Shown here in pieces: positions 1 through 53,071 of a stretch of 53,071 nt of DNA (position 1 is the first letter of the stretch; each line of letters starts with the position of its first letter). The DNA is from a virus (taxonomy: Duplodnaviria; Caudoviricetes): positions 1-53,071 of the IMG/VR virus record IMGVR_UViG_3300027811_000005; one strand, given 5' to 3'. The notes beneath the pieces were generated by a model. That model was given only the letters and a program-made list of their open reading frames with translations, was not told where the DNA came from and did no database searches. The translations under genes and the position numbers were made by a program.

Positions 1-105
1 ATGGACGGGCGACGGCGCGCGATGGGCGCGCGGTCGCTCTTTTTGTGTCCTCAACCCCTAGCCCCTTCTCCCAAGGATTGGGAGAAGGGGAAGAAGGTGG
101 CATAG

Positions 106-2085
106 ATGGCGATCACGCTGGGTGATGCGATTCTGTATCTCAAGGCTAATCCTGATGCGTTGAATCGGGAGTTGGACAAGTCTGGCACGAAGGCCAAGAG
201 TTGGGCCGGTGAATTGGGCGGGGTGTTGAAGAATGCCATCAGTGTTGCTTTGGGTGGGCTTATTGAAACAGGTTTCAGGAAGGTGACGGAGGGAATTGTC
301 AGTATAGGGAAACAGGCGCTTGATGTTGGAATGGATTATCAGTCGTCGTTGAACATGTTCCAGGCTGTTTCTGGCGCGACTGGTGATCAGATGCTTCGGG
401 TCGCCAAACTCGCTAAAGAACTTGGGGCTGACATGTCATTGCCAGCTACGAGCGCCGGAAATGCGGCTGAAGCGATGACAGAACTGGCAAAAGCCGGGTT
501 ATCAGTTGAGGATGTGCTGGCAGCAGCCAAAGGAACATTGCAACTGGCGGCCGCTGGCAATCTTTCTGAGGCACGTTCGGCTGAGATTGCGGCAAATGCG
601 TTGAACTCATTCAAGCTAAAAGGCTCGGATGCGAACCGGGTTGCCAACTTGTTGGCAGCGGCAGCGAATGCTTCAAGCGGTGAAGTGACTGACATGGCAG
701 ACTCATTGCAGATGGTGTCTGCGGTGGCTGCGGCCTCTGGTATTCCGATTCAGAATGTCGTGGCCATGATCAGTGAAATGGCTAACTCTGGCATCCAGGG
801 AAGTGACGCCGGTACCAGTCTGAAGCAAATGTTTCTCAGTCTTCAGGCTCCAACCAAGGCTGCGAGCAATACTTTGAATGACTTGGGGATCAAAGTCTAT
901 GACTCTAGTGGCAATATGAGGGACATGGCAGTTTTGATTGCTGAATTCTCAAATAAATTGGGGGGATTGACCCAGGAACAACGTAGTACAGCCCTAGCTA
1001 CAATTTTTGGGAGTGATGCTATCCGCGCCGCGAATATTGTTTTGGCGGGTGGCGTGGATAGCTACAACAAGATGCTAACAGCTGTTACCGAGGCGGGAGC
1101 GGCATCTGAACTAGCCGGGGCGCGGATGAAGGGGTTGAAAGGTGCGTTGGAGGGACTCAAGTCTCAGTGGGAAACATCACTATTGACGTTGGCTGAGCCA
1201 TTGCTTGAACCTCTAGACCGTGCTGTGAGAGCACTTGCAGATAAAGCCCCGACTTTACTCGACCCCGTGTTGAAAGGCATTGGGGAAGGGTTGGGGGGAT
1301 TTGTAACACGATTGACTGCTGCTTTTGAAAAAGGGGGTTTGGATGGATTATGGCAGCAAATTCAGTCTGAGGTACAGACAGGGTGGGATACTATTATATG
1401 GCCCAAGTTGAAGGAGTGGGGCGGGAAGTTTTGGGAGTGGGTGACGGGGAAGGAGGGGGCGCAAACGCAGGTTCCCTCAACAATGAACAGACTAATTGAG
1501 ACACTGAAGAAGTGGGCTGAGGATCCTACTACTCAGGCGCAGTTAGCTGCATTTGGAGAGAGGGCCGGGCGTGGGTTGGTGACTGGCGCACAGGTAGTGC
1601 TTACGAATGCAGCGACATGGGCACCAATCTGGAGTGAATTGGCTATATCGTTGGGCGAATCCCTCGCCCCTGCGGCACTTGAGGCTGGGGGGGCATTTGG
1701 TGCCTATTTTATAAAGTCTGTGTACGAGTCGGTTGGTTTGGGGTCTCAGTTCAAGGGTGGCTTGCAAGCACTGATGAATTTCAAGCATCTTATTGAGGGT
1801 AATCAAGCACCTGGTAGGGCAGGAGGCGGAAGTGTGTTTGGCGGGATACCTTCACTGGTAGGGGAAGGCGGTCCTGAACTGTTTTGGCCTGGACAGAATG
1901 GGACGATTACGCCGAACAATTCTCTTGCTGAGTTGATCGGGACGATGCGGGCACTGATGCAGGTTATGGCGGCGTCGGCTTCGAGGCCGAATCAGTTGGC
2001 GATGTACGGCGGGCAGACGTTCCCGTCTGTGGGCGGTGCGGGGGATATGATGGCGCAGTTGAATGCGCTGGCGCTGGGGAGGTAG
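106..2085 (+). CDS. Phage tail tape measure protein (TP901-like)
   Basis: Ala-rich helical 659 aa; TP901-core motifs (AAEAMTELAKAG, GIQGSDAGTSLK, GIKVYDSSGNMRD, IFGSDAIRAA); precedes tail-tip genes. Confidence 0.95.
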   Translation: MAITLGDAILYLKANPDALNRELDKSGTKAKSWAGELGGVLKNAISVALGGLIETGFRKVTEGIVSIGKQALDVGMDYQSSLNMFQAVSGATGDQMLRVAKLAKELGADMSLPATSAGNAAEAMTELAKAGLSVEDVLAAAKGTLQLAAAGNLSEARSAEIAANALNSFKLKGSDANRVANLLAAAANASSGEVTDMADSLQMVSAVAAASGIPIQNVVAMISEMANSGIQGSDAGTSLKQMFLSLQAPTKAASNTLNDLGIKVYDSSGNMRDMAVLIAEFSNKLGGLTQEQRSTALATIFGSDAIRAANIVLAGGVDSYNKMLTAVTEAGAASELAGARMKGLKGALEGLKSQWETSLLTLAEPLLEPLDRAVRALADKAPTLLDPVLKGIGEGLGGFVTRLTAAFEKGGLDGLWQQIQSEVQTGWDTIIWPKLKEWGGKFWEWVTGKEGAQTQVPSTMNRLIETLKKWAEDPTTQAQLAAFGERAGRGLVTGAQVVLTNAATWAPIWSELAISLGESLAPAALEAGGAFGAYFIKSVYESVGLGSQFKGGLQALMNFKHLIEGNQAPGRAGGGSVFGGIPSLVGEGGPELFWPGQNGTITPNNSLAELIGTMRALMQVMAASASRPNQLAMYGGQTFPSVGGAGDMMAQLNALALGR

Positions 2086-2205
2086 AATCCCCCCACCCCC
2101 GTCCCCTCCCCCGCGCGAGTACGCGCAGGAGAGGGGTGTGAGGCGGGACTGATAAGAAACGATTATGCGTGCCGTGCCTGGCACGGGGCGTGCTGAGGAA
2201 GATAG

Positions 2206-5200
2206 ATGACGCATCCAATTCCGTTTGCGATTGATGATCTGGTAGTTTGCGACAATTCTAACTGGCTTTCGTCGTTTGCGCCTGATGCGATGGGCTTGCC
2301 GCAGGTGAATGCACGACTCGGGCAGAGGTTCGGGGCGTGGCCGGTGCTCAGCGGGTTGGACCGACCAGGTCACAAGTTGACGATGACGACGATCTTTGGC
2401 GATACGCTTACGCCGGCGCAACGCGAGGCCGCGCGGTTGGTGTTGTTGCAGAAGGCCAATTACGAGCGGGAGGAACTGAAACGGTTGACGGCGGCGGATG
2501 GGGTGATCCCCGGCGTTGCGCCGTCGAGCGTGCTGCTGGCATTAGGGCCGTGGGACGTGGCGCGGAGTGGATCAACGTATGCGCCGCGAGATTTACTCGA
2601 TCAGGATACGATCGGGACGGTGACTGGCGGGGTGATTTGGCGGCCAGGAAGGTTCGGCAAGGCGGTGCAGATTGCAGAGGCGACAACGAACCTCATCTCG
2701 AATCCCAGCTTTGAAACGAACACGACCGGGTGGTTACCTGGGGCTGGAAATTCTATCACGCAAAGCACAAACTTTGCCCACGTCGGTTCATATTCAGCAA
2801 AATGTATCGAAGGCGGGGGTAAATATTTTGTTACGTACGTGCCCTATATTGCTGGTCAACCCTACATTCTTTCGCTTTGTGCCCGACGTGCTGACGGTGC
2901 TGCGGTGACGGCGGGGGACATCTATAATCTGTTACTGGCAAATATTGCCATGACCACTGCATCCATCACTTCTCTTGGAGACGGATGGTATAAAATTATT
3001 TCCAGTGTCCTGGTTGCTGCGGCGACGGAAACGCATAATGCAGGCTGGTATGTCGGGGATGGACGCACACTCTACGTGGACGCAGTTCAAGTGGAACAAA
3101 AAGCCTACGCCACGCCTTACTGCGACGGTTCACTTGGAACGGGCCATAGCTGGAGTGGAACGGCCCATGCCAGCACCAGCAGTCGGACGGCAGCGAGTTG
3201 CAAGTTAACGAATCCGATCTCTACGACGGCAGGGACGGTGGCACTATGGTGGCGTTATCCCAATGCAAGCACAACGACACAGACGTCACCCTACTTGTTT
3301 TCCGAGGGAAATCTCAAGGCATACTATCTAGCTGCGGATGATAAACTCTATTTTACGGATGGAATAAATACCATCAGCACGGCGGCGCTGACGTTCAGTG
3401 CATGGACGTGGATGCACCTAGAGTTCACATGGGCGTCTGGAGCACTGGCGATTTACATAAATGGGGCGAGCGTGGCGACCGGAGCGACCTATACGGCTCC
3501 GACGCTGGGGGCTTTTCTCTATTTTGGAAGCGACACAAGTGGAGCGAATCAATGCAACGGGTTGCTGGAAGGCGTGTTAGTGATGGGTGTGGCGTTGACC
3601 GCGACGCAGGTGGCAGCGCTGTATGCCAACTCATTGGCGGCGGACTGGAAGGCGCGCTGGCTGAATGTGAAGTGCGAGGCGTGCCAGCCTCTCCAGAATA
3701 GCAATCACGGGTTGGTGAGTACGTTTGCCGTGGATAAGGAGGTGCGCTGGCGAAGCCGGGACGGGGCGCAGTTCTGGCGGGTGATCGCGGCAACCGGCTC
3801 TTTTGTGGTGAACAACGACGGGGACGACGATGCCTATCCTGTGATCTATATCACGCCCAAGACGGCCAAGACCGGAAATGTCTGGAGTTACAAGCGGTGG
3901 ATCCCGGTCAAGTGGATGGCCAGCGATGCGGCCACGAATTATCCAACGGACATTTGTAATGACGGCTTTGACACGCAGACGCTTGTGACGGCCAGCAAGA
4001 TGCAGGCGAACGGGGACGATTTGCGCGTGAAGGTGGATGGCACGGAGGTTGCTCGGTGGCTGGACGGGATCAACACTGCGACTACGAAGGTGTGGTGCAA
4101 CCTGAACTTTTTGGCAAGCCAGACGGCGACGATGGCGGTCATTGGCGACACGACCGGCACGACATTGACTTCAACGACTGACATCACGAACTGGCCGAGC
4201 ACCGGGATTCTCTATATTGACACTGAGGCGATCACTTACACAGGTAAAAGCGTCGCAAATAAGCAGTTCACCGGTTGCACCCGTGGGGCGAAAGGGACTA
4301 CAGCGGCCACCCATGCTGCCAGCGCAACGGCGTATTGGATTCAGCACGACATCTGGATCCTCTATGGAAACGCCGGAGCGAGCGCGCCGACGGTGGACGA
4401 TAACTACAAACCGGCGTTTGAGTTGGATCACAGCACTAATACGAGTTGGGTGTATGAGGTGTTTGGGGAGGATGATAGGCTCAGGACTGCAGCCTGGGAA
4501 TTAAATGCTTACTATACGACTGGAGGAGGCGGAGAGGCTACGTCTCTGACAAGCGCAAATCATGGAACCCTGGCTACTCCGTGGACAGATGTCGGCATTG
4601 CAATGGTCTGCACAGGAGGATCGGGGAAAGCACGACTTACAGTCTATAATCCATGCGGCATCACATCTGCTAATTTTTCAAATGGAGAATACTACCGTAC
4701 CACGGTATACTGTGATACGCTCAGTGTCGTGTCGTCTGTGAATGGCAGCGCTTGGGCAACTGAAGCAAATGTTTCATTAACATGTGATTCGACTTGGCGT
4801 GCATGGTCGTTTAATGCAGCTATAACGGCGGGAAGCAAGTATGTTGGTTTCGACATGTATGGTTACGCAAATCCTGCAGCAACCGTGTATAGTGAGTTGG
4901 CTGACGCAACGCTCACACTTAACTCAACCTTTACGCCTGTGGTTGTCCTCGGGGCCGAGCAGTCCAACTATGACCTGGCTGTGACGCTGACCAATTCAAC
5001 GACGGGAGAGTCGGTTCAAGTCACACTGACAATGCAGATCAGCCAGACGCTTGAAATAGACACGGATAACAAGACCGTGATCCTGCTGGCAGATAATAGC
5101 AATCAACGGCAGGCGCTCACGGAGGTGGGCGGGGCTAGACTGGACTGGCTGAGGCTGGTAACAGGGAATAATACGCTGACGTGGAGTGACACGGGAACGG

Positions 5201-5247
5201 TCAGCGTCGAGGTAGAGATTCTGTTCGACCGGAGGTACATCGAATGA
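2206..5247 (+). CDS. Distal tail/baseplate protein with inserted carbohydrate-binding and LamG-like domains
   Basis: Follows TMP; TNLISNPSFE...DAVQVEQ CBM-like segment; LamG-like WMHLEFTW...IYING...ALTATQVAALY; Dit-like C-terminus (LEIDTDNKTV...LVTGNNTLTW). Confidence 0.75.
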   Translation: MTHPIPFAIDDLVVCDNSNWLSSFAPDAMGLPQVNARLGQRFGAWPVLSGLDRPGHKLTMTTIFGDTLTPAQREAARLVLLQKANYEREELKRLTAADGVIPGVAPSSVLLALGPWDVARSGSTYAPRDLLDQDTIGTVTGGVIWRPGRFGKAVQIAEATTNLISNPSFETNTTGWLPGAGNSITQSTNFAHVGSYSAKCIEGGGKYFVTYVPYIAGQPYILSLCARRADGAAVTAGDIYNLLLANIAMTTASITSLGDGWYKIISSVLVAAATETHNAGWYVGDGRTLYVDAVQVEQKAYATPYCDGSLGTGHSWSGTAHASTSSRTAASCKLTNPISTTAGTVALWWRYPNASTTTQTSPYLFSEGNLKAYYLAADDKLYFTDGINTISTAALTFSAWTWMHLEFTWASGALAIYINGASVATGATYTAPTLGAFLYFGSDTSGANQCNGLLEGVLVMGVALTATQVAALYANSLAADWKARWLNVKCEACQPLQNSNHGLVSTFAVDKEVRWRSRDGAQFWRVIAATGSFVVNNDGDDDAYPVIYITPKTAKTGNVWSYKRWIPVKWMASDAATNYPTDICNDGFDTQTLVTASKMQANGDDLRVKVDGTEVARWLDGINTATTKVWCNLNFLASQTATMAVIGDTTGTTLTSTTDITNWPSTGILYIDTEAITYTGKSVANKQFTGCTRGAKGTTAATHAASATAYWIQHDIWILYGNAGASAPTVDDNYKPAFELDHSTNTSWVYEVFGEDDRLRTAAWELNAYYTTGGGGEATSLTSANHGTLATPWTDVGIAMVCTGGSGKARLTVYNPCGITSANFSNGEYYRTTVYCDTLSVVSSVNGSAWATEANVSLTCDSTWRAWSFNAAITAGSKYVGFDMYGYANPAATVYSELADATLTLNSTFTPVVVLGAEQSNYDLAVTLTNSTTGESVQVTLTMQISQTLEIDTDNKTVILLADNSNQRQALTEVGGARLDWLRLVTGNNTLTWSDTGTVSVEVEILFDRRYIE

Positions 5248-5564
5248 GAACGAACTTGAAATTTTGGGTTGACGCCAACAATGCGCGTTGGATGAGGATG
5301 ACATTGCTCGGCGACGGATGGCCGACCGGGTGGGGCGTGCCGTACTCATACCTGGCTTCGTGGGGCTTTTTGCCGTATTTCAAGGTGCCGCCAGCGGATC
5401 CGGGGGGGTTACTGGCCGGGCAGGACTATGCCATGAGCGACACGCTGGCCTTGCAGTCATTTGATGCTATGCTCGACCTTTTGCATCAACTCATCAGCGC
5501 GCTCAAACCCGTTACGCCGGAGAATTCCACATTTCTCGTCGAGGATGAGAGAGGATACACGTAG
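5244..5564 (+). CDS. Hypothetical tail-region protein
   Basis: ATGA overlap with the upstream gene; abuts the next gene. Confidence 0.55.
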   Translation: MRTNLKFWVDANNARWMRMTLLGDGWPTGWGVPYSYLASWGFLPYFKVPPADPGGLLAGQDYAMSDTLALQSFDAMLDLLHQLISALKPVTPENSTFLVEDERGYT

Positions 5565-6589
5565 TGGCGACAATCGAGGCGACAATCTGCGATCAGAGTT
5601 TCCATGCGCTGGCCGATATTGTTCCGAGTTGGGAGTCGGTCGCCTGGAGGTTGAACGGGATCGGAATGGCCCGGTTCAACTTGCCTTATGTAGACGCTGC
5701 ATGCAGGCGAGACTATCTGCGTGAAGGCAACGGGCTGTATCTCAGGTTTTCCGAAGACGTTGGGTTGCCGGCCTGGGGAGGCGTGCTGGATCTGCCGCAA
5801 GATCAGGATGAGGATGGAATAACGCAGAGCGCGTACAGCGGGGAATACATTTTGACCTGGCGCGAGACGGGCCTGAACAGGCTATTTAGCGCGACGGCGC
5901 CGGGAATGATTTTCAAAGGTCTGATTGACGATGCGAATGGCATTGTTCCAACCGGGATCACGATTGACACGATCTATACAGGCGGGACAGCCATTGACAA
6001 GGCGTACCATTTTCACGAGTTGTTCCGACAGTCTCAAGAGCTTTCTGACGCTGCGGGGCCGGATTTTGCCGTGATCCCGGCCTATAGCGGAGGCGTTCTT
6101 TCGTTCAAAGCGAACTGGTACGAGAGACGCGGCCAGGACTCGCGCGGAAAGGTTTATCTGGTCGAGGGTAAGAATGTATCCAAGGCAAGACTCACACGGC
6201 AGGGCAACCTGGCAAATCACATCGAGATGGCGGGGAATGGAGCCAGTTGGGGGCCTGAGCGGTATGTGAAATCGGAGGACGATGCAGAGGCGAGAGCCGT
6301 ATCGGGGTATCGAGAATGGAAGGAAGTCAACTCGTCCATTTCTTCGCAAGCAACGATTGATGCTCACGCTGCTGCCAAGTTGGCAGAGTTGGCATGGCCA
6401 ACGAATGCGATCAGCATTTCGGTGTTGAATGAAAAGCCCAGTCTATTCGCCGATTATGACGTGGGCGATCTGGTCAGTTGCCAATTGTTTCTCAAGTCGC
6501 CAGAGTGGGTGTTCGAGGGTGACATTCGGATCATGGCACGAGAGTGGACGCCAAGCGGGGTTGAACTGGTGGTGCAAGAATGGCGCTGA
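5564..6589 (+). CDS. Minor tail / baseplate hub protein (Gp37-like)
   Basis: Position in tail operon; WRLNGIG, WGGVL and C-terminal DYDVGDLV motifs typical of siphovirus minor tail proteins. Confidence 0.7.
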   Translation: MATIEATICDQSFHALADIVPSWESVAWRLNGIGMARFNLPYVDAACRRDYLREGNGLYLRFSEDVGLPAWGGVLDLPQDQDEDGITQSAYSGEYILTWRETGLNRLFSATAPGMIFKGLIDDANGIVPTGITIDTIYTGGTAIDKAYHFHELFRQSQELSDAAGPDFAVIPAYSGGVLSFKANWYERRGQDSRGKVYLVEGKNVSKARLTRQGNLANHIEMAGNGASWGPERYVKSEDDAEARAVSGYREWKEVNSSISSQATIDAHAAAKLAELAWPTNAISISVLNEKPSLFADYDVGDLVSCQLFLKSPEWVFEGDIRIMAREWTPSGVELVVQEWR

Positions 6590-6786
6590 CGCTGGATGCT
6601 CAAAAGGACAATTTGATTGCCCGCATCATCGAACTCGAGCGGGAGGTCGAGGAGTTGAAACGGACCCGACCTTGGGCGATTATTGATGCTTACGTGGCCG
6701 GGGCGGTATCTTCAACTGGGTATCTGCCACTCGTGATCGTTGTGAATGGGGTGGAGACAATGTATAAGGTGGCAGTGGCGACTTAG
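6580..6786 (+). CDS. Small coiled-coil tail-region protein
   Basis: LIARIIELEREVEELKR; overlaps the previous gene; last gene of the late operon. Confidence 0.6.
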   Translation: MALTLDAQKDNLIARIIELEREVEELKRTRPWAIIDAYVAGAVSSTGYLPLVIVVNGVETMYKVAVAT

Positions 6787-6884
6787 GCCCTCATCCCCCG
6801 GCCCCTTCTCCCGAAGATCGGGAGAAGGGGAGAAGATCCTCATCCCCGCCCTTTCTCCCAAGGATTGGGGGAAGGGAGTTAGGA

Positions 6885-7814
6885 TTAGAGACGCCAGTTG
6901 GAGACGGGGGAGGCTTGACGGTGGGCGGTTTCGATGTCGGCCTGGGCGATGGCGAGATAGCGGCGCACCATCTCCATTGTGGAGTGTCCCAGGATGGTTT
7001 GCAGGGCGTAGGCATTGCCGCCATTGCGCAGAAAGTTGATGGCGAAGGTGTGCCGAAATCGGTGCGGGTGGCAATCGGGCACGCCGGCGCGCTCGCCGAC
7101 GCGGTGACAGAGTTTGATCAGGTCGTAACGTTCGAGTGGATGACCCTGAATCGTCAGGAAAACACGGTCGGCATTATCTTGTGGAGTGGGTCGGGTCGAT
7201 GTGTAACGCCAGATCGCCTGTGCGGTTGAGGCTGAAAACGGAATGACTCTCTCCTTGGTTCCTTTGCCTAAGACAAGCAACCGCTTGTTGGTCAGGTCGG
7301 TGTTGGACAGTTTCAACTCACACAGTTCTGTGGCACGGATGCCGGTATCCAGCAAAGTGAGGATCACGGCACGGTTTCTAAGGGCGGAGCACAGCCCGTG
7401 GGTACATTCACGCTTGCCGGGTCGAGAGTAGGGGCGTGACTTGGCGAGTGCATTGAGGAGAGCGCGCACATCAGTCTCCGTGAAGGGGACGATGGCGCGT
7501 ATCTCTGGATCGGGAGCATCAATATCCCGGATGAGGTTGTGGGGGACGATGTCTTCTTTGACGCACCAAGTCCAGAGCGCGGATAGACCGACGTGGATAT
7601 TCAGCAGGGTCTTTTTTGAGATGCCAGTCTGTGCGTTGAGGAAAGCACAGACCTGATCATCCGTGATAGAGGCGATGAGGGGATCGTCTGGAAAGTGGCG
7701 CTGGAGCTTGCCGAATGAGTTGGTGTAGTCGGCTATTGTGTGCGGGCTGAGTCGCCTGGCCTGAGCGGCGATGAGGTAGCCTTGCACGGCTTGTGAGAGT
7801 GTGATCTTATCCAT
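6885..7814 (-). CDS. int: Tyrosine integrase (phage integrase)
   Basis: LLDTGIRATEL, GKGTKER, HPHRFRHTFA, ILGHSTMEMVRRY catalytic motifs; ATG at 7814; next to tRNA fragment. Confidence 0.95.
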   Translation of the reverse strand: MDKITLSQAVQGYLIAAQARRLSPHTIADYTNSFGKLQRHFPDDPLIASITDDQVCAFLNAQTGISKKTLLNIHVGLSALWTWCVKEDIVPHNLIRDIDAPDPEIRAIVPFTETDVRALLNALAKSRPYSRPGKRECTHGLCSALRNRAVILTLLDTGIRATELCELKLSNTDLTNKRLLVLGKGTKERVIPFSASTAQAIWRYTSTRPTPQDNADRVFLTIQGHPLERYDLIKLCHRVGERAGVPDCHPHRFRHTFAINFLRNGGNAYALQTILGHSTMEMVRRYLAIAQADIETAHRQASPVSNWRL

Positions 7815-8000
7815 GTGTCCCCCGGTTGTGTGGCTCGGAACCGATAACAATGAGTTATCAGACCAGAAATTACGTTTTTTTTATTACTGGATGGGAGGTT
7901 AGCCAAGTGGCGTAGGGTAGGGTGATTTTGTCAGATCTGCTCGCTTGTGTCCACATGGGTGATGAGAATTGGGCAACCGTGAAGACACTGGTTGCACTTT

Positions 8001-8054
8001 GTCGGGGCGAGAGGACTTGAACCTCCGACCCCACGGTCCCAAACCGTGTGCTAC
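8001..8054 (-). other. attP core: 3' portion of tRNA-Pro(TGG)
   Basis: Minus strand GTAGCACACGG-TTTGGGA-CCGTGGGGTCGGAGGTTCAAGTCCTCTCGCCCCGAC has anticodon arm, T-arm and 3' acceptor strand, but the 5' acceptor strand is absent. Confidence 0.9.
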
Positions 8055-8233
8055 GAGGTTGCTACCAGTGGTCACATGTTTGGGTGCTAGGGCGTACCAT
8101 GTGGTCTCCGGTGCAACGAACCATGTGGACAGTGGTTGTTACAAGGGAATGGTACGCATTTTCTTGTAACAGTTATCCCCCTACCCTCTTCACTTGCACT
8201 GCCCCCCCCCACGATAACAGAATGGAGACGACG

Positions 8234-8383
8234 ATGACAAACTTGTTGATTGCATTAGGTTTCTGGTTTGGCGGTCTTGTGATCGGGACAACCATAGGCT
8301 GCGCGGTTGGTTGTTCCTTTATGGCTTGGCTCCTTCAAGATGCGCTCAACAAGGGTGAAATAATCTCAAGAATCAAGAAGTAG
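8234..8383 (+). CDS. Small membrane protein
   Basis: GGAG RBS, MTNLLIALGFWFGG... hydrophobic helix. Confidence 0.5.
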   Translation: MTNLLIALGFWFGGLVIGTTIGCAVGCSFMAWLLQDALNKGEIISRIKK

Positions 8384-8387
8384 CAAG

Positions 8388-8747
8388 TTAGGGCAGCATG
8401 AGTTTCCGTTTTGCCATCTCAATGAGCATGGCGGTTATGACTTGGATGGATGCTGTCCCGCTTGTTTCTGCCAGTTTCTTTTTCACGCGATCCCAGAGCG
8501 TATCATCTCGAGCTGCGTCCAAGAATTCGTGCCCCTGCCAGGTTAGCCTTTTGGCCTGCCACCAAAAGCGCTGTTGAATGTTCATGTTATGCGCTTCTAT
8601 CAGGCCAGCTTCTCCAAGTAGCATGAGGTGGTACGAGACCGTCTCCGGGGATTGACCTTCGATATTCACCTCGAATGGGATCTCTGTGAATGGATGCTTT
8701 TCAATCTCCAGCAGGATTTGCCGGATGAGTTCCATGTCGCGTTTCAT
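8388..8747 (-). CDS. DUF2513-family protein
   Basis: MKRDMELIRQILL...YHLMLL.EAGLI...RLTWQGHEFLD signature. Confidence 0.9.
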   Translation of the reverse strand: MKRDMELIRQILLEIEKHPFTEIPFEVNIEGQSPETVSYHLMLLGEAGLIEAHNMNIQQRFWWQAKRLTWQGHEFLDAARDDTLWDRVKKKLAETSGTASIQVITAMLIEMAKRKLMLP

Positions 8748-8808
8748 GTTGCTTACCCTTTGAATATAGCATCATGGCATGGGGGCAACCGCAAGGGTTG
8801 CTCCTACA

Positions 8809-9579
8809 TTAGTAGTCGTAATCCTCGCAGGCTAATCCGTCTTTGTCTCCGTCTAGTCTGAATCTATCTGTCGTTGGGCCACCACATTTTATGAAGCAGG
8901 CTTGTGCATCTTGATGACCAGTGAAGTCGTCGCAGTTCAGGTCAGGGCCATTGCAGTCACATGATGAGAATACAACAGGTTCTGTTGGCCAAGGAGTCCA
9001 GGAAGGCTGCGGAGTGGTAGTCGGGCGCGGTGTGTTGGTTGGTCTGGACGTGCCAGTAGGCCAAGGAGTCCAAGAAGGTTGTGGAGTAGAAGTCGGGCGT
9101 GATGTCATGCTTGGCTCTGGTGTTTTTGTCTGGTAAGGAGCGACGGTCGGAAAAGAAGTTACTGGTGGTTGTGTTGCTGAATTTTGAGTAGCAGCCACAG
9201 TGGGTAACTCAGCGGACGGATTTGCGAGTGTGGTGACGGCAGGCGTTGGTGTATGTGTTGTTTGAAGAGATGTGGCTTGGAGTGGCGTGATCGGGCTTGG
9301 CATTGGGGTGGATGTCGGTGGTGTACTGGTTGGTTTGGGAACTGTGGGCGGTGATGTTGGCTGAATGGTTGGCGGCGGTGAGGTTGGCTTTGGCGCTGCT
9401 GGTTGAGTTGGTTGTCGCTGGGTGGGAGCTGGCACTGGCGCCGGTGGCGCTGCGGCCGGATGCGCCGGCGCGCGTGAATTGGCGGAATAGATGATGGCCC
9501 CCGCCAGACTGCTGAGACCACAGCAGAGGGCGACGATGAGGATGAGGGCGGAGGCGAGATTGAGTGTGCGATCTTTCAT
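8809..9579 (-). CDS. Membrane-anchored Pro/Thr-rich protein with C-terminal Excalibur Ca-binding-like domain
   Basis: N-terminal TM helix, long P/T linker, DLNCDDF...AQACF...RLDGDKDGLACE. Confidence 0.8.
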   Translation of the reverse strand: MKDRTLNLASALILIVALCCGLSSLAGAIIYSANSRAPAHPAAAPPAPVPAPTQRQPTQPAAPKPTSPPPTIQPTSPPTVPKPTSTPPTSTPMPSPITPLQATSLQTTHTPTPAVTTLANPSAELPTVAATQNSATQPPVTSFPTVAPYQTKTPEPSMTSRPTSTPQPSWTPWPTGTSRPTNTPRPTTTPQPSWTPWPTEPVVFSSCDCNGPDLNCDDFTGHQDAQACFIKCGGPTTDRFRLDGDKDGLACEDYDY

Positions 9580-9931
9580 GCTATCTGCCCTTTGAGCATA
9601 GCGCAATGGCTATGCGAGGGTCAATACTTCCATCCGCGCGGCTTTTTTCTGCGTCTTTGGTTTCATTACTTCTCGGAAGATCATTTCAAATGGCAACAGA
9701 ATTATTTTGATGGGTAACAGGATCAAGTACCCAAGACAGGTAGCAGTATTATCTGTCAATGTTTTGCGTGGCATAGTATCCCTCTACCCTGCCCCGATGA
9801 GGCGCAGAGGCACCCATTCGATGAAGGTCCAGACGCGCAGTCCCCATCTGCGCGCCAGGATGAGGTTGCGCAGTTCTTTCAGGTCATCGAGCGGCAATTG
9901 CGGCAGGATGGCTGCAAAGGCACGCTCTCGA

Positions 9932-10312
9932 TCAGACACTCTGCTTCTTCCCACGGCTCTCTCTCTTTTTGCGTTCCAACTTGAGCCGCGCTATCTGTAG
10001 CACTTCCTCTTGATCCGCTTCGCTCAGGTCGGGAAAGATGTGGAGTATCTCGTCCACCAAGGCGCTATGGTTGCCTTGAGGAGATATGGGCAGCAACTCT
10101 AGTTTTCTGAGCACGACTTCCGGGGGGATGTTTATGGCCTGGGCGAGTGCGATACCAGCATCCCACCCAATACCCTGTACACCTGATCTGGCCTTACTTA
10201 TGACCGAATGTGCGATTCCTGCTTTTTTTGCAACGGCATAGTCAGTCAGATCTAGGTCATGCAAGCGTGTATCTAGCCACTTGAAGAATGTAGGGGGTGT
10301 CTGTTTACTCAT
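9932..10312 (-). CDS. XRE-family HTH immunity repressor (CI-like)
   Basis: LTDYAVAKKAGIAHSVISKARSG HTH; divergent from cro-like gene. Confidence 0.8.
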   Translation of the reverse strand: MSKQTPPTFFKWLDTRLHDLDLTDYAVAKKAGIAHSVISKARSGVQGIGWDAGIALAQAINIPPEVVLRKLELLPISPQGNHSALVDEILHIFPDLSEADQEEVLQIARLKLERKKRESRGKKQSV

Positions 10313-10316
10313 AGTT

Positions 10317-10401
10317 TTGCCTGTTGACAATTATGCCTCATTTTGCCGTGTGAAAACACTCAAAATATTGCCTATTGACACGGATATATATATATGGTAT
10401 T
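10317..10401. promoter_or_regulatory. Lysis/lysogeny switch region with repeated TTGCCT(G/A)TTGACA
   Basis: AT-rich divergent intergenic region; direct repeats at ~10317 and ~10368; TTGACA 10375-10380. Confidence 0.55.
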
Positions 10402-10451
10402 ATGTGTGCGTAGGGACGGGATTGAGTGTGTAAGTACAGTAGGAGAAGATC

Positions 10452-10787
10452 ATGTCAAAAGTAGAAACTTCCCAATCACCCAAAGAGGCCCTGGTTCAGT
10501 GGGCCAAGCGAAATTCGATAACTCCCGCCAAGTTATCTGAGAAGACCAGCTATAGCTATATGCACTGCTGGTCTTTGCTGCGTGGAAACACAGAGATCAC
10601 GGCCGGGACGCTGGGCTGGCTGACGCTGGCGTTTGGGGCAGAGTCGGTGGCCGAGATCGCCGAGGCGATGCGGGCGGACATGCAGGATGCTCCGGCCGCG
10701 CCGAATGGGAAGAAGAAGGGCCGGGCCGTTGGGAAAGTAGGCCCTCATCCACTGCCCTTCTCCCGTGGAACGGGAGAAGGGAGTTGA
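10452..10787 (+). CDS. Cro-like HTH regulator
   Basis: ITPAKLSEKTSYSYMHCWSLLRG HTH-like; AGGAG RBS; divergent from repressor. Confidence 0.7.
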   Translation: MSKVETSQSPKEALVQWAKRNSITPAKLSEKTSYSYMHCWSLLRGNTEITAGTLGWLTLAFGAESVAEIAEAMRADMQDAPAAPNGKKKGRAVGKVGPHPLPFSRGTGEGS

Positions 10788-10795
10788 GGTGAACT

Positions 10796-10993
10796 ATGGC
10801 TACTCTGAAACCAAAACAGATCACCATTATTTACGAAGATCTATTCACTCGCACGAAACCAGAGGGCGAGGCTCGAATAATTCGATACCTTGGATCCTGC
10901 GAACCCAATGTAGAAATGTACTTGGTTCATTTCATTGGCGATCAACCTGGGCAAAACGTTGAACGGCGAATTTTTACTGGAGCACAGTCCTAA
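10796..10993 (+). CDS. Hypothetical protein
   Basis: GAGGTG RBS; operon position. Confidence 0.6.
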   Translation: MATLKPKQITIIYEDLFTRTKPEGEARIIRYLGSCEPNVEMYLVHFIGDQPGQNVERRIFTGAQS

Positions 10994-11005
10994 TAGGAGA
11001 TTCTA

Positions 11006-11366
11006 ATGGCACACGCAACTGAGTTGGTGATATGGGGAGTGGGTGGCGCACTTGGTGGCTGATTGGCTGCTTCAGAATGATTGGATGGCCGTGAACAAGT
11101 GCGATCTGAGTCATCCGGCGGCCTGGGTGCACGGCGGGATCCACGTTCTGGCTTTGCTGTTCGTCTTTCCGGCTCCGGTGGCGGTTGTGCTAGGCATGGC
11201 GCATGTGGTCATTGACACTCGCAAGCCGCTGACTTGGTGGCGTGTGGCGATCCGGCAGATCAACGACAGCACGGTGCAGTCGTGGACGATAAGTGTATGG
11301 AATGATCAGGCGCTGCATATCGCGTTGATTGCTCTGGCGGCGATCCTGGTGGCAAGATTGGGTTGA
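11006..11366 (+). pseudogene. DUF3307-like membrane protein with apparent +1 frameshift near 11040
   Basis: AHLVADWLLQNDWMA...H...HVVIDTR...DQALH motifs; RBS+ATG at 11006 is out of frame with the body starting 11043. Confidence 0.65.
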
Positions 11367-11515
11367 TGTTCGGTTCCTCTTGTTTGGCTGCCAACTATCG
11401 CTAACTGTTCGGGAACGAATAGAAACCGCTTGGGCGAGCGGGATGATAGATTGGCAGCCAATCAAGAGGGACTGAGCAGGATGCGGGATGCAAGAGGCAC
11501 GAAGGAGAAGATGAG

Positions 11516-11713
11516 ATGAAGGAAACAAAGAAGGCTCCGTGGTGGCTCCGACTTGTGCAATCGCTGGGCCTGGCGAATAGGCCGCACCAAGCTCAACTTG
11601 CGATACGGGGAACATCGAAGCACGCACGGGCAAGGACCAGGCCGATGGATTGGGACAAGAAGCGCAGGAAGGCGCGATTGATGGCCAAAGAGTCGCGCCG
11701 GCGCAATCGGTGA
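11516..11713 (+). CDS. Small basic hypothetical protein
   Basis: GGAG RBS; K/R-rich. Confidence 0.5.
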   Translation: MKETKKAPWWLRLVQSLGLANRPHQAQLAIRGTSKHARARTRPMDWDKKRRKARLMAKESRRRNR

Positions 11714-11751
11714 AAGGGCAACCACGAGGGTTGCCCATACAGGGGGGGACA

Positions 11752-12084
11752 ATGGGAATGATCATGTTGAATGGGACGCAGGCGCTCAACCTGGATCAAG
11801 TGGTGGACGTGAAATACACGCCAGAGCATGAAGGTGATCAACCTACCGAATACTTTGATCAGGAAATTGGCAAGATGGTGTGTGGACTGTTCATCATCAT
11901 TTTGCATCCAGGGATTGAGATCACGACGACGGCGGTCAAGCTCGAGACGCTAGAGTATGACTATAGCCCGTTCCATGCTGTCGGTGGGTGTGCGAGCAAG
12001 GTCATCACACTGACGGGTGAAGATGCCGATATTGTATGGAAGTATATCGAATCCCGCTGCGATGTTCCAGTGTTGGAGGCGTGA
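11752..12084 (+). CDS. Hypothetical protein
   Basis: MGMIMLNG... start after REP-like repeat; stop overlaps recombinase ATG. Confidence 0.6.
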   Translation: MGMIMLNGTQALNLDQVVDVKYTPEHEGDQPTEYFDQEIGKMVCGLFIIILHPGIEITTTAVKLETLEYDYSPFHAVGGCASKVITLTGEDADIVWKYIESRCDVPVLEA

Positions 12085-13463
12085 TGGATAGCTTGGCGAT
12101 CGTCACGCAGGCCGAACAAGTCAGCGCTGGGCTGCAAAGGGCAACCCAGCGGGTTGCCCCTACCTTCGAGGTTGGGCCAAGGTTCTTTGAGAGCCGGGCG
12201 CGGTGGCTGGAGTGCCGTGATCACTGGTTGGAGATCAAGGCTGCGAGCTCGGGCTGGGAGAATACGCGGCGGGCATACCTGCGGGATTGGTCGGCGTTCC
12301 ACACGTTTTTGACGGATCGGCCCGAGCCGCTGGACTTTTGGAAGGTGGACGGGATGGTGGCCGGGGCGTGGATCGAATCGCTGCAAGCGCGGGGAATCGG
12401 CGATACGAGCATCAACCGGATGATCAGTGCGCTTTCCAGCTTTTATACGCACGCGACGACGCTGTTTTTGGTGGAGGTGCCAGGATACGATAGGCGCGTG
12501 CCACTATGGCCGAATGTGTTCGGGAACCCGTTCAAGCAGGTACAACGAATCAAGGTGCACGACAAGACGAACCGGCGCGAGTGGCCAACGCCGGACGAGA
12601 TGTTCCGGGTGTTTGACGGGATCGCGCTCACGTCGGCGCTGGACTGGCGGGACATGGCGATCCTGATGGGGATTTACATGACCTCGCGCCGGTCGTCCGA
12701 GTGGTTGAATTTGCAATGGAAGAATCTGCACGCTGAGGGCGACGAGTTCTGGTTCGAGTACCGCAATAAGGGCGGGGACCAGAAAAAGCAAGCGATGCTG
12801 CCCGAGTTGTATCAGTTGATCGTCCGGTATTTGCAGGAGGCGGGACGGTTGCCATTGCAACCAGACGATTTTGTGTTCGTGGCGCTCTCCGAGTATGCCA
12901 GGCGGCTGCGCAAGGCGGCGCGCGTGGTGATGCCCGCCGGGTTCCGTTTGGTGGAATGGTTGCTGGAGAACGGCGAGGCGGTAGAGGCTTACGCCGAGCT
13001 GGTGCGTGTGAACCACGACGGGGCGGTGTCTGTCTTGCGGGCAGAGGCGAGCGGGACGCTCAAGATTTTTGCCAAGCACCAGGCGCGCGCTGATGGGGCG
13101 GCGGTGATCGGGAGTGTGCTGGGTGAGTTCGTCGTCGGAAAGGACTATGTTCCTTCGGCGCATCCGTTGAGCAATCATTCGGCGAACGGTATGTTCAAGC
13201 GGCGCGGGGCGGCGGCCGGTGTTGACCTGGAAAAGTTGCACCTGCATGGGGGGCGGCACGCGCGGGCGAACCGGGAGTGGACAGCGAAGGATCGGGATAT
13301 TGTGTATCTCCGGGATTTGCTTGGGCATCGGTCATTGAGCACGACTGAGATGTACGGGCAGAGTCATTTTGCTGTGCCGACTGATAACCGGTCGGATGCG
13401 GTATGGGATGAGGCGGCGCCCAAACAGTTGCGGGCGCTGCTGGCGGTGGGGAAGGGGAGTTAG
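12084..13463 (+). CDS. Tyrosine recombinase with inserted lipoyl/biotinyl-like domain
   Basis: SAM-like N-domain (NTRRAYLRD, SINRMISALSSFY); catalytic R (SRRSSE), K (NKGG), HGGRH, LLGH, TTEMY. Confidence 0.9.
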   Translation: MDSLAIVTQAEQVSAGLQRATQRVAPTFEVGPRFFESRARWLECRDHWLEIKAASSGWENTRRAYLRDWSAFHTFLTDRPEPLDFWKVDGMVAGAWIESLQARGIGDTSINRMISALSSFYTHATTLFLVEVPGYDRRVPLWPNVFGNPFKQVQRIKVHDKTNRREWPTPDEMFRVFDGIALTSALDWRDMAILMGIYMTSRRSSEWLNLQWKNLHAEGDEFWFEYRNKGGDQKKQAMLPELYQLIVRYLQEAGRLPLQPDDFVFVALSEYARRLRKAARVVMPAGFRLVEWLLENGEAVEAYAELVRVNHDGAVSVLRAEASGTLKIFAKHQARADGAAVIGSVLGEFVVGKDYVPSAHPLSNHSANGMFKRRGAAAGVDLEKLHLHGGRHARANREWTAKDRDIVYLRDLLGHRSLSTTEMYGQSHFAVPTDNRSDAVWDEAAPKQLRALLAVGKGS

Positions 13464-13556
13464 GCCCTCATCCCTTCGACCTTGCTCAGGGCAAGCCCTG
13501 CCCCCCTTATCCCAAAGATTGGGAGTAGGGAGGCAGGAGGCGATCTGGAGGCTTAT

Positions 13557-14441
13557 ATGAAACAGTGCTATATCGAAAAGCGGTTCAACACATCCAGCCA
13601 GGTGATCATCAGCCAGGTCAACACTATCCTTGAAGAATATCGTGGGCTGGGCTACGTCCTGACTCTTCGGCAACTCTACTATCAACTCGTCGCGCGGGGT
13701 TATGTCGAAAACGATATGAAGTCGTACAAGCGCGTCGGCTCGATTATTTCTGATGCACGGTTGGCGGGGCTGGTTGACTGGAGCATGATCGAGGACAGAG
13801 GCCGTGACGTCGTTGCCCCACCCCACTGGACAAGCCCCGCCGAAATCGTGGAGGCTGCCGCTCGCCAATTTGCAATTGACAAGTGGGCAGACCAATCTTA
13901 CCACGTAGAGGTCATGGTCGAGAAACAAGCCCTCGAAGGCGTCCTGATACCTGTGTGCCGCGAACTTGACATCTCTTTCACGGCCAACCGCGGTTATAGC
14001 TCGTCCTCTGCCATGCGAGAAGCAGGACTACGCATCATGGAGAAAATGGGCGCGGGCAAGGATGTCGTTATTTTCTACCTGGGAGACCACGACCCCAGCG
14101 GCATGGACATGACTCGCGACGTGCGCGAGCGATTGGGATTGTTCGCTGAAACTGAACTCATCGAAGTGGACCGTCTAGCGCTCAATTATGACCAAATCGA
14201 AGTCCTCAACCCACCCGAAAACCCGGCCAAGACCACAGATAGCCGGGCACAAGCCTACATCGCAGAGTTTGGAGAATCATCCTGGGAACTGGATGCCATC
14301 GAGCCGCGTGCTTTGGCAGATCTAGTGCGTCAGGCTACCCTTGCACTTCGGGACGAGCGCCTGTGGGACAGCAACATCAAAGAGGAAGCAAGGATGAAAA
14401 AGGCGCTGATGAACTTTGCTGCCACCTACGAGCAAGATTAG
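13557..14441 (+). CDS. Topo VI-A/Spo11-like TOPRIM-domain protein
   Basis: LTLRQLYYQLV (wHTH Tyr), VEVMVEKQAL, YLGDHDPSG (DxD), WELDAIEP. Confidence 0.8.
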   Translation: MKQCYIEKRFNTSSQVIISQVNTILEEYRGLGYVLTLRQLYYQLVARGYVENDMKSYKRVGSIISDARLAGLVDWSMIEDRGRDVVAPPHWTSPAEIVEAAARQFAIDKWADQSYHVEVMVEKQALEGVLIPVCRELDISFTANRGYSSSSAMREAGLRIMEKMGAGKDVVIFYLGDHDPSGMDMTRDVRERLGLFAETELIEVDRLALNYDQIEVLNPPENPAKTTDSRAQAYIAEFGESSWELDAIEPRALADLVRQATLALRDERLWDSNIKEEARMKKALMNFAATYEQD

Positions 14442-14595
14442 ACATTGTAGCAAGGTGCTGGGGGCTGGTGGCGTCCAGGCTGGCCAGCCCCTAGCGCCTT
14501 GATATGCTCCGCCAAAGTGGGCGCGGAAACCACGCCCCTACGGTACTGATAATAAGGCATTATGAGTTCAAAGGGAAGAAACGGGAGGGGAACGG

Positions 14596-14931
14596 ATGGG
14601 AAACGGGAACTTTGTAGAACTGCTGTTCGCGGTCATGGCAGCACTATTTCTGTTCGGATGTCTCTACAACGCCTTCGTGGCGCGCATCGAGCACGATGGT
14701 CAAGATCGCGGGTTTACGGCGTTCCTGGTGGTGGGCGGGGTCCTGGTCACGGTCGTGGCAGCCGGGTTGATTATCGGCCTGAGAGATGTGGCGATCCTGT
14801 TGGTTTGCTTTTCTGCCAGTGGGTTGCCCATGATCTGGGGTGGCTGGTCGAGGTATGCCAAGACGCGCCAGGCAGAGGAGAAGAAGGCAATCGAGATCAC
14901 CCGGAAGTTGCTCGACCGTGGTGGGTTATGA
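14596..14931 (+). CDS. Membrane protein (3 TM)
   Basis: Three hydrophobic segments; GGAGG RBS. Confidence 0.7.
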   Translation: MGNGNFVELLFAVMAALFLFGCLYNAFVARIEHDGQDRGFTAFLVVGGVLVTVVAAGLIIGLRDVAILLVCFSASGLPMIWGGWSRYAKTRQAEEKKAIEITRKLLDRGGL

Positions 14932-15143
14932 CTCAAAGGAAGGTAGGGGGCTATGGGTGGGCACAGGAGATCAATCGCGCGATTCGGGCAAACGACAAGG
15001 CGCGAGCGGCTGTGAGAAGAATCCTGGACGATAGACCCGGACCACAAATGATGGCGCTGATGTTGGCAGAGATTGCGATTTGCTTGAGTGAGAACCGGGC
15101 AGCGCTGGAGGAGGTGAACCGGATCGGAAAAGAAACTGGGTAG
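14928..15143 (+). CDS. Hypothetical protein
   Basis: ATGA overlap with the previous gene. Confidence 0.55.
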   Translation: MTQRKVGGYGWAQEINRAIRANDKARAAVRRILDDRPGPQMMALMLAEIAICLSENRAALEEVNRIGKETG

Positions 15144-15227
15144 GCAGTTGGAAATAGAGAGGGCGGGAGACCACAAGGACGGGCAACCACGAGGGTTGCC
15201 CCTACGAGCAGAAGGGGGTAAAGGGGA

Positions 15228-16220
15228 ATGGACGAACAGGGGAATACACAATTGGTAGCATTTGACGCCGGGGCTGGCGCCGTGAAGGTGTGGACCGGAA
15301 CGGTCGGCGTGGAGATTCCCAGCCAGGTGGCGGTGGACGGTCAGCGGATGGCAACGGTGATGATGGGCCTGCGGAAGGCCAAGCCGCCGATGCAGATTGG
15401 GTTTGACGGCGGGGAATTTTTCGTCGGCCCGGGTGCGCACGACTGGGGTCGCGCTGTGGAGAACCTGGATTACGAGCGGTTGACGGGGACGCCAGAGATG
15501 CGTGCGCTGTTTTACGCGGCGCTGACGGGCCTGGTAGCCGGTGCTCAGACACTTAAACTGGCCGTGATCGTTGGGTTGCCGATCGAGGCGTTGGGGTCCG
15601 AGACGGTGACGGCGCTGAAGGCATGGATGCTCGTCCAGCATCATTGGGCGACGAATGATGTGAACTATTCCGCGACGGTGACGGATGTGCGCTGCACCAG
15701 TCAGCCGGTCGGCGCGCTGTTCGACTATCTGCTCGACGATGAGGGGAGCTTTATCGCCAACCGCGCGAGCGCGTTCAAGGGCGAGGCAGGAGTCATCAGC
15801 ATCGGTCACAGTACGGTGGAGCTCCTGGGCGTGCGCAATCGGACACCTGTGCAAAAGTGGACGCGGGGAACAACGCTGGGCGTTCAGCGACTCTTGGACA
15901 TTATCCGGGGCGATCAATCCTATACGCGCGGCGAATTGGATGAGCGGCTGCGCGCAGGTAAACTGGATGTTCGCAACGCTCTACCGGTATGGTGGAGCGA
16001 GATCGCTGGGCACCTGGATCACGAATGGGGCCGCGACTGGCGCAGGTTTGAGATTGTCATCGCCGTGGGCGGCGGGACGGTTTTGTTGCGCTCTCAGTTG
16101 GAGCACAAGTTTGGAACGAAGGTATTCATCCCGGAGCAGCCCGTGATGTCGGTTGCACGGGGACTGTGGAAGCTGGGGATGAGCCAGGTGAAGAAAACTG
16201 ACCGGGAGGTGACAAAATGA
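15228..16220 (+). CDS. ParM/StbA-family actin-like partition ATPase
   Basis: AFDAGAGAVK phosphate-1, IVGLP, SQPVGA, ISIGHSTVE phosphate-2, AVGGG, SVARGL. Confidence 0.9.
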   Translation: MDEQGNTQLVAFDAGAGAVKVWTGTVGVEIPSQVAVDGQRMATVMMGLRKAKPPMQIGFDGGEFFVGPGAHDWGRAVENLDYERLTGTPEMRALFYAALTGLVAGAQTLKLAVIVGLPIEALGSETVTALKAWMLVQHHWATNDVNYSATVTDVRCTSQPVGALFDYLLDDEGSFIANRASAFKGEAGVISIGHSTVELLGVRNRTPVQKWTRGTTLGVQRLLDIIRGDQSYTRGELDERLRAGKLDVRNALPVWWSEIAGHLDHEWGRDWRRFEIVIAVGGGTVLLRSQLEHKFGTKVFIPEQPVMSVARGLWKLGMSQVKKTDREVTK

Positions 16221-16615
16221 AATCTACTGTTCAAACACGCATCTTTATCAGCCTCACAACGGAAGAGGCGCGCGCTGCAGTCAACAATGCAATTGATCTG
16301 CAACTGTGTATCCGCAGCGCGTTATACCAGATTGACGGCACGCCAGTGGCTACCCTGATCGAGCAAAACCGAAGGCAACTCACAGCGCCCCACTCCGCGA
16401 AGAACAAGCGCAAACTCACCGTGCACACGCGCACAGCCGCAAGACGAGCGCCCAAAATACCGAACGCTGAAAGGATCGAGTGCCCGCAGTGCCATAAGCC
16501 GGTCAAGGCGCGCGGCCTGGGCGTTCACATGGCGCGCAAGCACAAGCCGTCGTCGGTTGAGACAGGTGGGCTAATCTTTACGGCTGACAACATAGCACTG
16601 AAAAAGGTGCGGTGA
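16217..16615 (+). CDS. Hypothetical protein with C2H2 zinc finger
   Basis: CPQC...HMARKH. Confidence 0.65.
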   Translation: MKSTVQTRIFISLTTEEARAAVNNAIDLQLCIRSALYQIDGTPVATLIEQNRRQLTAPHSAKNKRKLTVHTRTAARRAPKIPNAERIECPQCHKPVKARGLGVHMARKHKPSSVETGGLIFTADNIALKKVR

Positions 16616-16618
16616 TAA

Positions 16619-16864
16619 GTGGCAGGGGTCAGCGGGCGCTCGGGATCCGTGAAGCGGATTATTTTGAGTCGGGTGATGCGTGTATCGCTTACTTCGAGCG
16701 ACGCTGACCTGCTGCCATTTTTCGAGGGACTGGAACGACTGCCAGCGGGGAGGCGGAACGCGGCGCTATTGGCGGCGATCCGGGGCGGGGCAGCCGAGGC
16801 GGGGCGGATGATGGTCACGGAGGATGCCGAGTTGGCCCAGGCGGCGGGTGAGTTTTTGGTGTAG
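16619..16864 (+). CDS. Putative ParR-like small DNA-binding adaptor
   Basis: VSLTSSDADLLPFFEGLERLPAGRRNAALLAAIR resembles RHH proteins found downstream of parM. Confidence 0.5.
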   Translation: MAGVSGRSGSVKRIILSRVMRVSLTSSDADLLPFFEGLERLPAGRRNAALLAAIRGGAAEAGRMMVTEDAELAQAAGEFLV

Positions 16865-16944
16865 CCCTCAACCCCCGGCCCCTTCTCCCGAAGATCTGGA
16901 GAAGGGGAGAGGAAGGGGAAGGGGTCAAATAAAGAGGAGGAAGC

Positions 16945-17391
16945 ATGGACGAGAAGGTTGAAACCGGGCAATGGATCATCGCAGAACTGATGGGGCGCAA
17001 GGTTGTGGCGGGGTACGGATCTCAATCGGTGCGCTTTGGCGTACCGCTGCTGAGGATTGATGTGCCAGATACGTCGGCTTTCCCGGCCTTTACCGTCGAG
17101 TACGGTGGGCCAGCCATCTATGGCGTGACCTACGTATCTGAGGAGGTTGCCCGGATGACGGCCGAGCACGCAAAAATCAATCCTGTCAGCGTGTATGTGC
17201 CGGACCTGGCGGCGGCGCAAAAGGCGATGCTGGAAAACGAAAAGCTGCGCAGGGCATACGATGAGATGCGCGACCGGTTGCTCAAGGTCAAGGGGTTGCC
17301 TGAGCCTGGGCCAGGAGACCCGGATACTGATCCTACACGGCTGATCGGCGAGGATGACGAGTTGTTCGATGCCGACGAGGATGAGTTTTAG
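16945..17391 (+). CDS. Conserved phage hypothetical protein
   Basis: WIIAELMG...LLRIDVPD...GGPAIYGVT; GGAGG RBS. Confidence 0.7.
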   Translation: MDEKVETGQWIIAELMGRKVVAGYGSQSVRFGVPLLRIDVPDTSAFPAFTVEYGGPAIYGVTYVSEEVARMTAEHAKINPVSVYVPDLAAAQKAMLENEKLRRAYDEMRDRLLKVKGLPEPGPGDPDTDPTRLIGEDDELFDADEDEF

Positions 17392-17436
17392 CCCTCAACC
17401 CCCGGCCCCTTCTCCCAAGGATTGGGAGAAGGGGAG

Positions 17437-17742
17437 ATGATGCAGGGGACTGATAAGAATGGGTTATGGGTGCCGGGTACGGCACTGAGCGTGCTGAGTA
17501 CAGCACGGAAGCTGGGGTGGGATATGTCGTTTGAACTTTTATGCGGGGGGGCGTTGGTTTTGGGTGGGGTTGCGGTGGGGATCGCATTCGCCCAGATCTG
17601 GCAGAACAAGACGGTCCGAGCCGTGGCGGCACTAGTTGTTTTGGTTGGCGGAGGCTGGTTCATCGCCAATCACTATGAGCAAATCGTCCAGGCTTGGGAA
17701 CAGATCAATCATCTGGTCGGGTTCCTGGGAGGGTTGCGATGA
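17437..17742 (+). CDS. Membrane protein
   Basis: Two TM helices; start uncertain. Confidence 0.55.
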   Translation: MMQGTDKNGLWVPGTALSVLSTARKLGWDMSFELLCGGALVLGGVAVGIAFAQIWQNKTVRAVAALVVLVGGGWFIANHYEQIVQAWEQINHLVGFLGGLR

Positions 17743-18152
17743 AGTCATTGGAGACAACGAAACCCTCGACGACCTGGATCGCGTTGAGTGTTGTTTTCTC
17801 TGCCGGGTTCGTCTGCGCGGTGTCAGTCATAAGCCCCGCAGCGCTGCGAGCAGTTCCGGCCTCTTCCGTTGTGATTGGTTTTTTGGTGGTATTGGTGATC
17901 GGTCTGGCAGCAGCAGCGGCGGGAGGGGTGGCGATCTGGCAATGGCAAGAACAGCGAACCAAGCAAGAGCGTTGGGAGCGGGCAACACAATTGTATGCGC
18001 TGGCGGCAGGCAAGCATGGAGAGGGACGAGGACAGGCTCGCCACATGGCTGCTCCTGGAAATCAGGGCACGGTATTGGCCTTGCCGGTGTTATCCGCGCA
18101 GGACGATGAAGACGAACCGGTGATGGTGTTTGGAAAGTGGGGGGCACCATGA
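17739..18152 (+). CDS. Membrane protein
   Basis: Two TM helices; ATGA overlaps at both ends. Confidence 0.65.
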   Translation: MKSLETTKPSTTWIALSVVFSAGFVCAVSVISPAALRAVPASSVVIGFLVVLVIGLAAAAAGGVAIWQWQEQRTKQERWERATQLYALAAGKHGEGRGQARHMAAPGNQGTVLALPVLSAQDDEDEPVMVFGKWGAP

Positions 18153-19264
18153 AGGCAAGCACGACTCTTTTAGCGATTCTGTCTGCATTGATTTTGACTG
18201 CAATGCTGGCTCTTTCGGCGTGCGATGTTCAAACGATACCACAGAGCATGGAGACAGTTGGCTCGGGCGCCGCTGAAACGAGCGCCGCGTATGCGGGGGG
18301 ACAACTTACCGTGCAGGCGGCATTGTACCGAGTGACGCTTGAGGCGCAGCAGGCACAGACCAATCGAGAGCAGCAAGCGCAGGCTGCGACGCAGACTGCG
18401 GCGCAAGTTATGCGGGCTTCCGAAGCAGAGCACAGAGCGTTACTGGCCACTGAATCTGCACAAGCGACCGAACGAACTTTGCGCGCAACGGAGGCAGCGG
18501 CACAACTCGCTGCAACTGAGCGGGCCTGGCAAGCAACGGTTCAGGCTCAAGCGACTGATCATGCTATCCAAGCAACCGCTACAGAGCGGGCCTGGCAAGC
18601 AACGGCAGTGGCCCAAGCGACCGATAGCAGTTTGAGAGCCACGGACCGCGCAGTCGCCATGACAGCAACCCGGACGGCTGCGCAAGCGACCGAGACGCGC
18701 CAGGCTGCACTAGCGACTGCGACGCGACAAGCCGAGGAACGCGGCGAAGCGATGGCTTCTTTGCGTGACTATGGTATTCCTCTCGTGCTGCTGGCATTGG
18801 CCGGTGGAATTATCGCCGCGATCATCGTTGGGGCACGCTGGATTGCCAAGCGGCCGGTTGTATTTCCGCGCAATCCATTGGGGGACGCGGATCCGGTCGG
18901 AGTTCCACAGGACGGCGGTGGCTATGCTTTTCTCGACATTGACCGGCAACCAGGGCCGGTTATCAAGGTATTGCCGAATGGAATCGTCGAAGCACCCTTG
19001 CTGCGCTCGGCAGATCAGGAGGAGCGGACTACGGCGCGGGATCAGGCTGTGGATGGGGTAAGCCGCCCAAGATTGGGATCAGGCAGCAAGAGCGAAACGC
19101 AAGCGATGCTGCCCATGTCACCTCCGCCTTATCCCCAGGTGCCGGGGTTGCGCAGTATTCGGATTTTGCGGCGGGGGGATCAAGCGGTACGAGCCGGAGC
19201 ATTGCCGCCTGCGCAGTGGGAGGCAATTCAAGCGGATTGGAACAGCGGGGTGGGAGATGAGTGA
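18149..19264 (+). CDS. Lipoprotein-like/membrane protein with A/T/Q-rich helical repeats
   Basis: LSAC lipobox-like, ATERAWQAT repeats, second TM helix. Confidence 0.7.
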   Translation: MKASTTLLAILSALILTAMLALSACDVQTIPQSMETVGSGAAETSAAYAGGQLTVQAALYRVTLEAQQAQTNREQQAQAATQTAAQVMRASEAEHRALLATESAQATERTLRATEAAAQLAATERAWQATVQAQATDHAIQATATERAWQATAVAQATDSSLRATDRAVAMTATRTAAQATETRQAALATATRQAEERGEAMASLRDYGIPLVLLALAGGIIAAIIVGARWIAKRPVVFPRNPLGDADPVGVPQDGGGYAFLDIDRQPGPVIKVLPNGIVEAPLLRSADQEERTTARDQAVDGVSRPRLGSGSKSETQAMLPMSPPPYPQVPGLRSIRILRRGDQAVRAGALPPAQWEAIQADWNSGVGDE

Positions 19265-20681
19265 CGAGATTGCTCATTACTGGAACGCTATTCTTGCCAC
19301 GCTTGAGCAACGCAGGCTGACGAATGAGCGGACTCGCCAGGGCGGAGTGATCGTGCCGGAAGCTGACGCTTACGTGCTACCCGACCGGGTTGTGTTCGTG
19401 TTGGATATGCAACGTCTGGCGGGAATCTCGCGCGAGACATGGCTCACACCTAATCTCTGGAAGCAGTTCGGGGCAGCGCTCCAGGGACGGAGAACGTTCG
19501 TATCCGACAGCGGCGGGCTGGCGATCACCGTGGCACGTGAACCGAGCGCAACGCTGGGCAAAAAGCTACCGGAGCGGATTCTGTTGTCCGAGGAGCACTT
19601 GCTTGACAAGCCGTACCAGGTGTGCCTGGGTTATACCACCCGTTATCCTGTGACGCTGGATATTGCCGGAGAGCACCGCGCGATTCTGATCGGAGGGACG
19701 AGCGGGGGCGGAAAGACGAACTTGATGCAGTCTATCATTCTGCAACTGGCAGCCAAGCATACGCCGGCGGAGGTTCAATTCGCCATCGTGGACACCAAGT
19801 TGGTTGACTTTGGCGAAGATTACGCCAGCCTACCTAATCTGTTAGCGGACATTGCGCACACGTTGGACGAGGCTGACCGGCTGATCGAGCAAGTGGAGGC
19901 CGAGCGCACACGCCGCCAGATGTTGATGGCGCAGGCGGGCGTGGCGCGATGGGAAAAGTATGCTGACCCTGAACCCTTGCCGTTGCTCGTGTTGATGGTG
20001 GACGAGGCGGCTGATTTCGCTCGCCGACCGGCAATGAGGACGTTGAAAGAGGTCGCCCGCAAGGGACGCGCGTTCGGGATCAGCGTGGTGGTCGGGACGC
20101 AACGGCCCTCGAACGACGTGATTGATGCGCAGGTGAAGGCAAATCTTCCTACGGCGATCTCGTTCCAGACCCGGTCGGACGTTGAGAGCCGGGTCATTCT
20201 TGGAGTGAGCGGCGCGGAGAAACTATGCCGGAGGGGCATGGCGCTGATGTTCGTGGGTGGGCGCTGGGAGACGGTGCAGACACTGCTTGTGGAAGACGGG
20301 GCGGCTCACCGGTTGATTCAAGAGCATGTGCAGGTTGAACACCCCGCGCTATCCGAGATCGAGCAGCAGTTGGTGGCGACAGCGGTGGATGAACTGGGCG
20401 GGGAGTTCAAGATCGTTGGACTGTATGCCAAATATCGAGGCAAGATCAGCAAGCGGGCACTGACAGCACTGGCAAAGCAGTGGGAGGCGCGGGGCTGGCT
20501 ATCGCACCGGGTTGATGCGACGACAGCACGGCGTGTCACCAATGAACTGATGCGTGTCACCAGTCGTGACACCAGTCGTGACACCAATTTGGGGGCCGTA
20601 TCACCGCCTGACACCCGTTTCACCGTATCACCAGATTTGGTGGAGACGGTAGGGGGCGGGACTGATAAGAATGAATTATGA
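19257..20681 (+). CDS. FtsK/SpoIIIE (TraB-like) DNA translocase
   Basis: GGTSGGGKT Walker A, IVDTK, LMVDEAAD Walker B, RKGRAFGI, GTQRP, GAEKL; possible C-terminal wHTH. Confidence 0.9.
   Translation: MSDEIAHYWNAILATLEQRRLTNERTRQGGVIVPEADAYVLPDRVVFVLDMQRLAGISRETWLTPNLWKQFGAALQGRRTFVSDSGGLAITVAREPSATLGKKLPERILLSEEHLLDKPYQVCLGYTTRYPVTLDIAGEHRAILIGGTSGGGKTNLMQSIILQLAAKHTPAEVQFAIVDTKLVDFGEDYASLPNLLADIAHTLDEADRLIEQVEAERTRRQMLMAQAGVARWEKYADPEPLPLLVLMVDEAADFARRPAMRTLKEVARKGRAFGISVVVGTQRPSNDVIDAQVKANLPTAISFQTRSDVESRVILGVSGAEKLCRRGMALMFVGGRWETVQTLLVEDGAAHRLIQEHVQVEHPALSEIEQQLVATAVDELGGEFKIVGLYAKYRGKISKRALTALAKQWEARGWLSHRVDATTARRVTNELMRVTSRDTSRDTNLGAVSPPDTRFTVSPDLVETVGGGTDKNEL
20533..20632 (+). repeat. 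Eight 8-mer direct repeats (GTRWCACC-like), clt/TRS-like
   Basis: GTGTCACC x2, GTGACACC x2, GTATCACC x2, CTGACACC, GTTTCACC at the 3' end of the FtsK gene. Confidence 0.7.
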
Positions 20682-20813
20682 GAGCGGGGGAACCAGAATG
20701 AAAAAAGGCGTACACAAGGTATTCAAGGTAGCTGACCTTTATTGCGGCGCCGCCGTGGATTGTCGCATGGCGCTGGCGTTGTGCGGGGCGGCGATTCGGA
20801 TGACGAGGGGTGC

Positions 20814-21359
20814 ATGATGGAACTGGAAAAAGCGAAAGGCATTGCGGATTACGTGGTCGAGTTGTTTTCGCCTTTCTGCGAGCGAGTTCAGACCGCGGGA
20901 AGTGTGCGGCGCGGGAAGGCTGAGGTGAAGGACATTGAGATCGTGGCAATCCCCCAACCATGCACGGACCTGTTCGGTGCGCCAGCATCAGGCGAAACCG
21001 AACTGGATGGGATGGTGCGCTTTATGGTTGAGCGGGGCGAACTGAGTTTGAGCAAGAATGGGCCGCGCTACAAGCAGGCAACGCTCAAAGCAGGGATCAA
21101 TCTGGACTTGTTTCTGGTGCTTCCGCCGGCGCAATGGGGGGTGATCTTGGCGATACGCACAGGCCCGGCGGATTTCAGTCATTGGCTGGTGACACCGCGC
21201 TGCAAAGGTGGGGCGTTGCCATCGAATTATCAAGTGCGCGACGGTGGAGTGTATCTGGATGGGGGTTTGATTGAGATGCCAGATGAGGCTGACTGGTTCA
21301 ACTTGCTCGGACTGGAATGGATGGAGCCAGGGAAACGTCGGGCGAATTGGCGCAAGTAA
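20814..21359 (+). CDS. Minimal DNA polymerase X (pol beta-like nucleotidyltransferase)
   Basis: AGSVRRGKAEVKDIEIV, LDLFLV, RTGPADFS; lacks lyase and PHP domains. Confidence 0.88.
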   Translation: MMELEKAKGIADYVVELFSPFCERVQTAGSVRRGKAEVKDIEIVAIPQPCTDLFGAPASGETELDGMVRFMVERGELSLSKNGPRYKQATLKAGINLDLFLVLPPAQWGVILAIRTGPADFSHWLVTPRCKGGALPSNYQVRDGGVYLDGGLIEMPDEADWFNLLGLEWMEPGKRRANWRK

Positions 21360-21368
21360 AGCGGGGGG

Positions 21369-22355
21369 ATGGGGATGTTTGCACAAGCACAAAGTCAACC
21401 GCCGAAATTACTGGATAGGGTACGTTCGGCAATTCGGATCAAGCATTATTCGTTGAAAACAGAACATTCGTATGTGCAGTGGGTTAGACGTTTTATCCTG
21501 TTTCATGGCAAGCGGCATCCCAGCGAAATGGGTGCTCAAGAGGTCGAGCAGTTTTTGACTCATCTGGCAGTTGAGCGGCATGTGAGTTCCAGCACCCAGA
21601 ACCAGGCTTTCTCAGCATTGCTGTTTATGTACCATGACGTACTTGGACTGGAGTTGAATAACGTGAACGCTATGCGTGCCAAGCGTTCAGTATACATTCC
21701 AACGGTTTTGACCGTTGTAGAAACGCGCAAAGTATTGAGCAACCTTGATGGTGTCTACAGCCTGATTGGGCAGATTCTCTACGGCGGTGGGTTGCGATTG
21801 ATGGAGTGTCTGCGGTTGCGTGTGAAGGATATTGATTTTGAACGGCGCACTCTCACGCTGAGAGATACGAAATCGTATCGAGATCGTGTGACGTGTTTGC
21901 CCGAAGCTGTCGTTGGGTCACTCAGGCTGCACTTGGCGAAGGTGCGCGCTCAATATGATATTGATTTGGCGAACGGAAGAGCGGATGTTGAGTTGCCCGG
22001 CGCGTTGGCACTCAAGTACCCTAATGCTGGAAAGGAATGGGCTTGGCAATATGTCTTTCCTGCGAGCAAGTTTTCAACTGATCCAAGGTCTGGGGCAGTT
22101 CGCCGTCATCATCTATATGAGACGAGCGTTCAAAAAGCCATCAGCAGGGCGGCAAAAGGGACTGGGATAGCTAAGTTGGTTGGGCCGCACACGCTGCGAC
22201 ATTCGTTTGCAACGCATTTGTTGGAAGCGGGTACTGACATTCGCACGATTCAGGAGTTGCTAGGGCATCGAGATTCGAAAACGACGATGATTTACACACA
22301 TGTTGCAAAGTGCGGCGCTGGGATCGTTTCGCCGCTGGATCGGGTTGGATATTAG
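21369..22355 (+). CDS. intI: Integron integrase
   Basis: [37 protein letters not shown]; IntI-specific insert [26 protein letters not shown]...DPRSG..RRHH; [21 protein letters not shown]. Confidence 0.97.
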
Positions 22356-22368
22356 ATACCCGCAGGGT

Positions 22369-22387
22369 GTCTAATAACGAGTTAGGT
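22369..22387 (+). other. attI-like site
   Basis: GTCTAAT-AACGA-GTTAGGT has the same geometry as the attI1 simple site (TAAA-N5-GTTRRRY); about 14 bp after the intI stop. Confidence 0.75.
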
Positions 22388-22393
22388 GCTTCC

Positions 22394-22615
22394 ATGATAA
22401 TTTGTGAAGTCTGCAAAACGAATCAACGCTACAAAAAGGTGTGGGAAAAATTTGGAAAGCGTGTCATCTGCATGATGTGCGGTCAGCGATACGCCTTTGC
22501 AAAGGACGGCTCTGCAGTTCTAAGAACGCACCTAACTCCCGTTGCAGTTGACGGCGCTGGTAGTACTGACATCGAAGCGAGCGCGGATAGCGACCGCGCC
22601 GCAACTGAACTCTGA
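22394..22615 (+). CDS. Cassette 1: small Zn-ribbon-like protein
   Basis: CEVC...CMMC; reads through attC1. Confidence 0.65.
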   Translation: MIICEVCKTNQRYKKVWEKFGKRVICMMCGQRYAFAKDGSAVLRTHLTPVAVDGAGSTDIEASADSDRAATEL

Positions 22616-22622
22616 GTTGGGC
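22530..22622 (+). other. attC1
   Basis: ACCTAAC...TTGCAGTTG...CAACTGAA...GTTGGGC; GCACCTAAC complements cassette start GTTAGGTGC. Confidence 0.9.
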
Positions 22623-22643
22623 GGACTGCCCAGAAAGGATGAA

Positions 22644-22949
22644 ATGATACACTATAGCGAAACAAAAATTGGTGACATTTTGAAAATCGTTGGGGCTGGC
22701 GCTCCTGGGTATGCTGCCCTGGGTGAACTTGTTCGCGTTGTCGAAGTTCATTCACAATCTGTGTTTGTTGAAAATCGAGACGGCGAGCGCATTGAATTCC
22801 TATTCAATTGCGGTGCGGCCCGTCTTGAGCCAACAGAGTGGACAAAAGATTTTCCCCCATCCGCCCAACTAGTCGTTGCAGTTGACGGCGCTGGTAGCAC
22901 TGACATTGAAGCAAGCGTGGATAGCGACCGCGCCGCAACTGAACTCTGA
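22644..22949 (+). CDS. Cassette 2: hypothetical protein
   Basis: AAGGA RBS; MIHYSETKIGD...; reads through attC2. Confidence 0.7.
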   Translation: MIHYSETKIGDILKIVGAGAPGYAALGELVRVVEVHSQSVFVENRDGERIEFLFNCGAARLEPTEWTKDFPPSAQLVVAVDGAGSTDIEASVDSDRAATEL

Positions 22950-22957
22950 CGTTAGGC
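22863..22957 (+). other. attC2
   Basis: GCCCAAC...GTTAGGC; near-identical to attC1; TCCGCCCAAC complements GTTGGGCGGA. Confidence 0.9.
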
Positions 22958-22971
22958 CGCAAGAGGTAAAC

Positions 22972-23268
22972 ATGGCTTCTTTGAATTTGAATCTCGAACC
23001 AACACAACGCGGATTTGTCCGCGCAGACTTCAATGATTTGTATGGCGCTTGGTGCTCGATTCAGGAAAGCTCACTGGCTACCGATGACGCTATCTGGCTC
23101 GGCCTCGATGAAGGCACTCATCATCATGTCACGGGCGAATGTATGGCACGTATGCACCTCAGCCGCGACCAGGTCGCAGAGTTGATTCCAGTGCTACAGT
23201 ATTTTGTAGAGAATGGTCACTTGCCATCTGGCGAGCGGCCTAACAAGGGCTTGGAGCCGACGCCCTAA
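22972..23268 (+). CDS. Cassette 3: conserved phage-type hypothetical protein
   Basis: GAGG RBS; TQRGF...DLYG..CSIQESSLAT..AIWLG...RMHL. Confidence 0.75.
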   Translation: MASLNLNLEPTQRGFVRADFNDLYGAWCSIQESSLATDDAIWLGLDEGTHHHVTGECMARMHLSRDQVAELIPVLQYFVENGHLPSGERPNKGLEPTP

Positions 23269-23329
23269 GCAGGCTCAATTACAATAACGATTCGCGGTCA
23301 CGGGCGCGACTCAAACCCGACCGTTAGGC
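23238..23329 (+). other. attC3
   Basis: GCCTAACAAGGGCTTGGAGCCGACGCC...GGCGCGACTCAAACCC..GTTAGGC; GCGGCCTAAC complements GTTAGGCCGC. Confidence 0.92.
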
Positions 23330-23354
23330 GGCAGCTTCGCCATAGTAGGTCAAG

Positions 23355-24170
23355 ATGAACATTTTCTTTGTTGGGTTGAATCCGAGATGGCAACAATTCA
23401 AATGGCTACCATACGGCCTAAACGTGATGTATTCTGCCGCAGGATTTTGGAGCGGGAATGGTTGGCGACGCAAGCGATACATCAAACACGCTGGGATACG
23501 CTGGCTTGACTGTGGCGGTTTCACGCTATTGAATCGTTACGGTGATTTTCCGTTCACGGTGGTAGCACTGATGAATCTTGTGGCGTTCCTAAATCCGCAC
23601 TACTACGCCAGCATGGATTACCCATGTGAGCCTGACATCTCGCGTAGGCTGGGGCTGATGAACAATGATGAGAGAATCCGCGCCACAGTCACAAACACGG
23701 TTGCGATGATTGAATGGGAGAGCCAAGTTGGCGGCCAGCTTGTGCCAGTGATCCAGGGCTACACACTGGACGAGTACAGAAAATGCGTTGACCTACATCA
23801 CCAGAAAGGAACTATCCGGGAGTACATGGCTGTTGGCTCAATGTGCCGCCGTATCTCTGACGCAGAGTTGCACAATCTCATACCAGGAATAGCGACCCAC
23901 GCGCGGCAGGCGGGGGTGTGACGGTTGCACTTCTTTGGTTTGAAACTCTCTGAATCGTTACGCGATCTGTCAGAGTTCATCTGGTCACGTGATAGCGCGG
24001 TCGCACTCGATGACTATGATTCAGAGTTACGCGCTGGGCGTGGCGGTCGCCGCTGGCCGGTAGGCCAGTCGGAAAAGCGGCAATCGTTCGATGTGTTTTT
24101 CAACAGACTAAATTGTCTCGGTCTGCGCTACACGCTGCCGTCTAACAAGGGCTTGGAGCCGACGCCCTGA
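23355..24170 (+). pseudogene. Cassette 4: TGT/DpdA-like (deazaguanine transglycosylase-like) gene with in-frame TGA at 23919-23921
   Basis: WLDCGGF, SMDYPCEP, PVIQG, AVGSMCRR, then in frame after the stop RLHFFGLK and SRDS (TGT barrel motifs). Confidence 0.75.
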
Positions 24171-24231
24171 GCAGGCTCAATTACAATGACGACTCGCAGT
24201 CACGGGCGCGGCTCAAGCCCGGACGTTAGAA
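24140..24231 (+). other. attC4
   Basis: GTCTAACAAGGGCTTGGAGCC...GGCTCAAGCCC..GTTAGAA; near-identical to attC3. Confidence 0.92.
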
Positions 24232-24242
24232 GGCGAGGAAAA

Positions 24243-24488
24243 ATGAGCGGTATTATAAAAACTTGGTGTCCAGATTGCAGGCGTGAAGTTCTGAATGTGC
24301 GTCCATATCTGCAAGACGGCGACGAATTCATTTGCGGGCTTTGCAATCAAAGGTTCGTAGTTCGCTTTGAACGCCTTTTAACTCATGTTGCAGTCGATGC
24401 AGCTTACTGCGAGTGCTCTGAGTATGTTCCTGCTTTTCTTATCAGCGGCGCACCGTGCACCAACTGTGGAAAATCACAGCGCGGCTGA
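24243..24488 (+). CDS. Cassette 5: Cys-rich Zn-ribbon protein
   Basis: GAGG RBS; CPDC, CGLC, CEC, CTNC. Confidence 0.7.
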   Translation: MSGIIKTWCPDCRREVLNVRPYLQDGDEFICGLCNQRFVVRFERLLTHVAVDAAYCECSEYVPAFLISGAPCTNCGKSQRG

Positions 24489-24504
24489 ATCGCAGACGTT
24501 AGAC
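24376..24504 (+). other. attC5
   Basis: TTTTAAC...TTGCAGTCG...CGGCTGAA...GTTAGAC; CGCCTTTTAAC vs cassette start GTTAGAAGGCG (one mismatch). Confidence 0.8.
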
Positions 24505-24515
24505 GGAAAGCTAGA

Positions 24516-25430
24516 ATGTCAGAACGCGCGAGGTTCTACAACGATGATAGTCTGCTGGTCATGGCGACATTTGCAGAAGGTTTATTCGATGCGATTGTTA
24601 CCGATCCGCCTTATGAAGTCAATTTGAACAAGACGCGCTGTGCTTGGGACAGATGGCCCGAACCTGAGACATGGAAACAGATGTATCGCGTTATAAAACC
24701 CGGCGGGTTGCTGGCATTTACCATTGCGCCGCATGTGGCACACCTGCGCGTGCCAGATGTCTTTTCCGCCGGTTGGGAATTGCTAGAAGTTGGCTTTTGG
24801 GTGTGGGGCAATGGGCGTCCAGTTCGCCAAGACCGCCTAAAAAGGTGTTTTGACTTGGTGTACTTTTGTGGCAAGGGAATGCGCAGCCTATTCACGAATG
24901 ATGCTCGTATGGCGAATCGAGCGAACGCCATTACTGGTAGGCGCGGAAAGGTGACTGCACGCGCTGGTGGTTTGGGGTCTCAATTTCACGATTGCAAACA
25001 CTCACGCTCCTACGAGTGCGCACAAGACGACTATCATCCTGCGAACGTCGCCTGCTCTCAGGATGATGCGCCATTTGAAAAGACAGGCTACGAGTTACTT
25101 TTCGCGGTCAAGCGATTGCTACCAGTTGGAAAGGCGCACACCAAACACCCAACGAAAAAGCCGCTCGACCTGATAGGGCAAATCATCAAGTTGGTAAGCC
25201 GCGAGGGCGACACAGTTTTTGACCCGTTCATGGGTGACGGTACGACTGGCGAGTCGTCGTTGATTCTCAATCGCTCATTTGTCGGGATAGAGGCAGTGCC
25301 AGAGTATTTTGAGCGCGCAAAGAAGAACATCACCGGTGTCGAGGCGCAATTGCACTTGCCCGCTTTCCGTCTAACAAGCGGTTCCAGCCGACGCGCTTCG
25401 CTTGCCGATGTGCAAGATGAGTTGCTATAG
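24516..25430 (+). CDS. Cassette 6: N6-A/N4-C DNA methyltransferase (beta class)
   Basis: IVTDPPY, HPTKKP, VFDPFMGDGTT, FVGIE. Confidence 0.93.
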   Translation: MSERARFYNDDSLLVMATFAEGLFDAIVTDPPYEVNLNKTRCAWDRWPEPETWKQMYRVIKPGGLLAFTIAPHVAHLRVPDVFSAGWELLEVGFWVWGNGRPVRQDRLKRCFDLVYFCGKGMRSLFTNDARMANRANAITGRRGKVTARAGGLGSQFHDCKHSRSYECAQDDYHPANVACSQDDAPFEKTGYELLFAVKRLLPVGKAHTKHPTKKPLDLIGQIIKLVSREGDTVFDPFMGDGTTGESSLILNRSFVGIEAVPEYFERAKKNITGVEAQLHLPAFRLTSGSSRRASLADVQDELL

Positions 25431-25495
25431 ATTAGTGTCTCGCGGTTCGTCGCGCATGGCCTGTGACGCGCGCGGATGAACCGCAGACATTATAT
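25369..25495 (+). other. attC6 (R' degenerate, ATT instead of GTT)
   Basis: GCTTTCCGTCTAAC is the exact complement of start GTTAGACGGAAAGC; GCGGTTCCAGCCG...CGGATGAACCGC stem. Confidence 0.8.
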
Positions 25496-25598
25496 ACCGT
25501 GTGAGTTAAACGCGGAATTTTCCTAAAGAGGTTAGTACCGATTTTGCCGGTCTGGGGCAGGGTGGGGAGTGACGGGAATTTCTTCATCGGAGTAGACA

Positions 25599-28500
25599 AT
25601 GTCAGTATTTGACGAGATCAAGGACAAACTGAGGATCGAGGATGTGATTGGCGAGACGGTGACGCTCAAGATGAGCGGGCACAGCATGACGGGGTTCTGC
25701 CCGTTTCACGACAATCACAATACGCCGGCGCTGGCTGTGTGGCCCGAGACGCAGACGTGGAAGTGCTTTGCCGGGTGCGGCAGCGGGGACGTGTTCGACT
25801 GGGCAGAAAAGCGCGATGGGATGGACAAGCGCGGGGTGCTCAAGCTGCTGGCGCGCAAGGCGGGGGTGGAATTGACGCTTGCCACGCCGGAGCAATTGAA
25901 GGCGCAGGAGAAGCGAAAGGAAGCGACGCTGGTGGCGCAGGTTGCGGCCGCGTTCTTTCGGAAGCGAATGACGGAGGCGGCTGGCGCGCCTGGCGTGGAA
26001 TATGCCAGGAGCCGTGGCTGGGCCAGCGATACGTTGAAGGGGTTGGGGTATTTTGGGAAGGATTGGGACGGGCTGAAAAAGCACATGGCAGAGGCAGGCG
26101 TTGATCTGGAGTGTTCGGCGGCTGTGGCGCTGGTTGGGTATCGCGGCGATGTGGCGGCGTGGGGGAAGCGTTGGGGCGTGCGTGTGACTGATGAGGAGAT
26201 CAAGGAGGGGAAGATCCACGCGATGCCGCCAGAGATGCTGATGTATTGCCATGTGGAGGGGCGGAGTGTGGTGTATGTGAGCGGGAGGAGATTGCCCTCA
26301 TCCCCAACCCTTCTCCCCCTGGGGGAAGGGGGTATGCCCAAGTCGTGGAATCCGCCGGCGCGGCTGTTTGGGGAGAGGCAGCCATATTTCAATGCGTGTT
26401 TCAAGCATGGCAAGCCGGTGTTGATTGTGGAGGGCCAGGGGGATGCCAAGACGCTGGAAGAGTGGAAGTTGCCGGGGATTGCGTTGGCTGGGTGCGGGAC
26501 TGATAACGCTTTGTTATCGGTGCTGAAAAAGTGCGGGCAGGTGACGGTTGCGCTCGATCACGACCGGGCCGGGGAGTATGCTGCGACGGGGTTGATTCCC
26601 TACGGGACTGAGCCGCAGCCTTTCACGGAGCGGGTGAAGCGAAGCCTGTGCTGGAAGTTGGTCGAGGCCGGATTGCCCGCGACGAAGGTGAAGGTCTTGA
26701 CGTGGCCGCGCGAGGAGGGGAAGGATAAGGCCGATGCGAACGATTGCCTGAAGGCAGGCATGACGGGGGAGCAGGTCGGGGCGCTGGTGAAGGGAGCCGA
26801 ATCATTCCTGGATGTGATGCTGGGGTTCTCTTCCGATGATGGGAAGGACGAGGCAGAGCGGGACGAGGCGCGGATGATGGTGTTCGAGTTGCTGGCCGAT
26901 GTGGATGCGCGCTGGGTGATCGCGCGAAAGAAGCAACTCGCCAAGCAGCTCGATTACGATTCGGATACGTTCGAGCGCATGTTGATGGAGGCTCGGAAGC
27001 GGGCGGGGCAGGATGAGACGGGCCGCCCGATGTATGGCGTGTCCGGAGGACGGATGGTTCACAACAATTTCGACCGGATGGGGAATCCCTACGAGCAGAC
27101 GTTGCTCAACGGGGTGTTGAACATTACGGGCGACCTGGTGCTGGACGACGGGGAGAAACAAATGCGCCGATTCACGATAGAGTTCACGCGGGAGAACGGC
27201 GCCAAGTTCCAGCCGACCGAGGTTGACGTGGAGGATTACGCTCCTTTGAATTGGCTCTATTCTGCCTGGGGCGTGAATGCGATCGTGCCGGCTGGGCAGA
27301 GCGTGAAAGAGCACCTGCGAGTGGCGATGCTAACGCTTTCCAAGAACGTCGAGACGCTGCACCGGTATCAACACACGGGCTACCACAATATTGACGGACG
27401 GATGGTGTATCTGACGACGGTGGGCGCCGTTGGACGGGATGGGGTGCAGGTTGAGATCGAGCGGGCGGCGGACCGGTACCGGCTGCCGAGCAAGCCTGAA
27501 AACGTGGTCGAGGCGGCCAAGGCAAGTTTCAGGAGCCTGGGCGCTGGGAACCTGTACATCACGGTCCCACTGTTTTCAACCATGTACCTCGCGCCGCTCT
27601 CTTCTATTCTGGAGCCTGCGTTTTCAGTGTGGCTGTATGGGACAACTGAAACCTACAAGAGCGCCATCACGGCGCTGATGATGTGTCACTATGGCCGCTT
27701 CCTCTACAACACCCCGCCCGGATCATGGAGCGGGAGCACGGAGGTTGGCTTGCGTGTGATGGCGTTCATGCTCAAGGACATGCCGTTCTGGATTGACGAC
27801 TTTACGGCGCAGGCGACGGAGCGCGGAGACGACAACTTGCACGACCGGGCCGGGCGGGTGTTGCGGGATTGGGCCAACCGGACCGGCGGGCTGAAGGGGA
27901 CGGCGGAGGGGGGATTACGCAAGGTTCACAAGCCGCGCGGGATCGTGGTCAACAGCGCAGAGATCTTGCCGTCCGTGCGCTCGATCCGGTCAAGGCTACT
28001 GATGCTGGAAATGCAAAAGGGGTTTGTGAACCTGGACGACATTTTGGAGCGGTACAAGAACAGCGAGGTTGATCTATATCCTCACGCGATGGCAGCATAC
28101 GTACTCTGGGTAGGGGATCACTATGCCGAGTTGGAGAAAAGCCTCCCGCTTCGGCGCGATCAACTGGTGGCAGAGTGCAGAAACCAGAAAGGGGACTCGC
28201 GCGAATACAACCACGTGGCTACGGAGATGGTGGCCTTTGAACTGGCGACGCGATGGATGAATGAGATCGGGGCGATTGATACCATTGAAGCGAGCGCGAT
28301 GGTGAAATTCGCGTTCGATATGATGATGGCGGCAGCAGACGAGCAGACGGTTGACACACAGGTGGACGAGAACCCGGTCAACAAGTTTATGAATGAGCTG
28401 GAGCAGATGCTGGCGGATGGGACGGCGTTCGTCCGCCACGCAGATACTCCGAATGAAGAGACTCGCTCATTGCCGGAATCGGGACAACGGTCAGTGAATG

Positions 28501-28793
28501 CGCGGTTCATCGGTTGGTACGACAGCCTTTATTGGTATTTGCTCGACTCTGCAACAGAACTAGTCATAACTCGCGTCAACCGCCGCAAGGGGACGCTGGG
28601 GACAAACCCACGTGGACTGATGCGGCAACTGCGAGATATTGGACTGTTGCACCCTGACAATGACGACAGGTTTACCTATAGGTTTTCAGGAGTAGCTACA
28701 AAGCCGAGAGTACACAGAATCGTCAGGAGCAACGTGGGGGAGCCTTCTCCAGATAGCGGGATTGCCGGGTATGCCGGGAATGACGGGAATTAG
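25599..28793 (+). CDS. DNA primase-helicase (CHC2 Zn finger + TOPRIM + helicase-like domain)
   Basis: CPFHDNHNTP...WKCFAGCG, IVEGQGD, ALDHDRAG, DAND; P-loop-like LYGTTETYKS and WIDDF. Confidence 0.9.
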   Translation: MSVFDEIKDKLRIEDVIGETVTLKMSGHSMTGFCPFHDNHNTPALAVWPETQTWKCFAGCGSGDVFDWAEKRDGMDKRGVLKLLARKAGVELTLATPEQLKAQEKRKEATLVAQVAAAFFRKRMTEAAGAPGVEYARSRGWASDTLKGLGYFGKDWDGLKKHMAEAGVDLECSAAVALVGYRGDVAAWGKRWGVRVTDEEIKEGKIHAMPPEMLMYCHVEGRSVVYVSGRRLPSSPTLLPLGEGGMPKSWNPPARLFGERQPYFNACFKHGKPVLIVEGQGDAKTLEEWKLPGIALAGCGTDNALLSVLKKCGQVTVALDHDRAGEYAATGLIPYGTEPQPFTERVKRSLCWKLVEAGLPATKVKVLTWPREEGKDKADANDCLKAGMTGEQVGALVKGAESFLDVMLGFSSDDGKDEAERDEARMMVFELLADVDARWVIARKKQLAKQLDYDSDTFERMLMEARKRAGQDETGRPMYGVSGGRMVHNNFDRMGNPYEQTLLNGVLNITGDLVLDDGEKQMRRFTIEFTRENGAKFQPTEVDVEDYAPLNWLYSAWGVNAIVPAGQSVKEHLRVAMLTLSKNVETLHRYQHTGYHNIDGRMVYLTTVGAVGRDGVQVEIERAADRYRLPSKPENVVEAAKASFRSLGAGNLYITVPLFSTMYLAPLSSILEPAFSVWLYGTTETYKSAITALMMCHYGRFLYNTPPGSWSGSTEVGLRVMAFMLKDMPFWIDDFTAQATERGDDNLHDRAGRVLRDWANRTGGLKGTAEGGLRKVHKPRGIVVNSAEILPSVRSIRSRLLMLEMQKGFVNLDDILERYKNSEVDLYPHAMAAYVLWVGDHYAELEKSLPLRRDQLVAECRNQKGDSREYNHVATEMVAFELATRWMNEIGAIDTIEASAMVKFAFDMMMAAADEQTVDTQVDENPVNKFMNELEQMLADGTAFVRHADTPNEETRSLPESGQRSVNARFIGWYDSLYWYLLDSATELVITRVNRRKGTLGTNPRGLMRQLRDIGLLHPDNDDRFTYRFSGVATKPRVHRIVRSNVGEPSPDSGIAGYAGNDGN

Positions 28794-28850
28794 TGCAGTA
28801 AGTGTTTATATTCTGTGACCGGTATTCCCGGCAAACCCGGCAAACCCACT
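28756..28850. repeat. Putative replication origin: 9-bp repeats in opposing orientation
   Basis: GCGGGATTG/CCGGGTATG/CCGGGAATG/ACGGGAATT, an AT-rich spacer, then TTCCCGGCAAACCCGGCAAACCC. Confidence 0.55.
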
Positions 28851-28980
28851 TGTAGAATAGAGGGTGCCCGGGCATGTTCCAAAACATGGTATGCAAATAG
28901 AATGATTTTGTTGTTACAAGAGAATGGAAAGCATTTTGTTGTAACAGGTATATCAGAAATCTCGAGTTTGGAGGAAAGCC

Positions 28981-29388
28981 ATGATGAACAATGATGTAGG
29001 TGTAGAAGTGCAGGTGCGCGAGGAGTCTGTTACCAGATTTATGCAGTTGTTGGATTTGTTGCTTTCGGATGGGACGGCATTTGTGAGACATGCCGATGCG
29101 CCGATAGATGACACGCAAGCCATGCCTGAAATTGACAAGCGGACCGCGAATAGTGTGTTCATTGGCTGGTATGACAATTTGTACTGGTACCTGCTGGACG
29201 CGGCGGAGGAGATGATTTATATGCGAGCCAACAAGTTGTGCCAGCCTATCGGGATTTCTGGGCATGAATTGAAGACCGAATTGCGGAATCGCAAAATTCT
29301 GTACGCTGACAGGGAAGATCGGTTCACATACAGGTTTTCCAGGATGACTTCTAGGCCACGTGTGCTACGCATTGCCAGGTTGGGATAG
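28981..29388 (+). CDS. Stand-alone paralog of the primase-helicase C-terminal domain
   Basis: DGTAFVRHAD, FIGWYD.LYWYLLD and DRFTYRFS shared with the last ~125 aa of the upstream gene. Confidence 0.85.
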   Translation: MMNNDVGVEVQVREESVTRFMQLLDLLLSDGTAFVRHADAPIDDTQAMPEIDKRTANSVFIGWYDNLYWYLLDAAEEMIYMRANKLCQPIGISGHELKTELRNRKILYADREDRFTYRFSRMTSRPRVLRIARLG

Positions 29389-29433
29389 TATGTGGACCAT
29401 ATTGTGTTGGGAAACCACGTAGGGGAGGGAAGA

Positions 29434-29691
29434 ATGATTCAAGAGGTTAGCTTGGTTGAGACGCTGAAGGCGGTTGAGGCTGTTGGGTCATTGGTGCCGG
29501 GGCACGACGAGGGTGATCTTCGGGATGCAATCGTGATCGTGTCAGGGAAGGTGTCGAAGTTGAAGCGGTTGCAGAATTGGAAGAATCCGCCGTGCTGGAC
29601 GATGAAGGAGATGTGGGCGGCTGATTTGGTTCTGCGCTCGTTTGGGGTGGTGCTGGTTGGGAAGGACGGCGGCCGTGGTGGGGCAGGGTAG
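29434..29691 (+). CDS. Hypothetical protein
   Basis: GGAGG RBS before ATG 29434. Confidence 0.55.
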   Translation: MIQEVSLVETLKAVEAVGSLVPGHDEGDLRDAIVIVSGKVSKLKRLQNWKNPPCWTMKEMWAADLVLRSFGVVLVGKDGGRGGAG

Positions 29692-29909
29692 GGAGGCAAG
29701 GTTGATCAATGTTGGCAAGGAGGGGCAAGGGCCCCTTGCCCCTACGGGATGTAAACGGTTGCCGCTATGGGATGGACGGCAGTGGTGGGATGGGCGCGAC
29801 ATTGCGGTGTGGTGTGCTGATCTGAATGAGTTTTTGACACAACACGGGCTGAGGACTGTTTCCAGTCTCGACCCGGAGGGGAGCGGGTTCAAGGTGGAGG
29901 TTGGGCCAG

Positions 29910-30266
29910 ATGTCAAAGCGGTTGGAGGATCGGGAGAAGATTGTGGCGGAAGTGATGAAGTTGCGAAAGGCGGGGCTGTTGTTTCCAGAGATCGGGAAGA
30001 GGCTGGGGATTCACAAGGAGACGGCCCGGTATCTGTTCAAGCGAGGGTTTCCCCACTCGATTCGGACTGCGAAACCGGATAGGGAAAAGTTGCCTCTTAT
30101 GACGATGGCGGGGACGTTGTGGAATTGGCCACCCATCCGGCCGCATGGTTCGGTTGATGGAAACTTGTGCGCGGCGTGTGGTGTGGTGAACGAGTGCCGA
30201 GCGAGCGTGGACCAGGGCGGATTTGTGGGATGCGAAAGGCCGCTGGAGCGGGAGATGATGCGGTGA
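29910..30266 (+). CDS. HTH protein with C-terminal Cys cluster
   Basis: LRKAGLLFPEIGKRLGIHKETAR; CAAC...C...C. Confidence 0.65.
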   Translation: MSKRLEDREKIVAEVMKLRKAGLLFPEIGKRLGIHKETARYLFKRGFPHSIRTAKPDREKLPLMTMAGTLWNWPPIRPHGSVDGNLCAACGVVNECRASVDQGGFVGCERPLEREMMR

Positions 30267-30931
30267 AGAAGATACGTGTCCTTGCAATTTTAGCAGGTCT
30301 GGTGGTGTTGATGGCAGAGTGTGGATGCTGGGCTGTGATGGCTCGCAAGCCCAGGGCCGTGGTGACAAGTACTGTGGCACCAAGGGAGACAATGACGAGG
30401 ACGCCGGTGCATGGGACTGCGGTGTTGAGTGTAACGGCGGGGGGGACAACGGCGAAGAGTACAGCGGTGCCAAGTTCGGCGGTGCGGGGAACGAGCGCGT
30501 TGGTTGAGATTGTGGTTGCTGGTGGAACGGTTACGGAATCCCCCCGCATTATCGTCGAGGAGAGTGAGACGCCTGTGCCCACTATCGTGGCAGCCATTGT
30601 GGAGCCGGGCAACACGCCTTTGAGCACGATCTCTGCGCTTGGGCCGACAGCGGGGCCGACCGCTACCGCGACGCCGACGCGGACTCCAACGTCAACTTTC
30701 ACTCCTACACCGACCTGGACACCAACGCCGACCTCTACCGCGACACCGACGCCAACTTTTACACCTACACCAACCTGGACGCCAACTCCAACTCCTACCC
30801 GGACACGCAGGCCAACTGTTATGCCACCGGCGCCGGCGACGATAGCGTGGCCGTGCCCGACTTGTTCACCTGTGACGACGCCGTGCTCGCCATTGCCGAC
30901 GCCGTTTCAATCGCCACTGGCGACGCCATGA
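30263..30931 (+). CDS. Membrane-anchored Pro/Thr-rich protein
   Basis: Signal/TM segment then TPTPT repeats; GTGA overlap. Confidence 0.65.
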   Translation: MKKIRVLAILAGLVVLMAECGCWAVMARKPRAVVTSTVAPRETMTRTPVHGTAVLSVTAGGTTAKSTAVPSSAVRGTSALVEIVVAGGTVTESPRIIVEESETPVPTIVAAIVEPGNTPLSTISALGPTAGPTATATPTRTPTSTFTPTPTWTPTPTSTATPTPTFTPTPTWTPTPTPTRTRRPTVMPPAPATIAWPCPTCSPVTTPCSPLPTPFQSPLATP

Positions 30932-30963
30932 GCCAGGGCATTATTTGAGAGAAGGGGGAAACC

Positions 30964-31155
30964 ATGAGCAAGGAAACTATTGCGGCCGCCAAAGCGCGGC
31001 ACGAGCGTGACATGCACATTGAGGAGTTCGAGGTATGCCAGAACCCGGAATGCAGAGCGGCGACCACAGAGATCAACAGGGAGTTGGCTATCGAGAGGAT
31101 GCAGATTGCGCTTCGGTTGAAGGAGATCGAGGGAAGTCGAGTTTATTTGCAATAG
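30964..31155 (+). CDS. Small hypothetical protein
   Basis: GGGG RBS; 63 aa. Confidence 0.5.
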   Translation: MSKETIAAAKARHERDMHIEEFEVCQNPECRAATTEINRELAIERMQIALRLKEIEGSRVYLQ

Positions 31156-31325
31156 AGGGGCAACCACGATGGTTGCTCCTACGGGACTGATAAGAAAGAC
31201 TTATCGAATCAGGATACTGAACCGCCAGATGCTTCGTGAAACGAAAAAGCCGCGCTTGCGGGCGCGGCTGTCGAACTTTGACAACTGAATCAACTATAAG
31301 AAAACTTAACATACCCCTCATGCAT

Positions 31326-31988
31326 TCATCCAGACTCCTTGCCTGCCTCCCACGCCTCAGAAAATTCACGACTAGCAAACATCTCTGCAAGGCCACTGAT
31401 TTGCTTCAAACGTAATACCTCGTCTGGATCAAGCCCCAATTCGCGCGCAATCCATTCATCCGAATGATTCCGGCGCGACAACTCGACAACTATCTCGCTC
31501 ATGCCTTGCACTAGATGTTTGCCGCGCGCACGATTGTGCCTGATGGTGGACGCGATTCTGTCTGATCTATCCTCTCTCCATGTGTTGATGGTTGTTACTG
31601 GCAAATATCCGAGCGTGCGTTTTCGTATCGCCTTACATTCCTTACCGATGCGGGTGCGGTGAAAGCCATCTACGACCTCGCGGTGACCATCTACCAGCCA
31701 TGTAACGACGGGTTGTGTGTAACCATCCTCTTTTACGCTCAATTCCAGCAGTCGCATCTCCGGCGGCGCGACCTGATTAGGGTTATAGTCATTAGCCTCC
31801 ACCGCATCAGACAGAACCCACAACACGCAATCTACCGGCTCATCTTTGAGTGGGCTGACGGCATGGAGAGCGATTTTGATCTCGTTGATAACTTCAATGC
31901 GTTCGTCGTTTGGCAATCCAGCGATTTCCTCACACAACGATTTTGCCTGCTCAATGACATTGTTTCCGATTAGGGTAAGATTCCCCAT
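31326..31988 (-). CDS. ibrB: IbrB-like ParB/Srx-domain protein
   Basis: EPVDCVLWV, ANDYNPNQVAPPEMRLL, DGYTQPVV, VVDGFHR, STIRHNRARGKH. Confidence 0.9.
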   Translation of the reverse strand: MGNLTLIGNNVIEQAKSLCEEIAGLPNDERIEVINEIKIALHAVSPLKDEPVDCVLWVLSDAVEANDYNPNQVAPPEMRLLELSVKEDGYTQPVVTWLVDGHREVVDGFHRTRIGKECKAIRKRTLGYLPVTTINTWREDRSDRIASTIRHNRARGKHLVQGMSEIVVELSRRNHSDEWIARELGLDPDEVLRLKQISGLAEMFASREFSEAWEAGKESG

Positions 31989-33190
31989 GCCGACCTCCGA
32001 TTTCTCATGATCTTTAGGTAGCGCTCGTATGCCTGTGATTTGTGCTGGCTGAAGGATAAGCCTTTGCACCAGTAGTCGTTACGCAAAAGTGCCTTGCAGA
32101 TACGCCGCCAACTCGGAACTGTTTTTTGAGCCTCGGCCTCGACGTCAGCTTCGTCGGGTATCGTCGGGTGCCCATGTTCTTGCCACCAATGTATGAACAC
32201 AGCGATTTTGTTGGTGAAATGTTCCTTTGTTTGTGGCGGAAGGCTCTCTAGCAGGAGCATAGCGAACGATTGCCATGTGTGTCCTTCCGGTTTCGTGATT
32301 TTCAGACGACCAAGGATGTTGCCAGATTCTTGGGCGTAGAGCGCGCCACTGTTGGCTCCGTTCACACGAGCCACTACACGCGCCCACGTCTCTGGCTCGA
32401 TCAGGTGAAATAGCCATAACCCTTTTCGCTGATCGTCCCCATAGGGCTGGCAGATACGAGCCTGGTGAATCGTCAATCCGGCCTGGTACATCAAGTCGTA
32501 GAGATGATTGTAGGGCTTGCCGGTCTTGCCGTGATAGGTCCAGATGTCCTCGGTTGACCAATCATAGATAGGGTAAATGTTCCACAAGGTCGGATCGTCA
32601 CCATCCTCGCGGACGCAGTTAGTCCATCCACGACCGCCGAATTTGACGCCATGCCCAGCGATGGTGCGCCAGCGATTCAGGCTCTCTGCTGTGCGAATTC
32701 CAACCATGCAGGCTGTCAACTGTCCCTGACCATACCAAAATCCGAACTTTGGCACAAACTCCTCGAATTCCATTGCATAGGTGTAGAACGGGAAAAATGA
32801 TGGATCGGTGATGGCGATGTCTGGGGGTTGCCTGATCCAGTCGGTTTCTCGTCCAGGTTCCCATGCGATCCAGTGATGCTCATACATGCTGACAGCGTTG
32901 CGCAGATGGATCGGCAGACATTCCCAGTAAGGTTCAATATTGTCACGGTACAGATCGAGCACCTCCAAAATGTGGTCAATGGTGAGTTTATACTGCCCTT
33001 CCAAATCCAGAAATAGAACGCCGACCTTGCGCCCGCGCGGGATTGCCTCATCCATCGCCATGTGCAACATCACAGTAGAGTCTTTCCCGCCGGAAAATGA
33101 GACGTAGACACGCGGGAATGTGTCGAATGTCCACGAGATACGTTGACGGGTTGCTTCGTACACGCTCATTCCAAGCATTCGTTTAGGCAT
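31970..33190 (-). CDS. ibrA: IbrA-like PAPS-reductase-domain/DUF3440 protein
   Basis: SFSGGKDS PP-loop, GIRTAESLNR, YPIYDW, RICQPYGDDQR, SWRRICK.LL.NDYWC. Confidence 0.92.
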   Translation of the reverse strand: MPKRMLGMSVYEATRQRISWTFDTFPRVYVSFSGGKDSTVMLHMAMDEAIPRGRKVGVLFLDLEGQYKLTIDHILEVLDLYRDNIEPYWECLPIHLRNAVSMYEHHWIAWEPGRETDWIRQPPDIAITDPSFFPFYTYAMEFEEFVPKFGFWYGQGQLTACMVGIRTAESLNRWRTIAGHGVKFGGRGWTNCVREDGDDPTLWNIYPIYDWSTEDIWTYHGKTGKPYNHLYDLMYQAGLTIHQARICQPYGDDQRKGLWLFHLIEPETWARVVARVNGANSGALYAQESGNILGRLKITKPEGHTWQSFAMLLLESLPPQTKEHFTNKIAVFIHWWQEHGHPTIPDEADVEAEAQKTVPSWRRICKALLRNDYWCKGLSFSQHKSQAYERYLKIMRNRRSAWGILP

Positions 33191-33542
33191 CGTTATCCTC
33201 TTGGATTGAACCATCCGGGGCGACGGTAATACGTCTCGTCCGCATCACGCCCAACTCAACGCACTCTCTGATTTCATATCGCCCAGGCTCAAGCGTGTAC
33301 CAATCGTACACGCCACGAGCGCCAAGCTTTTGAGCATGACTATAGTCTTTCATCATGCGCGGGATGGGAGTGCGACCATTTTGCTCCAGGCATGTTACGG
33401 ATGGGTAGTAACGCACTTGTCCATATTTCATCGCCCGGCACATCTCGCGGACTTGGATATTCTTGATCTTGCCGCGATCAAGCGCGTGCATGTAGGCGTG
33501 ACAATCATCACCAACGACTTCGAGTTTGATGATCGCATTCAT
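33183..33542 (-). CDS. Hypothetical protein
   Basis: Overlapping operon with ibrA; DYS.A...GARGVY motif. Confidence 0.65.
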   Translation of the reverse strand: MNAIIKLEVVGDDCHAYMHALDRGKIKNIQVREMCRAMKYGQVRYYPSVTCLEQNGRTPIPRMMKDYSHAQKLGARGVYDWYTLEPGRYEIRECVELGVMRTRRITVAPDGSIQEDNDA

Positions 33543-34282
33543 GTTACTGGCAACCAGTCCTCGTCCTGGATGTGGCACCCATAGTCAAGCGCAAGTTCTG
33601 GATGCTCGCGTTGCCACTCGTTATATTTCCGTGCCCATTCCTGGTACAGAACATTGTAGTAATACACCAGTGGACGGCCTGTTTGCTTGCTCCACTCTGC
33701 GGCAGCCTGCCCGTGATTCATTATATACGGTTGCTGGGGTGGAGTCGGAATACCCAGTGCGATCAGCGGATCGTATGAATGGGCCAGTCGCATGACATCT
33801 CCAGGTGACACAAACGACTGAACTAAATCAATGAGATTCTGGCATTGTTTTTTGCACCAGGCCGTAGACTGGTCTGGTGTCACGAGCAATGTGTTGGTCG
33901 TAGATTGTGTGGTGATGCCATGATACGACATCTCGATCATTACGCCGATGGCCTGACTAAAATGCAGACCCGTCCCAGCGTGCATGTTGACCGGGATTTC
34001 TTCAATCTTCATGCTCTCAATTTTGATTGGGAACATTTTGGCCGCCTTTCTATGTTTGGGTGGTCGCCCGCCTGCGGTTTGAACTGCGTCGCCCCGCATG
34101 AGGCGGGCCGTCTTTGCAATGAGTTGGTCAGCGCGCGAGGGATTGGCACTGTACCAGCGCTTCACGGCGCGGGCGCGGAGGGCACTATAGTCAAATGCGC
34201 CGTCAGCGGATTGCCATCCCGCCTCGCGCAGCCAACGCTTGACGATCTCGATACGTTTTTGGTACTCGGATGTTTGAGACAT
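33539..34282 (-). CDS. Hypothetical protein
   Basis: GGAG RBS; operon position. Confidence 0.6.
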   Translation of the reverse strand: MSQTSEYQKRIEIVKRWLREAGWQSADGAFDYSALRARAVKRWYSANPSRADQLIAKTARLMRGDAVQTAGGRPPKHRKAAKMFPIKIESMKIEEIPVNMHAGTGLHFSQAIGVMIEMSYHGITTQSTTNTLLVTPDQSTAWCKKQCQNLIDLVQSFVSPGDVMRLAHSYDPLIALGIPTPPQQPYIMNHGQAAAEWSKQTGRPLVYYYNVLYQEWARKYNEWQREHPELALDYGCHIQDEDWLPVT

Positions 34283-34290
34283 GATGGCTC

Positions 34291-34635
34291 CTAGCATTGG
34301 CAATGGCGGCCGCAGTAACCGCAATCGAGGTGAACTGGCTCCTCGCCACAGCGCGGACAGGGTTCCCACAGTTGTCCGCCCCCATTTGGGCGCGGTTTTC
34401 CAGTCGGGATATTCGGCGTCGGCTGTTCGGTGTTGATATTGTAATCGTCGCTGCCAACCCCGCCGATGCCCAGACCGCTCGTGATGTCATCAAATGTGAT
34501 GGGGGATTTAGGTGCATTGCTCTGTTGAGAATTGAGATGACGCGCCTGTGCATTCGCCTTTGCATGGGTATATTGGTTGCCGCTGATAACTCGATAGTGT
34601 CCGTCAATCAGCTTTACCGTGTGGGTGTTTCCCAT
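34291..34635 (-). CDS. Hypothetical protein with C-terminal Cys cluster
   Basis: CPRC...CGYCGRHCQC; GGAG RBS. Confidence 0.65.
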   Translation of the reverse strand: MGNTHTVKLIDGHYRVISGNQYTHAKANAQARHLNSQQSNAPKSPITFDDITSGLGIGGVGSDDYNINTEQPTPNIPTGKPRPNGGGQLWEPCPRCGEEPVHLDCGYCGRHCQC

Positions 34636-35060
34636 TGTTGTTGCTCCTCTCTGTCAATCTACACATGATTTTATCATAAATCATGTTGGTTGTCAATAGG
34701 GAAAATGGGCACAAATTTTCAGGATAGTAGGGCATGTAATTCTGAACCGATAATAACGGATTATGAGAGCCGGGGGCGGCACGAGAGTGGTGCTGGCGTA
34801 GAGATTCTTTTGGCGCTGCGCGCCCTCAGAATGACAGTTGCGGGGGGGATTGACAAGCCGGGGGGGTTTGTGGTAGGATAAGGGCGATCTGGGCAGATCA
34901 CATCGGGGCGTTTTTTGTTACCCCGTGAACAACTGTATACTTGGCGGCAAAGAGCCGCCGTTGAGCAAACGCCTCCTGATCTGCCCAGATCCGGGTGTGA
35001 CACTCAACGGCGGCTTTTTGCGTTTGGGCCTGTTGAGGCTCAAGAAAGGATCTGGGCAAA

Positions 35061-35456
35061 ATGAATGTGAAAGGACTGCGTGGAAGCAGGAATGGCGCGG
35101 AGGTTGCGCAACCGAATGTGTGGTTCACGGCCGGGATGTGGCGGAGGCTGTTCAAGGGGGAGGAGGAGCAGGCACGCAGTTTGCGGCTGGCGTTGGTGGA
35201 CCTGCTGGTGTATCCGCTTCATCCGTTGACGCTGGCGAATTGTCCGGCGGTGTCGGTGGCAAATCATCGGGCGGCGCTGCACCAGGTGGTGGATGAGCTG
35301 GACGCGACGGAGGCGCACGTGCTGTTCAATGTGGGGCGACTGCTGTTGTTGGTGCCGCGCCGGCGGGAGGTGTTCCGGTACATACGGGAGAGGCAGGAGG
35401 CCCTCATCCCCGGCCCTTCTCCCAAGGATTGGGAGAAGGGTGGAGCGCCAAAGTGA
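35061..35456 (+). CDS. Hypothetical protein downstream of a structured leader
   Basis: AAAGGA RBS; preceded by promoter-like TTGACA...TAGGAT. Confidence 0.55.
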   Translation: MNVKGLRGSRNGAEVAQPNVWFTAGMWRRLFKGEEEQARSLRLALVDLLVYPLHPLTLANCPAVSVANHRAALHQVVDELDATEAHVLFNVGRLLLLVPRRREVFRYIRERQEALIPGPSPKDWEKGGAPK

Positions 35457-35529
35457 TTTTGTTGTTACAGGAGAATGATGGTTATTCTGTTGTAACAGGG
35501 TGGTGGGGATTAAATTTCGCCCAAATATA

Positions 35530-35559
35530 TTGACAGGAGTTGCGGTGTGGTGGTAATAT
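35530..35559 (+). promoter_or_regulatory. Sigma70-like promoter upstream of lysis/late genes
   Basis: TTGACA-N18-TAATAT with TG extension. Confidence 0.5.
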
Positions 35560-35765
35560 TGTAATGTGAGCCTGGACGCTCCGGGATTTGGCGTCCAGGC
35601 CTTTTTGTTATCCCGGGGCGATCCAGCACTCAGATCGGAGTTGCGATGAATGGGTGGGATCGCACGAGGGTGAAGTTCATTGTGCCGCATACGCAGTAGC
35701 GTATTGCGGCGTTTTCGTTTTGGGCAGTGGGCGCGGAGACCGCGCCCCTACGGAGGAGGAGTGAA

Positions 35766-36245
35766 ATGAAAAGGTCGTGGATCGGGGCGGTGGTGAGTGT
35801 GTTGACGCTTTTGGTTGTGGCGGTATTGGCTTTTGCGGTGGGTGGCTCTGCGCTGGCGCAGGGAACTGAGCCGCCGGCCGTTCCGCCGCCGGTGCCGGCG
35901 TTGACGGATGTGCTGGCGATGCTGGCCTCCGGGATCGGCGTGGGCGCGGTGATCGCATTTCTATTTGAAAAGTTCAAGTGGTTCCAGGACATGGCGCCGA
36001 ATACGAAATGGTGGGTGGTGCTTGCGCTGAGCCTGGGACTGCCGGTTTTGGCGAGGGTGGCGCTCCAGTTCATTCCGCCAGATGTCTGGGCCATGATCGA
36101 GCCGTACTGGTCGGCCATTGCTACGGGCTTTTTGATCTGGGCTGGCAGTCAGGTGACGCATAAATTCGACCAGTCAACGGCCATGAGCACACAACGCGGT
36201 CTTGCCAAGGGTAATCCTGAGCTTGTACGCAAGTTCAAGGCGTGA
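35766..36245 (+). CDS. Holin-like membrane protein
   Basis: Four hydrophobic segments; begins the lysis cluster. Confidence 0.6.
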   Translation: MKRSWIGAVVSVLTLLVVAVLAFAVGGSALAQGTEPPAVPPPVPALTDVLAMLASGIGVGAVIAFLFEKFKWFQDMAPNTKWWVVLALSLGLPVLARVALQFIPPDVWAMIEPYWSAIATGFLIWAGSQVTHKFDQSTAMSTQRGLAKGNPELVRKFKA

Positions 36246-36254
36246 TGCGGAAAC

Positions 36255-36821
36255 ATGTCGCAACTTGAACGGGATATTCTGCTTGCACTGATAGCAGGAT
36301 TACCAGCTTTGATTTTGGCGATTCTCGCCTGGCGCAAGGCTCCGGCGGAGATTGACGCAGCGGAGGCCGCAGCGGACAAGGCGCAACACGATGCGACCAA
36401 GTCCATCGCCGAGGGCGCGGATGTGCTCTCCAAGTCGCTGAGGGTGGAAATCGAAAACCTCAAGGCGGATTTGGCTGAAGAGAAGTCAAAATCAGAAATA
36501 GCTATTCGGTTCGGGGAGGACTTGCAGCGACGATTGACCAATGCGGAGGAGCGACTGGCGCGAGCAGAGGCACGGGCTACCGAGGCTGAGAAGCGCTCGT
36601 TGGAACTCCGCTCCGATCTCGTCAAAGTTGGAACGATGCTGGACGAACAGCGCAAGAAACACCAGCAGCAGATTGACGAACTTGTGCTCATCATCCAAAC
36701 CTTGCTGGAGCAGGTAGAGGGATTGGGCGGAAAGCCCAATATAGATCGGGAAGTCTTGGAACGAATTGCGAACCTGAGCCGTAAGACGAATGGATGGAGC
36801 AACGAAGAGTCTAGAAGATGA
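36255..36821 (+). CDS. TM-anchored coiled-coil protein (lysis region)
   Basis: N-terminal TM and long coiled coil. Confidence 0.7.
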   Translation: MSQLERDILLALIAGLPALILAILAWRKAPAEIDAAEAAADKAQHDATKSIAEGADVLSKSLRVEIENLKADLAEEKSKSEIAIRFGEDLQRRLTNAEERLARAEARATEAEKRSLELRSDLVKVGTMLDEQRKKHQQQIDELVLIIQTLLEQVEGLGGKPNIDREVLERIANLSRKTNGWSNEESRR

Positions 36822-37093
36822 GTGAGTCGCGGGGGATTTGGGAAGGCGTTGAGGTTCACGAGAATGGGACAATCTCTGAATCCGATGCACGCCGCGTTCG
36901 CAAGCGTCTGCGTATTCTCATCATTGCGGATATGCAGAACCTATCACTTGTTCTGTCGGAGGCCGAGAAATTGCAAGACAAGTTGGCCAATCTCGCTACA
37001 ATGGAATTCGCGGTCGAGGACTTGACTTATCGTGAGATCAAAGCTGCTTTTGACGTGTTGGTTGGTAAGGAAGATCAGGATGTCCATACATAG
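36818..37093 (+). CDS. Hypothetical protein
   Basis: ATGA overlap. Confidence 0.6.
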   Translation: MSESRGIWEGVEVHENGTISESDARRVRKRLRILIIADMQNLSLVLSEAEKLQDKLANLATMEFAVEDLTYREIKAAFDVLVGKEDQDVHT

Positions 37094-38396
37094 AGTGACC
37101 TGGACCTTGTTGCTTATCGTTGCACTGGTCAGCCTTTCAGCGTGCATTGCGCCAAGGCCGATTGTGTCACCCCCCATCACGCCTGCGCCGTCAATTCTTG
37201 GACTACCCCTTTCGTCACAATTCACCAACCTGTTGAAGAATGGGGATTTTGACTTGCCGACGCACTACCAGCCGAAGGGAGAGACGGGGTTGGTCATTCC
37301 TACCGACTGGAAAGTCTTTGCGGTGGACGGGGGCGGATACTTGAAACTCTACCAGGCGTCAGGCGTGGTGCAACTCGGCCGGTACGTTGATGTTCGCTAT
37401 GGCGCTCGGCTAGGCCAGAATTCACCCGTGCTACGGGCCGAGACTTTGCACATTTGCCGGGTGCCGCCCTATCTCGATCCTCTCAGAATCCTAGAGGGGG
37501 AATGTGCGATAACGGCTTTCAAGTTGTACGGACACTTGCTGGGCGGGATGCAGCAGACCTGGGAGACGGAGCCGGGGCATCTTTATCGGATTGGCGGTCA
37601 GGCGCTCGGTTGGAGCCGGATGGATGAAGACCCGAACGATGCCCATTACAGCCACGGCGTCGGGACCGGGCCTTTTTATGCGGTCGAAGGGGATCCGGTT
37701 TTGAATGACTCGAATGATAATTTCCGGTTCCGCATCTGTGTTGATCCATACGGCGCTGAAAACATCTTTGGGTCTGCCGTGGTCTGTGGACCGGGGGCGA
37801 TCATCTATAACGAGTTTCACAGTATCCCATCGCTCACCTTCATGGCGCGAGCGGATAGCGCAACGTTCTTTTGGGTCTACGACACACGCTTTGGGATGAA
37901 GAACTCGAACGCTTACGGAGACTCGTTCTTTGTGGAGGATATTACCCCGCCGACTCCTACGCCGACTGCTTCACCTGCGCCAACGTATACTCCGACAGCT
38001 ACCCGGACTCCCGGCCCGACTGTGACGCCCCCGCCCGGAATTTCCGTGACTTGCCAACTTTCGATAACCCCGCGAGTGATGGTCTTGCTACCTCCCGGCT
38101 ACGAAGCTGAGTGGTATGTGGCTGCGGCTCCGAGCCTGGCTGAAAAAGGCTGGAGCATCGGAACCAGCGCAGTGGATGCGTGTGTGAACAGTTGTGCTAA
38201 TCGGGTCGTGATCGCGGTGAATGTGTGGGAGCGCGGTTGCAATCTTTATCCGGCGTGCCATGCTCCGTGCGATTCGCTATCCTACATCCCATTGTGGGCG
38301 CAAACCCCAAGCGACTTGGCTGCTCTACTAGTTCGCTATCCCGAGTGGATGCGCGAGGCGTGGGGACTTTGTCTCCCACTGGTGGTGCGACAATGA
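37080..38396 (+). CDS. Secreted/lipoprotein with carbohydrate-binding-like domain and P/T linker
   Basis: LSAC lipobox, NLLKNGDFD CBM-like start, PT linker, C-terminal LPLVVR. Confidence 0.65.
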   Translation: MSIHRVTWTLLLIVALVSLSACIAPRPIVSPPITPAPSILGLPLSSQFTNLLKNGDFDLPTHYQPKGETGLVIPTDWKVFAVDGGGYLKLYQASGVVQLGRYVDVRYGARLGQNSPVLRAETLHICRVPPYLDPLRILEGECAITAFKLYGHLLGGMQQTWETEPGHLYRIGGQALGWSRMDEDPNDAHYSHGVGTGPFYAVEGDPVLNDSNDNFRFRICVDPYGAENIFGSAVVCGPGAIIYNEFHSIPSLTFMARADSATFFWVYDTRFGMKNSNAYGDSFFVEDITPPTPTPTASPAPTYTPTATRTPGPTVTPPPGISVTCQLSITPRVMVLLPPGYEAEWYVAAAPSLAEKGWSIGTSAVDACVNSCANRVVIAVNVWERGCNLYPACHAPCDSLSYIPLWAQTPSDLAALLVRYPEWMREAWGLCLPLVVRQ

Positions 38397-39043
38397 CAGA
38401 CAGAGACAAGTATTTCAGGCGGACTATCGCTGGAATCCGTCTTGCTCTGGACGATATGGAAGCTGTGCTAGAGCAAAACGTTACACCTTCCGGCGTTCCG
38501 TTCCGTCCGTGGTCGCAACGAGATTCGCGCTGGGGCGATGATTTGCTCGGCCTGGCGACGAGCAAGAAATATACCCTGGCTGCTTATGGTTGTCTCTTGA
38601 CTTGTTTTGCAAGTGCGACCACGATGACGCCCGGAGAACTCAACAAGTGGCTGGCTGAGCGCAAGGCGTTCGTTGATAACGGCGAGGGCCAGCTCAACAA
38701 GGTTATCCTGGACAGCTTTGCGCCATTGGGATTCCGTTTATCGAAGGATGTATCCTGTCTCAAGACCGCAGCCCCGATTGCCGAGGCGACCCGCTGTTTG
38801 GCGGGGAATGGCATGGTCATCGCCGGCGTCAGTCATAACGGCGTCATCAACACTGTGCAGCACTATGTTCGTGTGATCTCGCTTTCGACTGACGGGAAAT
38901 CCGTAAAGATCATGGACCCTCTGGCGCTTCCTGGCAGCGAGGTTTTGGGCGATGTTGCGAAGTATGCGAACCGATTTGGAAGCGACCCGGGGCATGTGTT
39001 TTTGCGCGTCATGTTCTATGACGCCGTAAAGGTGGTTGCATGA
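38393..39043 (+). CDS. Peptidase C39-like protein (putative endolysin)
   Basis: WSQRDSRW, YGCLLTC, TPGELNKWL, QHYV, IMDP (Q-C-H-D). Confidence 0.8.
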   Translation: MTDRDKYFRRTIAGIRLALDDMEAVLEQNVTPSGVPFRPWSQRDSRWGDDLLGLATSKKYTLAAYGCLLTCFASATTMTPGELNKWLAERKAFVDNGEGQLNKVILDSFAPLGFRLSKDVSCLKTAAPIAEATRCLAGNGMVIAGVSHNGVINTVQHYVRVISLSTDGKSVKIMDPLALPGSEVLGDVAKYANRFGSDPGHVFLRVMFYDAVKVVA

Positions 39044-39276
39044 ATGGAGCTATCGGAGGCGTGATTGCGGCTCTCTGCGAAGATGAGAGTTGGCAAGGGA
39101 ACTTGACCGATCCTGAACGCGCTCGCGCGATTGAATGGGCCGAGGGAACGATGACAAGCATGTTGGAGTCGGCGCATCTCATGGTGCGCAAGCGATTGCG
39201 CCAGTTGAATATCGTTCTGGCGAACGAGGCTGTTGTGGATCGGGGGGCTGTGTTCGAGGCGATTCTGGGGGAGTGA
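39040..39276 (+). CDS. Hypothetical protein
   Basis: ATGA overlap. Confidence 0.55.
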   Translation: MNGAIGGVIAALCEDESWQGNLTDPERARAIEWAEGTMTSMLESAHLMVRKRLRQLNIVLANEAVVDRGAVFEAILGE

Positions 39277-39448
39277 AGGGACCCCACCCCTGGCCCCCCC
39301 CCCGTCGAGTACAACGGGAGAGGGGAAGAAGCGGGACTGATAATCATTTGTTATGCGTGCCGGCCCCCCATCCCGCGTTGGGTACAACGCGACCTTCTCC
39401 CAAGGATTGGGAGAAGGGGGGAGAGTGTAGAACTGGAACGGAAGGTGA

Positions 39449-40153
39449 ATGGCTGTAGGGAATGGTAAGGTAGAAGGGAATACGGTTCAGGAGAAGCGAC
39501 GGCGGGCAGCACGAGAGGAGAGAAAGTCAAAGGGAATCACATGGAAGGCTCCGCCGGACGATGGCATTGGCGCGTTTCCGCTCGGGCCAGACGGACAGCC
39601 GATACCAGAGGATACGCCAGGGCAGGCCGAGAGTCAAGCGGCTTTTGAGAATTTCAACGAGGGACGAAACGAGTGCCCATGGTGGATCGAGTACCTGGAG
39701 TTGCGAGCTGAGGGATGGGAATGGCGGAAGGCGGCGTTGATCGCGTGGATGGCCTCGCCCAGGACGAAGCGCTGGCCCAAGACGCAAGCGGAATTGGCCA
39801 CTGGACATTTAGGGCTTGAATCTGACCGGGTGTTGCGCAAGTGGCGCGAGGATGACCCTGCGATTGACGAGAGGGTGGCAAGGTTGCAAGTTGCGCCACT
39901 CTTTCAACACCGGCGAGATGTGATCGAGGCATTGGTGGCGGTGTCGAAGCAGCACCATCACCTGGCCCATTCGGATCGCAAGTTGTTCCTGGAGATGACG
40001 GGGGATTACAAACCCAAGCGGGAGATCACCGGAAAAGACGGCGGTGCATTGTTCAATGTGGGTGACGTGGTTGCGGCGCTGCGGAAGGCGGACGAGGCGG
40101 TAAATGACGATGGTGATGGCGTCGGCTTCGGCATCAGCCATGACGAAGGATGA
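39449..40153 (+). CDS. Terminase small subunit (HTH)
   Basis: PKTQAELA...DRVLRKW HTH, DRKLFLEMTG, EITGKDG; directly upstream of TerL. Confidence 0.75.
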   Translation: MAVGNGKVEGNTVQEKRRRAAREERKSKGITWKAPPDDGIGAFPLGPDGQPIPEDTPGQAESQAAFENFNEGRNECPWWIEYLELRAEGWEWRKAALIAWMASPRTKRWPKTQAELATGHLGLESDRVLRKWREDDPAIDERVARLQVAPLFQHRRDVIEALVAVSKQHHHLAHSDRKLFLEMTGDYKPKREITGKDGGALFNVGDVVAALRKADEAVNDDGDGVGFGISHDEG

Positions 40154-41564
40154 GCAACTTGTCGAGATTGCCAAATGCTACAGGAAACCAGCTTATTTTA
40201 TCGGGAACTATTGCAAGATCTATGACGCTAAAGTCGGCGACTGGATAGCGTTTAGCTTGTGGCCCGAGCAGCGCGCGACGCTGCACACGCTCTTTACCAA
40301 TCTACTTGTCATCATCCTAAAGGCCCGGCAGTTGGGCTTGACCTGGTTGGTGCTGGGGTTTGCTTTGTGGCTGATGATGTTCAGGGCATCGGCGGTGGTG
40401 TTGCTGTTTTCTCGCCGAGACGACGAGGCGGTACACCTGCTCGACGACCGGCTCAAGGGAATGTGGGAGCATTTGCCAGAGTGGCTGAAGTACGGGATTG
40501 AGGTCATTGAAGATAATGACCACGAATGGCAATTGAGCAACGGAAGTGTGGCGCGAGCCTTTCCCACCGGAGCGGGCGATTCTTACACGGCAACGCTGGC
40601 GATCGTGGACGAGGCAGACCTGGTGCCGGACTTGAACCATTTGATGCGCGCGGTCAAGCCGACGATTGACGCTGGCGGGAGAATGATCTTGATCTCCCGA
40701 CCGAACAAGAGCGCGCCGCTTTCAGAGTTCAAGGCGATCTACAAGGCGGCCAAGCAGAAGCTATCGGATTGGGTGGCTGTGTTTTTGCCGTGGAACGTGA
40801 GGCCGGGGAGAGATGCGGTCTGGTACGATGCGCAACGCCGGGACATTTTGAGCCGAACGGGAAGCCTGGACGATCTGAATGAGCAATACCCGGCATCGGA
40901 TACCGAGGCGCTTGCGCCCAGGACGCTGGATAAGCGGATCCCGCCGGTTTGGATTGAGGCGTGTTTCAAGGAAGAGAGCGGGTTGCGTGAATTGCCCATC
41001 GGCGCTCCGACTATTCCTGGGCTGAAGGTCTACCGGGTGCCCGAGCCGAACAAGTCGTATGTGATCGGGGCTGACCCGGCAGAGGGGAACCCGACGAGCG
41101 ACGATAGTGCGATGGCGGTGCTCGAGCACAAGACGGGAGAGGAAATGGCGCAACTAGCGGGTAAGTTGCAACCCAGCACGTTGGCGGGCCACATTGACGA
41201 GGTGGGGCGCTGGTTCAACAATGCGGCCGCGCTGGTCGAGCGGAACAATCACGGGCACGCGGTCTTGTTGTGGCTCAAGGAAAACAGCAAACTCAAGCGG
41301 CTGCCGGGATACGATGGCAAGGACGGTTGGCTGAGCAACTCGAAGGGCAAGACGCTGATGTATTCGGAGACGGCGGACGCCTTTCGGGATGGGACAACGA
41401 TATTGCACTCTTTTGATACCTACACGCAGTTGGCAAGCATCGAGGGCAGCACGTTGCGCGCGCCGGAAGGTGAGCACGACGACAAGGCCGATGCGTATGC
41501 GTTGGGGATCGTGGCAACGACGATGCGCATCGAGCAGCGGCAGGCTCGAAGTTACCAGGGGTGA
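40140..41564 (+). CDS. terL: Terminase large subunit
   Basis: LKARQLGLT Walker A, IVDEA Walker B, GADPAEG, VERNNHG, HDDKADA. Confidence 0.95.
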   Translation: MTKDEQLVEIAKCYRKPAYFIGNYCKIYDAKVGDWIAFSLWPEQRATLHTLFTNLLVIILKARQLGLTWLVLGFALWLMMFRASAVVLLFSRRDDEAVHLLDDRLKGMWEHLPEWLKYGIEVIEDNDHEWQLSNGSVARAFPTGAGDSYTATLAIVDEADLVPDLNHLMRAVKPTIDAGGRMILISRPNKSAPLSEFKAIYKAAKQKLSDWVAVFLPWNVRPGRDAVWYDAQRRDILSRTGSLDDLNEQYPASDTEALAPRTLDKRIPPVWIEACFKEESGLRELPIGAPTIPGLKVYRVPEPNKSYVIGADPAEGNPTSDDSAMAVLEHKTGEEMAQLAGKLQPSTLAGHIDEVGRWFNNAAALVERNNHGHAVLLWLKENSKLKRLPGYDGKDGWLSNSKGKTLMYSETADAFRDGTTILHSFDTYTQLASIEGSTLRAPEGEHDDKADAYALGIVATTMRIEQRQARSYQG

Positions 41565-42904
41565 CGATGGGCGACCTTGAAGTTGCATTTGAGACAATAC
41601 GGGCCAAGAATCAGCCTTATTCCACGTTGTGGGATTACTATGACGGCAATCACCCGCTGGTCTATTCAACGCAACGGCTGCGCGAGGTGTTCCAACAGAT
41701 TGATGCTCGATTCGAGCAGAACTGGTGCGCTGTGGTGATTGACAGCGCGATTGACCGGCTGGAGTTGCAGGGTGTTGCTGTTGCAAACGACGAAGCCAAA
41801 ACGGCGCGGCTCAAAGCCTTGTGGGCATCCTCCGGGCTTGACCTGGACTCGGATGATGCGCACCTGGCGGCGCTGGTGACGGGCGAAGCATTTGTGATCG
41901 CGTGGAAGGATGCCGACGGACAGGTCGCGGCGTTCTATAACGACCCGCGCTTGTGCCACATTGAATACGATTCTGAGAACCCTCGTAAGAAAAAGTGGGC
42001 AGCTAAGATGTGGACGGATTCCGATAAGCGGATGTTTGCAACGCTGTATTATGCCGATTACTTTGACTATTACGCCACTGAGAAAGCGGTGGATCAGAGC
42101 ACGACTGTGAAAGCATTCATCAAGATGACCAGCACTCAAGAGCAACCCAACCCGGCTGAGAACCCAACCGGAGAGGTGCCGGTCTTTCATTTGCGGCGCG
42201 AACGGAGAACGATACGTTCTGAACTCGCCAATGCGATCACGCTTCAAAATGGCGTCAACAAGTTATTCGCCGATATGATGGTAGCAGCGGAGTTTGGCGC
42301 ATTTCGCCAGCGGTACGTCATTTCAAATACTGGGCCTGGAACGCTCAAGAATGCCCCGAATGAAATCTGGGACATTCCGGCCGCGGATGGGCAGGGGCAG
42401 GATACAAGCGTCGGCGAGTTTTCCGCAACCGACCTGGGCAATTACATCAAGGCAATGGATGAGTTGGCGGCCAGCATCGGTATCATCTCACGGACGCCCA
42501 AGCACTACTTTTTTTCTCAGGGTGGGGATCCCAGCGGGGAGGCTCTGATCGCGCTTGAGGCTCCACTCAACAAAAAAGTTGGACGCTATATCCGGCGGTT
42601 TAGCGCGACGTGGAAAGAGGTAGGTGCTTTTCTGTTGAAGTTGGACGGGAAAGAGACGCCGGTTGAGAGCATCCAGGCGATCTATGCCAAGCCGGAGACC
42701 GTGCAGCCCAAGATGCAGGCGGAGATCATCAAATCCAATACGGATGCGGGTATTCCGTTGCGGACGGTGGTGAGACGCGAGGGCTGGACGCCGGCGGAAA
42801 TTGACGAGATGGACGGAGACCGGGCGGCCGAGGGAACGGCGCAGAGGGTGACACTAGCGGCGGCGATGGCTGAGGCGCAGAGGAAGTTCAACCAGGGGGG
42901 ATAG
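41561..42904 (+). CDS. Portal protein (SPP1 gp6-like)
   Basis: DYYDGNHP, NWCAVVID, GEVPVFH, PSGEAL; follows TerL. Confidence 0.9.
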   Translation: MTMGDLEVAFETIRAKNQPYSTLWDYYDGNHPLVYSTQRLREVFQQIDARFEQNWCAVVIDSAIDRLELQGVAVANDEAKTARLKALWASSGLDLDSDDAHLAALVTGEAFVIAWKDADGQVAAFYNDPRLCHIEYDSENPRKKKWAAKMWTDSDKRMFATLYYADYFDYYATEKAVDQSTTVKAFIKMTSTQEQPNPAENPTGEVPVFHLRRERRTIRSELANAITLQNGVNKLFADMMVAAEFGAFRQRYVISNTGPGTLKNAPNEIWDIPAADGQGQDTSVGEFSATDLGNYIKAMDELAASIGIISRTPKHYFFSQGGDPSGEALIALEAPLNKKVGRYIRRFSATWKEVGAFLLKLDGKETPVESIQAIYAKPETVQPKMQAEIIKSNTDAGIPLRTVVRREGWTPAEIDEMDGDRAAEGTAQRVTLAAAMAEAQRKFNQGG

Positions 42905-43015
42905 TGGCCCCCACCCCAGCCCCCCCGCGAGTACGCAGGAGAGGGAGAACGGGACTGATAAGCAATTGTTATTGGAGCGTGATTGAGATTGGAGATTGGA
43001 GATTAGGGAGTAGAG

Positions 43016-44020
43016 ATGCCTGACGAGCCTGGAGTTATTCGGGTTATCAATGCGTTCCGCGATGCGCTGTTGAGACGAGAGGAAGCGCAAATGCTGGATA
43101 TGGTTGCGCACTGGCTCCTGGTGGAAAACGCGCTGGAAGGGCAGATCACGGCGCTGGCATTGGACATTGATCGGCGGAGAGTTGCGGGGGAAACGATCAA
43201 GCCGTGGAGGTTGGCGGAGTTGGAGCGGTATCGTTCGCTCTTGGCACAGGCTCAAGGCGAGCTCGTCCAGTATACCCGATACGCAGATGTATTGATTACG
43301 GAGCAACAGGTGCGGTGGGGGAATGACGGCGCTGAACATGCGCTGACGACGCTCGATGCACTGTACCGCGATTCCGGTGTTGTTCGGGCTGCTTTCGACA
43401 TTTTGCCGACAGAGGTGATCGAGAGCATGGCCGGGTTGACGGCGTCTGGCTCTCCGCTGCGCAATCTATTGGCCCAGGCGTGGCCGGATGCTGTTGATGG
43501 ATTGACGCAGGCGTTGGTTGAGGCTATCGCCAAGGGACAGAATCCGCGCGTTACGGCACGGATGATGGCGAACGGGTTGGCGGGTGGATTGCAGCGATGC
43601 CTAGTGCTCGCGCGGACGGAGCAGTTGAGGGTATACCGCGAGGCCACGCGCCAGCAGTATATCAAGAGCGGGGTGGTGACGCGCTACAAGCGGATTGCGG
43701 CGAAGCAGGGGCGGACGTGTCTGGCGTGCATTTTGAGCGACGGGAAGGTGTACGAGTTGGAGAGCGCGTTCGAGGAACATCCGTGTGGCCGTTGCGCGCT
43801 GGTCCCGATCGTTGAAGATTTGCCAGAGGTGACATGGACAAACGGACGGGATTGGTTTTCCGGGCTGAAGGCAGATGAACAGCAGGCGATCATGGGCAAG
43901 CAGTTGTTCACTGCGTGGAAGGCGGGGAAGGTGGAATTTGACAATATGGTCAAGACGCACCAGGACGAGACTTGGGGTAACTCGTTGGTGTCCAAGTCCT
44001 TGAAGGAGATGGGGCTATGA
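43016..44020 (+). CDS. MuF-like minor head protein
   Basis: LARTEQ, RTCLAC..SDG, HPCGRCAL. Confidence 0.88.
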   Translation: MPDEPGVIRVINAFRDALLRREEAQMLDMVAHWLLVENALEGQITALALDIDRRRVAGETIKPWRLAELERYRSLLAQAQGELVQYTRYADVLITEQQVRWGNDGAEHALTTLDALYRDSGVVRAAFDILPTEVIESMAGLTASGSPLRNLLAQAWPDAVDGLTQALVEAIAKGQNPRVTARMMANGLAGGLQRCLVLARTEQLRVYREATRQQYIKSGVVTRYKRIAAKQGRTCLACILSDGKVYELESAFEEHPCGRCALVPIVEDLPEVTWTNGRDWFSGLKADEQQAIMGKQLFTAWKAGKVEFDNMVKTHQDETWGNSLVSKSLKEMGL

Positions 44021-44469
44021 GCGGTGAATGGAAGCTGTCAAATGAGGAATTATCAGGCGCAGTGGCGACCTGGATGGGCGAGCAAGGTAATTTTGCAGTT
44101 GACTGCGACGATGCTTTCCGGGTGATTGACCGGCTGAGTGTGCTTGGATATGTGGTGACGTTCCAGCGCGACCAGGCCGGGACGCGGGTTACTATCGTCA
44201 AGGGTGAGCGCGGCCAGGAGCACAGCGGAGAATTCATGCCGTGCGTGTTGTGTGAGTTGGTGGCGCGGATGGTGGAGGATGGGGAGTTGAACCCCACCCC
44301 CAGCCCCTCCCCTGTCCCTTCGGTACAGGAGAGGGGAGGGGGTGCGTTGGATGACGGGGTGGTGACGAAGGAGGAGGCCAGCGAGGCGGGGAAGGTGCTT
44401 GTGGCTCGGAAGCGTAGAGGTGCGCCACTTCCTACACCGGATTATGTGTTACAAGAAAATGCTGGGTGA
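44017..44469 (+). CDS. Hypothetical protein
   Basis: ATGA overlap; contains an in-frame palindromic repeat at 44291-44337. Confidence 0.55.
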   Translation: MSGEWKLSNEELSGAVATWMGEQGNFAVDCDDAFRVIDRLSVLGYVVTFQRDQAGTRVTIVKGERGQEHSGEFMPCVLCELVARMVEDGELNPTPSPSPVPSVQERGGGALDDGVVTKEEASEAGKVLVARKRRGAPLPTPDYVLQENAG

Positions 44470-44618
44470 TTTTGTTGTAACAGGCCCTCATCCCGCGTTG
44501 GGTACAACGTGCCCTTCTCCCAAGGCTTGGGAGAAGAGGAGAGGAAGAGCGGGACTGATAATGTGTTGTTATGCGTTCCGAGTACAGAACGGGAGCGGGG
44601 TTGTAGTCAGGAGGAGGT

Positions 44619-44960
44619 ATGGCAAATGTGAATGTGAGCAACAAGCCGTGGGGGAGTTTCCGGGAGTCGGACTATTCGGTTGAGCAGTGGCACCGGGCGT
44701 GCCTGATTCATTTGCACGCCAGCGCGCCAACGGCAAAATCTGAATGTAAGGTGCCGGTGCGAGAGCCAGATGGGACGCTGAACCGGAACGCGCTCGGACC
44801 TGCGGCTGCTGCGTTGGCCGGGGCGCGGCAGGAGTTGAAGGCTCCGGTGGACAAGAAACGCACTGCGGCGCGCGAACTGATACGACTCTACCGGCAGGTT
44901 GGTGCGACGGCACCGAACAGCACTTACGATATTGCGGGCGAGAAACGGCCCGTGGGGTAA
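44619..44960 (+). CDS. Head-region hypothetical protein
   Basis: GGAGG RBS; CKVPVREPDGTLNRNAL. Confidence 0.7.
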   Translation: MANVNVSNKPWGSFRESDYSVEQWHRACLIHLHASAPTAKSECKVPVREPDGTLNRNALGPAAAALAGARQELKAPVDKKRTAARELIRLYRQVGATAPNSTYDIAGEKRPVG

Positions 44961-45012
44961 GAGTTCAAATTTCAAGGCAGCGAGATGCTGCGATAGAAAA
45001 GGAGATGCCGAG

Positions 45013-45669
45013 ATGGCACAGGAACAGGGGCAGCAACAGGGTCAACAGCAAGGGCAGCAGCAAGGCCAACAACAGGGTCAACAACAAGGCCAGCAACAAG
45101 GTCAGCAACAAGGCCAACAGCAAGGGCAGCAACAAGGCCAGCAACAAGGCCAACAGCAAGGGCAGCAACCGCAGGTCACGTGGGAGATGTGGCTGGCGGA
45201 ACAACCGGAAGATGTGCACAAGTTGTACGAGTCTCACACATCCGGGCTGCGAAGTGCGCTGCAATCCGAGAGGGATCAGCGCTCTGATTTGGCAAAGCAA
45301 CTCAAGGAGATGGCCGGGAAACAGAAGGAAGGCAGCGACGAGCGCAAGGCGCTGGATGAGATGTCCAAGAGACTGGAGGAGGCGAACGCACGCGCTGATT
45401 TCTTTGAGGATGCGGCTCGACCGGAGATCGGGTGCCGCAATCCAAAGTTGGCCTGGCTGGCCGTGCAAAATGGCGAGGGATACGTCAGGCGCGGCAAGGG
45501 CGGCACCAGTGCTATTGACTGGCTGGCTTTGAAGGCTGATTACCCAGAGTTGTTCGGCGCGGCTCAACAAGGACAAGCCCGCTCGAATGCCGGGACCGGA
45601 ACAGGCGCACAGGTTGGTGCGCCGGAGGACATGGACACGATGCTCAGGCGGGCGGCTGGGCGGCGGTAA
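45013..45669 (+). CDS. Capsid scaffolding protein
   Basis: Upstream of MCP; coiled coil, LKADYPELF; N-terminal (QQQG)n. Confidence 0.8.
   Translation: MAQEQGQQQGQQQGQQQGQQQGQQQGQQQGQQQGQQQGQQQGQQQGQQQGQQPQVTWEMWLAEQPEDVHKLYESHTSGLRSALQSERDQRSDLAKQLKEMAGKQKEGSDERKALDEMSKRLEEANARADFFEDAARPEIGCRNPKLAWLAVQNGEGYVRRGKGGTSAIDWLALKADYPELFGAAQQGQARSNAGTGTGAQVGAPEDMDTMLRRAAGRR
45019..45168 (+). repeat. 12-bp tandem repeat encoding about 12 x GQQQ
   Basis: GGNCARCARCAR units with synonymous variation. Confidence 0.95.
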
Positions 45670-45731
45670 CAACGAACTCGGAAACATCTAATCGAGACGG
45701 CAACGGATAGAACGGATATAAGGAGGATACG

Positions 45732-46673
45732 ATGGCTTACAACAGTTTGATCTCCCGCACCGATATGGGCGGGATGATTCCAGTGGAGTATGCACGCGAG
45801 ATCATTCAGGGGGCTACCGAGCAAAGCGCAGTGATGCGGCTCGGGCGCCGCTTGCGCGACATGACGACGCAGCAACGCACGATGCCGGTGCTAAGCGCGC
45901 TGCCGTTGGCGTATTTTGTCAATGGCGATACCGGCTTGAAGAAGACGAGCGAGGTGAACTGGGAAGGCATTACAATCACGGCCGAGGAGCTGGCAGTGAT
46001 CGTGCCGATTCCACAGAGCGCACTCGACGACAACCAGTTCCCGATCTGGGACGAGGTCAAACCGCTGGCGCAAGAAGCGGCGGGGCTGGCCTTTGACCAA
46101 GCTGTGCTTTACGGGACGAATGCACCAGCTTCATGGCCAGATGACATTCTGGCTACAGCGGTGGCGGCCAGCAATACGGTTGCGCTGGGAACTGGCGCTG
46201 ACCTGTACGAGGACTTGCTGGGTGAGAATGGCGTGATCGCCTTGCTGGAGGCGGAAGGTTACGTGCCTGACGGGCACATCGGGGCGGTGACACTCAAGAG
46301 CAAGTTGCGCGGAACGCGCGATGCGAACGGGCAACCGATCTTCAAGACCTCGATGCAGGACCAGACGCGGTACGAACTGGACGGCTCCCCGATCTTGTTC
46401 CCGCTGAACGGCGCGGTTGACGTGACGGCCTCGCTGTTGGTGTCTGGCTCTTGGCGGACTTTGGTGTATGCGGTGCGCCAAGATATTTCGTGGTTCATCG
46501 CCGACCAGGGCGTGATCCAGGATGCTGGCGGGAACATCGTCTACAACTTGTTCCAGCAAGACATGGTGGCGCTGCGCTTGGTGCTGCGGCTGGGCTGGCA
46601 ACTGCCGAACCCGGTCAATCGCATCCAGGGCACGAAGGCGAGCCGCTGTGCATTCGCGGTGTTGACACCGTAA
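45732..46673 (+). CDS. Major capsid protein (HK97 fold)
   Basis: IPVEYAREII, AEELAVIVPIP, FDQAVLYG, NLFQQDMVALR. Confidence 0.95.
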   Translation: MAYNSLISRTDMGGMIPVEYAREIIQGATEQSAVMRLGRRLRDMTTQQRTMPVLSALPLAYFVNGDTGLKKTSEVNWEGITITAEELAVIVPIPQSALDDNQFPIWDEVKPLAQEAAGLAFDQAVLYGTNAPASWPDDILATAVAASNTVALGTGADLYEDLLGENGVIALLEAEGYVPDGHIGAVTLKSKLRGTRDANGQPIFKTSMQDQTRYELDGSPILFPLNGAVDVTASLLVSGSWRTLVYAVRQDISWFIADQGVIQDAGGNIVYNLFQQDMVALRLVLRLGWQLPNPVNRIQGTKASRCAFAVLTP

Positions 46674-46759
46674 GAGAAGGTGAAGGGTTCCCTTACGAAA
46701 AGGACAACCATAGTCTCTGAAGATAGAGACGGGTTTGCCTCTACACCAGGAGGTGTGAA

Positions 46760-47725
46760 ATGAGTCTTTACCCGAAGGAAATCAAGGAATATCTGGCACT
46801 GTGCGGGATCCCGCGAGGACCGAACAGCAAGTATTATCTCGTTGATCCCGTTCATGGCGACGACGACAATCCGGGCGACCGGTGGACGAAGCCACTGAAG
46901 ACGGTGAGTGCGGCTGAGGACTTGTGTGTGACTGGCCATCACGACACGGTGCTGGTCGCTGGCAGTATGACGGCGGTGACTGAAACCGCTGCCATCACCT
47001 GGGACAAGAACTTGACGCACTTGGTGGGCCTGGGTGCTCCGACGCGCTATGGCAAGCGCACGCGCATCATCTCAGGGGCAGACGGCTTGTCGCCCTGGAT
47101 CACTATCTCAGGGGCGGGTTGTCATTTCAAGAACCTGCGTCTCGTGCACGAGCAGGCGAGTGATGCAACCAGCCTGGTGTGTGTCCGGTTGAGCGGCGAG
47201 CGCAACTACTTTGATAACGTCGAGTTCTGCGGCAATGTGGATACTGCTCAGGCCATTGACGCCGGCGCGAGCTTGCAGATTGCGGCAGGTGGGAGTGAGA
47301 ACCTGTTCAAATGCTGCACGTTCGGCATGGACACTGTGGTAAGTGCAACGGGGCTTATGGCGATCGTCGTCAATGCTTCGGCAGGCGCGGCGCGTAACAT
47401 CTTTGAGGATTGTATCCTCCACGGTTATGCCGGAAGCACGGCGGCGGGGTTGGTTGAGTTTATGAATGCCACGGCGCTGGATCGCGCCTGGATATTCAAG
47501 AACTGTGCATTCATCAACCTGGGCACCTCGACGATGGCCAGCGCTTTCGTCTTCACCGGTGGGACTGATCCAAGTTCCAAGCGCGTCTTGTTGCTGGATT
47601 GCTGGAAGATCGGCGCGACGGACTGGGATCACGCCAATACCGGCCTGATCTACATGAATATGCTCATCTCGACAGGCGTCCAGGGCGCGGTGAATTCCGG
47701 CCAACTGATCGTCACCAGCGGATAG
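46760..47725 (+). CDS. Beta-helix virion protein (putative capsid decoration/spike)
   Basis: YYLVDPVHGDDDNPG...PLKTV start and repeated N.F.NC turns. Confidence 0.7.
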   Translation: MSLYPKEIKEYLALCGIPRGPNSKYYLVDPVHGDDDNPGDRWTKPLKTVSAAEDLCVTGHHDTVLVAGSMTAVTETAAITWDKNLTHLVGLGAPTRYGKRTRIISGADGLSPWITISGAGCHFKNLRLVHEQASDATSLVCVRLSGERNYFDNVEFCGNVDTAQAIDAGASLQIAAGGSENLFKCCTFGMDTVVSATGLMAIVVNASAGAARNIFEDCILHGYAGSTAAGLVEFMNATALDRAWIFKNCAFINLGTSTMASAFVFTGGTDPSSKRVLLLDCWKIGATDWDHANTGLIYMNMLISTGVQGAVNSGQLIVTSG

Positions 47726-47817
47726 GAAGATGGGCGCGGGCGTTGAGAGCCGCGCCCCTACGAGACATCATCGGGGCGAGGGAACCTCGCCCCTACGAAG
47801 GAACGAGGAGGTTCACC

Positions 47818-48228
47818 ATGACAGTAGCAGTTGATCCAGAGGGACGTGGAGCGATGGCGATCCGCATCACGGGCGTCGCTTCGACGGCCGCGGGCGGGAT
47901 CGGGGCCGTGGCTAACCCGGAAGGCGTTGACATTCTGATCTTGCGGACGACGTTGCTGGTGTTGACGCCCAGCACGGGTTCGGCGAACATTGACATCGGC
48001 GTTGGAGCGGCAGCCGCGACGGATGCGACGGACATCATCAACGCCTTGGCGATGAACGGTGCTATCACGGACAAGATGTACAACGGCCACGCGATGCAAA
48101 ACACGACCAAGACCGAGATCACGGCACCGGCGCTGTGGACGACGTCCAAGTATATCTGCTTCACCGGATCGGCGACGACGGTGGGGCTGGATGCGATCTT
48201 GTTCGTCGAGTATGTGCGCGGGACGTAG
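47818..48228 (+). CDS. Putative head decoration/structural protein
   Basis: GGAGG RBS; beta-rich; position in head cluster. Confidence 0.6.
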   Translation: MTVAVDPEGRGAMAIRITGVASTAAGGIGAVANPEGVDILILRTTLLVLTPSTGSANIDIGVGAAAATDATDIINALAMNGAITDKMYNGHAMQNTTKTEITAPALWTTSKYICFTGSATTVGLDAILFVEYVRGT

Positions 48229-48301
48229 GCATCTGAGGGGCAACCGCGAGAGGATAACCACAAGGGGGCAACCTCAAGGGTTGCCCCTACAGAGGTAGGA
48301 C

Positions 48302-48730
48302 ATGGCGGCGACGGCAGAGCAGATCGCACGATTGAGGCGGATGACGAGTACGGTGGGCAGCTCGCAGTATTCCGACACGGACCTGGCGGGGTACATTGAG
48401 CGGTATCCGCTTTTAGATGAGCGCGGGGAAGAGCCGTACTATTGGGATGAGTCTACGCAACCCCCGACGAATGTCGAGGAGCCTGACTGGATCCCAACCT
48501 ATGATCTGAATTCTGCGGCCGCCGATGTGTGGGACGAGATCGCCGCCGGACTGTCTGGGGATTTCGATTTCAAGGTGGACGGCGGTGATTACGCTCGGAG
48601 CCAGACTTTTGAGCACGCGATGGGTCGGGCCAGGTACTATCGGTCGAGGCGCGCGGCTGGGACAATCAAGTTGGTGCAGTGGCCACCGGAGTCCAATGAG
48701 TTGGGCTGGGTTGTGAACGCGGCGGAATAG
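48302..48730 (+). CDS. Head-tail adaptor
   Basis: Position; YSDTDLAGYI, YDLNSAAADVW..IA, DFKVDGG. Confidence 0.7.
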   Translation: MAATAEQIARLRRMTSTVGSSQYSDTDLAGYIERYPLLDERGEEPYYWDESTQPPTNVEEPDWIPTYDLNSAAADVWDEIAAGLSGDFDFKVDGGDYARSQTFEHAMGRARYYRSRRAAGTIKLVQWPPESNELGWVVNAAE

Positions 48731-48874
48731 GGCCCCACCCCCTGCCCCTCCCCCCATCGAGGACGATGGGAGAGGGGAGAGAGCGGGACTGATAACCGTT
48801 TGTTATGCGTGCTGACCTCATCCCCCGGCCCCTTCTCCCAAGGATTGGGAGAAGGGGAGGAAGAGGAAGGTTGA

Positions 48875-49261
48875 ATGAGGACGCTCACAAGCGTTGAACT
48901 GGAACGGATGCAGGATGCGCAGGAGGCGGCGATGATGGACCGCTGCGACATTTTGCGTCTGGTCGAGGGCGGTACGGATGCCTACGGCAAGCCATTGCGC
49001 TCGTGGGTGCCAAGTTCCGAGTATGTGGAGTGCGGGTTCGGGTATCCCAGGCCGAGAGAGGGGTTGGGTCTGGCTCAGGTGGCTGAACTGGACGCTGTGC
49101 TGCGGTTGCCGTTGTGGGTGGATGTTACGAATCTGGATCGTGTGCGGGTGACGCACCGGTTCGGGGTGAAGTTGGCCACGGCGGCGACTTATGAGGCGAC
49201 GGGGCCGATCAAGCGTGGGCCAAGCGGGGTTGTGCTCGGGTTGAAGTTGGCGACGGTCTAG
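48875..49261 (+). CDS. Head closure protein
   Basis: DAYGKP, LRLP..VDVT.LDRV. Confidence 0.7.
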   Translation: MRTLTSVELERMQDAQEAAMMDRCDILRLVEGGTDAYGKPLRSWVPSSEYVECGFGYPRPREGLGLAQVAELDAVLRLPLWVDVTNLDRVRVTHRFGVKLATAATYEATGPIKRGPSGVVLGLKLATV

Positions 49262-49312
49262 CCCCCACCCTACCCTCCCCCGTGTGTACACGGGAGAGGG
49301 TGGAGGAGAGAG

Positions 49313-49819
49313 ATGGCGAGCGGCGACGCGGAAGTGAAGTTGTATCTGGACCACATCAAGGTTGTGGTTGAGCACGCGACGGATGAGGCACTGACGGCGA
49401 TTGCGCATCAAATCGAGGCGCAGACGAAGGCGAACATTGTCGCAAATAACCAGGTTGACACTGGCTTTTTGCTCAACAGTGTGTATGTCGTCTCGCGGTG
49501 GTACGATGGACGTGTTCGTAACGGTTATGATGATGCGCGCAGCAAGGCGGAAAGTCAAAGCCTAAAGAAGAGCGCCGGAACACGTCTGAGCAGACGCTTG
49601 CACCAGCGGGTAACTGTCACAGATCGGATGGCACCGAAAGAAGAGTTGCCAGCAGAGATTGAATTCGGCGGGAAAAGCGGTGCTCTGATTGTGGTCGGAG
49701 CGAACTATGCCATCTACCAGGAAGTGAAGCGTTCATTCCTTTTCTGGGCGGCCTCAATCGTTGCGACACGGGCAGGCGGGATCGCTGAGGAAGTTTACCG
49801 CGAGAGGATACATGACTGA
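49313..49819 (+). CDS. HK97 gp10-like neck protein
   Basis: VDTGFLLNSV, GANYAIYQE, RSFL. Confidence 0.8.
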   Translation: MASGDAEVKLYLDHIKVVVEHATDEALTAIAHQIEAQTKANIVANNQVDTGFLLNSVYVVSRWYDGRVRNGYDDARSKAESQSLKKSAGTRLSRRLHQRVTVTDRMAPKEELPAEIEFGGKSGALIVVGANYAIYQEVKRSFLFWAASIVATRAGGIAEEVYRERIHD

Positions 49820-50198
49820 CGTTGAGGCGGTGATCCGGGCGTACTTGGTGACGGTGACGGCGTTGACGACACTGGTGGGCCAACGGGTGTATGCGAGTGT
49901 TGATCTGCCAGCAGGTTATACGCCGGCGGGCGATGGGTCCGCGATTCTATTCGGGGTGCGCGGCGGGGATCAGGCGTATTCTTCGCGCCAGTTGCATCCG
50001 AGTGTTCAGTTCCGATGCTATGCGGAGACGGAGGCGAAGGCGCGGTCGGTGGCGGAGGCGCTGTACGATGCGCTGAACGATGCGCACGGGCTCGGGTTCA
50101 GGTACGCCAGGATGGAGACGCTGCCGCAGTTGTTGAGAGAGCCGGAGGTTGACTGGCCGTATTGCCTGTGCTTCTTCCGGGTGTGGTTGGACAATTGA
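49812..50198 (+). CDS. Tail terminator (DUF3168-like)
   Basis: LVGQRVY, VQFRCYA...ARSVAEALYDAL. Confidence 0.8.
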   Translation: MTDVEAVIRAYLVTVTALTTLVGQRVYASVDLPAGYTPAGDGSAILFGVRGGDQAYSSRQLHPSVQFRCYAETEAKARSVAEALYDALNDAHGLGFRYARMETLPQLLREPEVDWPYCLCFFRVWLDN

Positions 50199-50282
50199 TC
50201 CACCCCACCCCCAGCCCCTCCCCCGATGGGTACATCGGGAGAGGGGAGAGAATGGGGGAGGGATGGGAAACAGGAGGTTGGC

Positions 50283-50651
50283 ATGGCTTATTCGAGTGCG
50301 GTAGAATTGACACCGGTGGATGTTTCGAGGGATGGCGTTTCGGCGGATAAGACGCTGGTTGCGCCAACCGCGACGCATGGCAACAAGTTCATCACATCGG
50401 GCCGGGAGTATTTGAAGATCGTGAACGGCAGCGTCGGAGACATTACGGTGACGCTGACGCCGGGGACGGTGGTGGATGGCCTGACGCTGCCGACGAAGAC
50501 GTACACGATCAAGGCTACCGGTGATGCGAATGGGTTGGATGACCAGGTGATCGGGCCATTCCCCAAGACGTGGTGCTACACCGGGGATTACATCTGGGTG
50601 GTCTATTCGGCGGTGACGACCATTACGACGGGCGTGTTCCGGTTGGTGTAG
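50283..50651 (+). CDS. Hypothetical structural protein
   Basis: GGAGG RBS; beta-rich; IGPFP. Confidence 0.65.
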   Translation: MAYSSAVELTPVDVSRDGVSADKTLVAPTATHGNKFITSGREYLKIVNGSVGDITVTLTPGTVVDGLTLPTKTYTIKATGDANGLDDQVIGPFPKTWCYTGDYIWVVYSAVTTITTGVFRLV

Positions 50652-50728
50652 GACCCACCCCCGGCCCTCCCCCGTTGGGTACAACGGGAGAGGGGAGATG
50701 AGGTTGGGAATAGAGATGAGGAGGAAAC

Positions 50729-51322
50729 ATGAGTAGCACTGATTATATCGTGCACGGACCGGCAACACTGTGGAGGGCACCGGTAGGTGAGGCGCTGCCG
50801 GCGGACACGGTGGGCGCGGGGACGGCTTGGGGCGGAAACTGGACGCAGTTGGGCTGGACGGAAGCGCCGCTCAAGTTCACGTTTACGAAGAACAAGGCGC
50901 AGGGCAAGATCCAGGAAGCTAATGCGCCGGTGAAGGAGTGGGTGAACGACGAGGCCATCGAGTGGGAAGTGACGCTGGCCGAGGAAACCAACGCGAACTT
51001 GCAGTATGCCATCGGTGGCACGCTGACCACTCAGGCAGCGGACGCGACCCACCATGCGTACACTGACCTGGTGAGCGGCGGTGAGCAAGACATCACGCCG
51101 TATACCTGGGGATTCGAGTGGATCAACACGGTCAGCAGCCTTGACCAACCAGTACGGATGCAGATTTACAAGGGAACCTGCATTGCCGGGACGCCACTCG
51201 AGCTGGACAAGGGCAAGCAGTCTGCCATCACGCTCAAGGGGAGCGGATGGGAGGACATGACGAAGACGAAGGGACAGCGGCTCTACAAGATTCACCACAT
51301 CACGGCAGATCCAACGGCATGA
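50729..51322 (+). CDS. Major tail tube protein
   Basis: GPATLWRAP, WTQLGWT, VTLAE...NLQYAIGG. Confidence 0.8.
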   Translation: MSSTDYIVHGPATLWRAPVGEALPADTVGAGTAWGGNWTQLGWTEAPLKFTFTKNKAQGKIQEANAPVKEWVNDEAIEWEVTLAEETNANLQYAIGGTLTTQAADATHHAYTDLVSGGEQDITPYTWGFEWINTVSSLDQPVRMQIYKGTCIAGTPLELDKGKQSAITLKGSGWEDMTKTKGQRLYKIHHITADPTA

Positions 51323-51535
51323 GCCGGCTCTATTTGTTGTACCCTCATCCCCAACTCTTCCCCTGGCGAGGGAAGGGAGAGGGTTTCCCCACCCCAGTTT
51401 CCTACCCCGTGTAGCGCGTTGGGTACAACGGCTGCGGGGTAGGAACGGGGAGAGGATGGATGTGGGGGGGAGAGAACAAGGGCGAGGTCGGAGTCGGAGG
51501 GCGCGGGACACGCGCCACCTACGGTGGGGGGAAAG

Positions 51536-51937
51536 ATGGCACGCAATATTACGGTTACGCTAGGCGGGCAGTCATATCAAGTGAACCAGTTGCCGATCAA
51601 GGCGGCGCGGGAGTGGCGCACAGAGTTCCAAAAGCCGTTCGAGGAGATTGCGCTGGCGCTTTCGGGTGCCGGCAGCATTGAATTGACGGACGGGAAGAAT
51701 CTGGGCGGGCTGCTCGATACGTTGCGCGGGGTGTTGCTGCGGTCGCCAGATACGCTGCTGGAGATGCTTTACGCTTACTCGCCGCTGTTGAAGGCGGATT
51801 CGGCGCGCATCGAGGCGGAGGCGTTCGACGACGAGGTGATGCTGGCCTTTGTGGAGGTGCTGCGCCTGGCATACCCTTTCGAGAGCCTGATGAGCTTTCT
51901 CAGTGGCCTGGGGAGCAAGGCGACCGAGACGAAATAG
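51536..51937 (+). CDS. Tail assembly chaperone (gpG-like)
   Basis: After the tube gene; ITVTLGGQSYQV; contains slippery heptamer. Confidence 0.75.
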   Translation: MARNITVTLGGQSYQVNQLPIKAAREWRTEFQKPFEEIALALSGAGSIELTDGKNLGGLLDTLRGVLLRSPDTLLEMLYAYSPLLKADSARIEAEAFDDEVMLAFVEVLRLAYPFESLMSFLSGLGSKATETK

Positions 51938-52152
51938 CTCTGTCCGAGTGGGGACAGTGGGCAGACGATTTGGACGATCTGACGCTGGCGGAGTTGGTGG
52001 GCGCGTATGCCCGGCGGAAGCGCTGGGAGGCGCGGCTGCTGGCTATCGAGGTGGTGAAGGCGCTTGGCGAGGTGATGAATCCAGGGTCAACGGCGGCGGG
52101 GAGCCAGGAGAAGGGGATCAGCGCGGAGCAGTTTGCGAGGCTGATGGGATAG
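51874..52152 (+). CDS. -1 frameshift extension of tail chaperone (gpGT-like)
   Basis: C CCT TTC (X XXY YYZ) at 51874-51880 in the correct phase; -1 frame open to 52152. Confidence 0.75.
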   Translation, partial: PFREPDELSQWPGEQGDRDEIALSEWGQWADDLDDLTLAELVGAYARRKRWEARLLAIEVVKALGEVMNPGSTAAGSQEKGISAEQFARLMG

Positions 52153-52314
52153 GACCTCATCCCCCGACCCCTTCTCCCAGGGGGAGAAGGGGGTGAGAGC
52201 CGGGACTGATAAGTGGTTGTTATGCGTGCCGGGGTATGGCGCGGAGGGCAACCACGAGGGTTGCCCCTACAGGACGGGGGCTTGACTTTTGGACGCGAGG
52301 TTAGGAGCAGGGGC

Positions 52315-52656
52315 GTGAAGGCCAAAGAGTACGCGGCGCGCTATCGTGACAATCCTACGGTAGATGAGTTGAGGAAGATCGCGTTTGATTTTCTGATGGA
52401 GTCCAAGGCGCTAATTGAAACACGGCACGCCAAAAGGAACGAGGCGATATTCTCAATCTTTACCGAGTTGGAAAACAAATGGCGTGTATTTGTATCTCTT
52501 TCTGGCGATGAGACTATTCGGCCCGATGGTTTTGAGAGGTTGGTTCAGAAAGAGTTTCCATTTGTCTATTATTACTGGCTTGATTCCCGCGAACCTAAAG
52601 GGCGTGATGCCCATACGGGGGGACTTGACTTTTGGACACGAGGTATGGTAAGATGA
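52315..52656 (+). CDS. Hypothetical moron-like protein
   Basis: AGGAG RBS + GTG; lower GC; flanked by ~26-bp direct repeats. Confidence 0.6.
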   Translation: MKAKEYAARYRDNPTVDELRKIAFDFLMESKALIETRHAKRNEAIFSIFTELENKWRVFVSLSGDETIRPDGFERLVQKEFPFVYYYWLDSREPKGRDAHTGGLDFWTRGMVR

Positions 52657-52848
52657 TGGCAGAGCGATCAACTCTTGCGAGCGGCGTTTTCGTTTCCAGC
52701 CGTCGCCCAATTTCATATCTCGGCGCACACGGTGCGCTTGATGTGGTCAAAGCCCCACAACGGCTACGCCGCCTGCCAGAGTTGATCGCTCCCAGGTTGG
52801 AACGGCCGTTGTGGGGTTTTGGCGTTTCTGGTAGAAGGAGCGATCAAA

Positions 52849-53071
52849 ATGATGAAGGGAACGAGTGCTCAGGAGGCTCGAACATCTGGGCCTGGCCGGG
52901 TTGGTCGGAGTTCGGGATCTGGGTCACTGTGCGGGTCGTCGGACCGGGCCAGGACGGCCCTGGCGCTGTATGGGTTTTGGCCGGGGCCGGACGCCGGCAA
53001 CGGGCCGAGCTGGTCGCCGGCAGAGTTGCGGGGCGAGATCTGGCGGGTGATCAGGTCGCTGGACCGGGAGG
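52849..53071 (+). CDS. Hypothetical protein running off the window end (open across the end-to-start junction)
   Basis: AAGGAG RBS, MMKGTSAQ...; no stop before the end. Confidence 0.5.
   Translation, partial: MMKGTSAQEARTSGPGRVGRSSGSGSLCGSSDRARTALALYGFWPGPDAGNGPSWSPAELRGEIWRVIRSLDRE

Follow-up and report, generated by a model that had tools for sequence, protein, structure and literature searches.

Thirteen copies of a 31-bp element in a temperate siphovirus genome, possibly stoperator-like operators

The stoperators of temperate siphoviruses (Cluster A mycobacteriophages, Rhodococcus Cluster CA and Streptomyces R4-like phages) are described as many phage-specific copies of one site in short intergenic gaps across the genome. 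These repressor sites are short and asymmetric, mostly keep one orientation relative to transcription, and reach up to 20 copies (PMC5721134, PMC10276819, PMC9283540). A known stoperator has 13 bp, is asymmetric and binds a two-domain repressor as a monomer. At the early lytic promoter, this repressor has an operator as well. The window analyzed here (53,071 nucleotides) is a complete 53-kb genome of a temperate siphovirus, a soil phage whose host is probably among the Chloroflexota. The hosts of stoperator phages, in contrast, are Actinobacteria. The likeness consists of 13 copies of a motif, 11 of them clearly co-oriented and 10 located in gaps. Unlike stoperators, the element covers 31 bp, has partial dyad symmetry and has no copy on a predicted promoter. 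No homologue of the repressor was identified in this phage.

The PeSLs (composite terminator/promoter cassettes) of T4-like phages contain an ordinary host-type early promoter. They are presented as short repeated intergenic cassettes, with a stem-loop and a transcription signal, that can also act as exchange points through plain homology (PMC4122927, PMC2839356). Our sites likewise form hairpin-plus-motif cassettes (up to 82% identity over 89 nt), and the flanks are re-assorted at one site. Unlike PeSLs, they are without a host-type promoter. Indels linked to PeSLs were seen between close relatives.

The E. coli dif site has inner ATAA and TTAT. As in dif, pdif and cer, a short spacer separates two arms of about 11 bp, whose inner ends are ATAA and TTAT, and one arm is better conserved. 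However, the spacer here is 7 bp, not 6 as in dif. The pdif sites alternate in orientation, unlike the 13 direct-orientation sites on this one replicon. Also unlike dif, pdif and cer, no copies were found on the other replicons searched and no association with breakpoints.

The conserved inverted repeats (CIRs) bound by the phiC31 repressor are also operators of a temperate siphovirus, with copies in many of its intergenic regions. They are 17-bp symmetric sequences found mainly in the early region, close to a family of early promoters. In contrast, the sites here are 31 bp, largely asymmetric and genome-wide. The likeness may serve as a lead only.

Sequence and copy number of the element

The pattern ATAA-N7-TTAT has 13 matches in the genome, against 0.12 expected (largest shuffle count 1). 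The ATAA starts are at 2152, 7844, 14549, 17453, 20665, 26503, 31190, 34750, 39340, 42958, 44558, 48792 and 52209. This agrees with an earlier note on this DNA, which had reported the copies and a spacer of exactly 7 bp that differs in each. All 13 spacer sequences are indeed different. The same note gave the head GGGACTG to every copy, and this stands for only 10 of the 13. The deviant heads are GGAACCG (7844), GGTACTG (14549) and TGAACCG (34750). The full pattern, GGGACTGATAA-N7-TTAT, has 10 matches against 0.00 expected, and these copies are identical across 15 fixed bases. All 10 are on the + strand (10 forward, 0 reverse), and the reversed-pattern control has 0 matches in the genome.

The conserved element is 31 bp long, not 22, with the consensus C-GGGACTG-ATAA-N7-TTAT-gnGWgCnG. 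The ATAA and TTAT arms are invariant (13/13), and C at -8 is present in 12 of 13 sites. On the 3' side of TTAT, conserved bases run on for 8 nt: G+17 (12/13), A/T+18 (13/13), C+20 (13/13) and G+22 (11/13). The left block, CGGGACTGATAA, is near-invariant, and the right block, TTATgnGWgCnG, partly mirrors it. Positions +17, +18, +20 and +22, the best conserved outside the arms, mirror -3, -4, -6 and -8 on the left. Symmetry between arms covers 6 to 9 of 12 positions per site. For the outer arms, the consensus is symmetric at 5/8 positions (P about 0.03 by our own binomial estimate), which is only suggestive. The spacer is also constrained. Seven sites have nAA at +4..+6 and the other six have TTG at +8..+10; the two types are mutually exclusive and every site has one of them.

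The bare motif is its own reverse complement, so the strand of a bare match is uninformative. We judged orientation from the asymmetric flanks, scoring each site with a weight matrix that was derived from the 10 exact copies. Eleven of the 13 sites are clearly on the + strand and lie among + strand genes. A single orientation for all copies, as first proposed, does not extend to 7844, beside the leftward int, which reads better on minus, or to 34750, which is ambiguous. Elsewhere in the genome, no match above 12 bits occurs on either strand, thus leaving the leftward blocks empty. The best of 10 shuffles scored 6.0.

Outside this phage, no other viral contig has the motif in multiple copies (47 single matches in IMG/VR). 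The same is true of metagenome contigs among the matches listed, with at least 118 single matches. In 401 Chloroflexota genomes, it occurs at most twice per genome, with no excess over the control; in the genomes searched it is not the tail of a host MITE. Several capsid relatives have their own, different co-oriented repeats upstream of genes.

Placement and surroundings of the sites

Non-coding gaps of at least 40 bp hold 10 of the 13 sites and make up 9.9% of the genome in our own gene map. The sites are thus mostly intergenic, as had been noted. They are 1.6-6.7 kb apart, with a CV of 0.33. Among 20,000 uniform draws, a share of 5e-05 reached this value, and when 13 of the 38 gaps were drawn 20,000 times, none did. 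The in-frame copy within the primase gene maintains the even spacing.

Site 1 (2144..2174, +; CGGGACTG ATAA gaaacga TTAT GCGTGCCG; score 44.7) is between the tape-measure (106-2085) and distal-tail/lectin (2206-5247) genes. It has a GC hairpin upstream and another hairpin directly after TTAT. Site 2 (7836..7866) is quasi-symmetric. Its + reading, CGGAACCG ATAA caatgag TTAT CAGACCAG, scores 22.0, and its minus reading, CTGGTCTG ATAA ctcattg TTAT CGGTTCCG, scores 28.3 and faces int. The earlier note placed it just upstream of int, and 29 nt separate it from the int start codon (ATG 7814, minus strand). Site 3 (14541..14571, +; CGGTACTG ATAA taaggca TTAT GAGTTCAA; score 22.8) is 3' of a recombinase-2/Toprim-like pair and 5' of a membrane-protein/ParM-like block, with an ATG at offset 33 past TTAT.

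Site 4 (17445..17475, +; GGGGACTG ATAA gaatggg TTAT GGGTGCCG; score 45.0) has an H1 hairpin upstream and 2 small hairpins downstream. It is intergenic only if a weak ORF call (17437-17742) is wrong. Site 5 (20657..20687, +; CGGGACTG ATAA gaatgaa TTAT GAGAGCGG; score 43.0) spans the final codons and the TGA stop of an FtsK-like ORF (19257-20681). Site 6 (26495..26525, +; CGGGACTG ATAA cgctttg TTAT CGGTGCTG; score 42.9) is the copy already assigned to the primase gene. It is in frame (G T D N A L L ...) within the Toprim-coding part of this 3.2-kb ORF (25599-28793).

Sites 7 and 8 were said to bracket an inverted ibrAB operon. We find them at 31190 and 34750, around a leftward PAPS-reductase/ParB-like block that includes the ParB/IbrB-like protein (31326-31988, minus). 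Site 7 (31182..31212, +; CGGGACTG ATAA gaaagac TTAT CGAATCAG; score 36.0) is directly 3' of an H3 hairpin and opposite the 3' end of the block, with a two-way terminator-like hairpin downstream (31245-31270). Site 8 (34742..34772; CTGAACCG ATAA taacgga TTAT GAGAGCCG) scores 18.3 on + and 19.5 on minus. It is between two divergent sigma-70-like promoters (34696-34668, minus, and 34850-34879, +).

The remaining five sites are on the + strand. Site 9 (39332..39362; CGGGACTG ATAA tcatttg TTAT GCGTGCCG; score 49.6) is 5' of the packaging block (39449-42904), with an H2 hairpin upstream and a small hairpin and H1 downstream. Site 10 (42950..42980; CGGGACTG ATAA gcaattg TTAT TGGAGCGT; score 42.3) is between the portal and MuF-like genes. 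Site 11 (44550..44580; CGGGACTG ATAA tgtgttg TTAT GCGTTCCG; score 43.4) is 5' of the scaffold/capsid block. Site 12 (48784..48814; CGGGACTG ATAA ccgtttg TTAT GCGTGCTG; score 46.4) is 5' of the connector/tail block, with H2 upstream and H1 downstream. Finally, site 13 (52201..52231; CGGGACTG ATAA gtggttg TTAT GCGTGCCG; score 46.1) is 5' of the last ORFs leading to the tape-measure gene, with H1 upstream and H3 downstream.

Ten sites come after a + strand gene, and 9 of them have a GC-rich hairpin upstream of the motif. About five sites (2152, 17453, 34750, 44558, 52209) have a hairpin that starts immediately past TTAT, and nine have a co-oriented start codon at offset 19-95 past TTAT. The motif is not linked to a single hairpin family. 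Site 2152 combines a left flank similar to those of 39340, 42958 and 48792 with a right flank similar to that of 17453. No Rfam family matches at the sites.

Strong sigma-70-like promoters are predicted at 10375-10403 (+) and 35530-35559 (+), besides the two flanking site 8. These host-type promoters appear to stand where a temperate phage would need them. The promoter at 35530-35559 belongs to a predicted unit resembling lambda PR', a promoter plus tandem terminators (35530-35609).

Possible functions of the sites

A phage DNA-binding protein may use the sites as polar operators throughout the genome, in the manner of stoperators. This function is possible rather than probable. It was one of two suggestions of the earlier note, and it fits the tests best, considering the co-orientation, the gap preference and the even spacing. 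The absence of sites within the leftward lysogeny and moron blocks, the lack of any sigma-70 promoter anatomy found at the sites and the phage specificity also fit. Nevertheless, several points count against operators. No site in the genome overlaps a predicted early or late sigma-70-like promoter. Site 34750, between divergent predicted promoters, is outside the predicted transcripts, where a roadblock would block nothing. A 31-bp element with partial dyad symmetry differs from asymmetric sites of 13 bp bound by a monomer. The hairpins upstream and after TTAT suit a promoter at least as well. Furthermore, the PR'-like unit would already silence the late genes in a lysogen.

Motifs of this kind are most commonly due to phage-specific promoters that occur in repeated copies. 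If the sites were promoters in terminator-promoter cassettes, which we find rather doubtful, rightward transcription would restart 3' of the hairpin ending the upstream unit. It would start at or just after the G following TTAT, and an unrecognised phage factor would redirect the host RNA polymerase. The position of the motif 3' of the GC-rich hairpins agrees with this, as do the co-oriented start codons (29 nt away for int) and an orientation that matches the downstream gene, int included. The hairpins after TTAT would resemble a 5'-terminal stabiliser, and conservation continues past TTAT. The PeSL cassettes of T4-like phages are laid out similarly (PMC4122927). On the other hand, the sites have no -10-like element with the A/T pattern of the phage's own sigma-70-like promoters, and the would-be -7 position is G in 12 of 13. 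Established sigma-70 geometry requires more distance between -35 and -10 than the 12 bp between the conserved blocks. Pfam, PHROGs and NCBIfam recognised neither an RNA polymerase nor a sigma factor among the phage proteins, and only the tape measure, a tail protein and the primase exceed 500 aa. From 31190, a promoter would transcribe a convergent operon in antisense, and that at 26503 would be within the primase gene. The PR'-like unit with its tandem terminators suggests that the late genes are expressed from one promoter by antitermination.

Regular spacing, together with a copy forced into coding sequence, suggests that distance along the DNA matters. The sites could then be evenly spaced loading or architectural sites without a direct effect on transcription, although we regard this as unlikely. 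Examples would be loading of a ParB/IbrB-like protein (KorB-like spreading), guides for an FtsK-like translocase, or primase priming on a displaced strand. A spacing far more regular than chance and the one-strand polarity throughout favor such a role. The phage encodes ParB-like and ParM-like proteins, an FtsK-like ATPase and a large primase, and the FtsK-like gene has its 3' end within site 20665. However, the polar guide sequences KOPS, SRS and Chi are 5-8 nt and mostly inside genes, unlike these gene-avoiding 31-bp elements. The parS/OB-type sites are full palindromes, which this motif is not. Nothing links the ParB-like protein, the FtsK-like protein or the primase to the motif.

The first suggestion of the earlier note was crossover sites of a second module-shuffling system. 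If a tyrosine recombinase (Int, recombinase 2 with its 459 aa, or host XerCD) used the copies as its core sites, they would be heterospecific through their differing spacers. Only like-for-like junctions of co-infecting relatives would recombine, swapping modules. A strong and a weak arm, each about 12 bp long, around a 7-bp spacer with inner ATAA/TTAT suit this idea, as do the either/or spacer asymmetry and the re-assorted flank families at 2152. The phage also encodes three tyrosine recombinases, and the sites are at borders of functional modules and bracket the ibrAB-like block. Nevertheless, one of the three is an integron integrase (428.6 bits, cutoff 265), which is accompanied by canonical attC sites and an attI-like core of its own, and Int has its own tRNA-fragment attP about 150 bp away. 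Loci with homologues of the integron integrase show no excess of ATAA-N7-TTAT. The motif has no more than two copies in any other viral, listed metagenomic or sampled Chloroflexota sequence, so no exchange partner is visible. At terL|portal, where mosaicism is clearest, there is no motif site; in 75 capsid-related loci, terL has 0 homologues and the adjacent portal 39. Contigs of one variant at about 95%, in which rare recombination products are not visible, run straight through two of the three covered sites (42958 and 48792). Their listed joints are all in hairpin repeats, none in spacers. Neither terL|portal nor these joints associate breakpoints with the sites. In addition, if the sites were active, deletions between the thirteen direct repeats would be likely. 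The crossover suggestion gained nothing from these tests, and we consider it quite improbable.

Least credible of all are RNA-level signals, AU-rich single-stranded processing or antitermination sites between the stabilising stem-loops of a polycistronic transcript: the AU-rich core in a genome of 57% GC, the GC-rich hairpins on one or both sides and the co-orientation with transcription agree with them, but site 34750 would stay untranscribed, the invariant ATAA/TTAT gives no compensatory change for a stem, two sites read about equally on both strands, and Rfam gave no match.

Returning to the operators, we infer that one phage-encoded sequence-specific protein, a dimer or a two-domain protein, would occupy all thirteen elements. 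It would grip CGGGACTGATAA and, more weakly, TTATgnGWgCnG. Three proteins encoded on the minus strand are candidates for this role: the DUF2513 winged-helix protein (8388-8747), the HTH repressor (9932-10330) and the ParB/IbrB-like protein. Bound sites, one about every 4 kb, may punctuate the rightward (lytic) transcription units and keep them apart from the leftward lysogeny and moron blocks. In the prophage, rightward transcription that strays or reads through would then be halted, as in stoperator-like silencing, and a motif specific to this phage would match an immunity-type specificity.

Sequence and placement of the thirteen sites

The pattern ATAA-N7-TTAT occurs 13 times in the window, against 0.12 expected occurrences. 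We name each site after the position where its ATAA starts (2152, 7844, 14549, 17453, 20665, 26503, 31190, 34750, 39340, 42958, 44558, 48792, and 52209). In full, GGGACTGATAA-N7-TTAT has 10 occurrences against 0.00 expected, all on the plus strand (10/10). The spacers are mutually different at 13/13 sites. Both the sites and their variable 7-bp spacers, described in an earlier note on this DNA, are thus real, and the family is highly non-random and lineage-specific. The same note gave every site a GGGACTG head. This is true of ten copies, and the other three heads are degenerate (GGAACCG, GGTACTG, and TGAACCG).

The sites were also said to be all co-oriented. ATAA-N7-TTAT is its own reverse complement, which makes its strand assignment uninformative. 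Orientation was scored on both strands by a weight matrix from the ten exact copies. Co-orientation holds for 11 sites, which are clearly plus and lie amid plus-strand genes. It does not hold for site 7844, before the leftward int gene, which scores better on the minus strand (28.3) than on the plus strand (22.0). Site 34750 is ambiguous (19.5 against 18.3 on the plus strand). Beyond the sites, no position on either strand of the window exceeds 12 bits; the best of ten shuffles reached 6.0.

The conserved element spans 31 bp and includes C at -8. The left-hand 12 bp form an asymmetric, nearly invariant block. The right flank after TTAT conserves G+17 (12/13), A/T+18 (13/13), C+20 (13/13), and G+22 (11/13), and these positions mirror -3, -4, -6, and -8. 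The ATAA/TTAT arms are perfect in 13/13 sites. A dyad beyond them is suggestive only, because the outer arms are symmetric at just 5/8 consensus positions (P ~0.03 by estimate). Within the spacer, each site has either nAA at +4 to +6 (7 sites) or TTG at +8 to +10 (6 sites), never both and never neither. This rule may be a functional asymmetry or the mark of two copy lineages.

On the gene map made here, 10/13 sites fall in non-coding gaps, which make up 9.9% of the genome, in line with the mostly intergenic placement first noticed. Neighbouring sites, followed round the genome, are 1.6-6.7 kb apart (CV 0.33). Such evenness was reached in a fraction of 5e-05 of 20,000 uniform random draws, and in 0/20,000 draws of 13 from the 38 gaps. 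The copy already placed within the primase gene lies in frame in its Toprim-coding part and divides an otherwise 10.5-kb interval. An even spacing kept by a copy within an essential gene is not known from comparable systems. At nine sites a co-oriented start codon follows TTAT at an offset of 19 to 95. Site 7844 is indeed just upstream of int, with 29 nt on the minus strand to the int ATG. Leftward blocks, among them the ibrAB-like one as the note had it, are bracketed by sites and hold none inside.

Where a site follows a plus-strand gene, a GC-rich hairpin separates stop codon and motif in 9/10 cases. At about five sites, hairpins begin right after TTAT. The flanking hairpins belong to several families, different ones beside different sites, and these families are also present in many motif-free gaps. 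It follows that the motif does not form the end of a single repeat element. Around site 2152, the flanks are re-assorted.

GC-rich hairpin families fill the intergenic gaps (for example 62-90, 6802-6830, 17406-17434, and 48829-48857). They include H1 (CCCCTTCTCCC-7 nt-GGGAGAAGGGG, often with CCCTCATCCCC ahead), H2 (CCCCACCCC..CCCTCCCC-loop-GGGAGAGGGG), and H3 (GGGCAACC-loop-GGTTGCCCCTAC). A related prophage locus, L066, has a similar H2-type hairpin. A second repeat, TGTTACAA-about 20 nt-TTGTAACA, has four copies (8135-8173, 28910-28948, 35461-35499, and 44447-44484), one of them just upstream of a predicted promoter at 35530. This repeat may serve as a further operator or fold into a hairpin in RNA.

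The phage, its relatives, and the motif elsewhere

The window is one entire IMG/VR virus record of 53,071 bp, classed there as 'linear' and 100% complete according to CheckV. Genes were named with Pfam, PHROGs, and NCBIfam. The siphovirus structural set comprises the tape measure (106-2085), a distal-tail/lectin protein (2206-5247), the terminase (40104-41564), the portal (41567-42904), a MuF-like protein (43016-44020), and the capsid (45732-46673). A leftward lysogeny block encodes the integrase Int (6885-7814), a DUF2513 winged-helix protein (8388-8747), and an HTH repressor (9932-10330). Other genes encode a ParM-like protein (15228-16220), an FtsK-like ATPase (19257-20681), and the primase (25599-28793, 1064 aa), and a leftward PAPS-reductase/ParB-like (ibrAB-like) block lies at 31326-34635. 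GC skew is positive throughout (0.09-0.28) except over this last block (0.03 and -0.01, window 30001-34000), a dip consistent with an inverted insertion. The stretch 12084-14441 encodes a 459-aa XerC/D-like recombinase, whose catalytic-domain match is split, followed by a PHROG 6247 protein ('DNA topoisomerase', E 4e-113; weak DUF2399/Toprim-like match). About 15 tandem 12-nt units (CAGCAACAAGGC and variants) at 45007-45186 give a Gln-Gln-Gln-Gly repeat in a putative scaffold protein.

Capsid relatives were found at 10 loci in genome contigs. Names from the Chloroflexota (Anaerolineae, Oscillochloris, Chloroflexales, and others) are attached to 7/10 of these loci, so that the phage probably infects a host of this phylum. 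Megablast of window positions 1-25000 against a phage collection gave no match, and terL has relatives at one locus in IMG/VR (25% identity). Sequence searches of the PDB with the 433-aa, 224-aa, and DUF2513 proteins returned nothing meaningful. A variant of the phage (~95%) is present in small contigs of a second study's soil runs. One relative, L061, carries a CRISPR-like array (39-740, 37-nt repeat, spacers of ~36 nt) on the same 5.9-kb Chloroflexales contig as the capsid homologue.

Exact matches to the motif occur in 47 IMG/VR stretches, each single, with no multi-copy case. Metagenome contigs gave at least 118 stretches with an exact match, each single among the matches listed, and none of those listed shares all five extra conserved flank positions. 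The motif is in none of 75 capsid-related and 67 integrase-related loci. In five genomes with related prophages, matches (≤2 mismatches) were not above the reversed-pattern control. Likewise, 401 sampled Chloroflexota genomes held 21 matches (≤1 mismatch) in 19 genomes, at most two per genome, against ~27 for the control. Three unpublished genomes entered solely this tally and that of the tRNA-fragment matches below. From these single or control-level matches, the motif as a repeat is found only in this phage among the sequences searched, and the genomes among them give no sign of the host MITE that the earlier note considered.

Several capsid relatives carry their own co-oriented repeats upstream of genes. 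Locus L185 has three copies of CGCAGATTA, and L286 has three of CACGAAT, just before the ribosome-binding site. Conserved hairpins are present in L244, L064, L223, L225, and L066. In L185 the triple repeat lies ahead of the GAGATTC...GAATGAC hairpin element that is also found after site 34750 in this phage, and so is a positional counterpart of that site.

The element itself (GAGATTCYT-hairpin-RGAATGAC) lies at 34801-34837 in the window, at 6858, 8004, and 10272 in L185, and in another sequence, L129. Its architecture recurs in L185 and an unrelated contig with compensating outer-stem changes. In four soil metagenome runs, the 37 nt of 34801-34837 have a depth many-fold above that of the phage and many different flanks. 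The element matched no Rfam family, and Rfam at the gathering threshold returned nothing.

Promoter and recombination readings

The sites might be phage-specific promoters. We consider this possible but rather unlikely, and keep it because several features fit: the sites come after hairpins and shortly before start codons, about five of them have a hairpin beginning directly behind TTAT, and the orientation flips at int. However, the sites show no pair of sigma-70-like hexamers, the would-be -7 of a -10 element is G in 12/13, and the conserved blocks are only 12 bp apart. Moreover, no polymerase or sigma factor was named with Pfam, PHROGs, or NCBIfam. T7-type phage promoters go with a phage-encoded RNA polymerase, whereas here no such family matched, and ORFs >500 aa are limited to the tape measure, the tail protein, and the primase. 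PeSL cassettes join a stem-loop to a host-type early promoter; here the stem-loop is present (9/10 sites after a plus-strand gene) without the hexamer pair. Resemblances to the sigma-28, sigma-54, ECF, DnaA-box, IHF, and boxA consensus sequences were set aside for wrong spacing or too few matches.

Strong host-type promoters are predicted where a temperate phage needs them, and none overlaps a site. They are at 10375-10403 (plus, TTGACA-17-TATTAT, beside the repressor), 34696-34668 (minus, before the ibrAB-like block), 34850-34879 (plus), and 35530-35559 (plus, TTGACA-18-TAATAT with TG). After the 34850 promoter, the leader 34886-35060 contains GATCTGGGCA three times, once in inverted form, as well as alternative GC stems ending in a T-run. 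It looks like an attenuator before the ORF 35061-35456. A GC hairpin with a T-run (35570-35609) comes after the 35530 promoter, no more than ~10 nt from where transcription is expected to start, and a second terminator-like site follows at 35692-35708. Because the layout of 35530-35715 resembles lambda PR'-tR', it suggests that late genes may be controlled by antitermination. The 131-aa ORF 35061-35456, upstream of this promoter, is a candidate antiterminator; no homology was found for its protein, and the ESM Atlas gave no usable match and a poor model.

The pdif-like proposal of the earlier note makes the thirteen sites tyrosine-recombinase core sites for module shuffling. They would be heterospecific targets, with the same arms and thirteen different 7-bp spacers. 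A phage or host recombinase could swap any single module between co-infecting genomes, with gene order kept. If true, the sites would amount to a natural analogue of recombinase-mediated cassette exchange, working beside the phage's integron. We regard the proposal as improbable, retained because the geometry fits a core site and the flanks at 2152 are re-assorted. Xer/dif-like or pdif sites have two inverted ~11-bp arms around a 6-8 bp spacer, at whose borders the cognate recombinase binds and cleaves; here ATAA/TTAT is perfect while the outer arms reach 5/8. Sites of this kind would be expected to recur on other replicons, or to coincide with the ends of modules and with breakpoints. Neither was found in the sequences searched, in which the matches listed are all single and at chance level. 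In 75 capsid-related loci, terL has 0 homologues and the adjacent portal 39, a sharp mosaic step at a junction without a site. Homologue counts fall across sites 48792 and 52209.

Variant contigs pass through sites 42958 and 48792, and in one contig the match sets in 3 nt ahead of the GGGACTG head at site 39340. Contigs from four DNA runs, which cannot reveal rare products, show neither molecule ends nor joints within spacers. The joints listed link hairpin repeats and look like assembly repeats. The breakpoints in spacers that the earlier note had looked to are absent among them, and module shuffling has so far gained no support. A host dif search (CATAA-N6-TTATG) in 5 genomes gave counts similar to those of the control, and no candidate was shared among the genomes.

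The recombinase gene at 21375-22355 codes for an integron integrase (full-length match to TIGR02249, E 1.5e-128, score 428.6 bits, cutoff 265). This enzyme evidently has its own substrates, since canonical attC-like sites and an attI-like core adjoin the gene. The former (RYYYAAC ... GTTRRRY, 92-143 nt, folding -40 to -52 kcal/mol) lie downstream at ~22530, 22863, 23238, 24140, and 25369, in the orientation of the gene; the latter (GTTAGGT) follows it directly. The 13 sites have no attC cores (RYYYAAC ... GTTRRRY, 50-150 nt apart), and attC-like sites are elsewhere, at 22530-25511. The phage-borne integron spans 21375-25511, and its cassettes include a DpdA-like gene (23355-23921) as well as one for an N6/N4 DNA methylase (24516-25430). 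The sites as targets of its integrase via GTTAT/ATAAC were rejected, as canonical GCCTAAC...GTTAGGC sites are present in this integron. In relatives, dyads of the form 11+7+11 bp directly behind integron-integrase homologues resembled cognate sites at first sight; the window's H1 hairpins have that form too, and the dyads are probably just hairpins. Loci with these homologues show no ATAA-N7-TTAT excess; 132 capsid- and integrase-related loci pooled have 23 matches in 1.76 Mb.

As for Int, its attP core is likely the tRNA 3' fragment beside the gene (7993-8052, minus strand), which has matches (≤94% over 51 nt) in 318/401 Chloroflexota genomes. ARAGORN found no complete tRNA in the window.

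Possible genome-wide operators

That the sites control rightward transcription at the level of DNA, be it as operators or as promoters, seems somewhat more probable than not. As for polar, genome-wide operators in particular, we prefer them tentatively, with a confidence well below even. The preference follows from an orientation that follows transcription, the choice of gaps, the spacing kept through a gene, leftward blocks spared yet bracketed, and specificity to one phage. The near-invariant 12-bp block with a weaker mirrored block would suit a dimer or a two-domain binding protein. Operators would need no polymerase geometry at the site. One copy would have been pressed into a gene so that spacing is kept, and sites would be absent inside the leftward blocks which a prophage must express. 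Weak points are site 34750, in an apparently untranscribed spacer, the absence of copies from the predicted early promoter, and the greater length and partial symmetry of the site.

Most likely, the sites are a variant of genome-wide regulatory repeats known from other temperate phages. One account describes stoperators as 13-bp sites in intergenic spaces, primarily in one orientation, with up to 20 copies (PMC5721134). Such a system has been reported for R4-like phages of Streptomyces as well (PMC10276819), and the structure of a stoperator repressor has been described (PMC9283540). Cluster A stoperators are many and intergenic, and here likewise there are 13 sites, 10/13 in gaps. They keep one orientation relative to transcription, as do the sites here (11 clearly plus, the int copy minus, one ambiguous). 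However, Cluster A phages have a copy as operator at the early lytic promoter, and here none is at the predicted strong promoters. Their site is 13 bp and asymmetric, bound by a monomeric two-domain immunity repressor that stops elongating polymerase in an orientation-dependent manner. Ours has an asymmetric left block of 12 bp within an element of 31 bp that is partly symmetric. No homologue of that repressor type was named by Pfam, PHROGs, or NCBIfam. The stoperator-like alternative of the earlier note thus stands in copies, gaps, and orientation. At the predicted strong promoters it finds no counterpart.

If the sites are polar operators, repressor-stoperator silencing would reach beyond actinobacterial phages to a phage of another phylum. 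The site would be longer and in part symmetric, and its binding protein probably unrelated. Punctuation of lytic transcription across whole genomes would then have arisen more than once. The reader of the sites is open to bench test, since few small DNA-binding proteins are candidates. Several relatives bear lineage-specific repeats of other kinds ahead of their genes, so that the group lends itself to the study of how signals and their readers co-evolve.

Follow-up and report, generated by a model that had tools for sequence, protein, structure and literature searches.

A lysine-less, probably lipoyl-like domain inserted in the catalytic domain of a phage tyrosine recombinase

To our knowledge, whole-domain insertions inside the catalytic domain of tyrosine recombinases are rare, and the best-known example is the I2 element of IntI. 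In a recombinase gene of a phage genome, an initial annotation made from the DNA alone recognized what looked like a lipoyl/biotinyl domain between the catalytic lysine and the HxxR motif, with the modifiable lysine replaced by glycine. Is this segment a lipoyl-type domain, does it occur in other recombinases, and what might it do there? The stretch of DNA that we analyzed (hereafter the window) is a virus sequence of 53,071 bases with a CheckV completeness of 100%. It contains tail, portal, capsid, and terminase genes of siphophage type and is the complete genome of a temperate-looking siphophage.

The recombinase and the site of the insert

The gene under study (Table 1) encodes an intact tyrosine recombinase of the Xer/Cre-like type. 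The protein matches the Pfam family Phage_integrase (PF00589) in two stretches with 57.4 bits, where the cut-off is 27.1, and in a genome-level search the profile resumes across the 267-nt gap that separates them. PF02899 scores 40.4 bits against a cut-off of 22.3, and the phrog_1 integrase match has an E value of 7e-25. The catalytic R-K-H-R-H/W-Y set is present in full in the database form of the protein (P0002). Conservation of these residues was judged on alignments of 22 and 148 relatives; K229, G230, G231, and Q236 are invariant in alignment A5. An in-frame ATG at 12036 gives a longer reading of 475 residues (P0001), and the open reading frame 12036-13463 on the plus strand is free of stops. 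The ATG start at 12084 and the TGA stop of the preceding open reading frame overlap in the sequence TGATG.

An AlphaFold2 model of P0002 from a 148-sequence alignment has a mean pLDDT of 84.2 and a pTM of 0.76, with most of the core above 90; from the single sequence, the mean pLDDT was only 33. The best Foldseek match to the model is XerH (5jjv_A, E 1.4e-10), with Cre, XerA, and IntI also matched, and a Foldseek search of BFVD returned ordinary integrases only, with TMq at most 0.51. XerC and XerD are the best NCBIfam matches, both far below their equivalog cut-offs (TIGR02224, 77.4 bits versus 335.15; TIGR02225, 70.4 bits versus 329.6), and the integron integrase model TIGR02249 reaches 12.5 bits against a cut-off of 265, over the C-terminal part only. 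The recombinase is Xer-like, yet it is not an orthologue of XerC or XerD, nor is it an integron integrase. With XerC, XerD, XerH, XerA, and Cre it has in common the core fold, the SAM-like N-terminal domain, and the full catalytic set; it differs from them in being phage-borne and in having N- and C-terminal extensions in addition to the insert. Two other assignments were rejected. The protein is Xer-like and has 459 residues, with relatives of 330-420 residues, which does not fit a protelomerase, and the three recombinase genes lie 4-8 kb apart rather than adjacent, as would be expected of a recombinase-in-trio element.

Table 1. Features of the recombinase locus, in window coordinates
Feature	Coordinates	Strand	Remarks
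Ordinary integrase	6885-7850		
Upstream 110-aa ORF, family not assigned	11752-12084	+	stop overlaps recombinase start
Tyrosine recombinase gene	12084-13463	+	459 aa; P0002 = database form
N-terminal SAM-like core-binding domain	12258-12455	+	PF02899; residues 75-140 of P0001
Catalytic domain, first part	12630-12887	+	PF00589 profile positions 17-100
Arg I (R203 of P0002)	codon 12690-12692	+	nearly invariant in alignment A3
β2-β3 lysines K229, K234/K235	12768-12788 (K234/K235, 12783-12788)	+	candidate catalytic Lys
Lysine-less lipoyl/biotinyl-like insert (putative), 68 aa	12924-13127	+	residues 281-348 of P0002
Gly at lipoyl-lysine position (D-K-A to D-G-A)	13020-13022	+	HMMER alignments to 2dnc, 1zy8
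Catalytic domain, second part	13155-13367	+	PF00589 profile positions 101-169
HxxR (H388, R391)	His 13245-13247, Arg 13254-13256	+	R391 invariant, H388 nearly (A1)
H415 and Y424	His 13326-13328, Tyr 13353-13355	+	both invariant in A1
Degenerate palindrome copy	13504-13530	.	one mismatch per arm; in 93-bp gap after the recombinase gene

The insert is the peptide VVMPAGFRLVEWLLENGEAVEAYAELVRVNHDGAVSVLRAEASGTLKIFAKHQARADGAAVIGSVLGE, which corresponds to residues 297-364 of P0001 (for P0002 see Table 1). The initial annotation quoted this peptide, which does occur in the translation of the open reading frame, and placed it at 12920-13125. That location is roughly right, but 12920 is out of frame and translation from it runs into a stop; the nearest codon start is 12921, and the peptide itself begins at 12924. 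The codon coordinates bear out the proposed position between the β2-β3 lysines and HxxR, and the splitting of the Phage_integrase match by about 68 extra residues agrees with the proposal of an insertion inside the catalytic domain.

The insertion point is in the loop that leads from strand FVFVAL to the helix ahead of HxxR. Close relatives without the insert keep both flanking motifs (..ARL.R.. and ..DY.P..P.S), and the domain has therefore taken the place of about 10 residues at the native loop's tip. What was inserted is, very probably, a diverged lipoyl-like copy of about 68 residues, in a loop whose usual length is about 18.

Of the 148 rows in one alignment, 140 cover the loop that runs from FVFVAL to PLS. 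Among these relatives the loop has 0 to 93 residues, the median being 18. The lipoyl-like insert is found in two of the 140, P0002 and P0007 (loops of 92-93 residues); in three more, the loop holds inserts of 58-61 residues that are unrelated to it, and all remaining loops have at most 37 residues. A third full-length copy, P0156, was found separately, and two fragments, P0017 and P0008, include the C-terminal part. P0007 is encoded on seven contigs, the longest of 7.8 kb, and P0156 on a contig of 2.3 kb. The full-length carriers are 100, 64 (P0156), and 33-36% identical to the window's protein.

Relationship of the insert to lipoyl and biotinyl domains

Lipoyl and biotinyl domains have the barrel-sandwich hybrid fold, a flattened β-barrel of two four-stranded sheets with adjacent termini. 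The window's segment on its own matches a single Pfam family, Biotin_lipoyl (PF00364), at 19.4 bits (E 9.4e-4) against a cut-off of 22.1. On the whole protein the score is 14.8 bits, also short of 22.1, and the alignment to the segment takes in only positions 16-55 of the 73 in the profile. In NCBIfam the lipoyl region of the acetoin-dehydrogenase E2 is a weak match (E 0.029) and is outranked by another sub-threshold model, SDR_TniO_fam (E 2.6e-4; 20.5 bits, cut-off 300). A phmmer search of the PDB sequences gave seven matches at E values up to 10, and the top four, all of them weak (E 0.05, 0.17, 0.18, and 0.57), come from lipoyl domains of PDH protein X or E2.

A library-wide HMMER search gave 720 matches at E <= 1e-3, and among them one full-length protein, P0007 (458 residues, 36% identical), aligned without a break across the insert. 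The P0007 insert is over the Biotin_lipoyl cut-off both within the whole protein (32.1 bits) and as a segment (37.7 bits), covering positions 2-73 of 73, and PF00364 also occurs in the precomputed annotation of P0007. The same insert exceeds the cut-off of HlyD_3 as well (24.8 bits versus 22.2). The inserts of the window and P0007, at 68 and 69 residues, align with one gap and occupy the identical site. By BLASTP they match at E 6e-10 with their flanks, and their cores alone at E 0.001 over 47 residues. We built an insert profile (A2) from three inserts, those of the window, P0007, and the fragment P0017. At E <= 1 it matched 46 PDB sequences, and lipoyl domains took all of the first ten places, the top one at 2.6e-16, with biotinyl domains next.

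We conclude from these comparisons that the insert is very probably a diverged domain of the lipoyl/biotinyl (barrel-sandwich hybrid) type. The identification comes mainly by transitive homology through P0007. The lipoyl-like pattern recognized in the initial annotation holds up, Biotin_lipoyl being the only Pfam match to the segment and lipoyl domains the best PDB sequences. The Pfam check that it proposed is divided, with the window's copy below the threshold and the P0007 insert above it. It also named the lack of a barrel-sandwich hybrid fold or profile match as evidence against the proposal, and the insert profile does find E2 lipoyl domains at the E value given above.

The window's segment might instead not be of lipoyl type at all, its likeness having arisen by chance or by convergence in a β-rich insert. 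Such an origin would agree with the sub-threshold scores of the window's own copy, with the limited BLASTP match between the cores, and with the outcome of two further searches. For the window's insert, the ESM Atlas gave no lipoyl neighbour (feature scores of 0.81 or lower, structure TM <0.5), and two profiles made without P0007 retrieved nothing significant from the PDB. Both profiles were technically poor: A7, with a best E of 0.64, took a repeat of P0156 as match columns, which distorted it, and A8 retained just 45 positions. MexC-like and RNA polymerase β' chains were among the insignificant matches of A7. A chance likeness would have to recur, since three libraries independently rank lipoyl domains top or nearly so, and it would have to coincide with the same site, the same length, and collinearity with a clear Pfam member, the P0007 insert. 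It would also leave the 2.6e-16 match of the combined profile to be accounted for, and we regard it as very unlikely. The ESM Atlas result for the P0007 insert provides a lead only: the eight rows listed, which score 0.86-0.88 and fall short of the 0.9 bar, all belong to clusters with a lipoyl name or a Biotin_lipoyl assignment.

In the AlphaFold2 model, the insert consists of β strands only (residues 287-293, 306-311, 314-319, and 325-327), with no helix, in an order that we take to be that of lipoyl domain strands. Confidence over this part is low (block mean pLDDT 44-71), as a chance likeness would also allow, and for this reason the barrel-sandwich hybrid fold and its placement remain predictions. 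The structural check proposed in the initial annotation thus gave predicted β strands in the insert, and its Foldseek matches concern the recombinase core. The hydrophobic pattern of the insert is conserved between clades, and the conserved residues are presumably the core positions of the lipoyl fold. Identity between the window and P0007 inserts is 26-29%, near that of the remaining protein.

A modifiable lysine at the tip of a β-hairpin, in the sequence D-K-A or M-K-M, is the defining feature of carrier domains. In the HMMER alignment, N-H-D-G-A of the window stands opposite E-T-D-K-A of protein X, and the alignment to 2dnc confirms the change from lysine to glycine noted in the initial annotation. 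At this position the window and P0156 have glycine (D-G-A) and P0007 has aspartate, so that the lysine is absent from all three full-length copies; we have for this reason filed the insert as lipoyl-like and not as a carrier domain. There is no lysine anywhere in the window's hairpin, VRVNHDGAVSVLR. The idea that the insert functions as a lipoyl or biotinyl carrier, with a swinging arm that a host ligase modifies, has the family resemblance in its favour, and with neither the modifiable lysine in any full-length copy (G, G, D) nor another lysine in the window's hairpin it is extremely improbable. The sequences suggest that the insert is not a cofactor carrier. In P0156, a 20-residue low-complexity repeat (AQNDMG units) is located exactly at the hairpin tip, and Biotin_lipoyl is not called by Pfam on this protein.

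Distribution and possible role of the insert

Homologues with the insert (P0007 and P0156) and without it (the rest of the spanning relatives) were both found, as the initial annotation had proposed to look for, and those that carry it are very rare. Fourteen related loci from IMG/VR and JGI metagenomes all lack it, with loops of 13-36 residues. A word-based search with the insert region returned only the query (one of 161 candidates for P0001, one of 156 for P0007). Scans with the insert profile A2 confirmed none of 44 pattern matches in viral contigs and none of 94 in metagenome contigs. Scans with A4 gave 0/26 in genome contigs and 2/171 in metagenome contigs, both without the insert; P0007 gave 0/25 in genome contigs and no pattern match in viral contigs, and P0008 gave 0/11. 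The scan with P0017 found two weak loci, matching just 36 residues of the C-terminal part. By tblastn, P0002 had no match among 50,697 phage records and two weak matches among 72,556 plasmids, ending at residues 283 and 307 and leaving the insert uncovered. An assembly chimera was rejected, the insert recurring in independent data sets.

The initial annotation knew of no such fusion, and we found no paper describing a tyrosine recombinase with a lipoyl or barrel-sandwich hybrid insert in full-text searches outside subscription journals. The architecture is rare and undescribed in the literature covered. It is surprising for a recombinase specialist, yet it is rare and this copy is partly decayed.

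The overall explanation that we favour, with a probability of about one in two, is that a lipoyl-like domain serves as a non-catalytic docking or steric module on an intact recombinase. With the lysine lost, the insert would act as a surface module rather than as a cofactor carrier. The N and C termini of the lipoyl fold lie side by side, and such a domain could therefore seat on the hairpin tip without disturbing its host domain.

The position of the insert can be compared with structures of related enzymes. Residues 371-425 of P0002 align with XerD 225-278 and residues 378-443 with XerH 300-362. The helix that corresponds to the stretches starting at XerD 225 and XerH 300 follows the insertion point by about 15 residues. 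According to one report, the helix preceding it in XerH, αK, makes contact through K290 with the outer portion of the arm (PMC5241119); the XerD helices that bind FtsK-γ are on the face away from DNA, as described in another (PMC5052618). The insert would emerge immediately ahead of the helix by which XerH and Cre read the outer portion of the site arm, and by this analogy it is probably located at the outer rim of the recombinase-DNA complex.

The insert is acidic in all three full-length copies (net charge -3 in the window, then -7 and -6), whereas the remainder of the same three proteins is basic (+7, +7, and +4). We favour a docking or steric role because of this acidity and because the hairpin tip tolerates a repeat. 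The insert might most plausibly control synapsis, directionality, or activation by protein-protein docking or by sterics, and not by binding DNA. The role itself, drawn from charge, tip, and position, is a tentative proposal, and we hold it at somewhat below even odds. A more elaborate version, in which strand exchange is gated by the insert as a receiver or docking module, an innovation comparable to IntI I2 and tied to a lipoyl-recognizing partner from phage or host or to an unusual DNA substrate such as hairpin-forming palindromes, seems to us quite doubtful.

The insert could also be a decaying passenger in a permissive loop, with no part in recombination. Since unrelated inserts of 58-61 residues occur in the same loop in three of the 140 relatives, an insert there need not have a function, and the range of loop lengths points the same way. 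The copies themselves add to this possibility, that of the window having decayed below the Pfam cut-off and that of P0156 being broken by its repeat and without a Pfam call, as does the rarity of insert-bearing forms. A passenger would not be expected to keep its length (68 versus 69 residues with one gap) at an overall identity of 33-36%, nor to retain an identity so close to that of the remaining protein and a conserved hydrophobic pattern, which we take to be the fold core. No frameshift or stop occurs in any copy of the insert, and we consider a passenger unlikely.

DNA offers another candidate for the partner of the insert. The phage has a dispersed hairpin-forming palindrome in seven perfect copies, with none expected by chance, and the insert might be a substrate-recognition module, as IntI I2 is, that contacts unusual folded or flanking DNA and alters what is recombined. 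It lies in the interval between the β-hairpin lysine and HxxR in which IntI gained I2, and it emerges beside a DNA-reading helix. The acidity of all three full-length copies is hard to reconcile with such contacts, and the residues conserved between clades are presumably those of the fold core and not of a basic surface. The tip of the P0156 hairpin, moreover, tolerates a low-complexity insertion of 20 residues. The palindromes with spacer AAGGATT all have the same orientation, so that recombination between them would delete segments of the genome. We judge a DNA-recognition module to be improbable, and return to the docking or steric module as the preferred explanation. The palindrome was absent from 16 related loci and from IMG/VR, and the HIP1 motif GCGATCGC has no copy in the window.

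Known systems and genomic context

In IntI, as in the window's recombinase, extra residues occur within the catalytic domain between the β-hairpin lysine and HxxR, and the IntI structure 2a3v_A matches the core of our model by Foldseek (E 5.7e-8). We take I2 to be placed just before the strand that precedes the window's insertion point. The initial annotation put the insert in roughly the same interval as the IntI-specific one, which is accurate only in the sense that both lie between lysine and HxxR. The I2 element is a 20-residue domain that binds extrahelical bases, and its gain created a new function in IntI (PMC4792948; PMC7790495). Whereas I2 is a 20-residue helix, the window's insert is an acidic segment of about 68 residues, predicted to be all-β and of a known fold unrelated to that helix.

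Among lipoyl and biotinyl domains (PF00364), those of 2-oxoacid dehydrogenase E2 and protein X (E3BP) provide the best sequence and profile matches to the insert. Lipoyl domains have about 70 residues, and the insert is similar in length and strand pattern. They carry a modifiable lysine, whereas the window's insert has glycine and a score below the Pfam cut-off. Barrel-sandwich hybrid domains without the lysine serve structurally in membrane-fusion proteins (HlyD/RND adaptors), and inserts with this fold occur in RNA polymerase β and β'. The adaptor and RNA polymerase modules share the fold class and the lack of the lysine, and in many cases other domains interrupt them or host them as inserts; their functions belong to transport or transcription, whereas the host of the present insert is a recombinase.

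The window's insert would be a second case of a domain in this broad interval, unrelated to I2 and with a recognizable fold minus its cofactor site. If the insert does control synapsis or activation, it would represent a new mode of regulating a Cre/Xer-type enzyme, and a loop that naturally accommodates a domain of about 70 residues would be of use for ligand- or partner-controlled recombinases. Were the doubtful gating version true, the protein would belong to a new regulated subclass of tyrosine recombinases and would provide a natural insertion site for switchable recombinases. Even as a passenger, the insert would document the permissiveness of a loop that varies from 0 to 93 residues in 140 relatives.

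The recombinase gene is part of a rightward early block, after a gene resembling an HTH repressor (9932-10330, minus strand). Downstream of it are a topoisomerase-like gene (phrog_6247 "DNA topoisomerase", E 4e-113), a ParM-like gene for partition, another that resembles FtsK/SpoIIIE, and a third tyrosine recombinase. No tRNA genes were found in the window. The likely task of the recombinase is multimer resolution or a second site-specific reaction in addition to that of the ordinary integrase. This task is deduced from neighbouring genes only, the ParM-like and FtsK-like genes of what resembles a plasmid-like maintenance module.

The 110-aa ORF upstream of the recombinase has no Pfam or PHROG match, and neither it nor the topoisomerase-like gene has a homologue in 12 related viral loci. 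A complex prediction for the insert (A2) and this ORF scored 0.00, with a mark of 0.32, which gives no answer either way. In 12 viral loci, the neighbours of the insert-less orthologue include an integrase of the type encoded at 6885-7850 in five, an FtsK-like gene in four, and a ParM-like gene in two.

Recombinase genes and possible plasmid-like maintenance

Three tyrosine recombinase genes, spaced 4-8 kb apart, were found in this single 53-kb phage. Together with genes for a ParM-like actin and an FtsK/SpoIIIE-like ATPase, they suggest that the phage has a plasmid-like mode of maintenance in addition to integration. The GC skew of the plus strand is positive in nearly all 2-kb bins of the window and its cumulative value climbs along the entire length, in agreement with the mostly rightward orientation of the genes. 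No tRNA genes were found in the whole window.

Coordinates of genes and palindrome copies in the window
Feature	Position	Strand	Remarks
Tyrosine recombinase	6885-7850	-	
Tyrosine recombinase	12084-13463	+	
phrog_6247 "DNA topoisomerase" match	13557-14441	+	directly downstream of recombinase gene; E 4e-113
ParM-like actin	15228-16220		
FtsK/SpoIIIE-like ATPase	19257-20681		
Tyrosine recombinase	21369-22355	+	
DpdA/queuine tRNA-ribosyltransferase-like	23355-23921	+	
N6/N4 DNA methylase	24516-25430	+	
PAPS-reductase + DUF3440 protein	31970-33214	-	
Palindrome, perfect (n=7)	63-89, 6803-6829, 10755-10781, 17407-17433, 35414-35440, 48830-48856, 52169-52191		
Palindrome, degenerate (examples)	6850-6876, 13504-13530, 16880-16906, 26308-26330, 39392-39418, 44512-44538		

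The topoisomerase-like gene also has a weak Pfam match to DUF2399 (Toprim-like; E 0.0077). A sequence search of the PDB returned no relative of its product, and a homologue was present in none of 12 related loci, which are viral loci encoding recombinases without the lipoyl-like insert. The gene may encode a small topoisomerase VI A-like protein ("mini-A") of mobile elements. The DpdA-like, methylase and PAPS-reductase genes likely function in DNA modification.

A dispersed palindrome

The palindrome CCCTTCTCCC-N3-7-GGGAGAAGGG is dispersed through the window, with seven perfect copies against an expectation of zero from 100 shuffles; its 10-mer, allowing at most one mismatch, occurs 35 times, compared with 5.9 expected. 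Among the copies checked against the ORF list, most are intergenic to long ORFs and several overlap a listed ORF. The palindrome was not found in 16 related loci, nor by exact search in IMG/VR. Its geometry, with 10-bp arms and a 7-bp spacer, looks like that of a recombinase core site. However, the spacer AAGGATT occurs in four copies, all on the same strand, and this direct orientation argues instead for terminators or another regulatory hairpin.

Other insertions among recombinase relatives

In P0015 and P0020, two relatives of the recombinase from outside the window, an insertion of another kind, about 55-60 residues long, lies within the N-terminal domain; its pattern HHP.C ... C..C is suggestive of a zinc-binding module. 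At the loop that holds the lipoyl-like domain, a further three relatives (P0052, P0062 and P0084) carry inserts of 58-61 residues that are unrelated to that domain. Pfam assigns a family to none of the inserts in these five proteins. In P0156, a 64%-identical relative that has the lipoyl-like insert, the N-terminus of the called ORF carries AQNDMG-type repeats, which recur in frame within the insert, at the hairpin tip, where carrier domains have their modifiable lysine. They resemble insertions of a small repetitive DNA element into the gene.

Follow-up and report, generated by a model that had tools for sequence, protein, structure and literature searches.

In the integron cassette array of a soil phage, none of the six cassette reading frames stops in or before the R'' box of its attC site (0/6); as the earlier note had claimed, all six run past R'' and end 31 to 113 nt into their own attC. 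Such reading into attC is rare in related bacterial integrons and usual in this phage group. We think that the C-terminal tails acquired in this way are probably, for the most part, by-products of the tight packing of cassettes in a one-directional phage operon, in which translation would melt the attC hairpins.

The window, that is, the whole stretch of DNA that was analyzed, comprises 53,071 nt and represents a whole viral record, which is 100% complete according to CheckV and in which Pfam models recognize tailed-phage genes for tail, terminase, portal and capsid. It holds a true integron in a soil phage genome, with the integrase gene intI, a putative attI and an array of six cassettes that spans 22382-25489:

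21369-22355, plus strand: intI, integron integrase of 328 aa (TIGR02249), on the same strand as the cassettes
22356-22387, plus strand: putative attI, which reaches from the end of intI to the first GTTAGGT and has its crossover (G|TT) at 22381/22382
22382-22616, plus strand: cassette 1, 235 nt, with ORF1 (22394-22615) for a 73-aa zinc ribbon, whose TGA stop abuts R'
22617-22951, plus strand: cassette 2, 335 nt, with ORF2 (22644-22949), 101 aa
22952-23323, plus strand: cassette 3, 372 nt, with ORF3 (22972-23268), 98 aa, phrog_3849, TAA stop after L''
23324-24225, plus strand: cassette 4, 902 nt, with a DpdA-like gene (23355-24170) that has an in-frame TGA at 23919-23921
24226-24498, plus strand: cassette 5, 273 nt, with ORF5 (24243-24488) for an 81-aa zinc ribbon
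24499-25489, plus strand: cassette 6, 991 nt, with an N6/N4 DNA methyltransferase gene (24516-25430), 304 aa
25599-28793, plus strand: phage primase gene (Pfam Zn_ribbon_DnaG, TIGR01391, primase PHROGs), which directly follows the array in the same orientation

The integron sits between phage genes, with profile matches to FtsK-like and primase genes on the flanks of the array, and intI, the putative attI, all six cassettes and the flanking genes have one orientation. We regard it as a genuine integron that a tailed phage carries within its replication module. A primase and a ParM-like gene adjoin a related intI in seven other viral contigs, in one of them together with a PolX-like gene, and the related phages, whose IntI proteins are 57-66% identical, carry different cassettes. 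A megablast search with positions 18000-30000 against the phage collection gave no match. IntI matches TIGR02249 (integrase_gron) with 428.6 bits (cut-off 265) over residues 14-326, and it also matches the Pfam models Phage_integrase and Phage_int_SAM_4. The gene shares its strand with the attC sites and cassettes, which is the feature of inverted integrons. Motifs that resemble the putative attI and end in a GTT core are placed at the intI stop or across it, both in the window and in 15 related viral loci, and in several loci they read GAG|TTRRRY; judged by position and motif, 22356-22387 may function as attI. A scan of 19000-26500 with the sigma-70 consensus, which may not be that of the host, found four sites where 4.3 were expected, and each of the four is on the minus strand. 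The array is probably transcribed by read-through from upstream phage genes.

The cassettes begin with 5' leaders of only 12-31 nt. The methyltransferase of cassette 6 matches Pfam N6_N4_Mtase (PF01555) with 100.4 bits (gathering 26.7) over residues 25-270, and phrog_67 over residues 4-283. The gene of cassette 4 matches Pfam DpdA (PF23859) with 51.1 bits (gathering 27) over residues 45-214, only across the internal TGA when this is read as X; this DpdA or tRNA-guanine transglycosylase-like gene has no intact frame and is either broken or recoded. Six frames do pass R'', but the six ORFs counted in the earlier note include this interrupted one. The similarity of ORF5 to P0177 ends at VAVDxA, which is the end of L'', and relatives of ORF5 were found neither in the viral contigs nor by a word-based protein search.

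The boxes R'' and R' were placed by pattern, and each attC is counted from R'' to R':

22530-22622, plus strand: attC1, 71.5 bits in the covariance model, 14/14 L-box and 6/7 R-box pairs
22863-22957, plus strand: attC2, 79.7 bits in the covariance model, R'' = GCCCAAC
23238-23329, plus strand: attC3, 71.8 bits in the covariance model
24140-24231, plus strand: attC4, 73.5 bits in the covariance model
24376-24504, plus strand: attC5, a hybrid, non-canonical and poorly pairing site
25369-25495, plus strand: attC6, with the degenerate R' ATTATAT instead of GTTRRRY

According to the rule-based finder, attC1-4 are canonical (L pairs 14/14, R pairs 6-7/7, two bulged bases, C and T), and they are the only canonical sites in the whole 53 kb. 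Their bottom strands gave fold z-scores of -1.2 to -4.9 against shuffles, three of the four lying below -1.9 and attC3 (z = -1.16) above this mark. For attC6, 13/14 L pairs were counted by hand. attC5, with about 10/14 L pairs by the same count, was missed by both the rule-based finder and the covariance model and folds much like its shuffles (z = +0.69 as DNA bottom strand, -0.06 as RNA); its 5' half is like attC1/2 and its 3' half like attC4/6 (repeat families D4 and D5). As RNA, attC1-4 and attC6 fold with -36 to -60 kcal/mol, the value for attC6 being -60.3 kcal/mol (z = -3.98). The logic of cassettes is visible in the complementarity between each cassette start and the flank of its own R'', which is perfect over 8, 9, 9 and 13 nt in cassettes 1, 2, 3 and 6 and holds at 11/12 and 9/10 positions in cassettes 4 and 5. 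The near-identical pairs pointed out in the earlier note are there, as attC1 and attC2 are 95% identical over 76 nt and attC3 and attC4 88% over 98 nt; the 5' halves of attC3/4 and attC6 share 84% over 31 nt. A MAFFT alignment of the six window attCs was dropped as the basis of a model, with its L' register misplaced.

With the first base of R'' taken as +1, the stop codons of cassettes 1 to 6 end at +86 of 93, +87 of 95, +31 of 92, +31 of 92, +113 of 129 and +62 of 127 nt, respectively. In cassette 2 the R'' sequence GCCCAAC means that the usual TAA is replaced there by CAA. The predicted translations do contain every peptide described before: cassettes 1 and 2 have VAVDGAGSTDIEAS(A/V)DSDRAATEL, cassettes 3 and 4 have NKGLEPTP, and cassette 5 has CEC...CTNC. 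The frame used is the longest-open of the three at 4/6 sites, which is not significant (binomial about 0.10, by hand), and the two attC pairs in this test are not independent.

Comparison with homologues shows where family similarity ends. The ORF2 family, with 240 matches and a typical length of 72-80 aa, is conserved up to ...EWxxDFP at residue 71, and R'' begins at residue 74; the ORF3 family is conserved up to residue 85 with R'' at residue 89, and the ORF1 family up to about residue 44 with R'' at residue 46. For ORF6, the Pfam match ends at residue 270 and the PHROG match at residue 283, with R'' at residue 285. Homology ends 1-3 residues ahead of R'' in ORF1, ORF2 and ORF3 by alignment and in ORF6 by profile matches, and therefore it is the attC that supplies the C-terminal tail and the stop. 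An alignment to non-cassette homologues, as the earlier note had proposed, places the end of the ORF2 similarity ahead of R'': among 11 phage homologues without an attC after the stop, as judged by the rule-based finder with at least 12/14 L pairs, 10 end with a stop of their own 2-17 aa past the conserved motif, and one is longer. The idea of attC as dual-coding DNA is borne out in that it provides C-termini and stops to the genes, but no sign of a coding-shaped sequence was seen in the tails in general, and stop codons are not depleted inside the attCs.

A survey of related arrays, likewise proposed beforehand, found this overlap to be commoner in phages: with related IntI, 37/54 ORFs read past R'' in viral-contig arrays and 15/75 in bacterial ones (odds ratio 8.7, p = 3e-8), where the sites come from the single covariance model R1, seeded mainly from this phage group, the ORF calls are naive, "viral" and "bacterial" are labels of the source collections and arrays within a locus are not independent. 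The expectation that the stop usually lies in or before R'' is correct for the bacterial arrays (60/75). More than half of the ORFs pass R'' at 12/14 viral loci with attCs on the intI strand versus 2/30 bacterial loci, and the independent rule-based finder gave 24/33 viral versus 8/39 bacterial ORFs; in round figures, about 70-80% of the ORFs in phage arrays and about 20% in bacterial arrays are read into attC. Bacterial arrays with the same-strand arrangement read into attC in 3/17 cases. By the depositor's own CDS calls, GenBank KX853513 has three stops beyond R'', one in R'' and two before it (n = 6). The probability that all six ORFs of the window read through would be 6e-5 at the bacterial rate (15/75) and 0.10 at the rate of its own phage group (37/54).

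We think it likely that these cassettes are packed to the limit and that their ORFs have lost, or never had, a stop ahead of R'', so that each of them runs on into its attC as far as the first in-frame stop that chance has put there, be it within the loop, within L' or within the spacer that precedes R'. The tails encoded by attC would be mostly unselected and would stand in for short, non-conserved native C-termini. Ribosomes that enter the 5' arm would prevent the highly stable attC hairpins of the mRNA from folding, so that later cassettes and the primase gene would suffer less polarity, and tight packing would also save packaged phage DNA. A minority of long attCs in the phage group probably do carry real coding sequence in the form of zinc-ribbon motifs in their loops. 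Passive reading is not the complete account. The earliest-stopping frame is under-used in viral same-strand arrays (5/37 versus an expected third, p = 0.006) and over-used in bacterial arrays (14/27), and this would suggest selection for ribosome passage through the hairpins. The attC1/2 type is read in its one open frame in every distinct DNA copy, and CxxC...CxxC motifs occur in the ORF frame only.

A rival view, which we consider unlikely, is that the tails are selected parts of the proteins and that attC, as dual-coding DNA in a strong sense, hands a functional C-terminal module (for instance a peptide tag, zinc ribbon or degron) to any gene that it follows. Among long viral-array attCs (at least 110 nt), the strict pattern CxxC-x(5-30)-CxxC is found in 5/27 ORF-frame translations and is confined to them, with 0/69 in the other top frames, 0/96 in the bottom frames and 0/132 in all frames of 22 long bacterial attCs; one of these loops fits the model Zn_ribbon_RanBP (E = 0.01) and another DZR (E = 0.004), both below the Pfam cut-offs. 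The CEC...CTNC of the window itself, however, gave no homologue in the viral contigs or the word-based protein search, and the hybrid site that encodes it is defective. At least five different N-terminal parts (ORF1; ORF2 with P0002; P0177 with L164:1759; P0186; L162; L164:4977) are followed by the tail VAVDGAG...SDRAATEL, and all five distinct DNA copies of this attC1/2 type (type A) are read in the sole open frame (5/5, p = 0.004 if independent). Copies found through a protein search are biased towards the translated frame. Three of the four positions that differ between attC1 and attC2 are synonymous by our own reading. What is invariant in the tail maps to the L'' and L' stems and what varies maps to the loop; structure on its own accounts for the conservation of the tail. 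Moreover, in 56 viral attCs the top strand has about as many stop codons per 100 nt as the bottom strand (3.14 versus 3.08), with no sign of depletion, and attC3/4 and attC6, which resemble each other in their 5' halves, are translated there in different frames and yield different peptides. In an AlphaFold model of ORF2 the tail is of low confidence, with block-mean pLDDT values of 44-57 from residue 71 on versus 76-91 in the core. The frames at R'' are used near uniformly (12:21:17) and show no link to a T at R'' position 4 (p = 0.5), a link that would indicate selection for the removal of TAA, and the preference for the longest open frame is not significant (18/47, p = 0.28). In general the attC sequences gave no sign of coding adaptation, and the exception is the five long attCs of related phage arrays with CxxC...CxxC in the loop.

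The fusion could also be a scar of cassette birth. An attC would have been attached locally to the 3' end of closely packed phage genes, or inserted into it, and the native stop and tail would have gone at that moment and not by a later loss. The family of ORF2 is an ordinary phage gene family, whose non-cassette members have the next gene within 1-25 nt, and R'' follows 1-3 residues past the end of each conserved domain. Two attC types, in near-identical pairs, serve the whole array, and the attC1/2 type sits behind unrelated genes and is rare elsewhere (three matching metagenome contigs). On the other hand, later deletions under selection on genome size would give the same pattern, and a shared source of cassettes would also account for homogeneous attCs; an intermediate or donor locus was not found, and a birth scar yields no sharp prediction. 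The data would fit a link between attC read-through and the genesis or local creation of cassettes, and we regard the birth scar itself as rather unlikely. That the array is an artefact, with a bacterial integron joined to a phage in the assembly or with miscalled ORFs, is highly improbable. The stretch was found in two DNA runs of one soil-metagenome sample, which may be its source, and no RNA runs with it are listed. In the Logan contigs of both runs there are breaks at the attC1/attC2 repeat, which leaves 29-nt overlaps to position cassette 2, and the other attCs give short pieces, but no alternative cassette order was seen. Contigs span intI to cassette 1 and cassette 3 to past cassette 6 with zero differences, and the three pieces have similar depth (18.5, 16.9 and 23). 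Same-strand phage genes lie on either side of the integron, in at least nine other viral contigs a related intI has these backbone genes as neighbors, and for 5/6 ORFs the called frame is backed by homologues or family matches.

Beyond the by-product reading that we favor, it is possible, if somewhat doubtful, that a group of soil phages, perhaps phage-plasmids, have made the integron a part of their replication operon, with attC as a translated element to which the cassette genes are joined in frame, an attI that overlaps the intI stop, loops of long attCs that code for small zinc ribbons, selection that favors the passage of ribosomes, and cassettes built locally from phage genes. If true, a working-looking integron in a replication operon would be a shuffling platform of the phages' own. 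With its DNA methyltransferase and DpdA-like genes, the cargo is suited to DNA modification and perhaps to counter-defence. As a compact natural system, the array may serve the study of translation control via attC, of loop-encoded domains and of cassette making by grafting, and the contrast between phage and bacterial read-in is a concrete and checkable claim.

Integrons are known as bacterial gene-capture devices, and the origin of their cassettes is a long-standing question. With the sedentary chromosomal integrons, such as the Vibrio repeats, the phage array has in common near-identical attC copies in one array, and such homogeneity in sedentary integrons is taken to imply local cassette genesis; it differs in being a small array of two attC types plus one hybrid on a 53-kb virus and not on a chromosome. 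Like the class 1 resistance cassettes, its cassettes are promoterless, carry a single gene, end in an attC hairpin and are joined at G|TT. According to the available part of PMC11511950, the attC of most resistance cassettes overlaps the stop codon, and the accessible text on the ACID database sets an overlap limit of 15 bp (PMC2674596), whereas the overlap in the phage array is 31-113 nt and not a few bases. The available part of PMC11511950 also describes that an untranslated stretch ahead of attC lowers the expression of the next cassette and that extending translation into attC raises it about 2-fold. Translation across the site likewise helps the next cassette with ORF-11 in attI1 and short attC ORFs, where the core site gives the stop (PMC8876359, in its accessible part), but those are separate short leader ORFs, whereas in the phage the cassette gene itself reads through the site. 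A literature search, with subscription journals mostly outside its coverage, found no report of systematic attC translation. By strand arrangement alone, with intI and cassettes on one strand, the phage integron can be likened to the inverted integrons of the Treponema group, in which intI is oriented as attC (PMC4889954, in the part available) and for which the term "reverse integron" appears in the available text of PMC7691350; in contrast to these, it is phage-borne and has its putative attI at or over the intI stop. Closest in setting are the phage integrons of Qi et al. 2023 (PMC9892861), which, as far as the accessible part of that study goes, are three complete integrons in 10,705 phage genomes, representing host chromosomal or class 1 pieces in temperate phages. 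Integron parts in phage genomes and methyltransferase cassettes are common to both, but compared with the available account of those, the integron of the window is embedded in the replication module, in an arrangement common to related viral contigs.

The virus record (53,071 bases, linear according to IMG/VR, CheckV completeness 100%) encodes a tape-measure protein, a Dit-like tail protein, a terminase, an SPP1-type portal, a capsid protein, a ParM-like protein, an FtsK-like ATPase and a 1064-aa primase. Its integron is flanked by the FtsK-like and PolX-like genes on one side and the primase gene on the other; it consists of intI and, behind it on the same strand, six cassettes, with G/TT cores at 22381, 22616, 22951, 23323, 24225 and 24498 and a degenerate last core, A/TT, at 25489. 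The array spans 3108 nt, of which 90% is coding, with 5' leaders of 12-31 nt.

Features of the integron, all on the strand of the cassettes (stop positions counted from the first base of R'', the first outer core site of attC)
21369-22355, intI, TIGR02249 428.6 bits (cut-off 265)
22356-22387, putative attI, at or over the intI stop codon
22394-22615, ORF1, stop at 86 nt; attC1 22530-22622
22644-22949, ORF2, stop at 87 nt; attC2 22863-22957
22972-23268, ORF3, stop at 31 nt; attC3 23238-23329
23355-24170, ORF4, stop at 31 nt; attC4 24140-24231
24243-24488, ORF5, stop at 113 nt; attC5 24376-24504
24516-25430, ORF6, stop at 62 nt; attC6 25369-25495

A GTT core at or over the intI stop codon was found in the window and in 15 related loci, in several of them with a shared motif before the core and a TGA/GTTAGGC reading at the stop, so that intI, putative attI and cassettes form one tight unit. 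In the related loci (L001-L004, L006-L009, L011, L028, L032-L035 and L046) the putative attI lies just after the intI match; in several, the TGA or TAA of intI is followed by GTTAGGC at once or within about 10 nt, and in most the first cassette ATG comes 12-70 nt past the putative attI core. Judged from this arrangement, intI and array look like one operon. Elsewhere in the record, a ParM-like actin gene (15228-16220), also present in related viral contigs, and two more tyrosine recombinase genes (6885-7850, minus strand; 12036-13463) suggest a temperate or plasmid-like lifestyle. An opposite-strand gene (31970-33214, minus) encodes a PAPS-reductase plus DUF3440 protein, a domain pair of IbrA-like phage proteins. 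The position of cassette 2 depends on 29-nt overlaps at a repeat: in both public runs the contigs end at the 29-mers that attC1 and attC2 have in common (22586-22614, 22920-22948), which leaves cassette 2 as a 363-nt piece of its own, similar in depth to its neighbours.

All six ORFs extend past R'', with stops 31-113 nt in, which bears out the earlier note that none stops in this core, and the shared peptides cited there (DSDRAATEL, NKGLEPTP, CEC...CTNC) are all found in the translations. Five of the six R'' cores carry a TAA in one frame, a frame that no ORF uses; in attC2 the R'' reads GCCCAAC and the would-be stop is CAA. The DpdA-like ORF4 has an in-frame TGA at codon 189 (23919-23921), just ahead of an HFFG motif; its Pfam profile match spans this codon, which could reflect a pseudogene, a sequencing error or recoding.

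It had also been proposed that attC supplies C-termini and stops to the captured genes. This holds for four of the six cassettes (ORF1, ORF2, ORF3 and ORF6), where homology ends ahead of R'' and tail and stop therefore derive from attC. ORF2 has 240 relatives, mostly of 72-80 aa and covering about 70% of the query, and an alignment of 29 of them shows that conservation stops at EWxxDFP (residue 71), R'' beginning at residue 74. Among 11 ORF2 homologues on other viral contigs that have no attC after the stop (rule-based finder, 12 or more of 14 L pairs), ten stop natively 2-17 residues past the conserved motif with the next gene close behind, and one is longer. The AlphaFold model of ORF2 has block-mean pLDDT values of 76-91 in the core and 44-57 from residue 71 on, and secondary structure is absent beyond residue 76. 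ORF3 (54 relatives) is conserved up to ...GxLP at residue 85, with R'' from residue 89; the 19 relatives of ORF1 (E up to 1e-3) match residues 3 to about 45, with R'' from residue 46; and the ORF6 methyltransferase matches Pfam to residue 270 and PHROG to residue 283, with R'' from residue 285. For ORF5, neither a search of viral contigs nor a word-based protein search detected relatives, apart from pairwise matches to ORF1 and the protein P0177. The attC-supplied stop is itself variable, as P0002, an ORF2 relative of 89% identity without the TGA before R', reads two codons further (...ATELCR).

The rule-based finder, which models the bottom-strand architecture (core, spacer, 14-bp L stem with two bulged bases, loop, spacer, second core), was run on both strands of the 53 kb and returned only four sites with a complete set of 14 L pairs, namely attC1 to attC4. 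As DNA hairpins, three of these four bottom strands fold clearly better than shuffles (z = -3.9, -2.0 and -4.9), and that of attC3 is not clearly better than shuffles (z = -1.2). With the covariance model R1, built from these four sites and 13 from related loci, they score 71-80 bits. Every cassette opens with a stretch of 8-13 bases that is complementary to the sequence flanking its R'', perfectly in cassettes 1, 2, 3 and 6 and with one mismatch each in 4 and 5, as expected of units once in circular form. The last site, attC6, has 13 of 14 L pairs (by hand) and a strong RNA fold, yet its R' is ATTATAT, with the crossover G replaced by A. In this region (25489-25511) a second core-like GTTAAAC lies 16 nt beyond, placed in a small hairpin that precedes a T-rich run; hairpin and run make up a terminator-like site (25497-25515). 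attC5 is a hybrid of an attC1/2-like R''-L'' half (repeat family D4) and an attC4/6-like L'-R' half (family D5); pairing by hand gives about 10 of 14 in the L stem, its fold is no better than shuffles, and both the rule-based finder and R1 missed it. The ORF5 protein aligns with P0177, which carries the full attC1/2-type tail, and this alignment stops at the end of L''.

The frequency of such overlaps was compared between 67 viral-contig loci and 80 bacterial genome loci, labelled by source collection and each encoding relatives of the window IntI. R1 was searched on 50 of 68 viral loci plus the window, which was excluded from the counts, and on all 80 bacterial loci; matches with E up to 1e-3 were kept, identical attCs removed, and each attC was assigned the longest ORF (50 aa or more) whose stop fell in the range from 150 nt ahead of R'' to 60 nt past R'.

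Position of ORF stops relative to attC
Viral: 56 unique attCs; beyond R'' 36; past attC 1; in R'' 5; before R'' 12; no ORF 2
Bacterial: 78 unique attCs; beyond R'' 13; past attC 2; in R'' 7; before R'' 53; no ORF 3

Thus 37/54 viral against 15/75 bacterial ORFs run past R'' (odds ratio 8.7, p = 3e-8), in counts per cassette in which members of one array, and related arrays, are not independent of each other, on naive ORF calls, with an R1 seeded mainly from the window's phage group and with rough, short-calibration E-values. The viral figure is conservative, because two viral "before" calls are intI, chosen instead of the first cassette ORF. Stops lie at a median of +61.5 nt in the viral arrays, against -13 nt in the bacterial ones, and translation covers 80% or more of the attC in 20/54 versus 8/75 cases. 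With the attC on the intI strand, 32/41 viral and 3/17 bacterial ORFs pass R''; on the opposite strand the values are 5/13 and 12/58. More than half of the ORFs pass R'' at 12/14 viral loci (attC on the intI strand) compared to 2/30 bacterial loci, and the rule-based finder, independent of R1, gave 24/33 versus 8/39.

Whether the tails are a by-product of this fusion or selected coding sequence has to be judged from evidence that points both ways. A passive origin is favoured by several results: inside the 56 viral attCs stop codons are not depleted (3.14 per 100 nt on the translated strand, 3.08 on the complement); frames at R'' are near uniform (12:21:17) and show no correlation with a T at R'' position 4; ORFs do not favour the longest open frame (18/47); the 5' halves of attC3/4 and attC6 are similar (84% over 31 nt) yet give different peptides; and the recurring tail VAVDGAG...SDRAATEL is invariant where it corresponds to the L''/L' stems and variable over the loop. 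Against a purely passive origin count the under-use of the earliest stop, the open-frame copies and the CxxC loops. In viral arrays with attC on the intI strand, only 5 of 37 ORFs use the earliest-stopping frame (p = 0.006 versus one third), as compared to 14/27 in bacterial arrays (Fisher p = 0.002). All five distinct attC1/2-type DNA copies (window attC1, window attC2, L164:1759, L164:4977 and L162) are read in the one frame that is open up to the TGA before R'. Of 27 ORF-frame translations of long viral-array attCs, 5 contain the strict motif CxxC-x(5-30)-CxxC; it is absent from all 165 control frames of the same sites and from all 132 frames of long bacterial attCs.

The copy at L164:4977-5107 is a loop-expanded 131-nt site whose about 36 extra loop bases keep the same frame open throughout, with the tail ...VAVDGAGPSNIEALRHSIQDEDDETQSANDRAATEL. 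The loops with CxxC...CxxC zinc-ribbon motifs lie in attCs of 116-155 nt (L007:3551-3678, L028:12024-12139, L035:11166-11320, KX853513 8686-8813 and 9971-10099), with the motif in the cassette ORF frame and no other. One loop fits a RanBP-type zinc-ribbon model (E = 0.01) and another DZR (E = 0.004), both under the Pfam cut-offs; one has the RanBP2-type spacing W-x-C-x2-C-x3-N-x6-C-x2-C. The window's CEC...CTNC (attC5, 24376-24504) is a looser member of this set.

Starting from the observed integron anatomy, ORF-attC fusion and phage/bacterial contrast, and from the RNA hairpins of attC1-4 and attC6 (-36 to -60 kcal/mol), a mechanism can be proposed. The array would be transcribed together with the surrounding one-directional phage genes; a consensus scan of 19000-26500 found no plus-strand sigma-70-like promoter, a consensus that may not suit the host. 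Ribosomes entering the 5' arm of attC would keep the hairpin from forming, and melted hairpins would mean less polarity on later cassettes and the primase gene; this ribosome/polarity step is in line with experiments described in PMC11511950. Pressure on packaged genome size may have led to the loss of spacers and native stops; the fusion itself may date from the making of each cassette or from deletions at a later time.

The window integron belongs to a phage group and is not a one-off. Primase homologues lie near intI in seven viral loci (L001, L002, L003, L004, L008, L032 and L035), six of which, not L035, also have a ParM-like gene, and L001 a PolX-like gene; an FtsK-like or PolX-like gene is common to four more (L028, L033, L034 and L055). 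The cassettes of these related loci are otherwise unlike those of the window. IntI relatives are confined to 9 of the 50,697 records in the isolate-phage collection, namely five records for the four phages of Qi et al., a Salmonella record bearing a class 1 intI1, two fragments and KX853513. The latter (Virus Rctr41k; L165), a deposited phage genome that is not one of the four listed by Qi et al. 2023 (PMC9892861) in their Table 1, carries an unrecognised integron on one strand (4680-10100). Its IntI bears the annotation "xerD integrase-like"; downstream of it R1 detects six attCs, and the depositor's CDS ends lie at +53, +71, +6 and +113 nt relative to R'', with others 146-149 nt ahead of it; a methyltransferase-like CDS lies among the attCs and another just past the last one.

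Among known systems, attC is described as overlapping the stop codon in most resistance cassettes (PMC11511950), and the ACID database is described as capping this overlap at 15 bp (PMC2674596). The view that the overlap in the window is unusual is thus upheld against bacterial arrays (15/75), but not within the window's own phage group, where reading past R'' is the rule (37/54).

Follow-up and report, generated by a model that had tools for sequence, protein, structure and literature searches.

Integrons are regarded as bacterial devices, and so far they have been linked to phages through fragments captured from hosts and through clusters of attC sites without an integrase. Phages are also said to carry orphan DNA methylases and DpdA, which modifies DNA with 7-deazaguanine bases. 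Among the closest described systems are the phage integrons of Qi, Rajabal, Ghaly, Tetu and Gillings (Front Microbiol 2023, PMC9892861), which include five methylase cassettes that, as proposed there, could help phages overcome restriction. From 10,705 genomes that survey reports three complete integrons and one cassette-less integrase, in temperate phages, and the complete ones (a Vibrio type in a Vibrio anguillarum phage, class 1 in P1, and one in a Shewanella phage) have the look of captured host pieces. Phage integrons, methylase cassettes and the anti-restriction idea are thus already known from that paper. Transcription of intI in the direction of the cassettes is described for the reverse integron of Treponema denticola; such reverse integrons are chromosomal elements of bacteria with ordinary bacterial cargo (PMC3607928; bioRxiv 10.1101/2020.05.09.085589). 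Sedentary chromosomal integrons, finally, are described as stores of cassettes for defence against phages (Darracq et al.; bioRxiv 10.1101/2024.07.02.601686; Science 2025).

The window analysed here, a stretch of 53,071 nucleotides, is the genome of a tailed soil phage (an IMG/VR virus record; CheckV completeness 100%) and contains a complete integron (Table 1). The layout is not the classical one, as intI and every cassette ORF lie on the + strand and the array is downstream of the intI 3' end; this co-orientation groups the element with the reverse integrons and is shared with that of T. denticola. Phage hallmark genes (tape measure, minor tail, terminase, portal, major head, primase) are present on the genome, and intI belongs to the same-strand block of early/replication genes, where it lies after an FtsK-like gene and before the primase. 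The ORF immediately 5' of intI gave tblastn matches in three related viral loci (L002, L034 and L056) and a weak Pfam match to DNA_pol_B_thumb (5e-5, under cutoff). A search for sigma-70-like promoters, a consensus that may not be that of the host, returned none on the + strand between 18000 and 26000, and since the cassettes appear to have no promoter of their own they are presumed to be expressed by read-through.

Table 1. Features of the integron and its neighbouring genes, in window coordinates.
Feature	Position	Strand	Details
FtsK/SpoIIIE-like gene, upstream, in same-strand phage gene block	19257..20681	+	phrog_1358 3.7e-57
ORF immediately 5' of intI	20742..21359	+	homologues adjoin intI in related phage loci
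intI, integron integrase	21369..22355	+	TIGR02249 428.6 bits (cutoff 265), profile 1-315/315
attI crossover heptamer GTTAGGT	22381..22387	+	26 bp past intI stop
Cassette array	22382..25495	+	
Cassette 1	22382..22616	+	Zn-ribbon ORF 22394-22615 (73 aa), runs into attC1
attC1	22530..22622	+	covariance E 0.011, 16 bits; hairpin z -3.44; stem score 13.5
Cassette 2	22617..22951	+	ORF 22644-22949, conserved ~75-aa SH3-like family plus attC2-translated tail
attC2	22863..22957	+	covariance E 8.3e-6; hairpin z -2.84
Cassette 3	22952..23323	+	ORF 22972-23268, small phage protein family
attC3	23238..23329	+	covariance E 9.8e-5; hairpin statistics weak, z -1.04
Cassette 4	23324..24225	+	DpdA-like gene 23355-24170; Pfam DpdA PF23859 2.2e-12
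attC4	24140..24231	+	covariance E 2.7e-5; hairpin z -4.39
Cassette 5	24226..24498	+	Zn-ribbon ORF 24243-24488 (81 aa)
attC5, degenerate	24376..24504	+	R'' and R' boxes present; L stem poor, stem score 5.5
Cassette 6	24499..25489	+	orphan N6/N4 DNA methyltransferase ORF 24516-25430 (304 aa)
attC6, terminal, marginal	25369..25495	+	stem score 12; covariance 8.8 bits, E 0.84
Primase/helicase gene immediately 3' of array	25599..28793	+	phrog_6444 6.3e-27, other primase families

The integrase also matches Pfam Phage_integrase and Phage_int_SAM_4, and its translation contains what we take by eye to be RHRY-type catalytic residues and the IntI-specific segment KYP..G..W.W.YVFP...DPRSG..RRHH. The attI heptamer matches the reverse complement of ACCTAAC, the R'' box of attC1, exactly and is assigned as the G|TT insertion site, at which recombination is predicted. 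A covariance model (Infernal) trained on 20 attC sites from 12 viral loci outside the window was run over the whole window on both strands with filters off and found four attC sites (E 8e-6 to 0.011), all on the + strand and with coordinates identical to those set by hand; a custom detector called five sites on the real + strand and one in eight shuffled windows. The sites are bottom-strand hairpins with bulged bases confined to the 5' arm, attC2 sharing 95% identity with attC1 across 76 nt and attC3 88% with attC4. At each cassette the starting bases complement the R'' box at its end, exactly in four of the six and with one mismatch in two; in a manual count over 16 arrays, for which attC sites in related loci were called with a custom script, the match was exact at 39 of 48 junctions. 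The covariance model missed attC5, which forms no hairpin (z +0.52) and has an R'' (TTTTAAC) with one mismatch to the complement of the preceding R' (GTTAGAA). The R' of attC6 is ATTATAT, and its R'' (GTCTAAC) complements the R' before it (GTTAGAC) without a mismatch. As attC5 and attC6 are degenerate, part of the array may now be immobile.

An earlier note on this DNA had described the cargo as phage genes, among them a solitary DPPY methyltransferase and a TGT/DpdA-like gene. Every gene named there was located within the coordinates it gave. The methyltransferase is borne out in full: the intact reading frame matches Pfam N6_N4_Mtase (PF01555, 1.8e-28, 100.4 bits against a cutoff of 26.7) and PADLOC MTase_II (3.7e-31) and oMTase, with DPPY near the N-terminus and an FxGxG-type motif (FDPFMGDG) near the C-terminus. 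It is the single ORF of cassette 6; no other ORF of the genome matches PF01555, PF00145 or PF02086, and it has relatives in 1,586 phage records. Its neighbours are the cassette 5 ORF and the primase; PADLOC gave no match for neighbouring ORFs, and so no restriction enzyme beside it. Flanked by the degenerate attC5 and attC6, the intact methylase is probably fixed in place.

The TGT/DpdA-like gene is present, but an in-frame TGA (23919-23921) interrupts it. The N-terminal ORF scores 47 bits against PF23859 (cutoff 27); read through with X, the gene scores 51.1 bits over residues 45-214, spanning the stop. Its two closest viral relatives (L069 and L070; 51% and 48% identity over 261-270 aa) are uninterrupted, with a sense codon at the TGA position, and carry a C-terminal Zn ribbon that it lacks. 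Contigs of two runs from one sample held no variant at the TGA. The long ORFs that run without interruption in other parts of the window speak against recoding of TGA. None of the preQ0 supply genes QueC, QueD, FolE or radical-SAM (PF06508, PF01242, PF01227, PF04055) was found above cutoff in the genome; the host may supply the 7-deazaguanine base instead. A sequence search returned no solved relative of the protein. Relatives of the gene occur in 403 phage records; 397 of these are from mycobacteriophages and are annotated as queuine tRNA-ribosyltransferase. The cassette is probably inactive.

The four remaining cassettes encode small proteins, none of which matched a described family in Pfam, NCBIfam or PADLOC, and the folds modelled for two of them are generic, SH3-like for cassette 2 and PC4/Pur-alpha-like for cassette 3. 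The two Zn-ribbon ORFs claimed in the earlier note are those of cassettes 1 and 5, each with CxxC...CxxC in translation and sub-threshold family matches only (TIGR04104 for cassette 1). They are weakly similar to each other (E 3e-4); the second Cys pair of the cassette 5 ORF is encoded within attC5, and this ORF had no relatives in the viral contigs searched. The cassette 2 ORF has at least 240 homologues at 56-89% identity, and its model (pLDDT 70.8, tail below 50) gave generic SH3/KOW/Tudor-like matches with Z up to 7.5. For cassette 3, the claim of a phage-type small protein agrees with 54 homologues, relatives at 63 viral-contig loci and nearest Atlas clusters that are 78-90% viral. The model of this protein (four strands and a helix, pLDDT 84.9) has BFVD fold matches to proteins of phages CcrColossus and Phabio (E 2e-6 and 3e-5), its PC4/Pur-alpha-like matches reaching no higher than Z 5.3.

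With a methylase, a DpdA-like gene and two small phage protein families, the cargo is indeed phage-type and includes DNA-modification genes. The reported absence of toxin-antitoxin and resistance genes also agrees with searches of Pfam, NCBIfam and PADLOC, which found no such family in the window cargo and no defence family other than methylase models. Support for the proposed phage-specific cassette pool is weaker. For the cassette 3 family a downstream attC site was present at about 3 of the 63 viral loci and at 2 of 80 loci from metagenomes, and flanking attC sites were seen in none of 12 homologues of the cassette 2 ORF and neither of two DpdA relatives, so that no large shared pool of attC-flanked copies is apparent. 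The homologues are mostly ordinary, non-cassette phage genes, the families of cassettes 2 and 3 being mainly resident in phage genomes.

Relatives of the integrase are encoded by 67 viral loci. Including the window, 16 co-oriented arrays were found, the other 15 in viral records, with attI mostly 26-49 bp after intI. The GenBank Caudoviricetes record KX853513 (Rctr41k) encodes an IntI scoring 383 bits and six cassettes, one with a dcm methylase; it is unnamed in the main text of Qi et al. (PMC9892861), whose supplementary tables may list it. In four related loci (L008, L012, L036 and L056) the integron has head or packaging genes no more than 10 kb away, and 5 of 10 large flanking ORFs of related loci had no PHROG match. 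In a tree of 123 IntI rows with SH-aLRT support, for which 80 bacterial-genome loci were fetched, the window falls in a 13-row clade (support 99) whose members are all viral and either co-oriented or ending just past intI, and which includes none of the 80 bacterial loci. A second viral, co-oriented clade also has support of 99. The adjacent 42-row clade (support 97) consists of bacterial genome assemblies, divergent or unassigned in orientation except for one contig-end row. Four related contigs end 159-252 bp past intI, and metagenome assemblies may therefore systematically lose such arrays.

Turnover of cassettes is directly visible in two near-identical phages, L034 and L035, which share 99.97% identity across 10,994 nt up to attI (GATAG|TT) and are unrelated beyond, diverging exactly at G|TT. 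The cargo of phage arrays is also distinctive. DNA methylases account for 8 of 54 cargo ORFs in phage arrays and 0 of 62 in control arrays (Fisher p 0.0016, the arrays not being independent samples), although one of the eight, in L012, is slightly under the Pfam cutoff (21.2 vs 22 bits). Five N6_N4_Mtase, two C5 methylases, one D12 and one DpdA make up the DNA-modification cargo, and methylases, from three different families, are the commonest recognisable function in the cargo as a whole. Further cargo includes a DnaJ-domain ORF, a LemA ORF and a radical-SAM-like ORF, most of the rest being small uncharacterised proteins. Control cargo includes GNAT, PemK, BrnA, HicA and ferritin among the 25 of 44 families listed; the phage arrays are without the toxin-antitoxin and GNAT genes found there, and two weak BLAST matches (E 0.001-0.005) connect phage methylases to control ORFs. 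Co-oriented arrays also occur on the bacterial-genome contigs L142, L143, L149 and L186, which differ from the phage type both in attI, about 130-360 bp from intI where found, and in cargo, with a methylase motif in 0 of 25 cassettes; over the co-oriented arrays of five bacterial-genome contigs, none of 27 further cassettes had the motif, two on L169 being doubtful.

It is likely that the region is the array of a complete reverse integron native to a tailed-phage lineage, not a captured piece of host. During infection IntI would be produced from a transcript shared with the genes around it, and would recombine attC strands, once folded, with attI or with another attC site. Cassettes could then be swapped with co-infecting phages, prophages or host integrons. 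Methylase cassettes may methylate phage DNA and so shield it from those restriction enzymes of the host whose specificity matches, an anti-restriction role that is plausible for the methylases; the array would then act as a changeable locus for methylation and accessory genes. Capture from a host, by imprecise excision or recombination of a chromosomal integron fragment that is useless to the phage, is improbable here. The complete integrons of Qi et al. (PMC9892861) all resemble captured host pieces, IntI relatives sharing 53-61% identity are frequent among genomes of Chloroflexota, Cyanobacteria, Burkholderiales and other bacteria, and two attC sites and one gene have decayed in the window copy; yet the all-viral clade, an orientation opposite to that of most bacterial relatives, the conserved position after intI across contigs, cargo unlike that of control arrays, and the L034/L035 exchange within a constant phage backbone all argue against capture. 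That the contig is a chimera, or comes from a plasmid or a bacterium and was miscalled as viral, is very improbable. The record is a metagenome assembly without a terminal repeat, ParB-like and FtsK-like genes are typical of plasmids too, and Logan contigs are interrupted at the attC1/attC2 repeats. Structural and replication genes nevertheless lie on both sides of the integron in a single same-strand layout, and the CheckV estimate also counts against an artefact. Two contigs (the longer 53,332 bp) are on record with the window's own proteins, contigs of two runs span both the intI-attC1 join and the attC2-primase join without differences, and the layout recurs in independent records from other samples and in the GenBank phage record.

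One reading of what the integron does for the phage, which we hold tentatively as a whole, is that the lineage keeps reverse integrons of its own and that these form a counter-restriction locus able to change fast. Every infection would bring expression of the integrase, and cassettes would be built from ordinary phage genes and traded among phages, altering the DNA-modification repertoire of each; some attC sites would also encode a zinc-ribbon tail at the C-terminus of the cassette protein. Rather unlikely, though of some weight, is a general shuffler, active in phages, in which any small dispensable phage gene may become a cassette and methylases serve regulation, packaging, replication control or superinfection effects. 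The uncharacterised small proteins that dominate the cargo, the ordinary phage genes behind both conserved small families of the window, the DnaJ-domain, LemA and radical-SAM-like ORFs, and the lack of any known anti-defence family (Pfam, NCBIfam, PADLOC) speak for it. Against it, no other recognisable function comes near the methylases in frequency and their variety fits selection for diverse methylation specificities, a DpdA-type gene is likewise cargo, and both orphan phage methylases and 7-deazaguanine modification are established means of evading restriction. The shufflable anti-restriction kit proposed in the earlier note stands in part, through the methylase-rich relatives and the L034/L035 turnover; in the window itself only one of six cassettes holds an intact DNA-modification gene.

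Like the phage integrons of Qi et al. (PMC9892861), this locus combines integrase, attI and attC sites and cassettes inside a phage genome, with methylases among them. It differs from those described there in its phage-only IntI clades, its co-oriented cassettes, its location in the replication module and the visible exchange of cassettes between near-identical phages. The integrons of Darracq et al. (bioRxiv 10.1101/2024.07.02.601686) likewise place cassettes in the conflict between phage and bacterium as a store of swappable small systems; the cassettes there are bacterial and defensive, whereas here the carrier is a phage and PADLOC matches are methylase models only. Unlike known orphan phage methylases and phage DpdA, both genes are here packaged as integron cassettes, and the DpdA-like gene, unlike known phage DpdA systems, is interrupted and lacks nearby genes of the preQ0 pathway.

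New here are a phage-only lineage of integrases with a layout of its own, methylase-rich cargo and visible cassette exchange. If the interpretation is correct, integrons serve phages in their arms race with restriction systems, and phages as well as bacteria may reshuffle accessory genes through them; a counter-restriction locus would be the phage counterpart of the bacterial integrons in which anti-phage defence cassettes are kept. How phages vary their DNA methylation, and which small phage proteins merit screening for counter-defence, become open to test. The locus also bears on the origin of integron cassettes, as the cassette genes here have close non-cassette relatives in phages.

The cassettes belong to a reverse integron that is native to phages. 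Its intI gene encodes a full-length integron integrase, matching TIGR02249 at 428.6 bits (cutoff 265) over positions 1-315 of the 315 in the profile, and the cassettes follow the 3' end of intI on the same strand. The strongest test of the attC sites, and one independent of the window sequence, was a search with R1, a covariance model trained on 20 attC sites from 12 viral loci other than the window. Run unfiltered over both strands of the entire window, R1 ranked attC1-4 as its four best matches, all on the + strand and at coordinates identical to those set by hand. Clear hairpins are formed by attC1, attC2 and attC4, with attC3 weaker, and attC6 has a good stem and an R' box reading ATTATAT. 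A covariance model built from the window's own attC sites was abandoned, as MAFFT set the two attC types in different registers with no common structure line. A Python detector of our own, combining R boxes with a stem carrying bulges on its 5' arm, called 5 sites on the + strand of the unshuffled window versus 1 site across 8 shuffled windows, and it also recovered long bacterial arrays with perfect chaining. If cassettes had existed as circles with one attC apiece, the bases at the start of each would be expected to complement the R'' box at its end; in the window they do so exactly at four of six junctions and with one mismatch at the other two.

Features of the phage genome and of its integron
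Feature	Position	Basis	Fold z	Own stem score	R1 E value
tape measure protein	106-2085	PHROG match
minor tail proteins	window	PHROG matches
tyrosine integrase	12036-13463	PHROG match
ParB-like gene	15228-16220	PHROG match
FtsK-like gene	19257-20681	PHROG match
intI	21369-22355 (+)	TIGR02249
attI crossover heptamer GTTAGGT	22381	reading of the sequence
attC1	22530-22622		-3.44 (bottom-strand DNA)	13.5	0.011
attC2	22863-22957		-2.84 (bottom-strand DNA)	14	8.3e-6
attC3	23238-23329		-1.04 (bottom-strand DNA)	9	9.8e-5
attC4	24140-24231		-4.39 (bottom-strand DNA)	14.5	2.7e-5
attC5	24376-24504		+0.52 (no hairpin)	5.5	absent up to E 10
attC6	25369-25495		-1.50	12	0.84 (8.8 bits)
primase/helicase	25599-28793	PHROG match
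large terminase	40104-41564	PHROG match
portal	41561-42904	PHROG match
major head protein	45732-46673	PHROG match

A strong 67-nt hairpin with AAC/GTT ends at 44286-44352 was also scored as attC-like by our detector (total 18); it stands isolated among head genes, has no R1 match and is probably terminator-like. A sigma-70 scan of the + strand at 18000-26000 gave no site, with counts no higher than in shuffles, and no Pc could be named; cassette expression would be by read-through. A blastn-short comparison of the six attC sites with all 358 fetched loci returned only two matches of 21-24 nt (in L142 and L181), and no host was assigned.

The surrounding genome is that of a phage. The window is the entire IMG/VR virus record, a single contig classed as linear with a CheckV completeness of 100%; no exact terminal repeat was found in its 53,071 bases, and Rfam and tRNA scans of its whole length gave zero matches. 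At 12036-16220 the tyrosine integrase gene, a phrog_6247 'DNA topoisomerase' gene and the ParB-like gene are clustered; the phage may be temperate or plasmid-like. Outside the array, at 31970-33214 (-), lies a gene for a protein combining PAPS-reductase and DUF3440 domains (phrog_2302, 2.6e-88; Pfam PF11922 and PF01507), which we take to be of the IbrA/DndC-like type and which would add another possible function in DNA modification.

The same arrangement recurs in other phages. A DNA search of GenBank phages led to Virus Rctr41k (KX853513, Caudoviricetes), in which the gene labelled 'xerD' encodes an integron integrase (383 bits). Six cassettes bounded by attC sites come after it in the same orientation; their R boxes chain perfectly, and one of them carries a C5 methylase. 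An IntI relative is encoded by 67 IMG/VR loci, and our detector found 16 co-oriented arrays with 48 cassettes, the window and Rctr41k included; attI lies mostly 26-49 bp past intI, and 39 of the 48 junctions are exact by our own count. Four further viral contigs (L003, L005, L006 and L011) end 159-252 bp past intI, which points to assemblies breaking where a cassette array is variable or repeated, and to under-recovery of such arrays. In L008, L012, L036 and L056 the integron has head or packaging genes no more than 10 kb away, five of ten large flanking ORFs tested had a PHROG match, and 13 loci carry relatives of the window's ParB, primase or FtsK genes.

The closest IntI proteins in bacterial genomes (Chloroflexota, Cyanobacteria, Burkholderiales and others) share 53-61% identity with that of the window, and their arrays are mostly of the classical divergent form. 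A quick tree of 123 IntI rows was built with IQ-TREE, 13 rows having been left out as short or interrupted by stops. It places the window IntI in a phage lineage, a 13-row clade (SH-aLRT 99) in which all 13 rows are viral and each array is either co-oriented or ends just past intI. A second viral co-oriented clade unites L029, Rctr41k, L034 and L035 (support 99), and a neighbouring clade of 42 rows from bacterial genome assemblies (support 97) has arrays labelled divergent or undetermined bar one contig-end row. Co-orientation is not unique to phages: clear co-oriented arrays of 4-9 cassettes, with ordinary bacterial cargo and no methylase motif, are present in assemblies of an unclassified bacterium, Thermoanaerobaculia, Gemmatimonadaceae and Acidobacteriota (L142, L143, L149 and L186), and the 'reverse' integrons of Treponema, as described in PMC3607928, are bacterial and share the co-orientation of intI and cassettes. 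An attC class of ~125-132 nt with strongly conserved arms (GCCYAACA.AGCGTGCA...GGTAACGCAAACCGTTRG) is common to many phage arrays, as seen in an alignment (A8) of 20 sites taken from 12 viral loci. The Anaerolineales arrays L177 and L181 have attC sites of about this length, a likeness that may hint at the host or the cassette source.

The earlier note had proposed that the cassettes are shufflable, and two phage contigs from different samples bear this out by documenting cassette exchange between near-identical phages. For 10,994 nt, as far as ...GATAG|TT at attI (position 10992-10994), L034 and L035 have 99.97% identity; they share nothing beyond, one carrying a C5 methylase cassette and the other N6/N4 methylase ORFs. 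Judged from the two sequences, this is the footprint expected of IntI-mediated exchange within a phage backbone, and cassette traffic would occur during infection. The public data comprised just two runs, both in the form of contigs, from a single soil sample that may be the source, and no excision joints were found in these contigs. Three small 'skips' inside attC2 and attC3 come from low-depth contigs of 90% likeness and probably represent further attC variants. Loose ends at 22861-22894, which hint that attC2-like arms are joined to other sequences, were not counted as evidence.

The cargo of the window largely has the character first ascribed to it. Cassette 6 holds the solitary DPPY methyltransferase, an intact N6/N4 methylase that is the only DNA methylase of the genome by three Pfam families; it shares about 30% identity with relatives in 1,586 phage records and 44-90% with about 44 metagenome proteins. 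Flanked as it is by the two degenerate sites, attC5 and attC6, it is probably fixed in place in this copy. Both Zn-ribbon ORFs were recovered, in cassette 1 (73 aa) and cassette 5 (81 aa), with weak similarity to each other (E 3e-4), and no relatives of the latter were found in viral contigs. The phage-type small protein of cassette 3 (ORF 22972-23268; 54 homologues; model pLDDT 84.9) matches, in BFVD, uncharacterised proteins from the phages CcrColossus and Phabio, and its nearest Atlas clusters are 78-90% viral. Foldseek found nothing in the PDB for this model at E 0.001 or better; with VIA-align, PC4/Sub1/Pur-alpha-like chains recur at Z 3.3-5.3, below the level that the tool treats as meaningful, and the likeness is a lead only. 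Cassette 2 (ORF 22644-22949) encodes a very conserved family of ~75 aa with at least 240 homologues at 56-89% identity, whose predicted fold retrieves many SH3/KOW/Tudor-like chains (Z 7.5 or less); as modelled, it is a generic SH3-like barrel, and its last ~25 residues are translated attC2, disordered in the model. No toxin-antitoxin, resistance or defence family matched the window cassettes, as the earlier note had held for the first two.

The TGT/DpdA-like gene of cassette 4 stands as a member of its family (PF23859), but its frame is broken by an in-frame TGA at 23919-23921, across which the Pfam match continues when the stop is read through as X. The TGA showed no variant in contigs of the two soil runs, and recoding was rejected, since long ORFs, among them those of the primase (1064 aa), terminase and portal, stay open under table 11. 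The closest viral relatives (L069 and L070; 51% and 48% identity over 261-270 residues) are uninterrupted, with a sense codon at the place of the TGA, and retain a C-terminal Zn ribbon that the cassette 4 copy is without. No QueC, QueD, FolE or radical-SAM gene was found in the window genome, no solved structure matched the DpdA-like protein by sequence, and the gene is probably inactive.

Elsewhere, homologues of this cargo are mostly without an attC flank. None of the two DpdA relatives and none of the 12 viral loci of the cassette 2 family has one; for the cassette 3 family the counts are about 3 of 63 viral loci (L220 and doubtfully L207 by our script, L205 by R1) and, for a downstream site, 2 of 80 metagenome loci; for distant methylase relatives the count is 3 of 52, all of them short hairpins. 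The flanks fetched for L069-L122 and L204-L358 contain no IntI. The genes in the window cassettes therefore have close non-cassette phage relatives, which fits cassettes drawn from the phage gene pool; the possible phage-specific cassette pool of the earlier note does not emerge from these counts as a large set of attC-flanked copies. A few metagenome proteins do resemble the same cassette elsewhere, P0177 and P0178 for example sharing attC-derived or 5'-boundary residues. In the 73-kb viral contig L205 a relative of the cassette 3 gene is followed by strong attC sites at 4264-4355 and 4506-4627 (E 3e-7 and 8e-11), with IntI absent within 4 kb, so that L205 is a phage contig whose attC cluster lacks an integrase.

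Qi et al. 2023 (PMC9892861) reported 3 complete integrons, 1 cassette-less integrase and 17 attC clusters from 10,705 phage genomes, with five methylases in phage cassettes and a proposed benefit against restriction; Rctr41k may already be listed in their supplement. Phage integrons and methylase cassettes were already known, and a full-text literature search turned up neither a phage-specific integrase lineage nor phage-phage cassette exchange.

The cargo profile of the phage co-oriented arrays (54 ORFs) was compared with that of divergent control arrays (57 cassettes and 62 ORFs from 10 bacterial-genome and 6 viral-labelled loci). Pfam matches in the phage arrays were N6_N4_Mtase (5), C5 methylase (2), the D12 class (2, one of them an additional ORF just under the cutoff), DpdA (1), DnaJ, LemA and radical SAM (1 each) and several Zn-ribbon families; those listed for the controls were GNAT, PemK, BrnA, HicA, ferritin, TPR, SUKH, DinB, STAND and MerC, with no DNA methylase among the best 25 of 44 Pfam families and the [DNS]PP[YFWH] motif in 0 of 62 ORFs. 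Methylases, one of those counted being sub-threshold, make up 8/54 phage versus 0/62 control ORFs (Fisher p 0.0016) and CxxC...CxxC ORFs 14/54 versus 3/62 (p 0.0015), the arrays in both comparisons being non-independent samples. The methylases would protect from restriction. In the related phage array L007, two methylase-like cassettes flank a 355-aa cassette ORF (9561-10628) that matches radical SAM weakly, at a sub-cutoff 4.1e-5. At 5 of 48 phage attC sites (L001:8686-8813, L001:9971-10101, L008:3551-3678, L029:12024-12139 and L036:11166-11320) the cassette ORF runs through the R''-L'' arm as a 'T-K/Q-R-A-x-D' stretch and a CxxC...CxxC zinc ribbon is then encoded inside the attC loop, before the stop, as in 0 of 117 control sites; attC5 of the window has a looser CxC...CxxC version.
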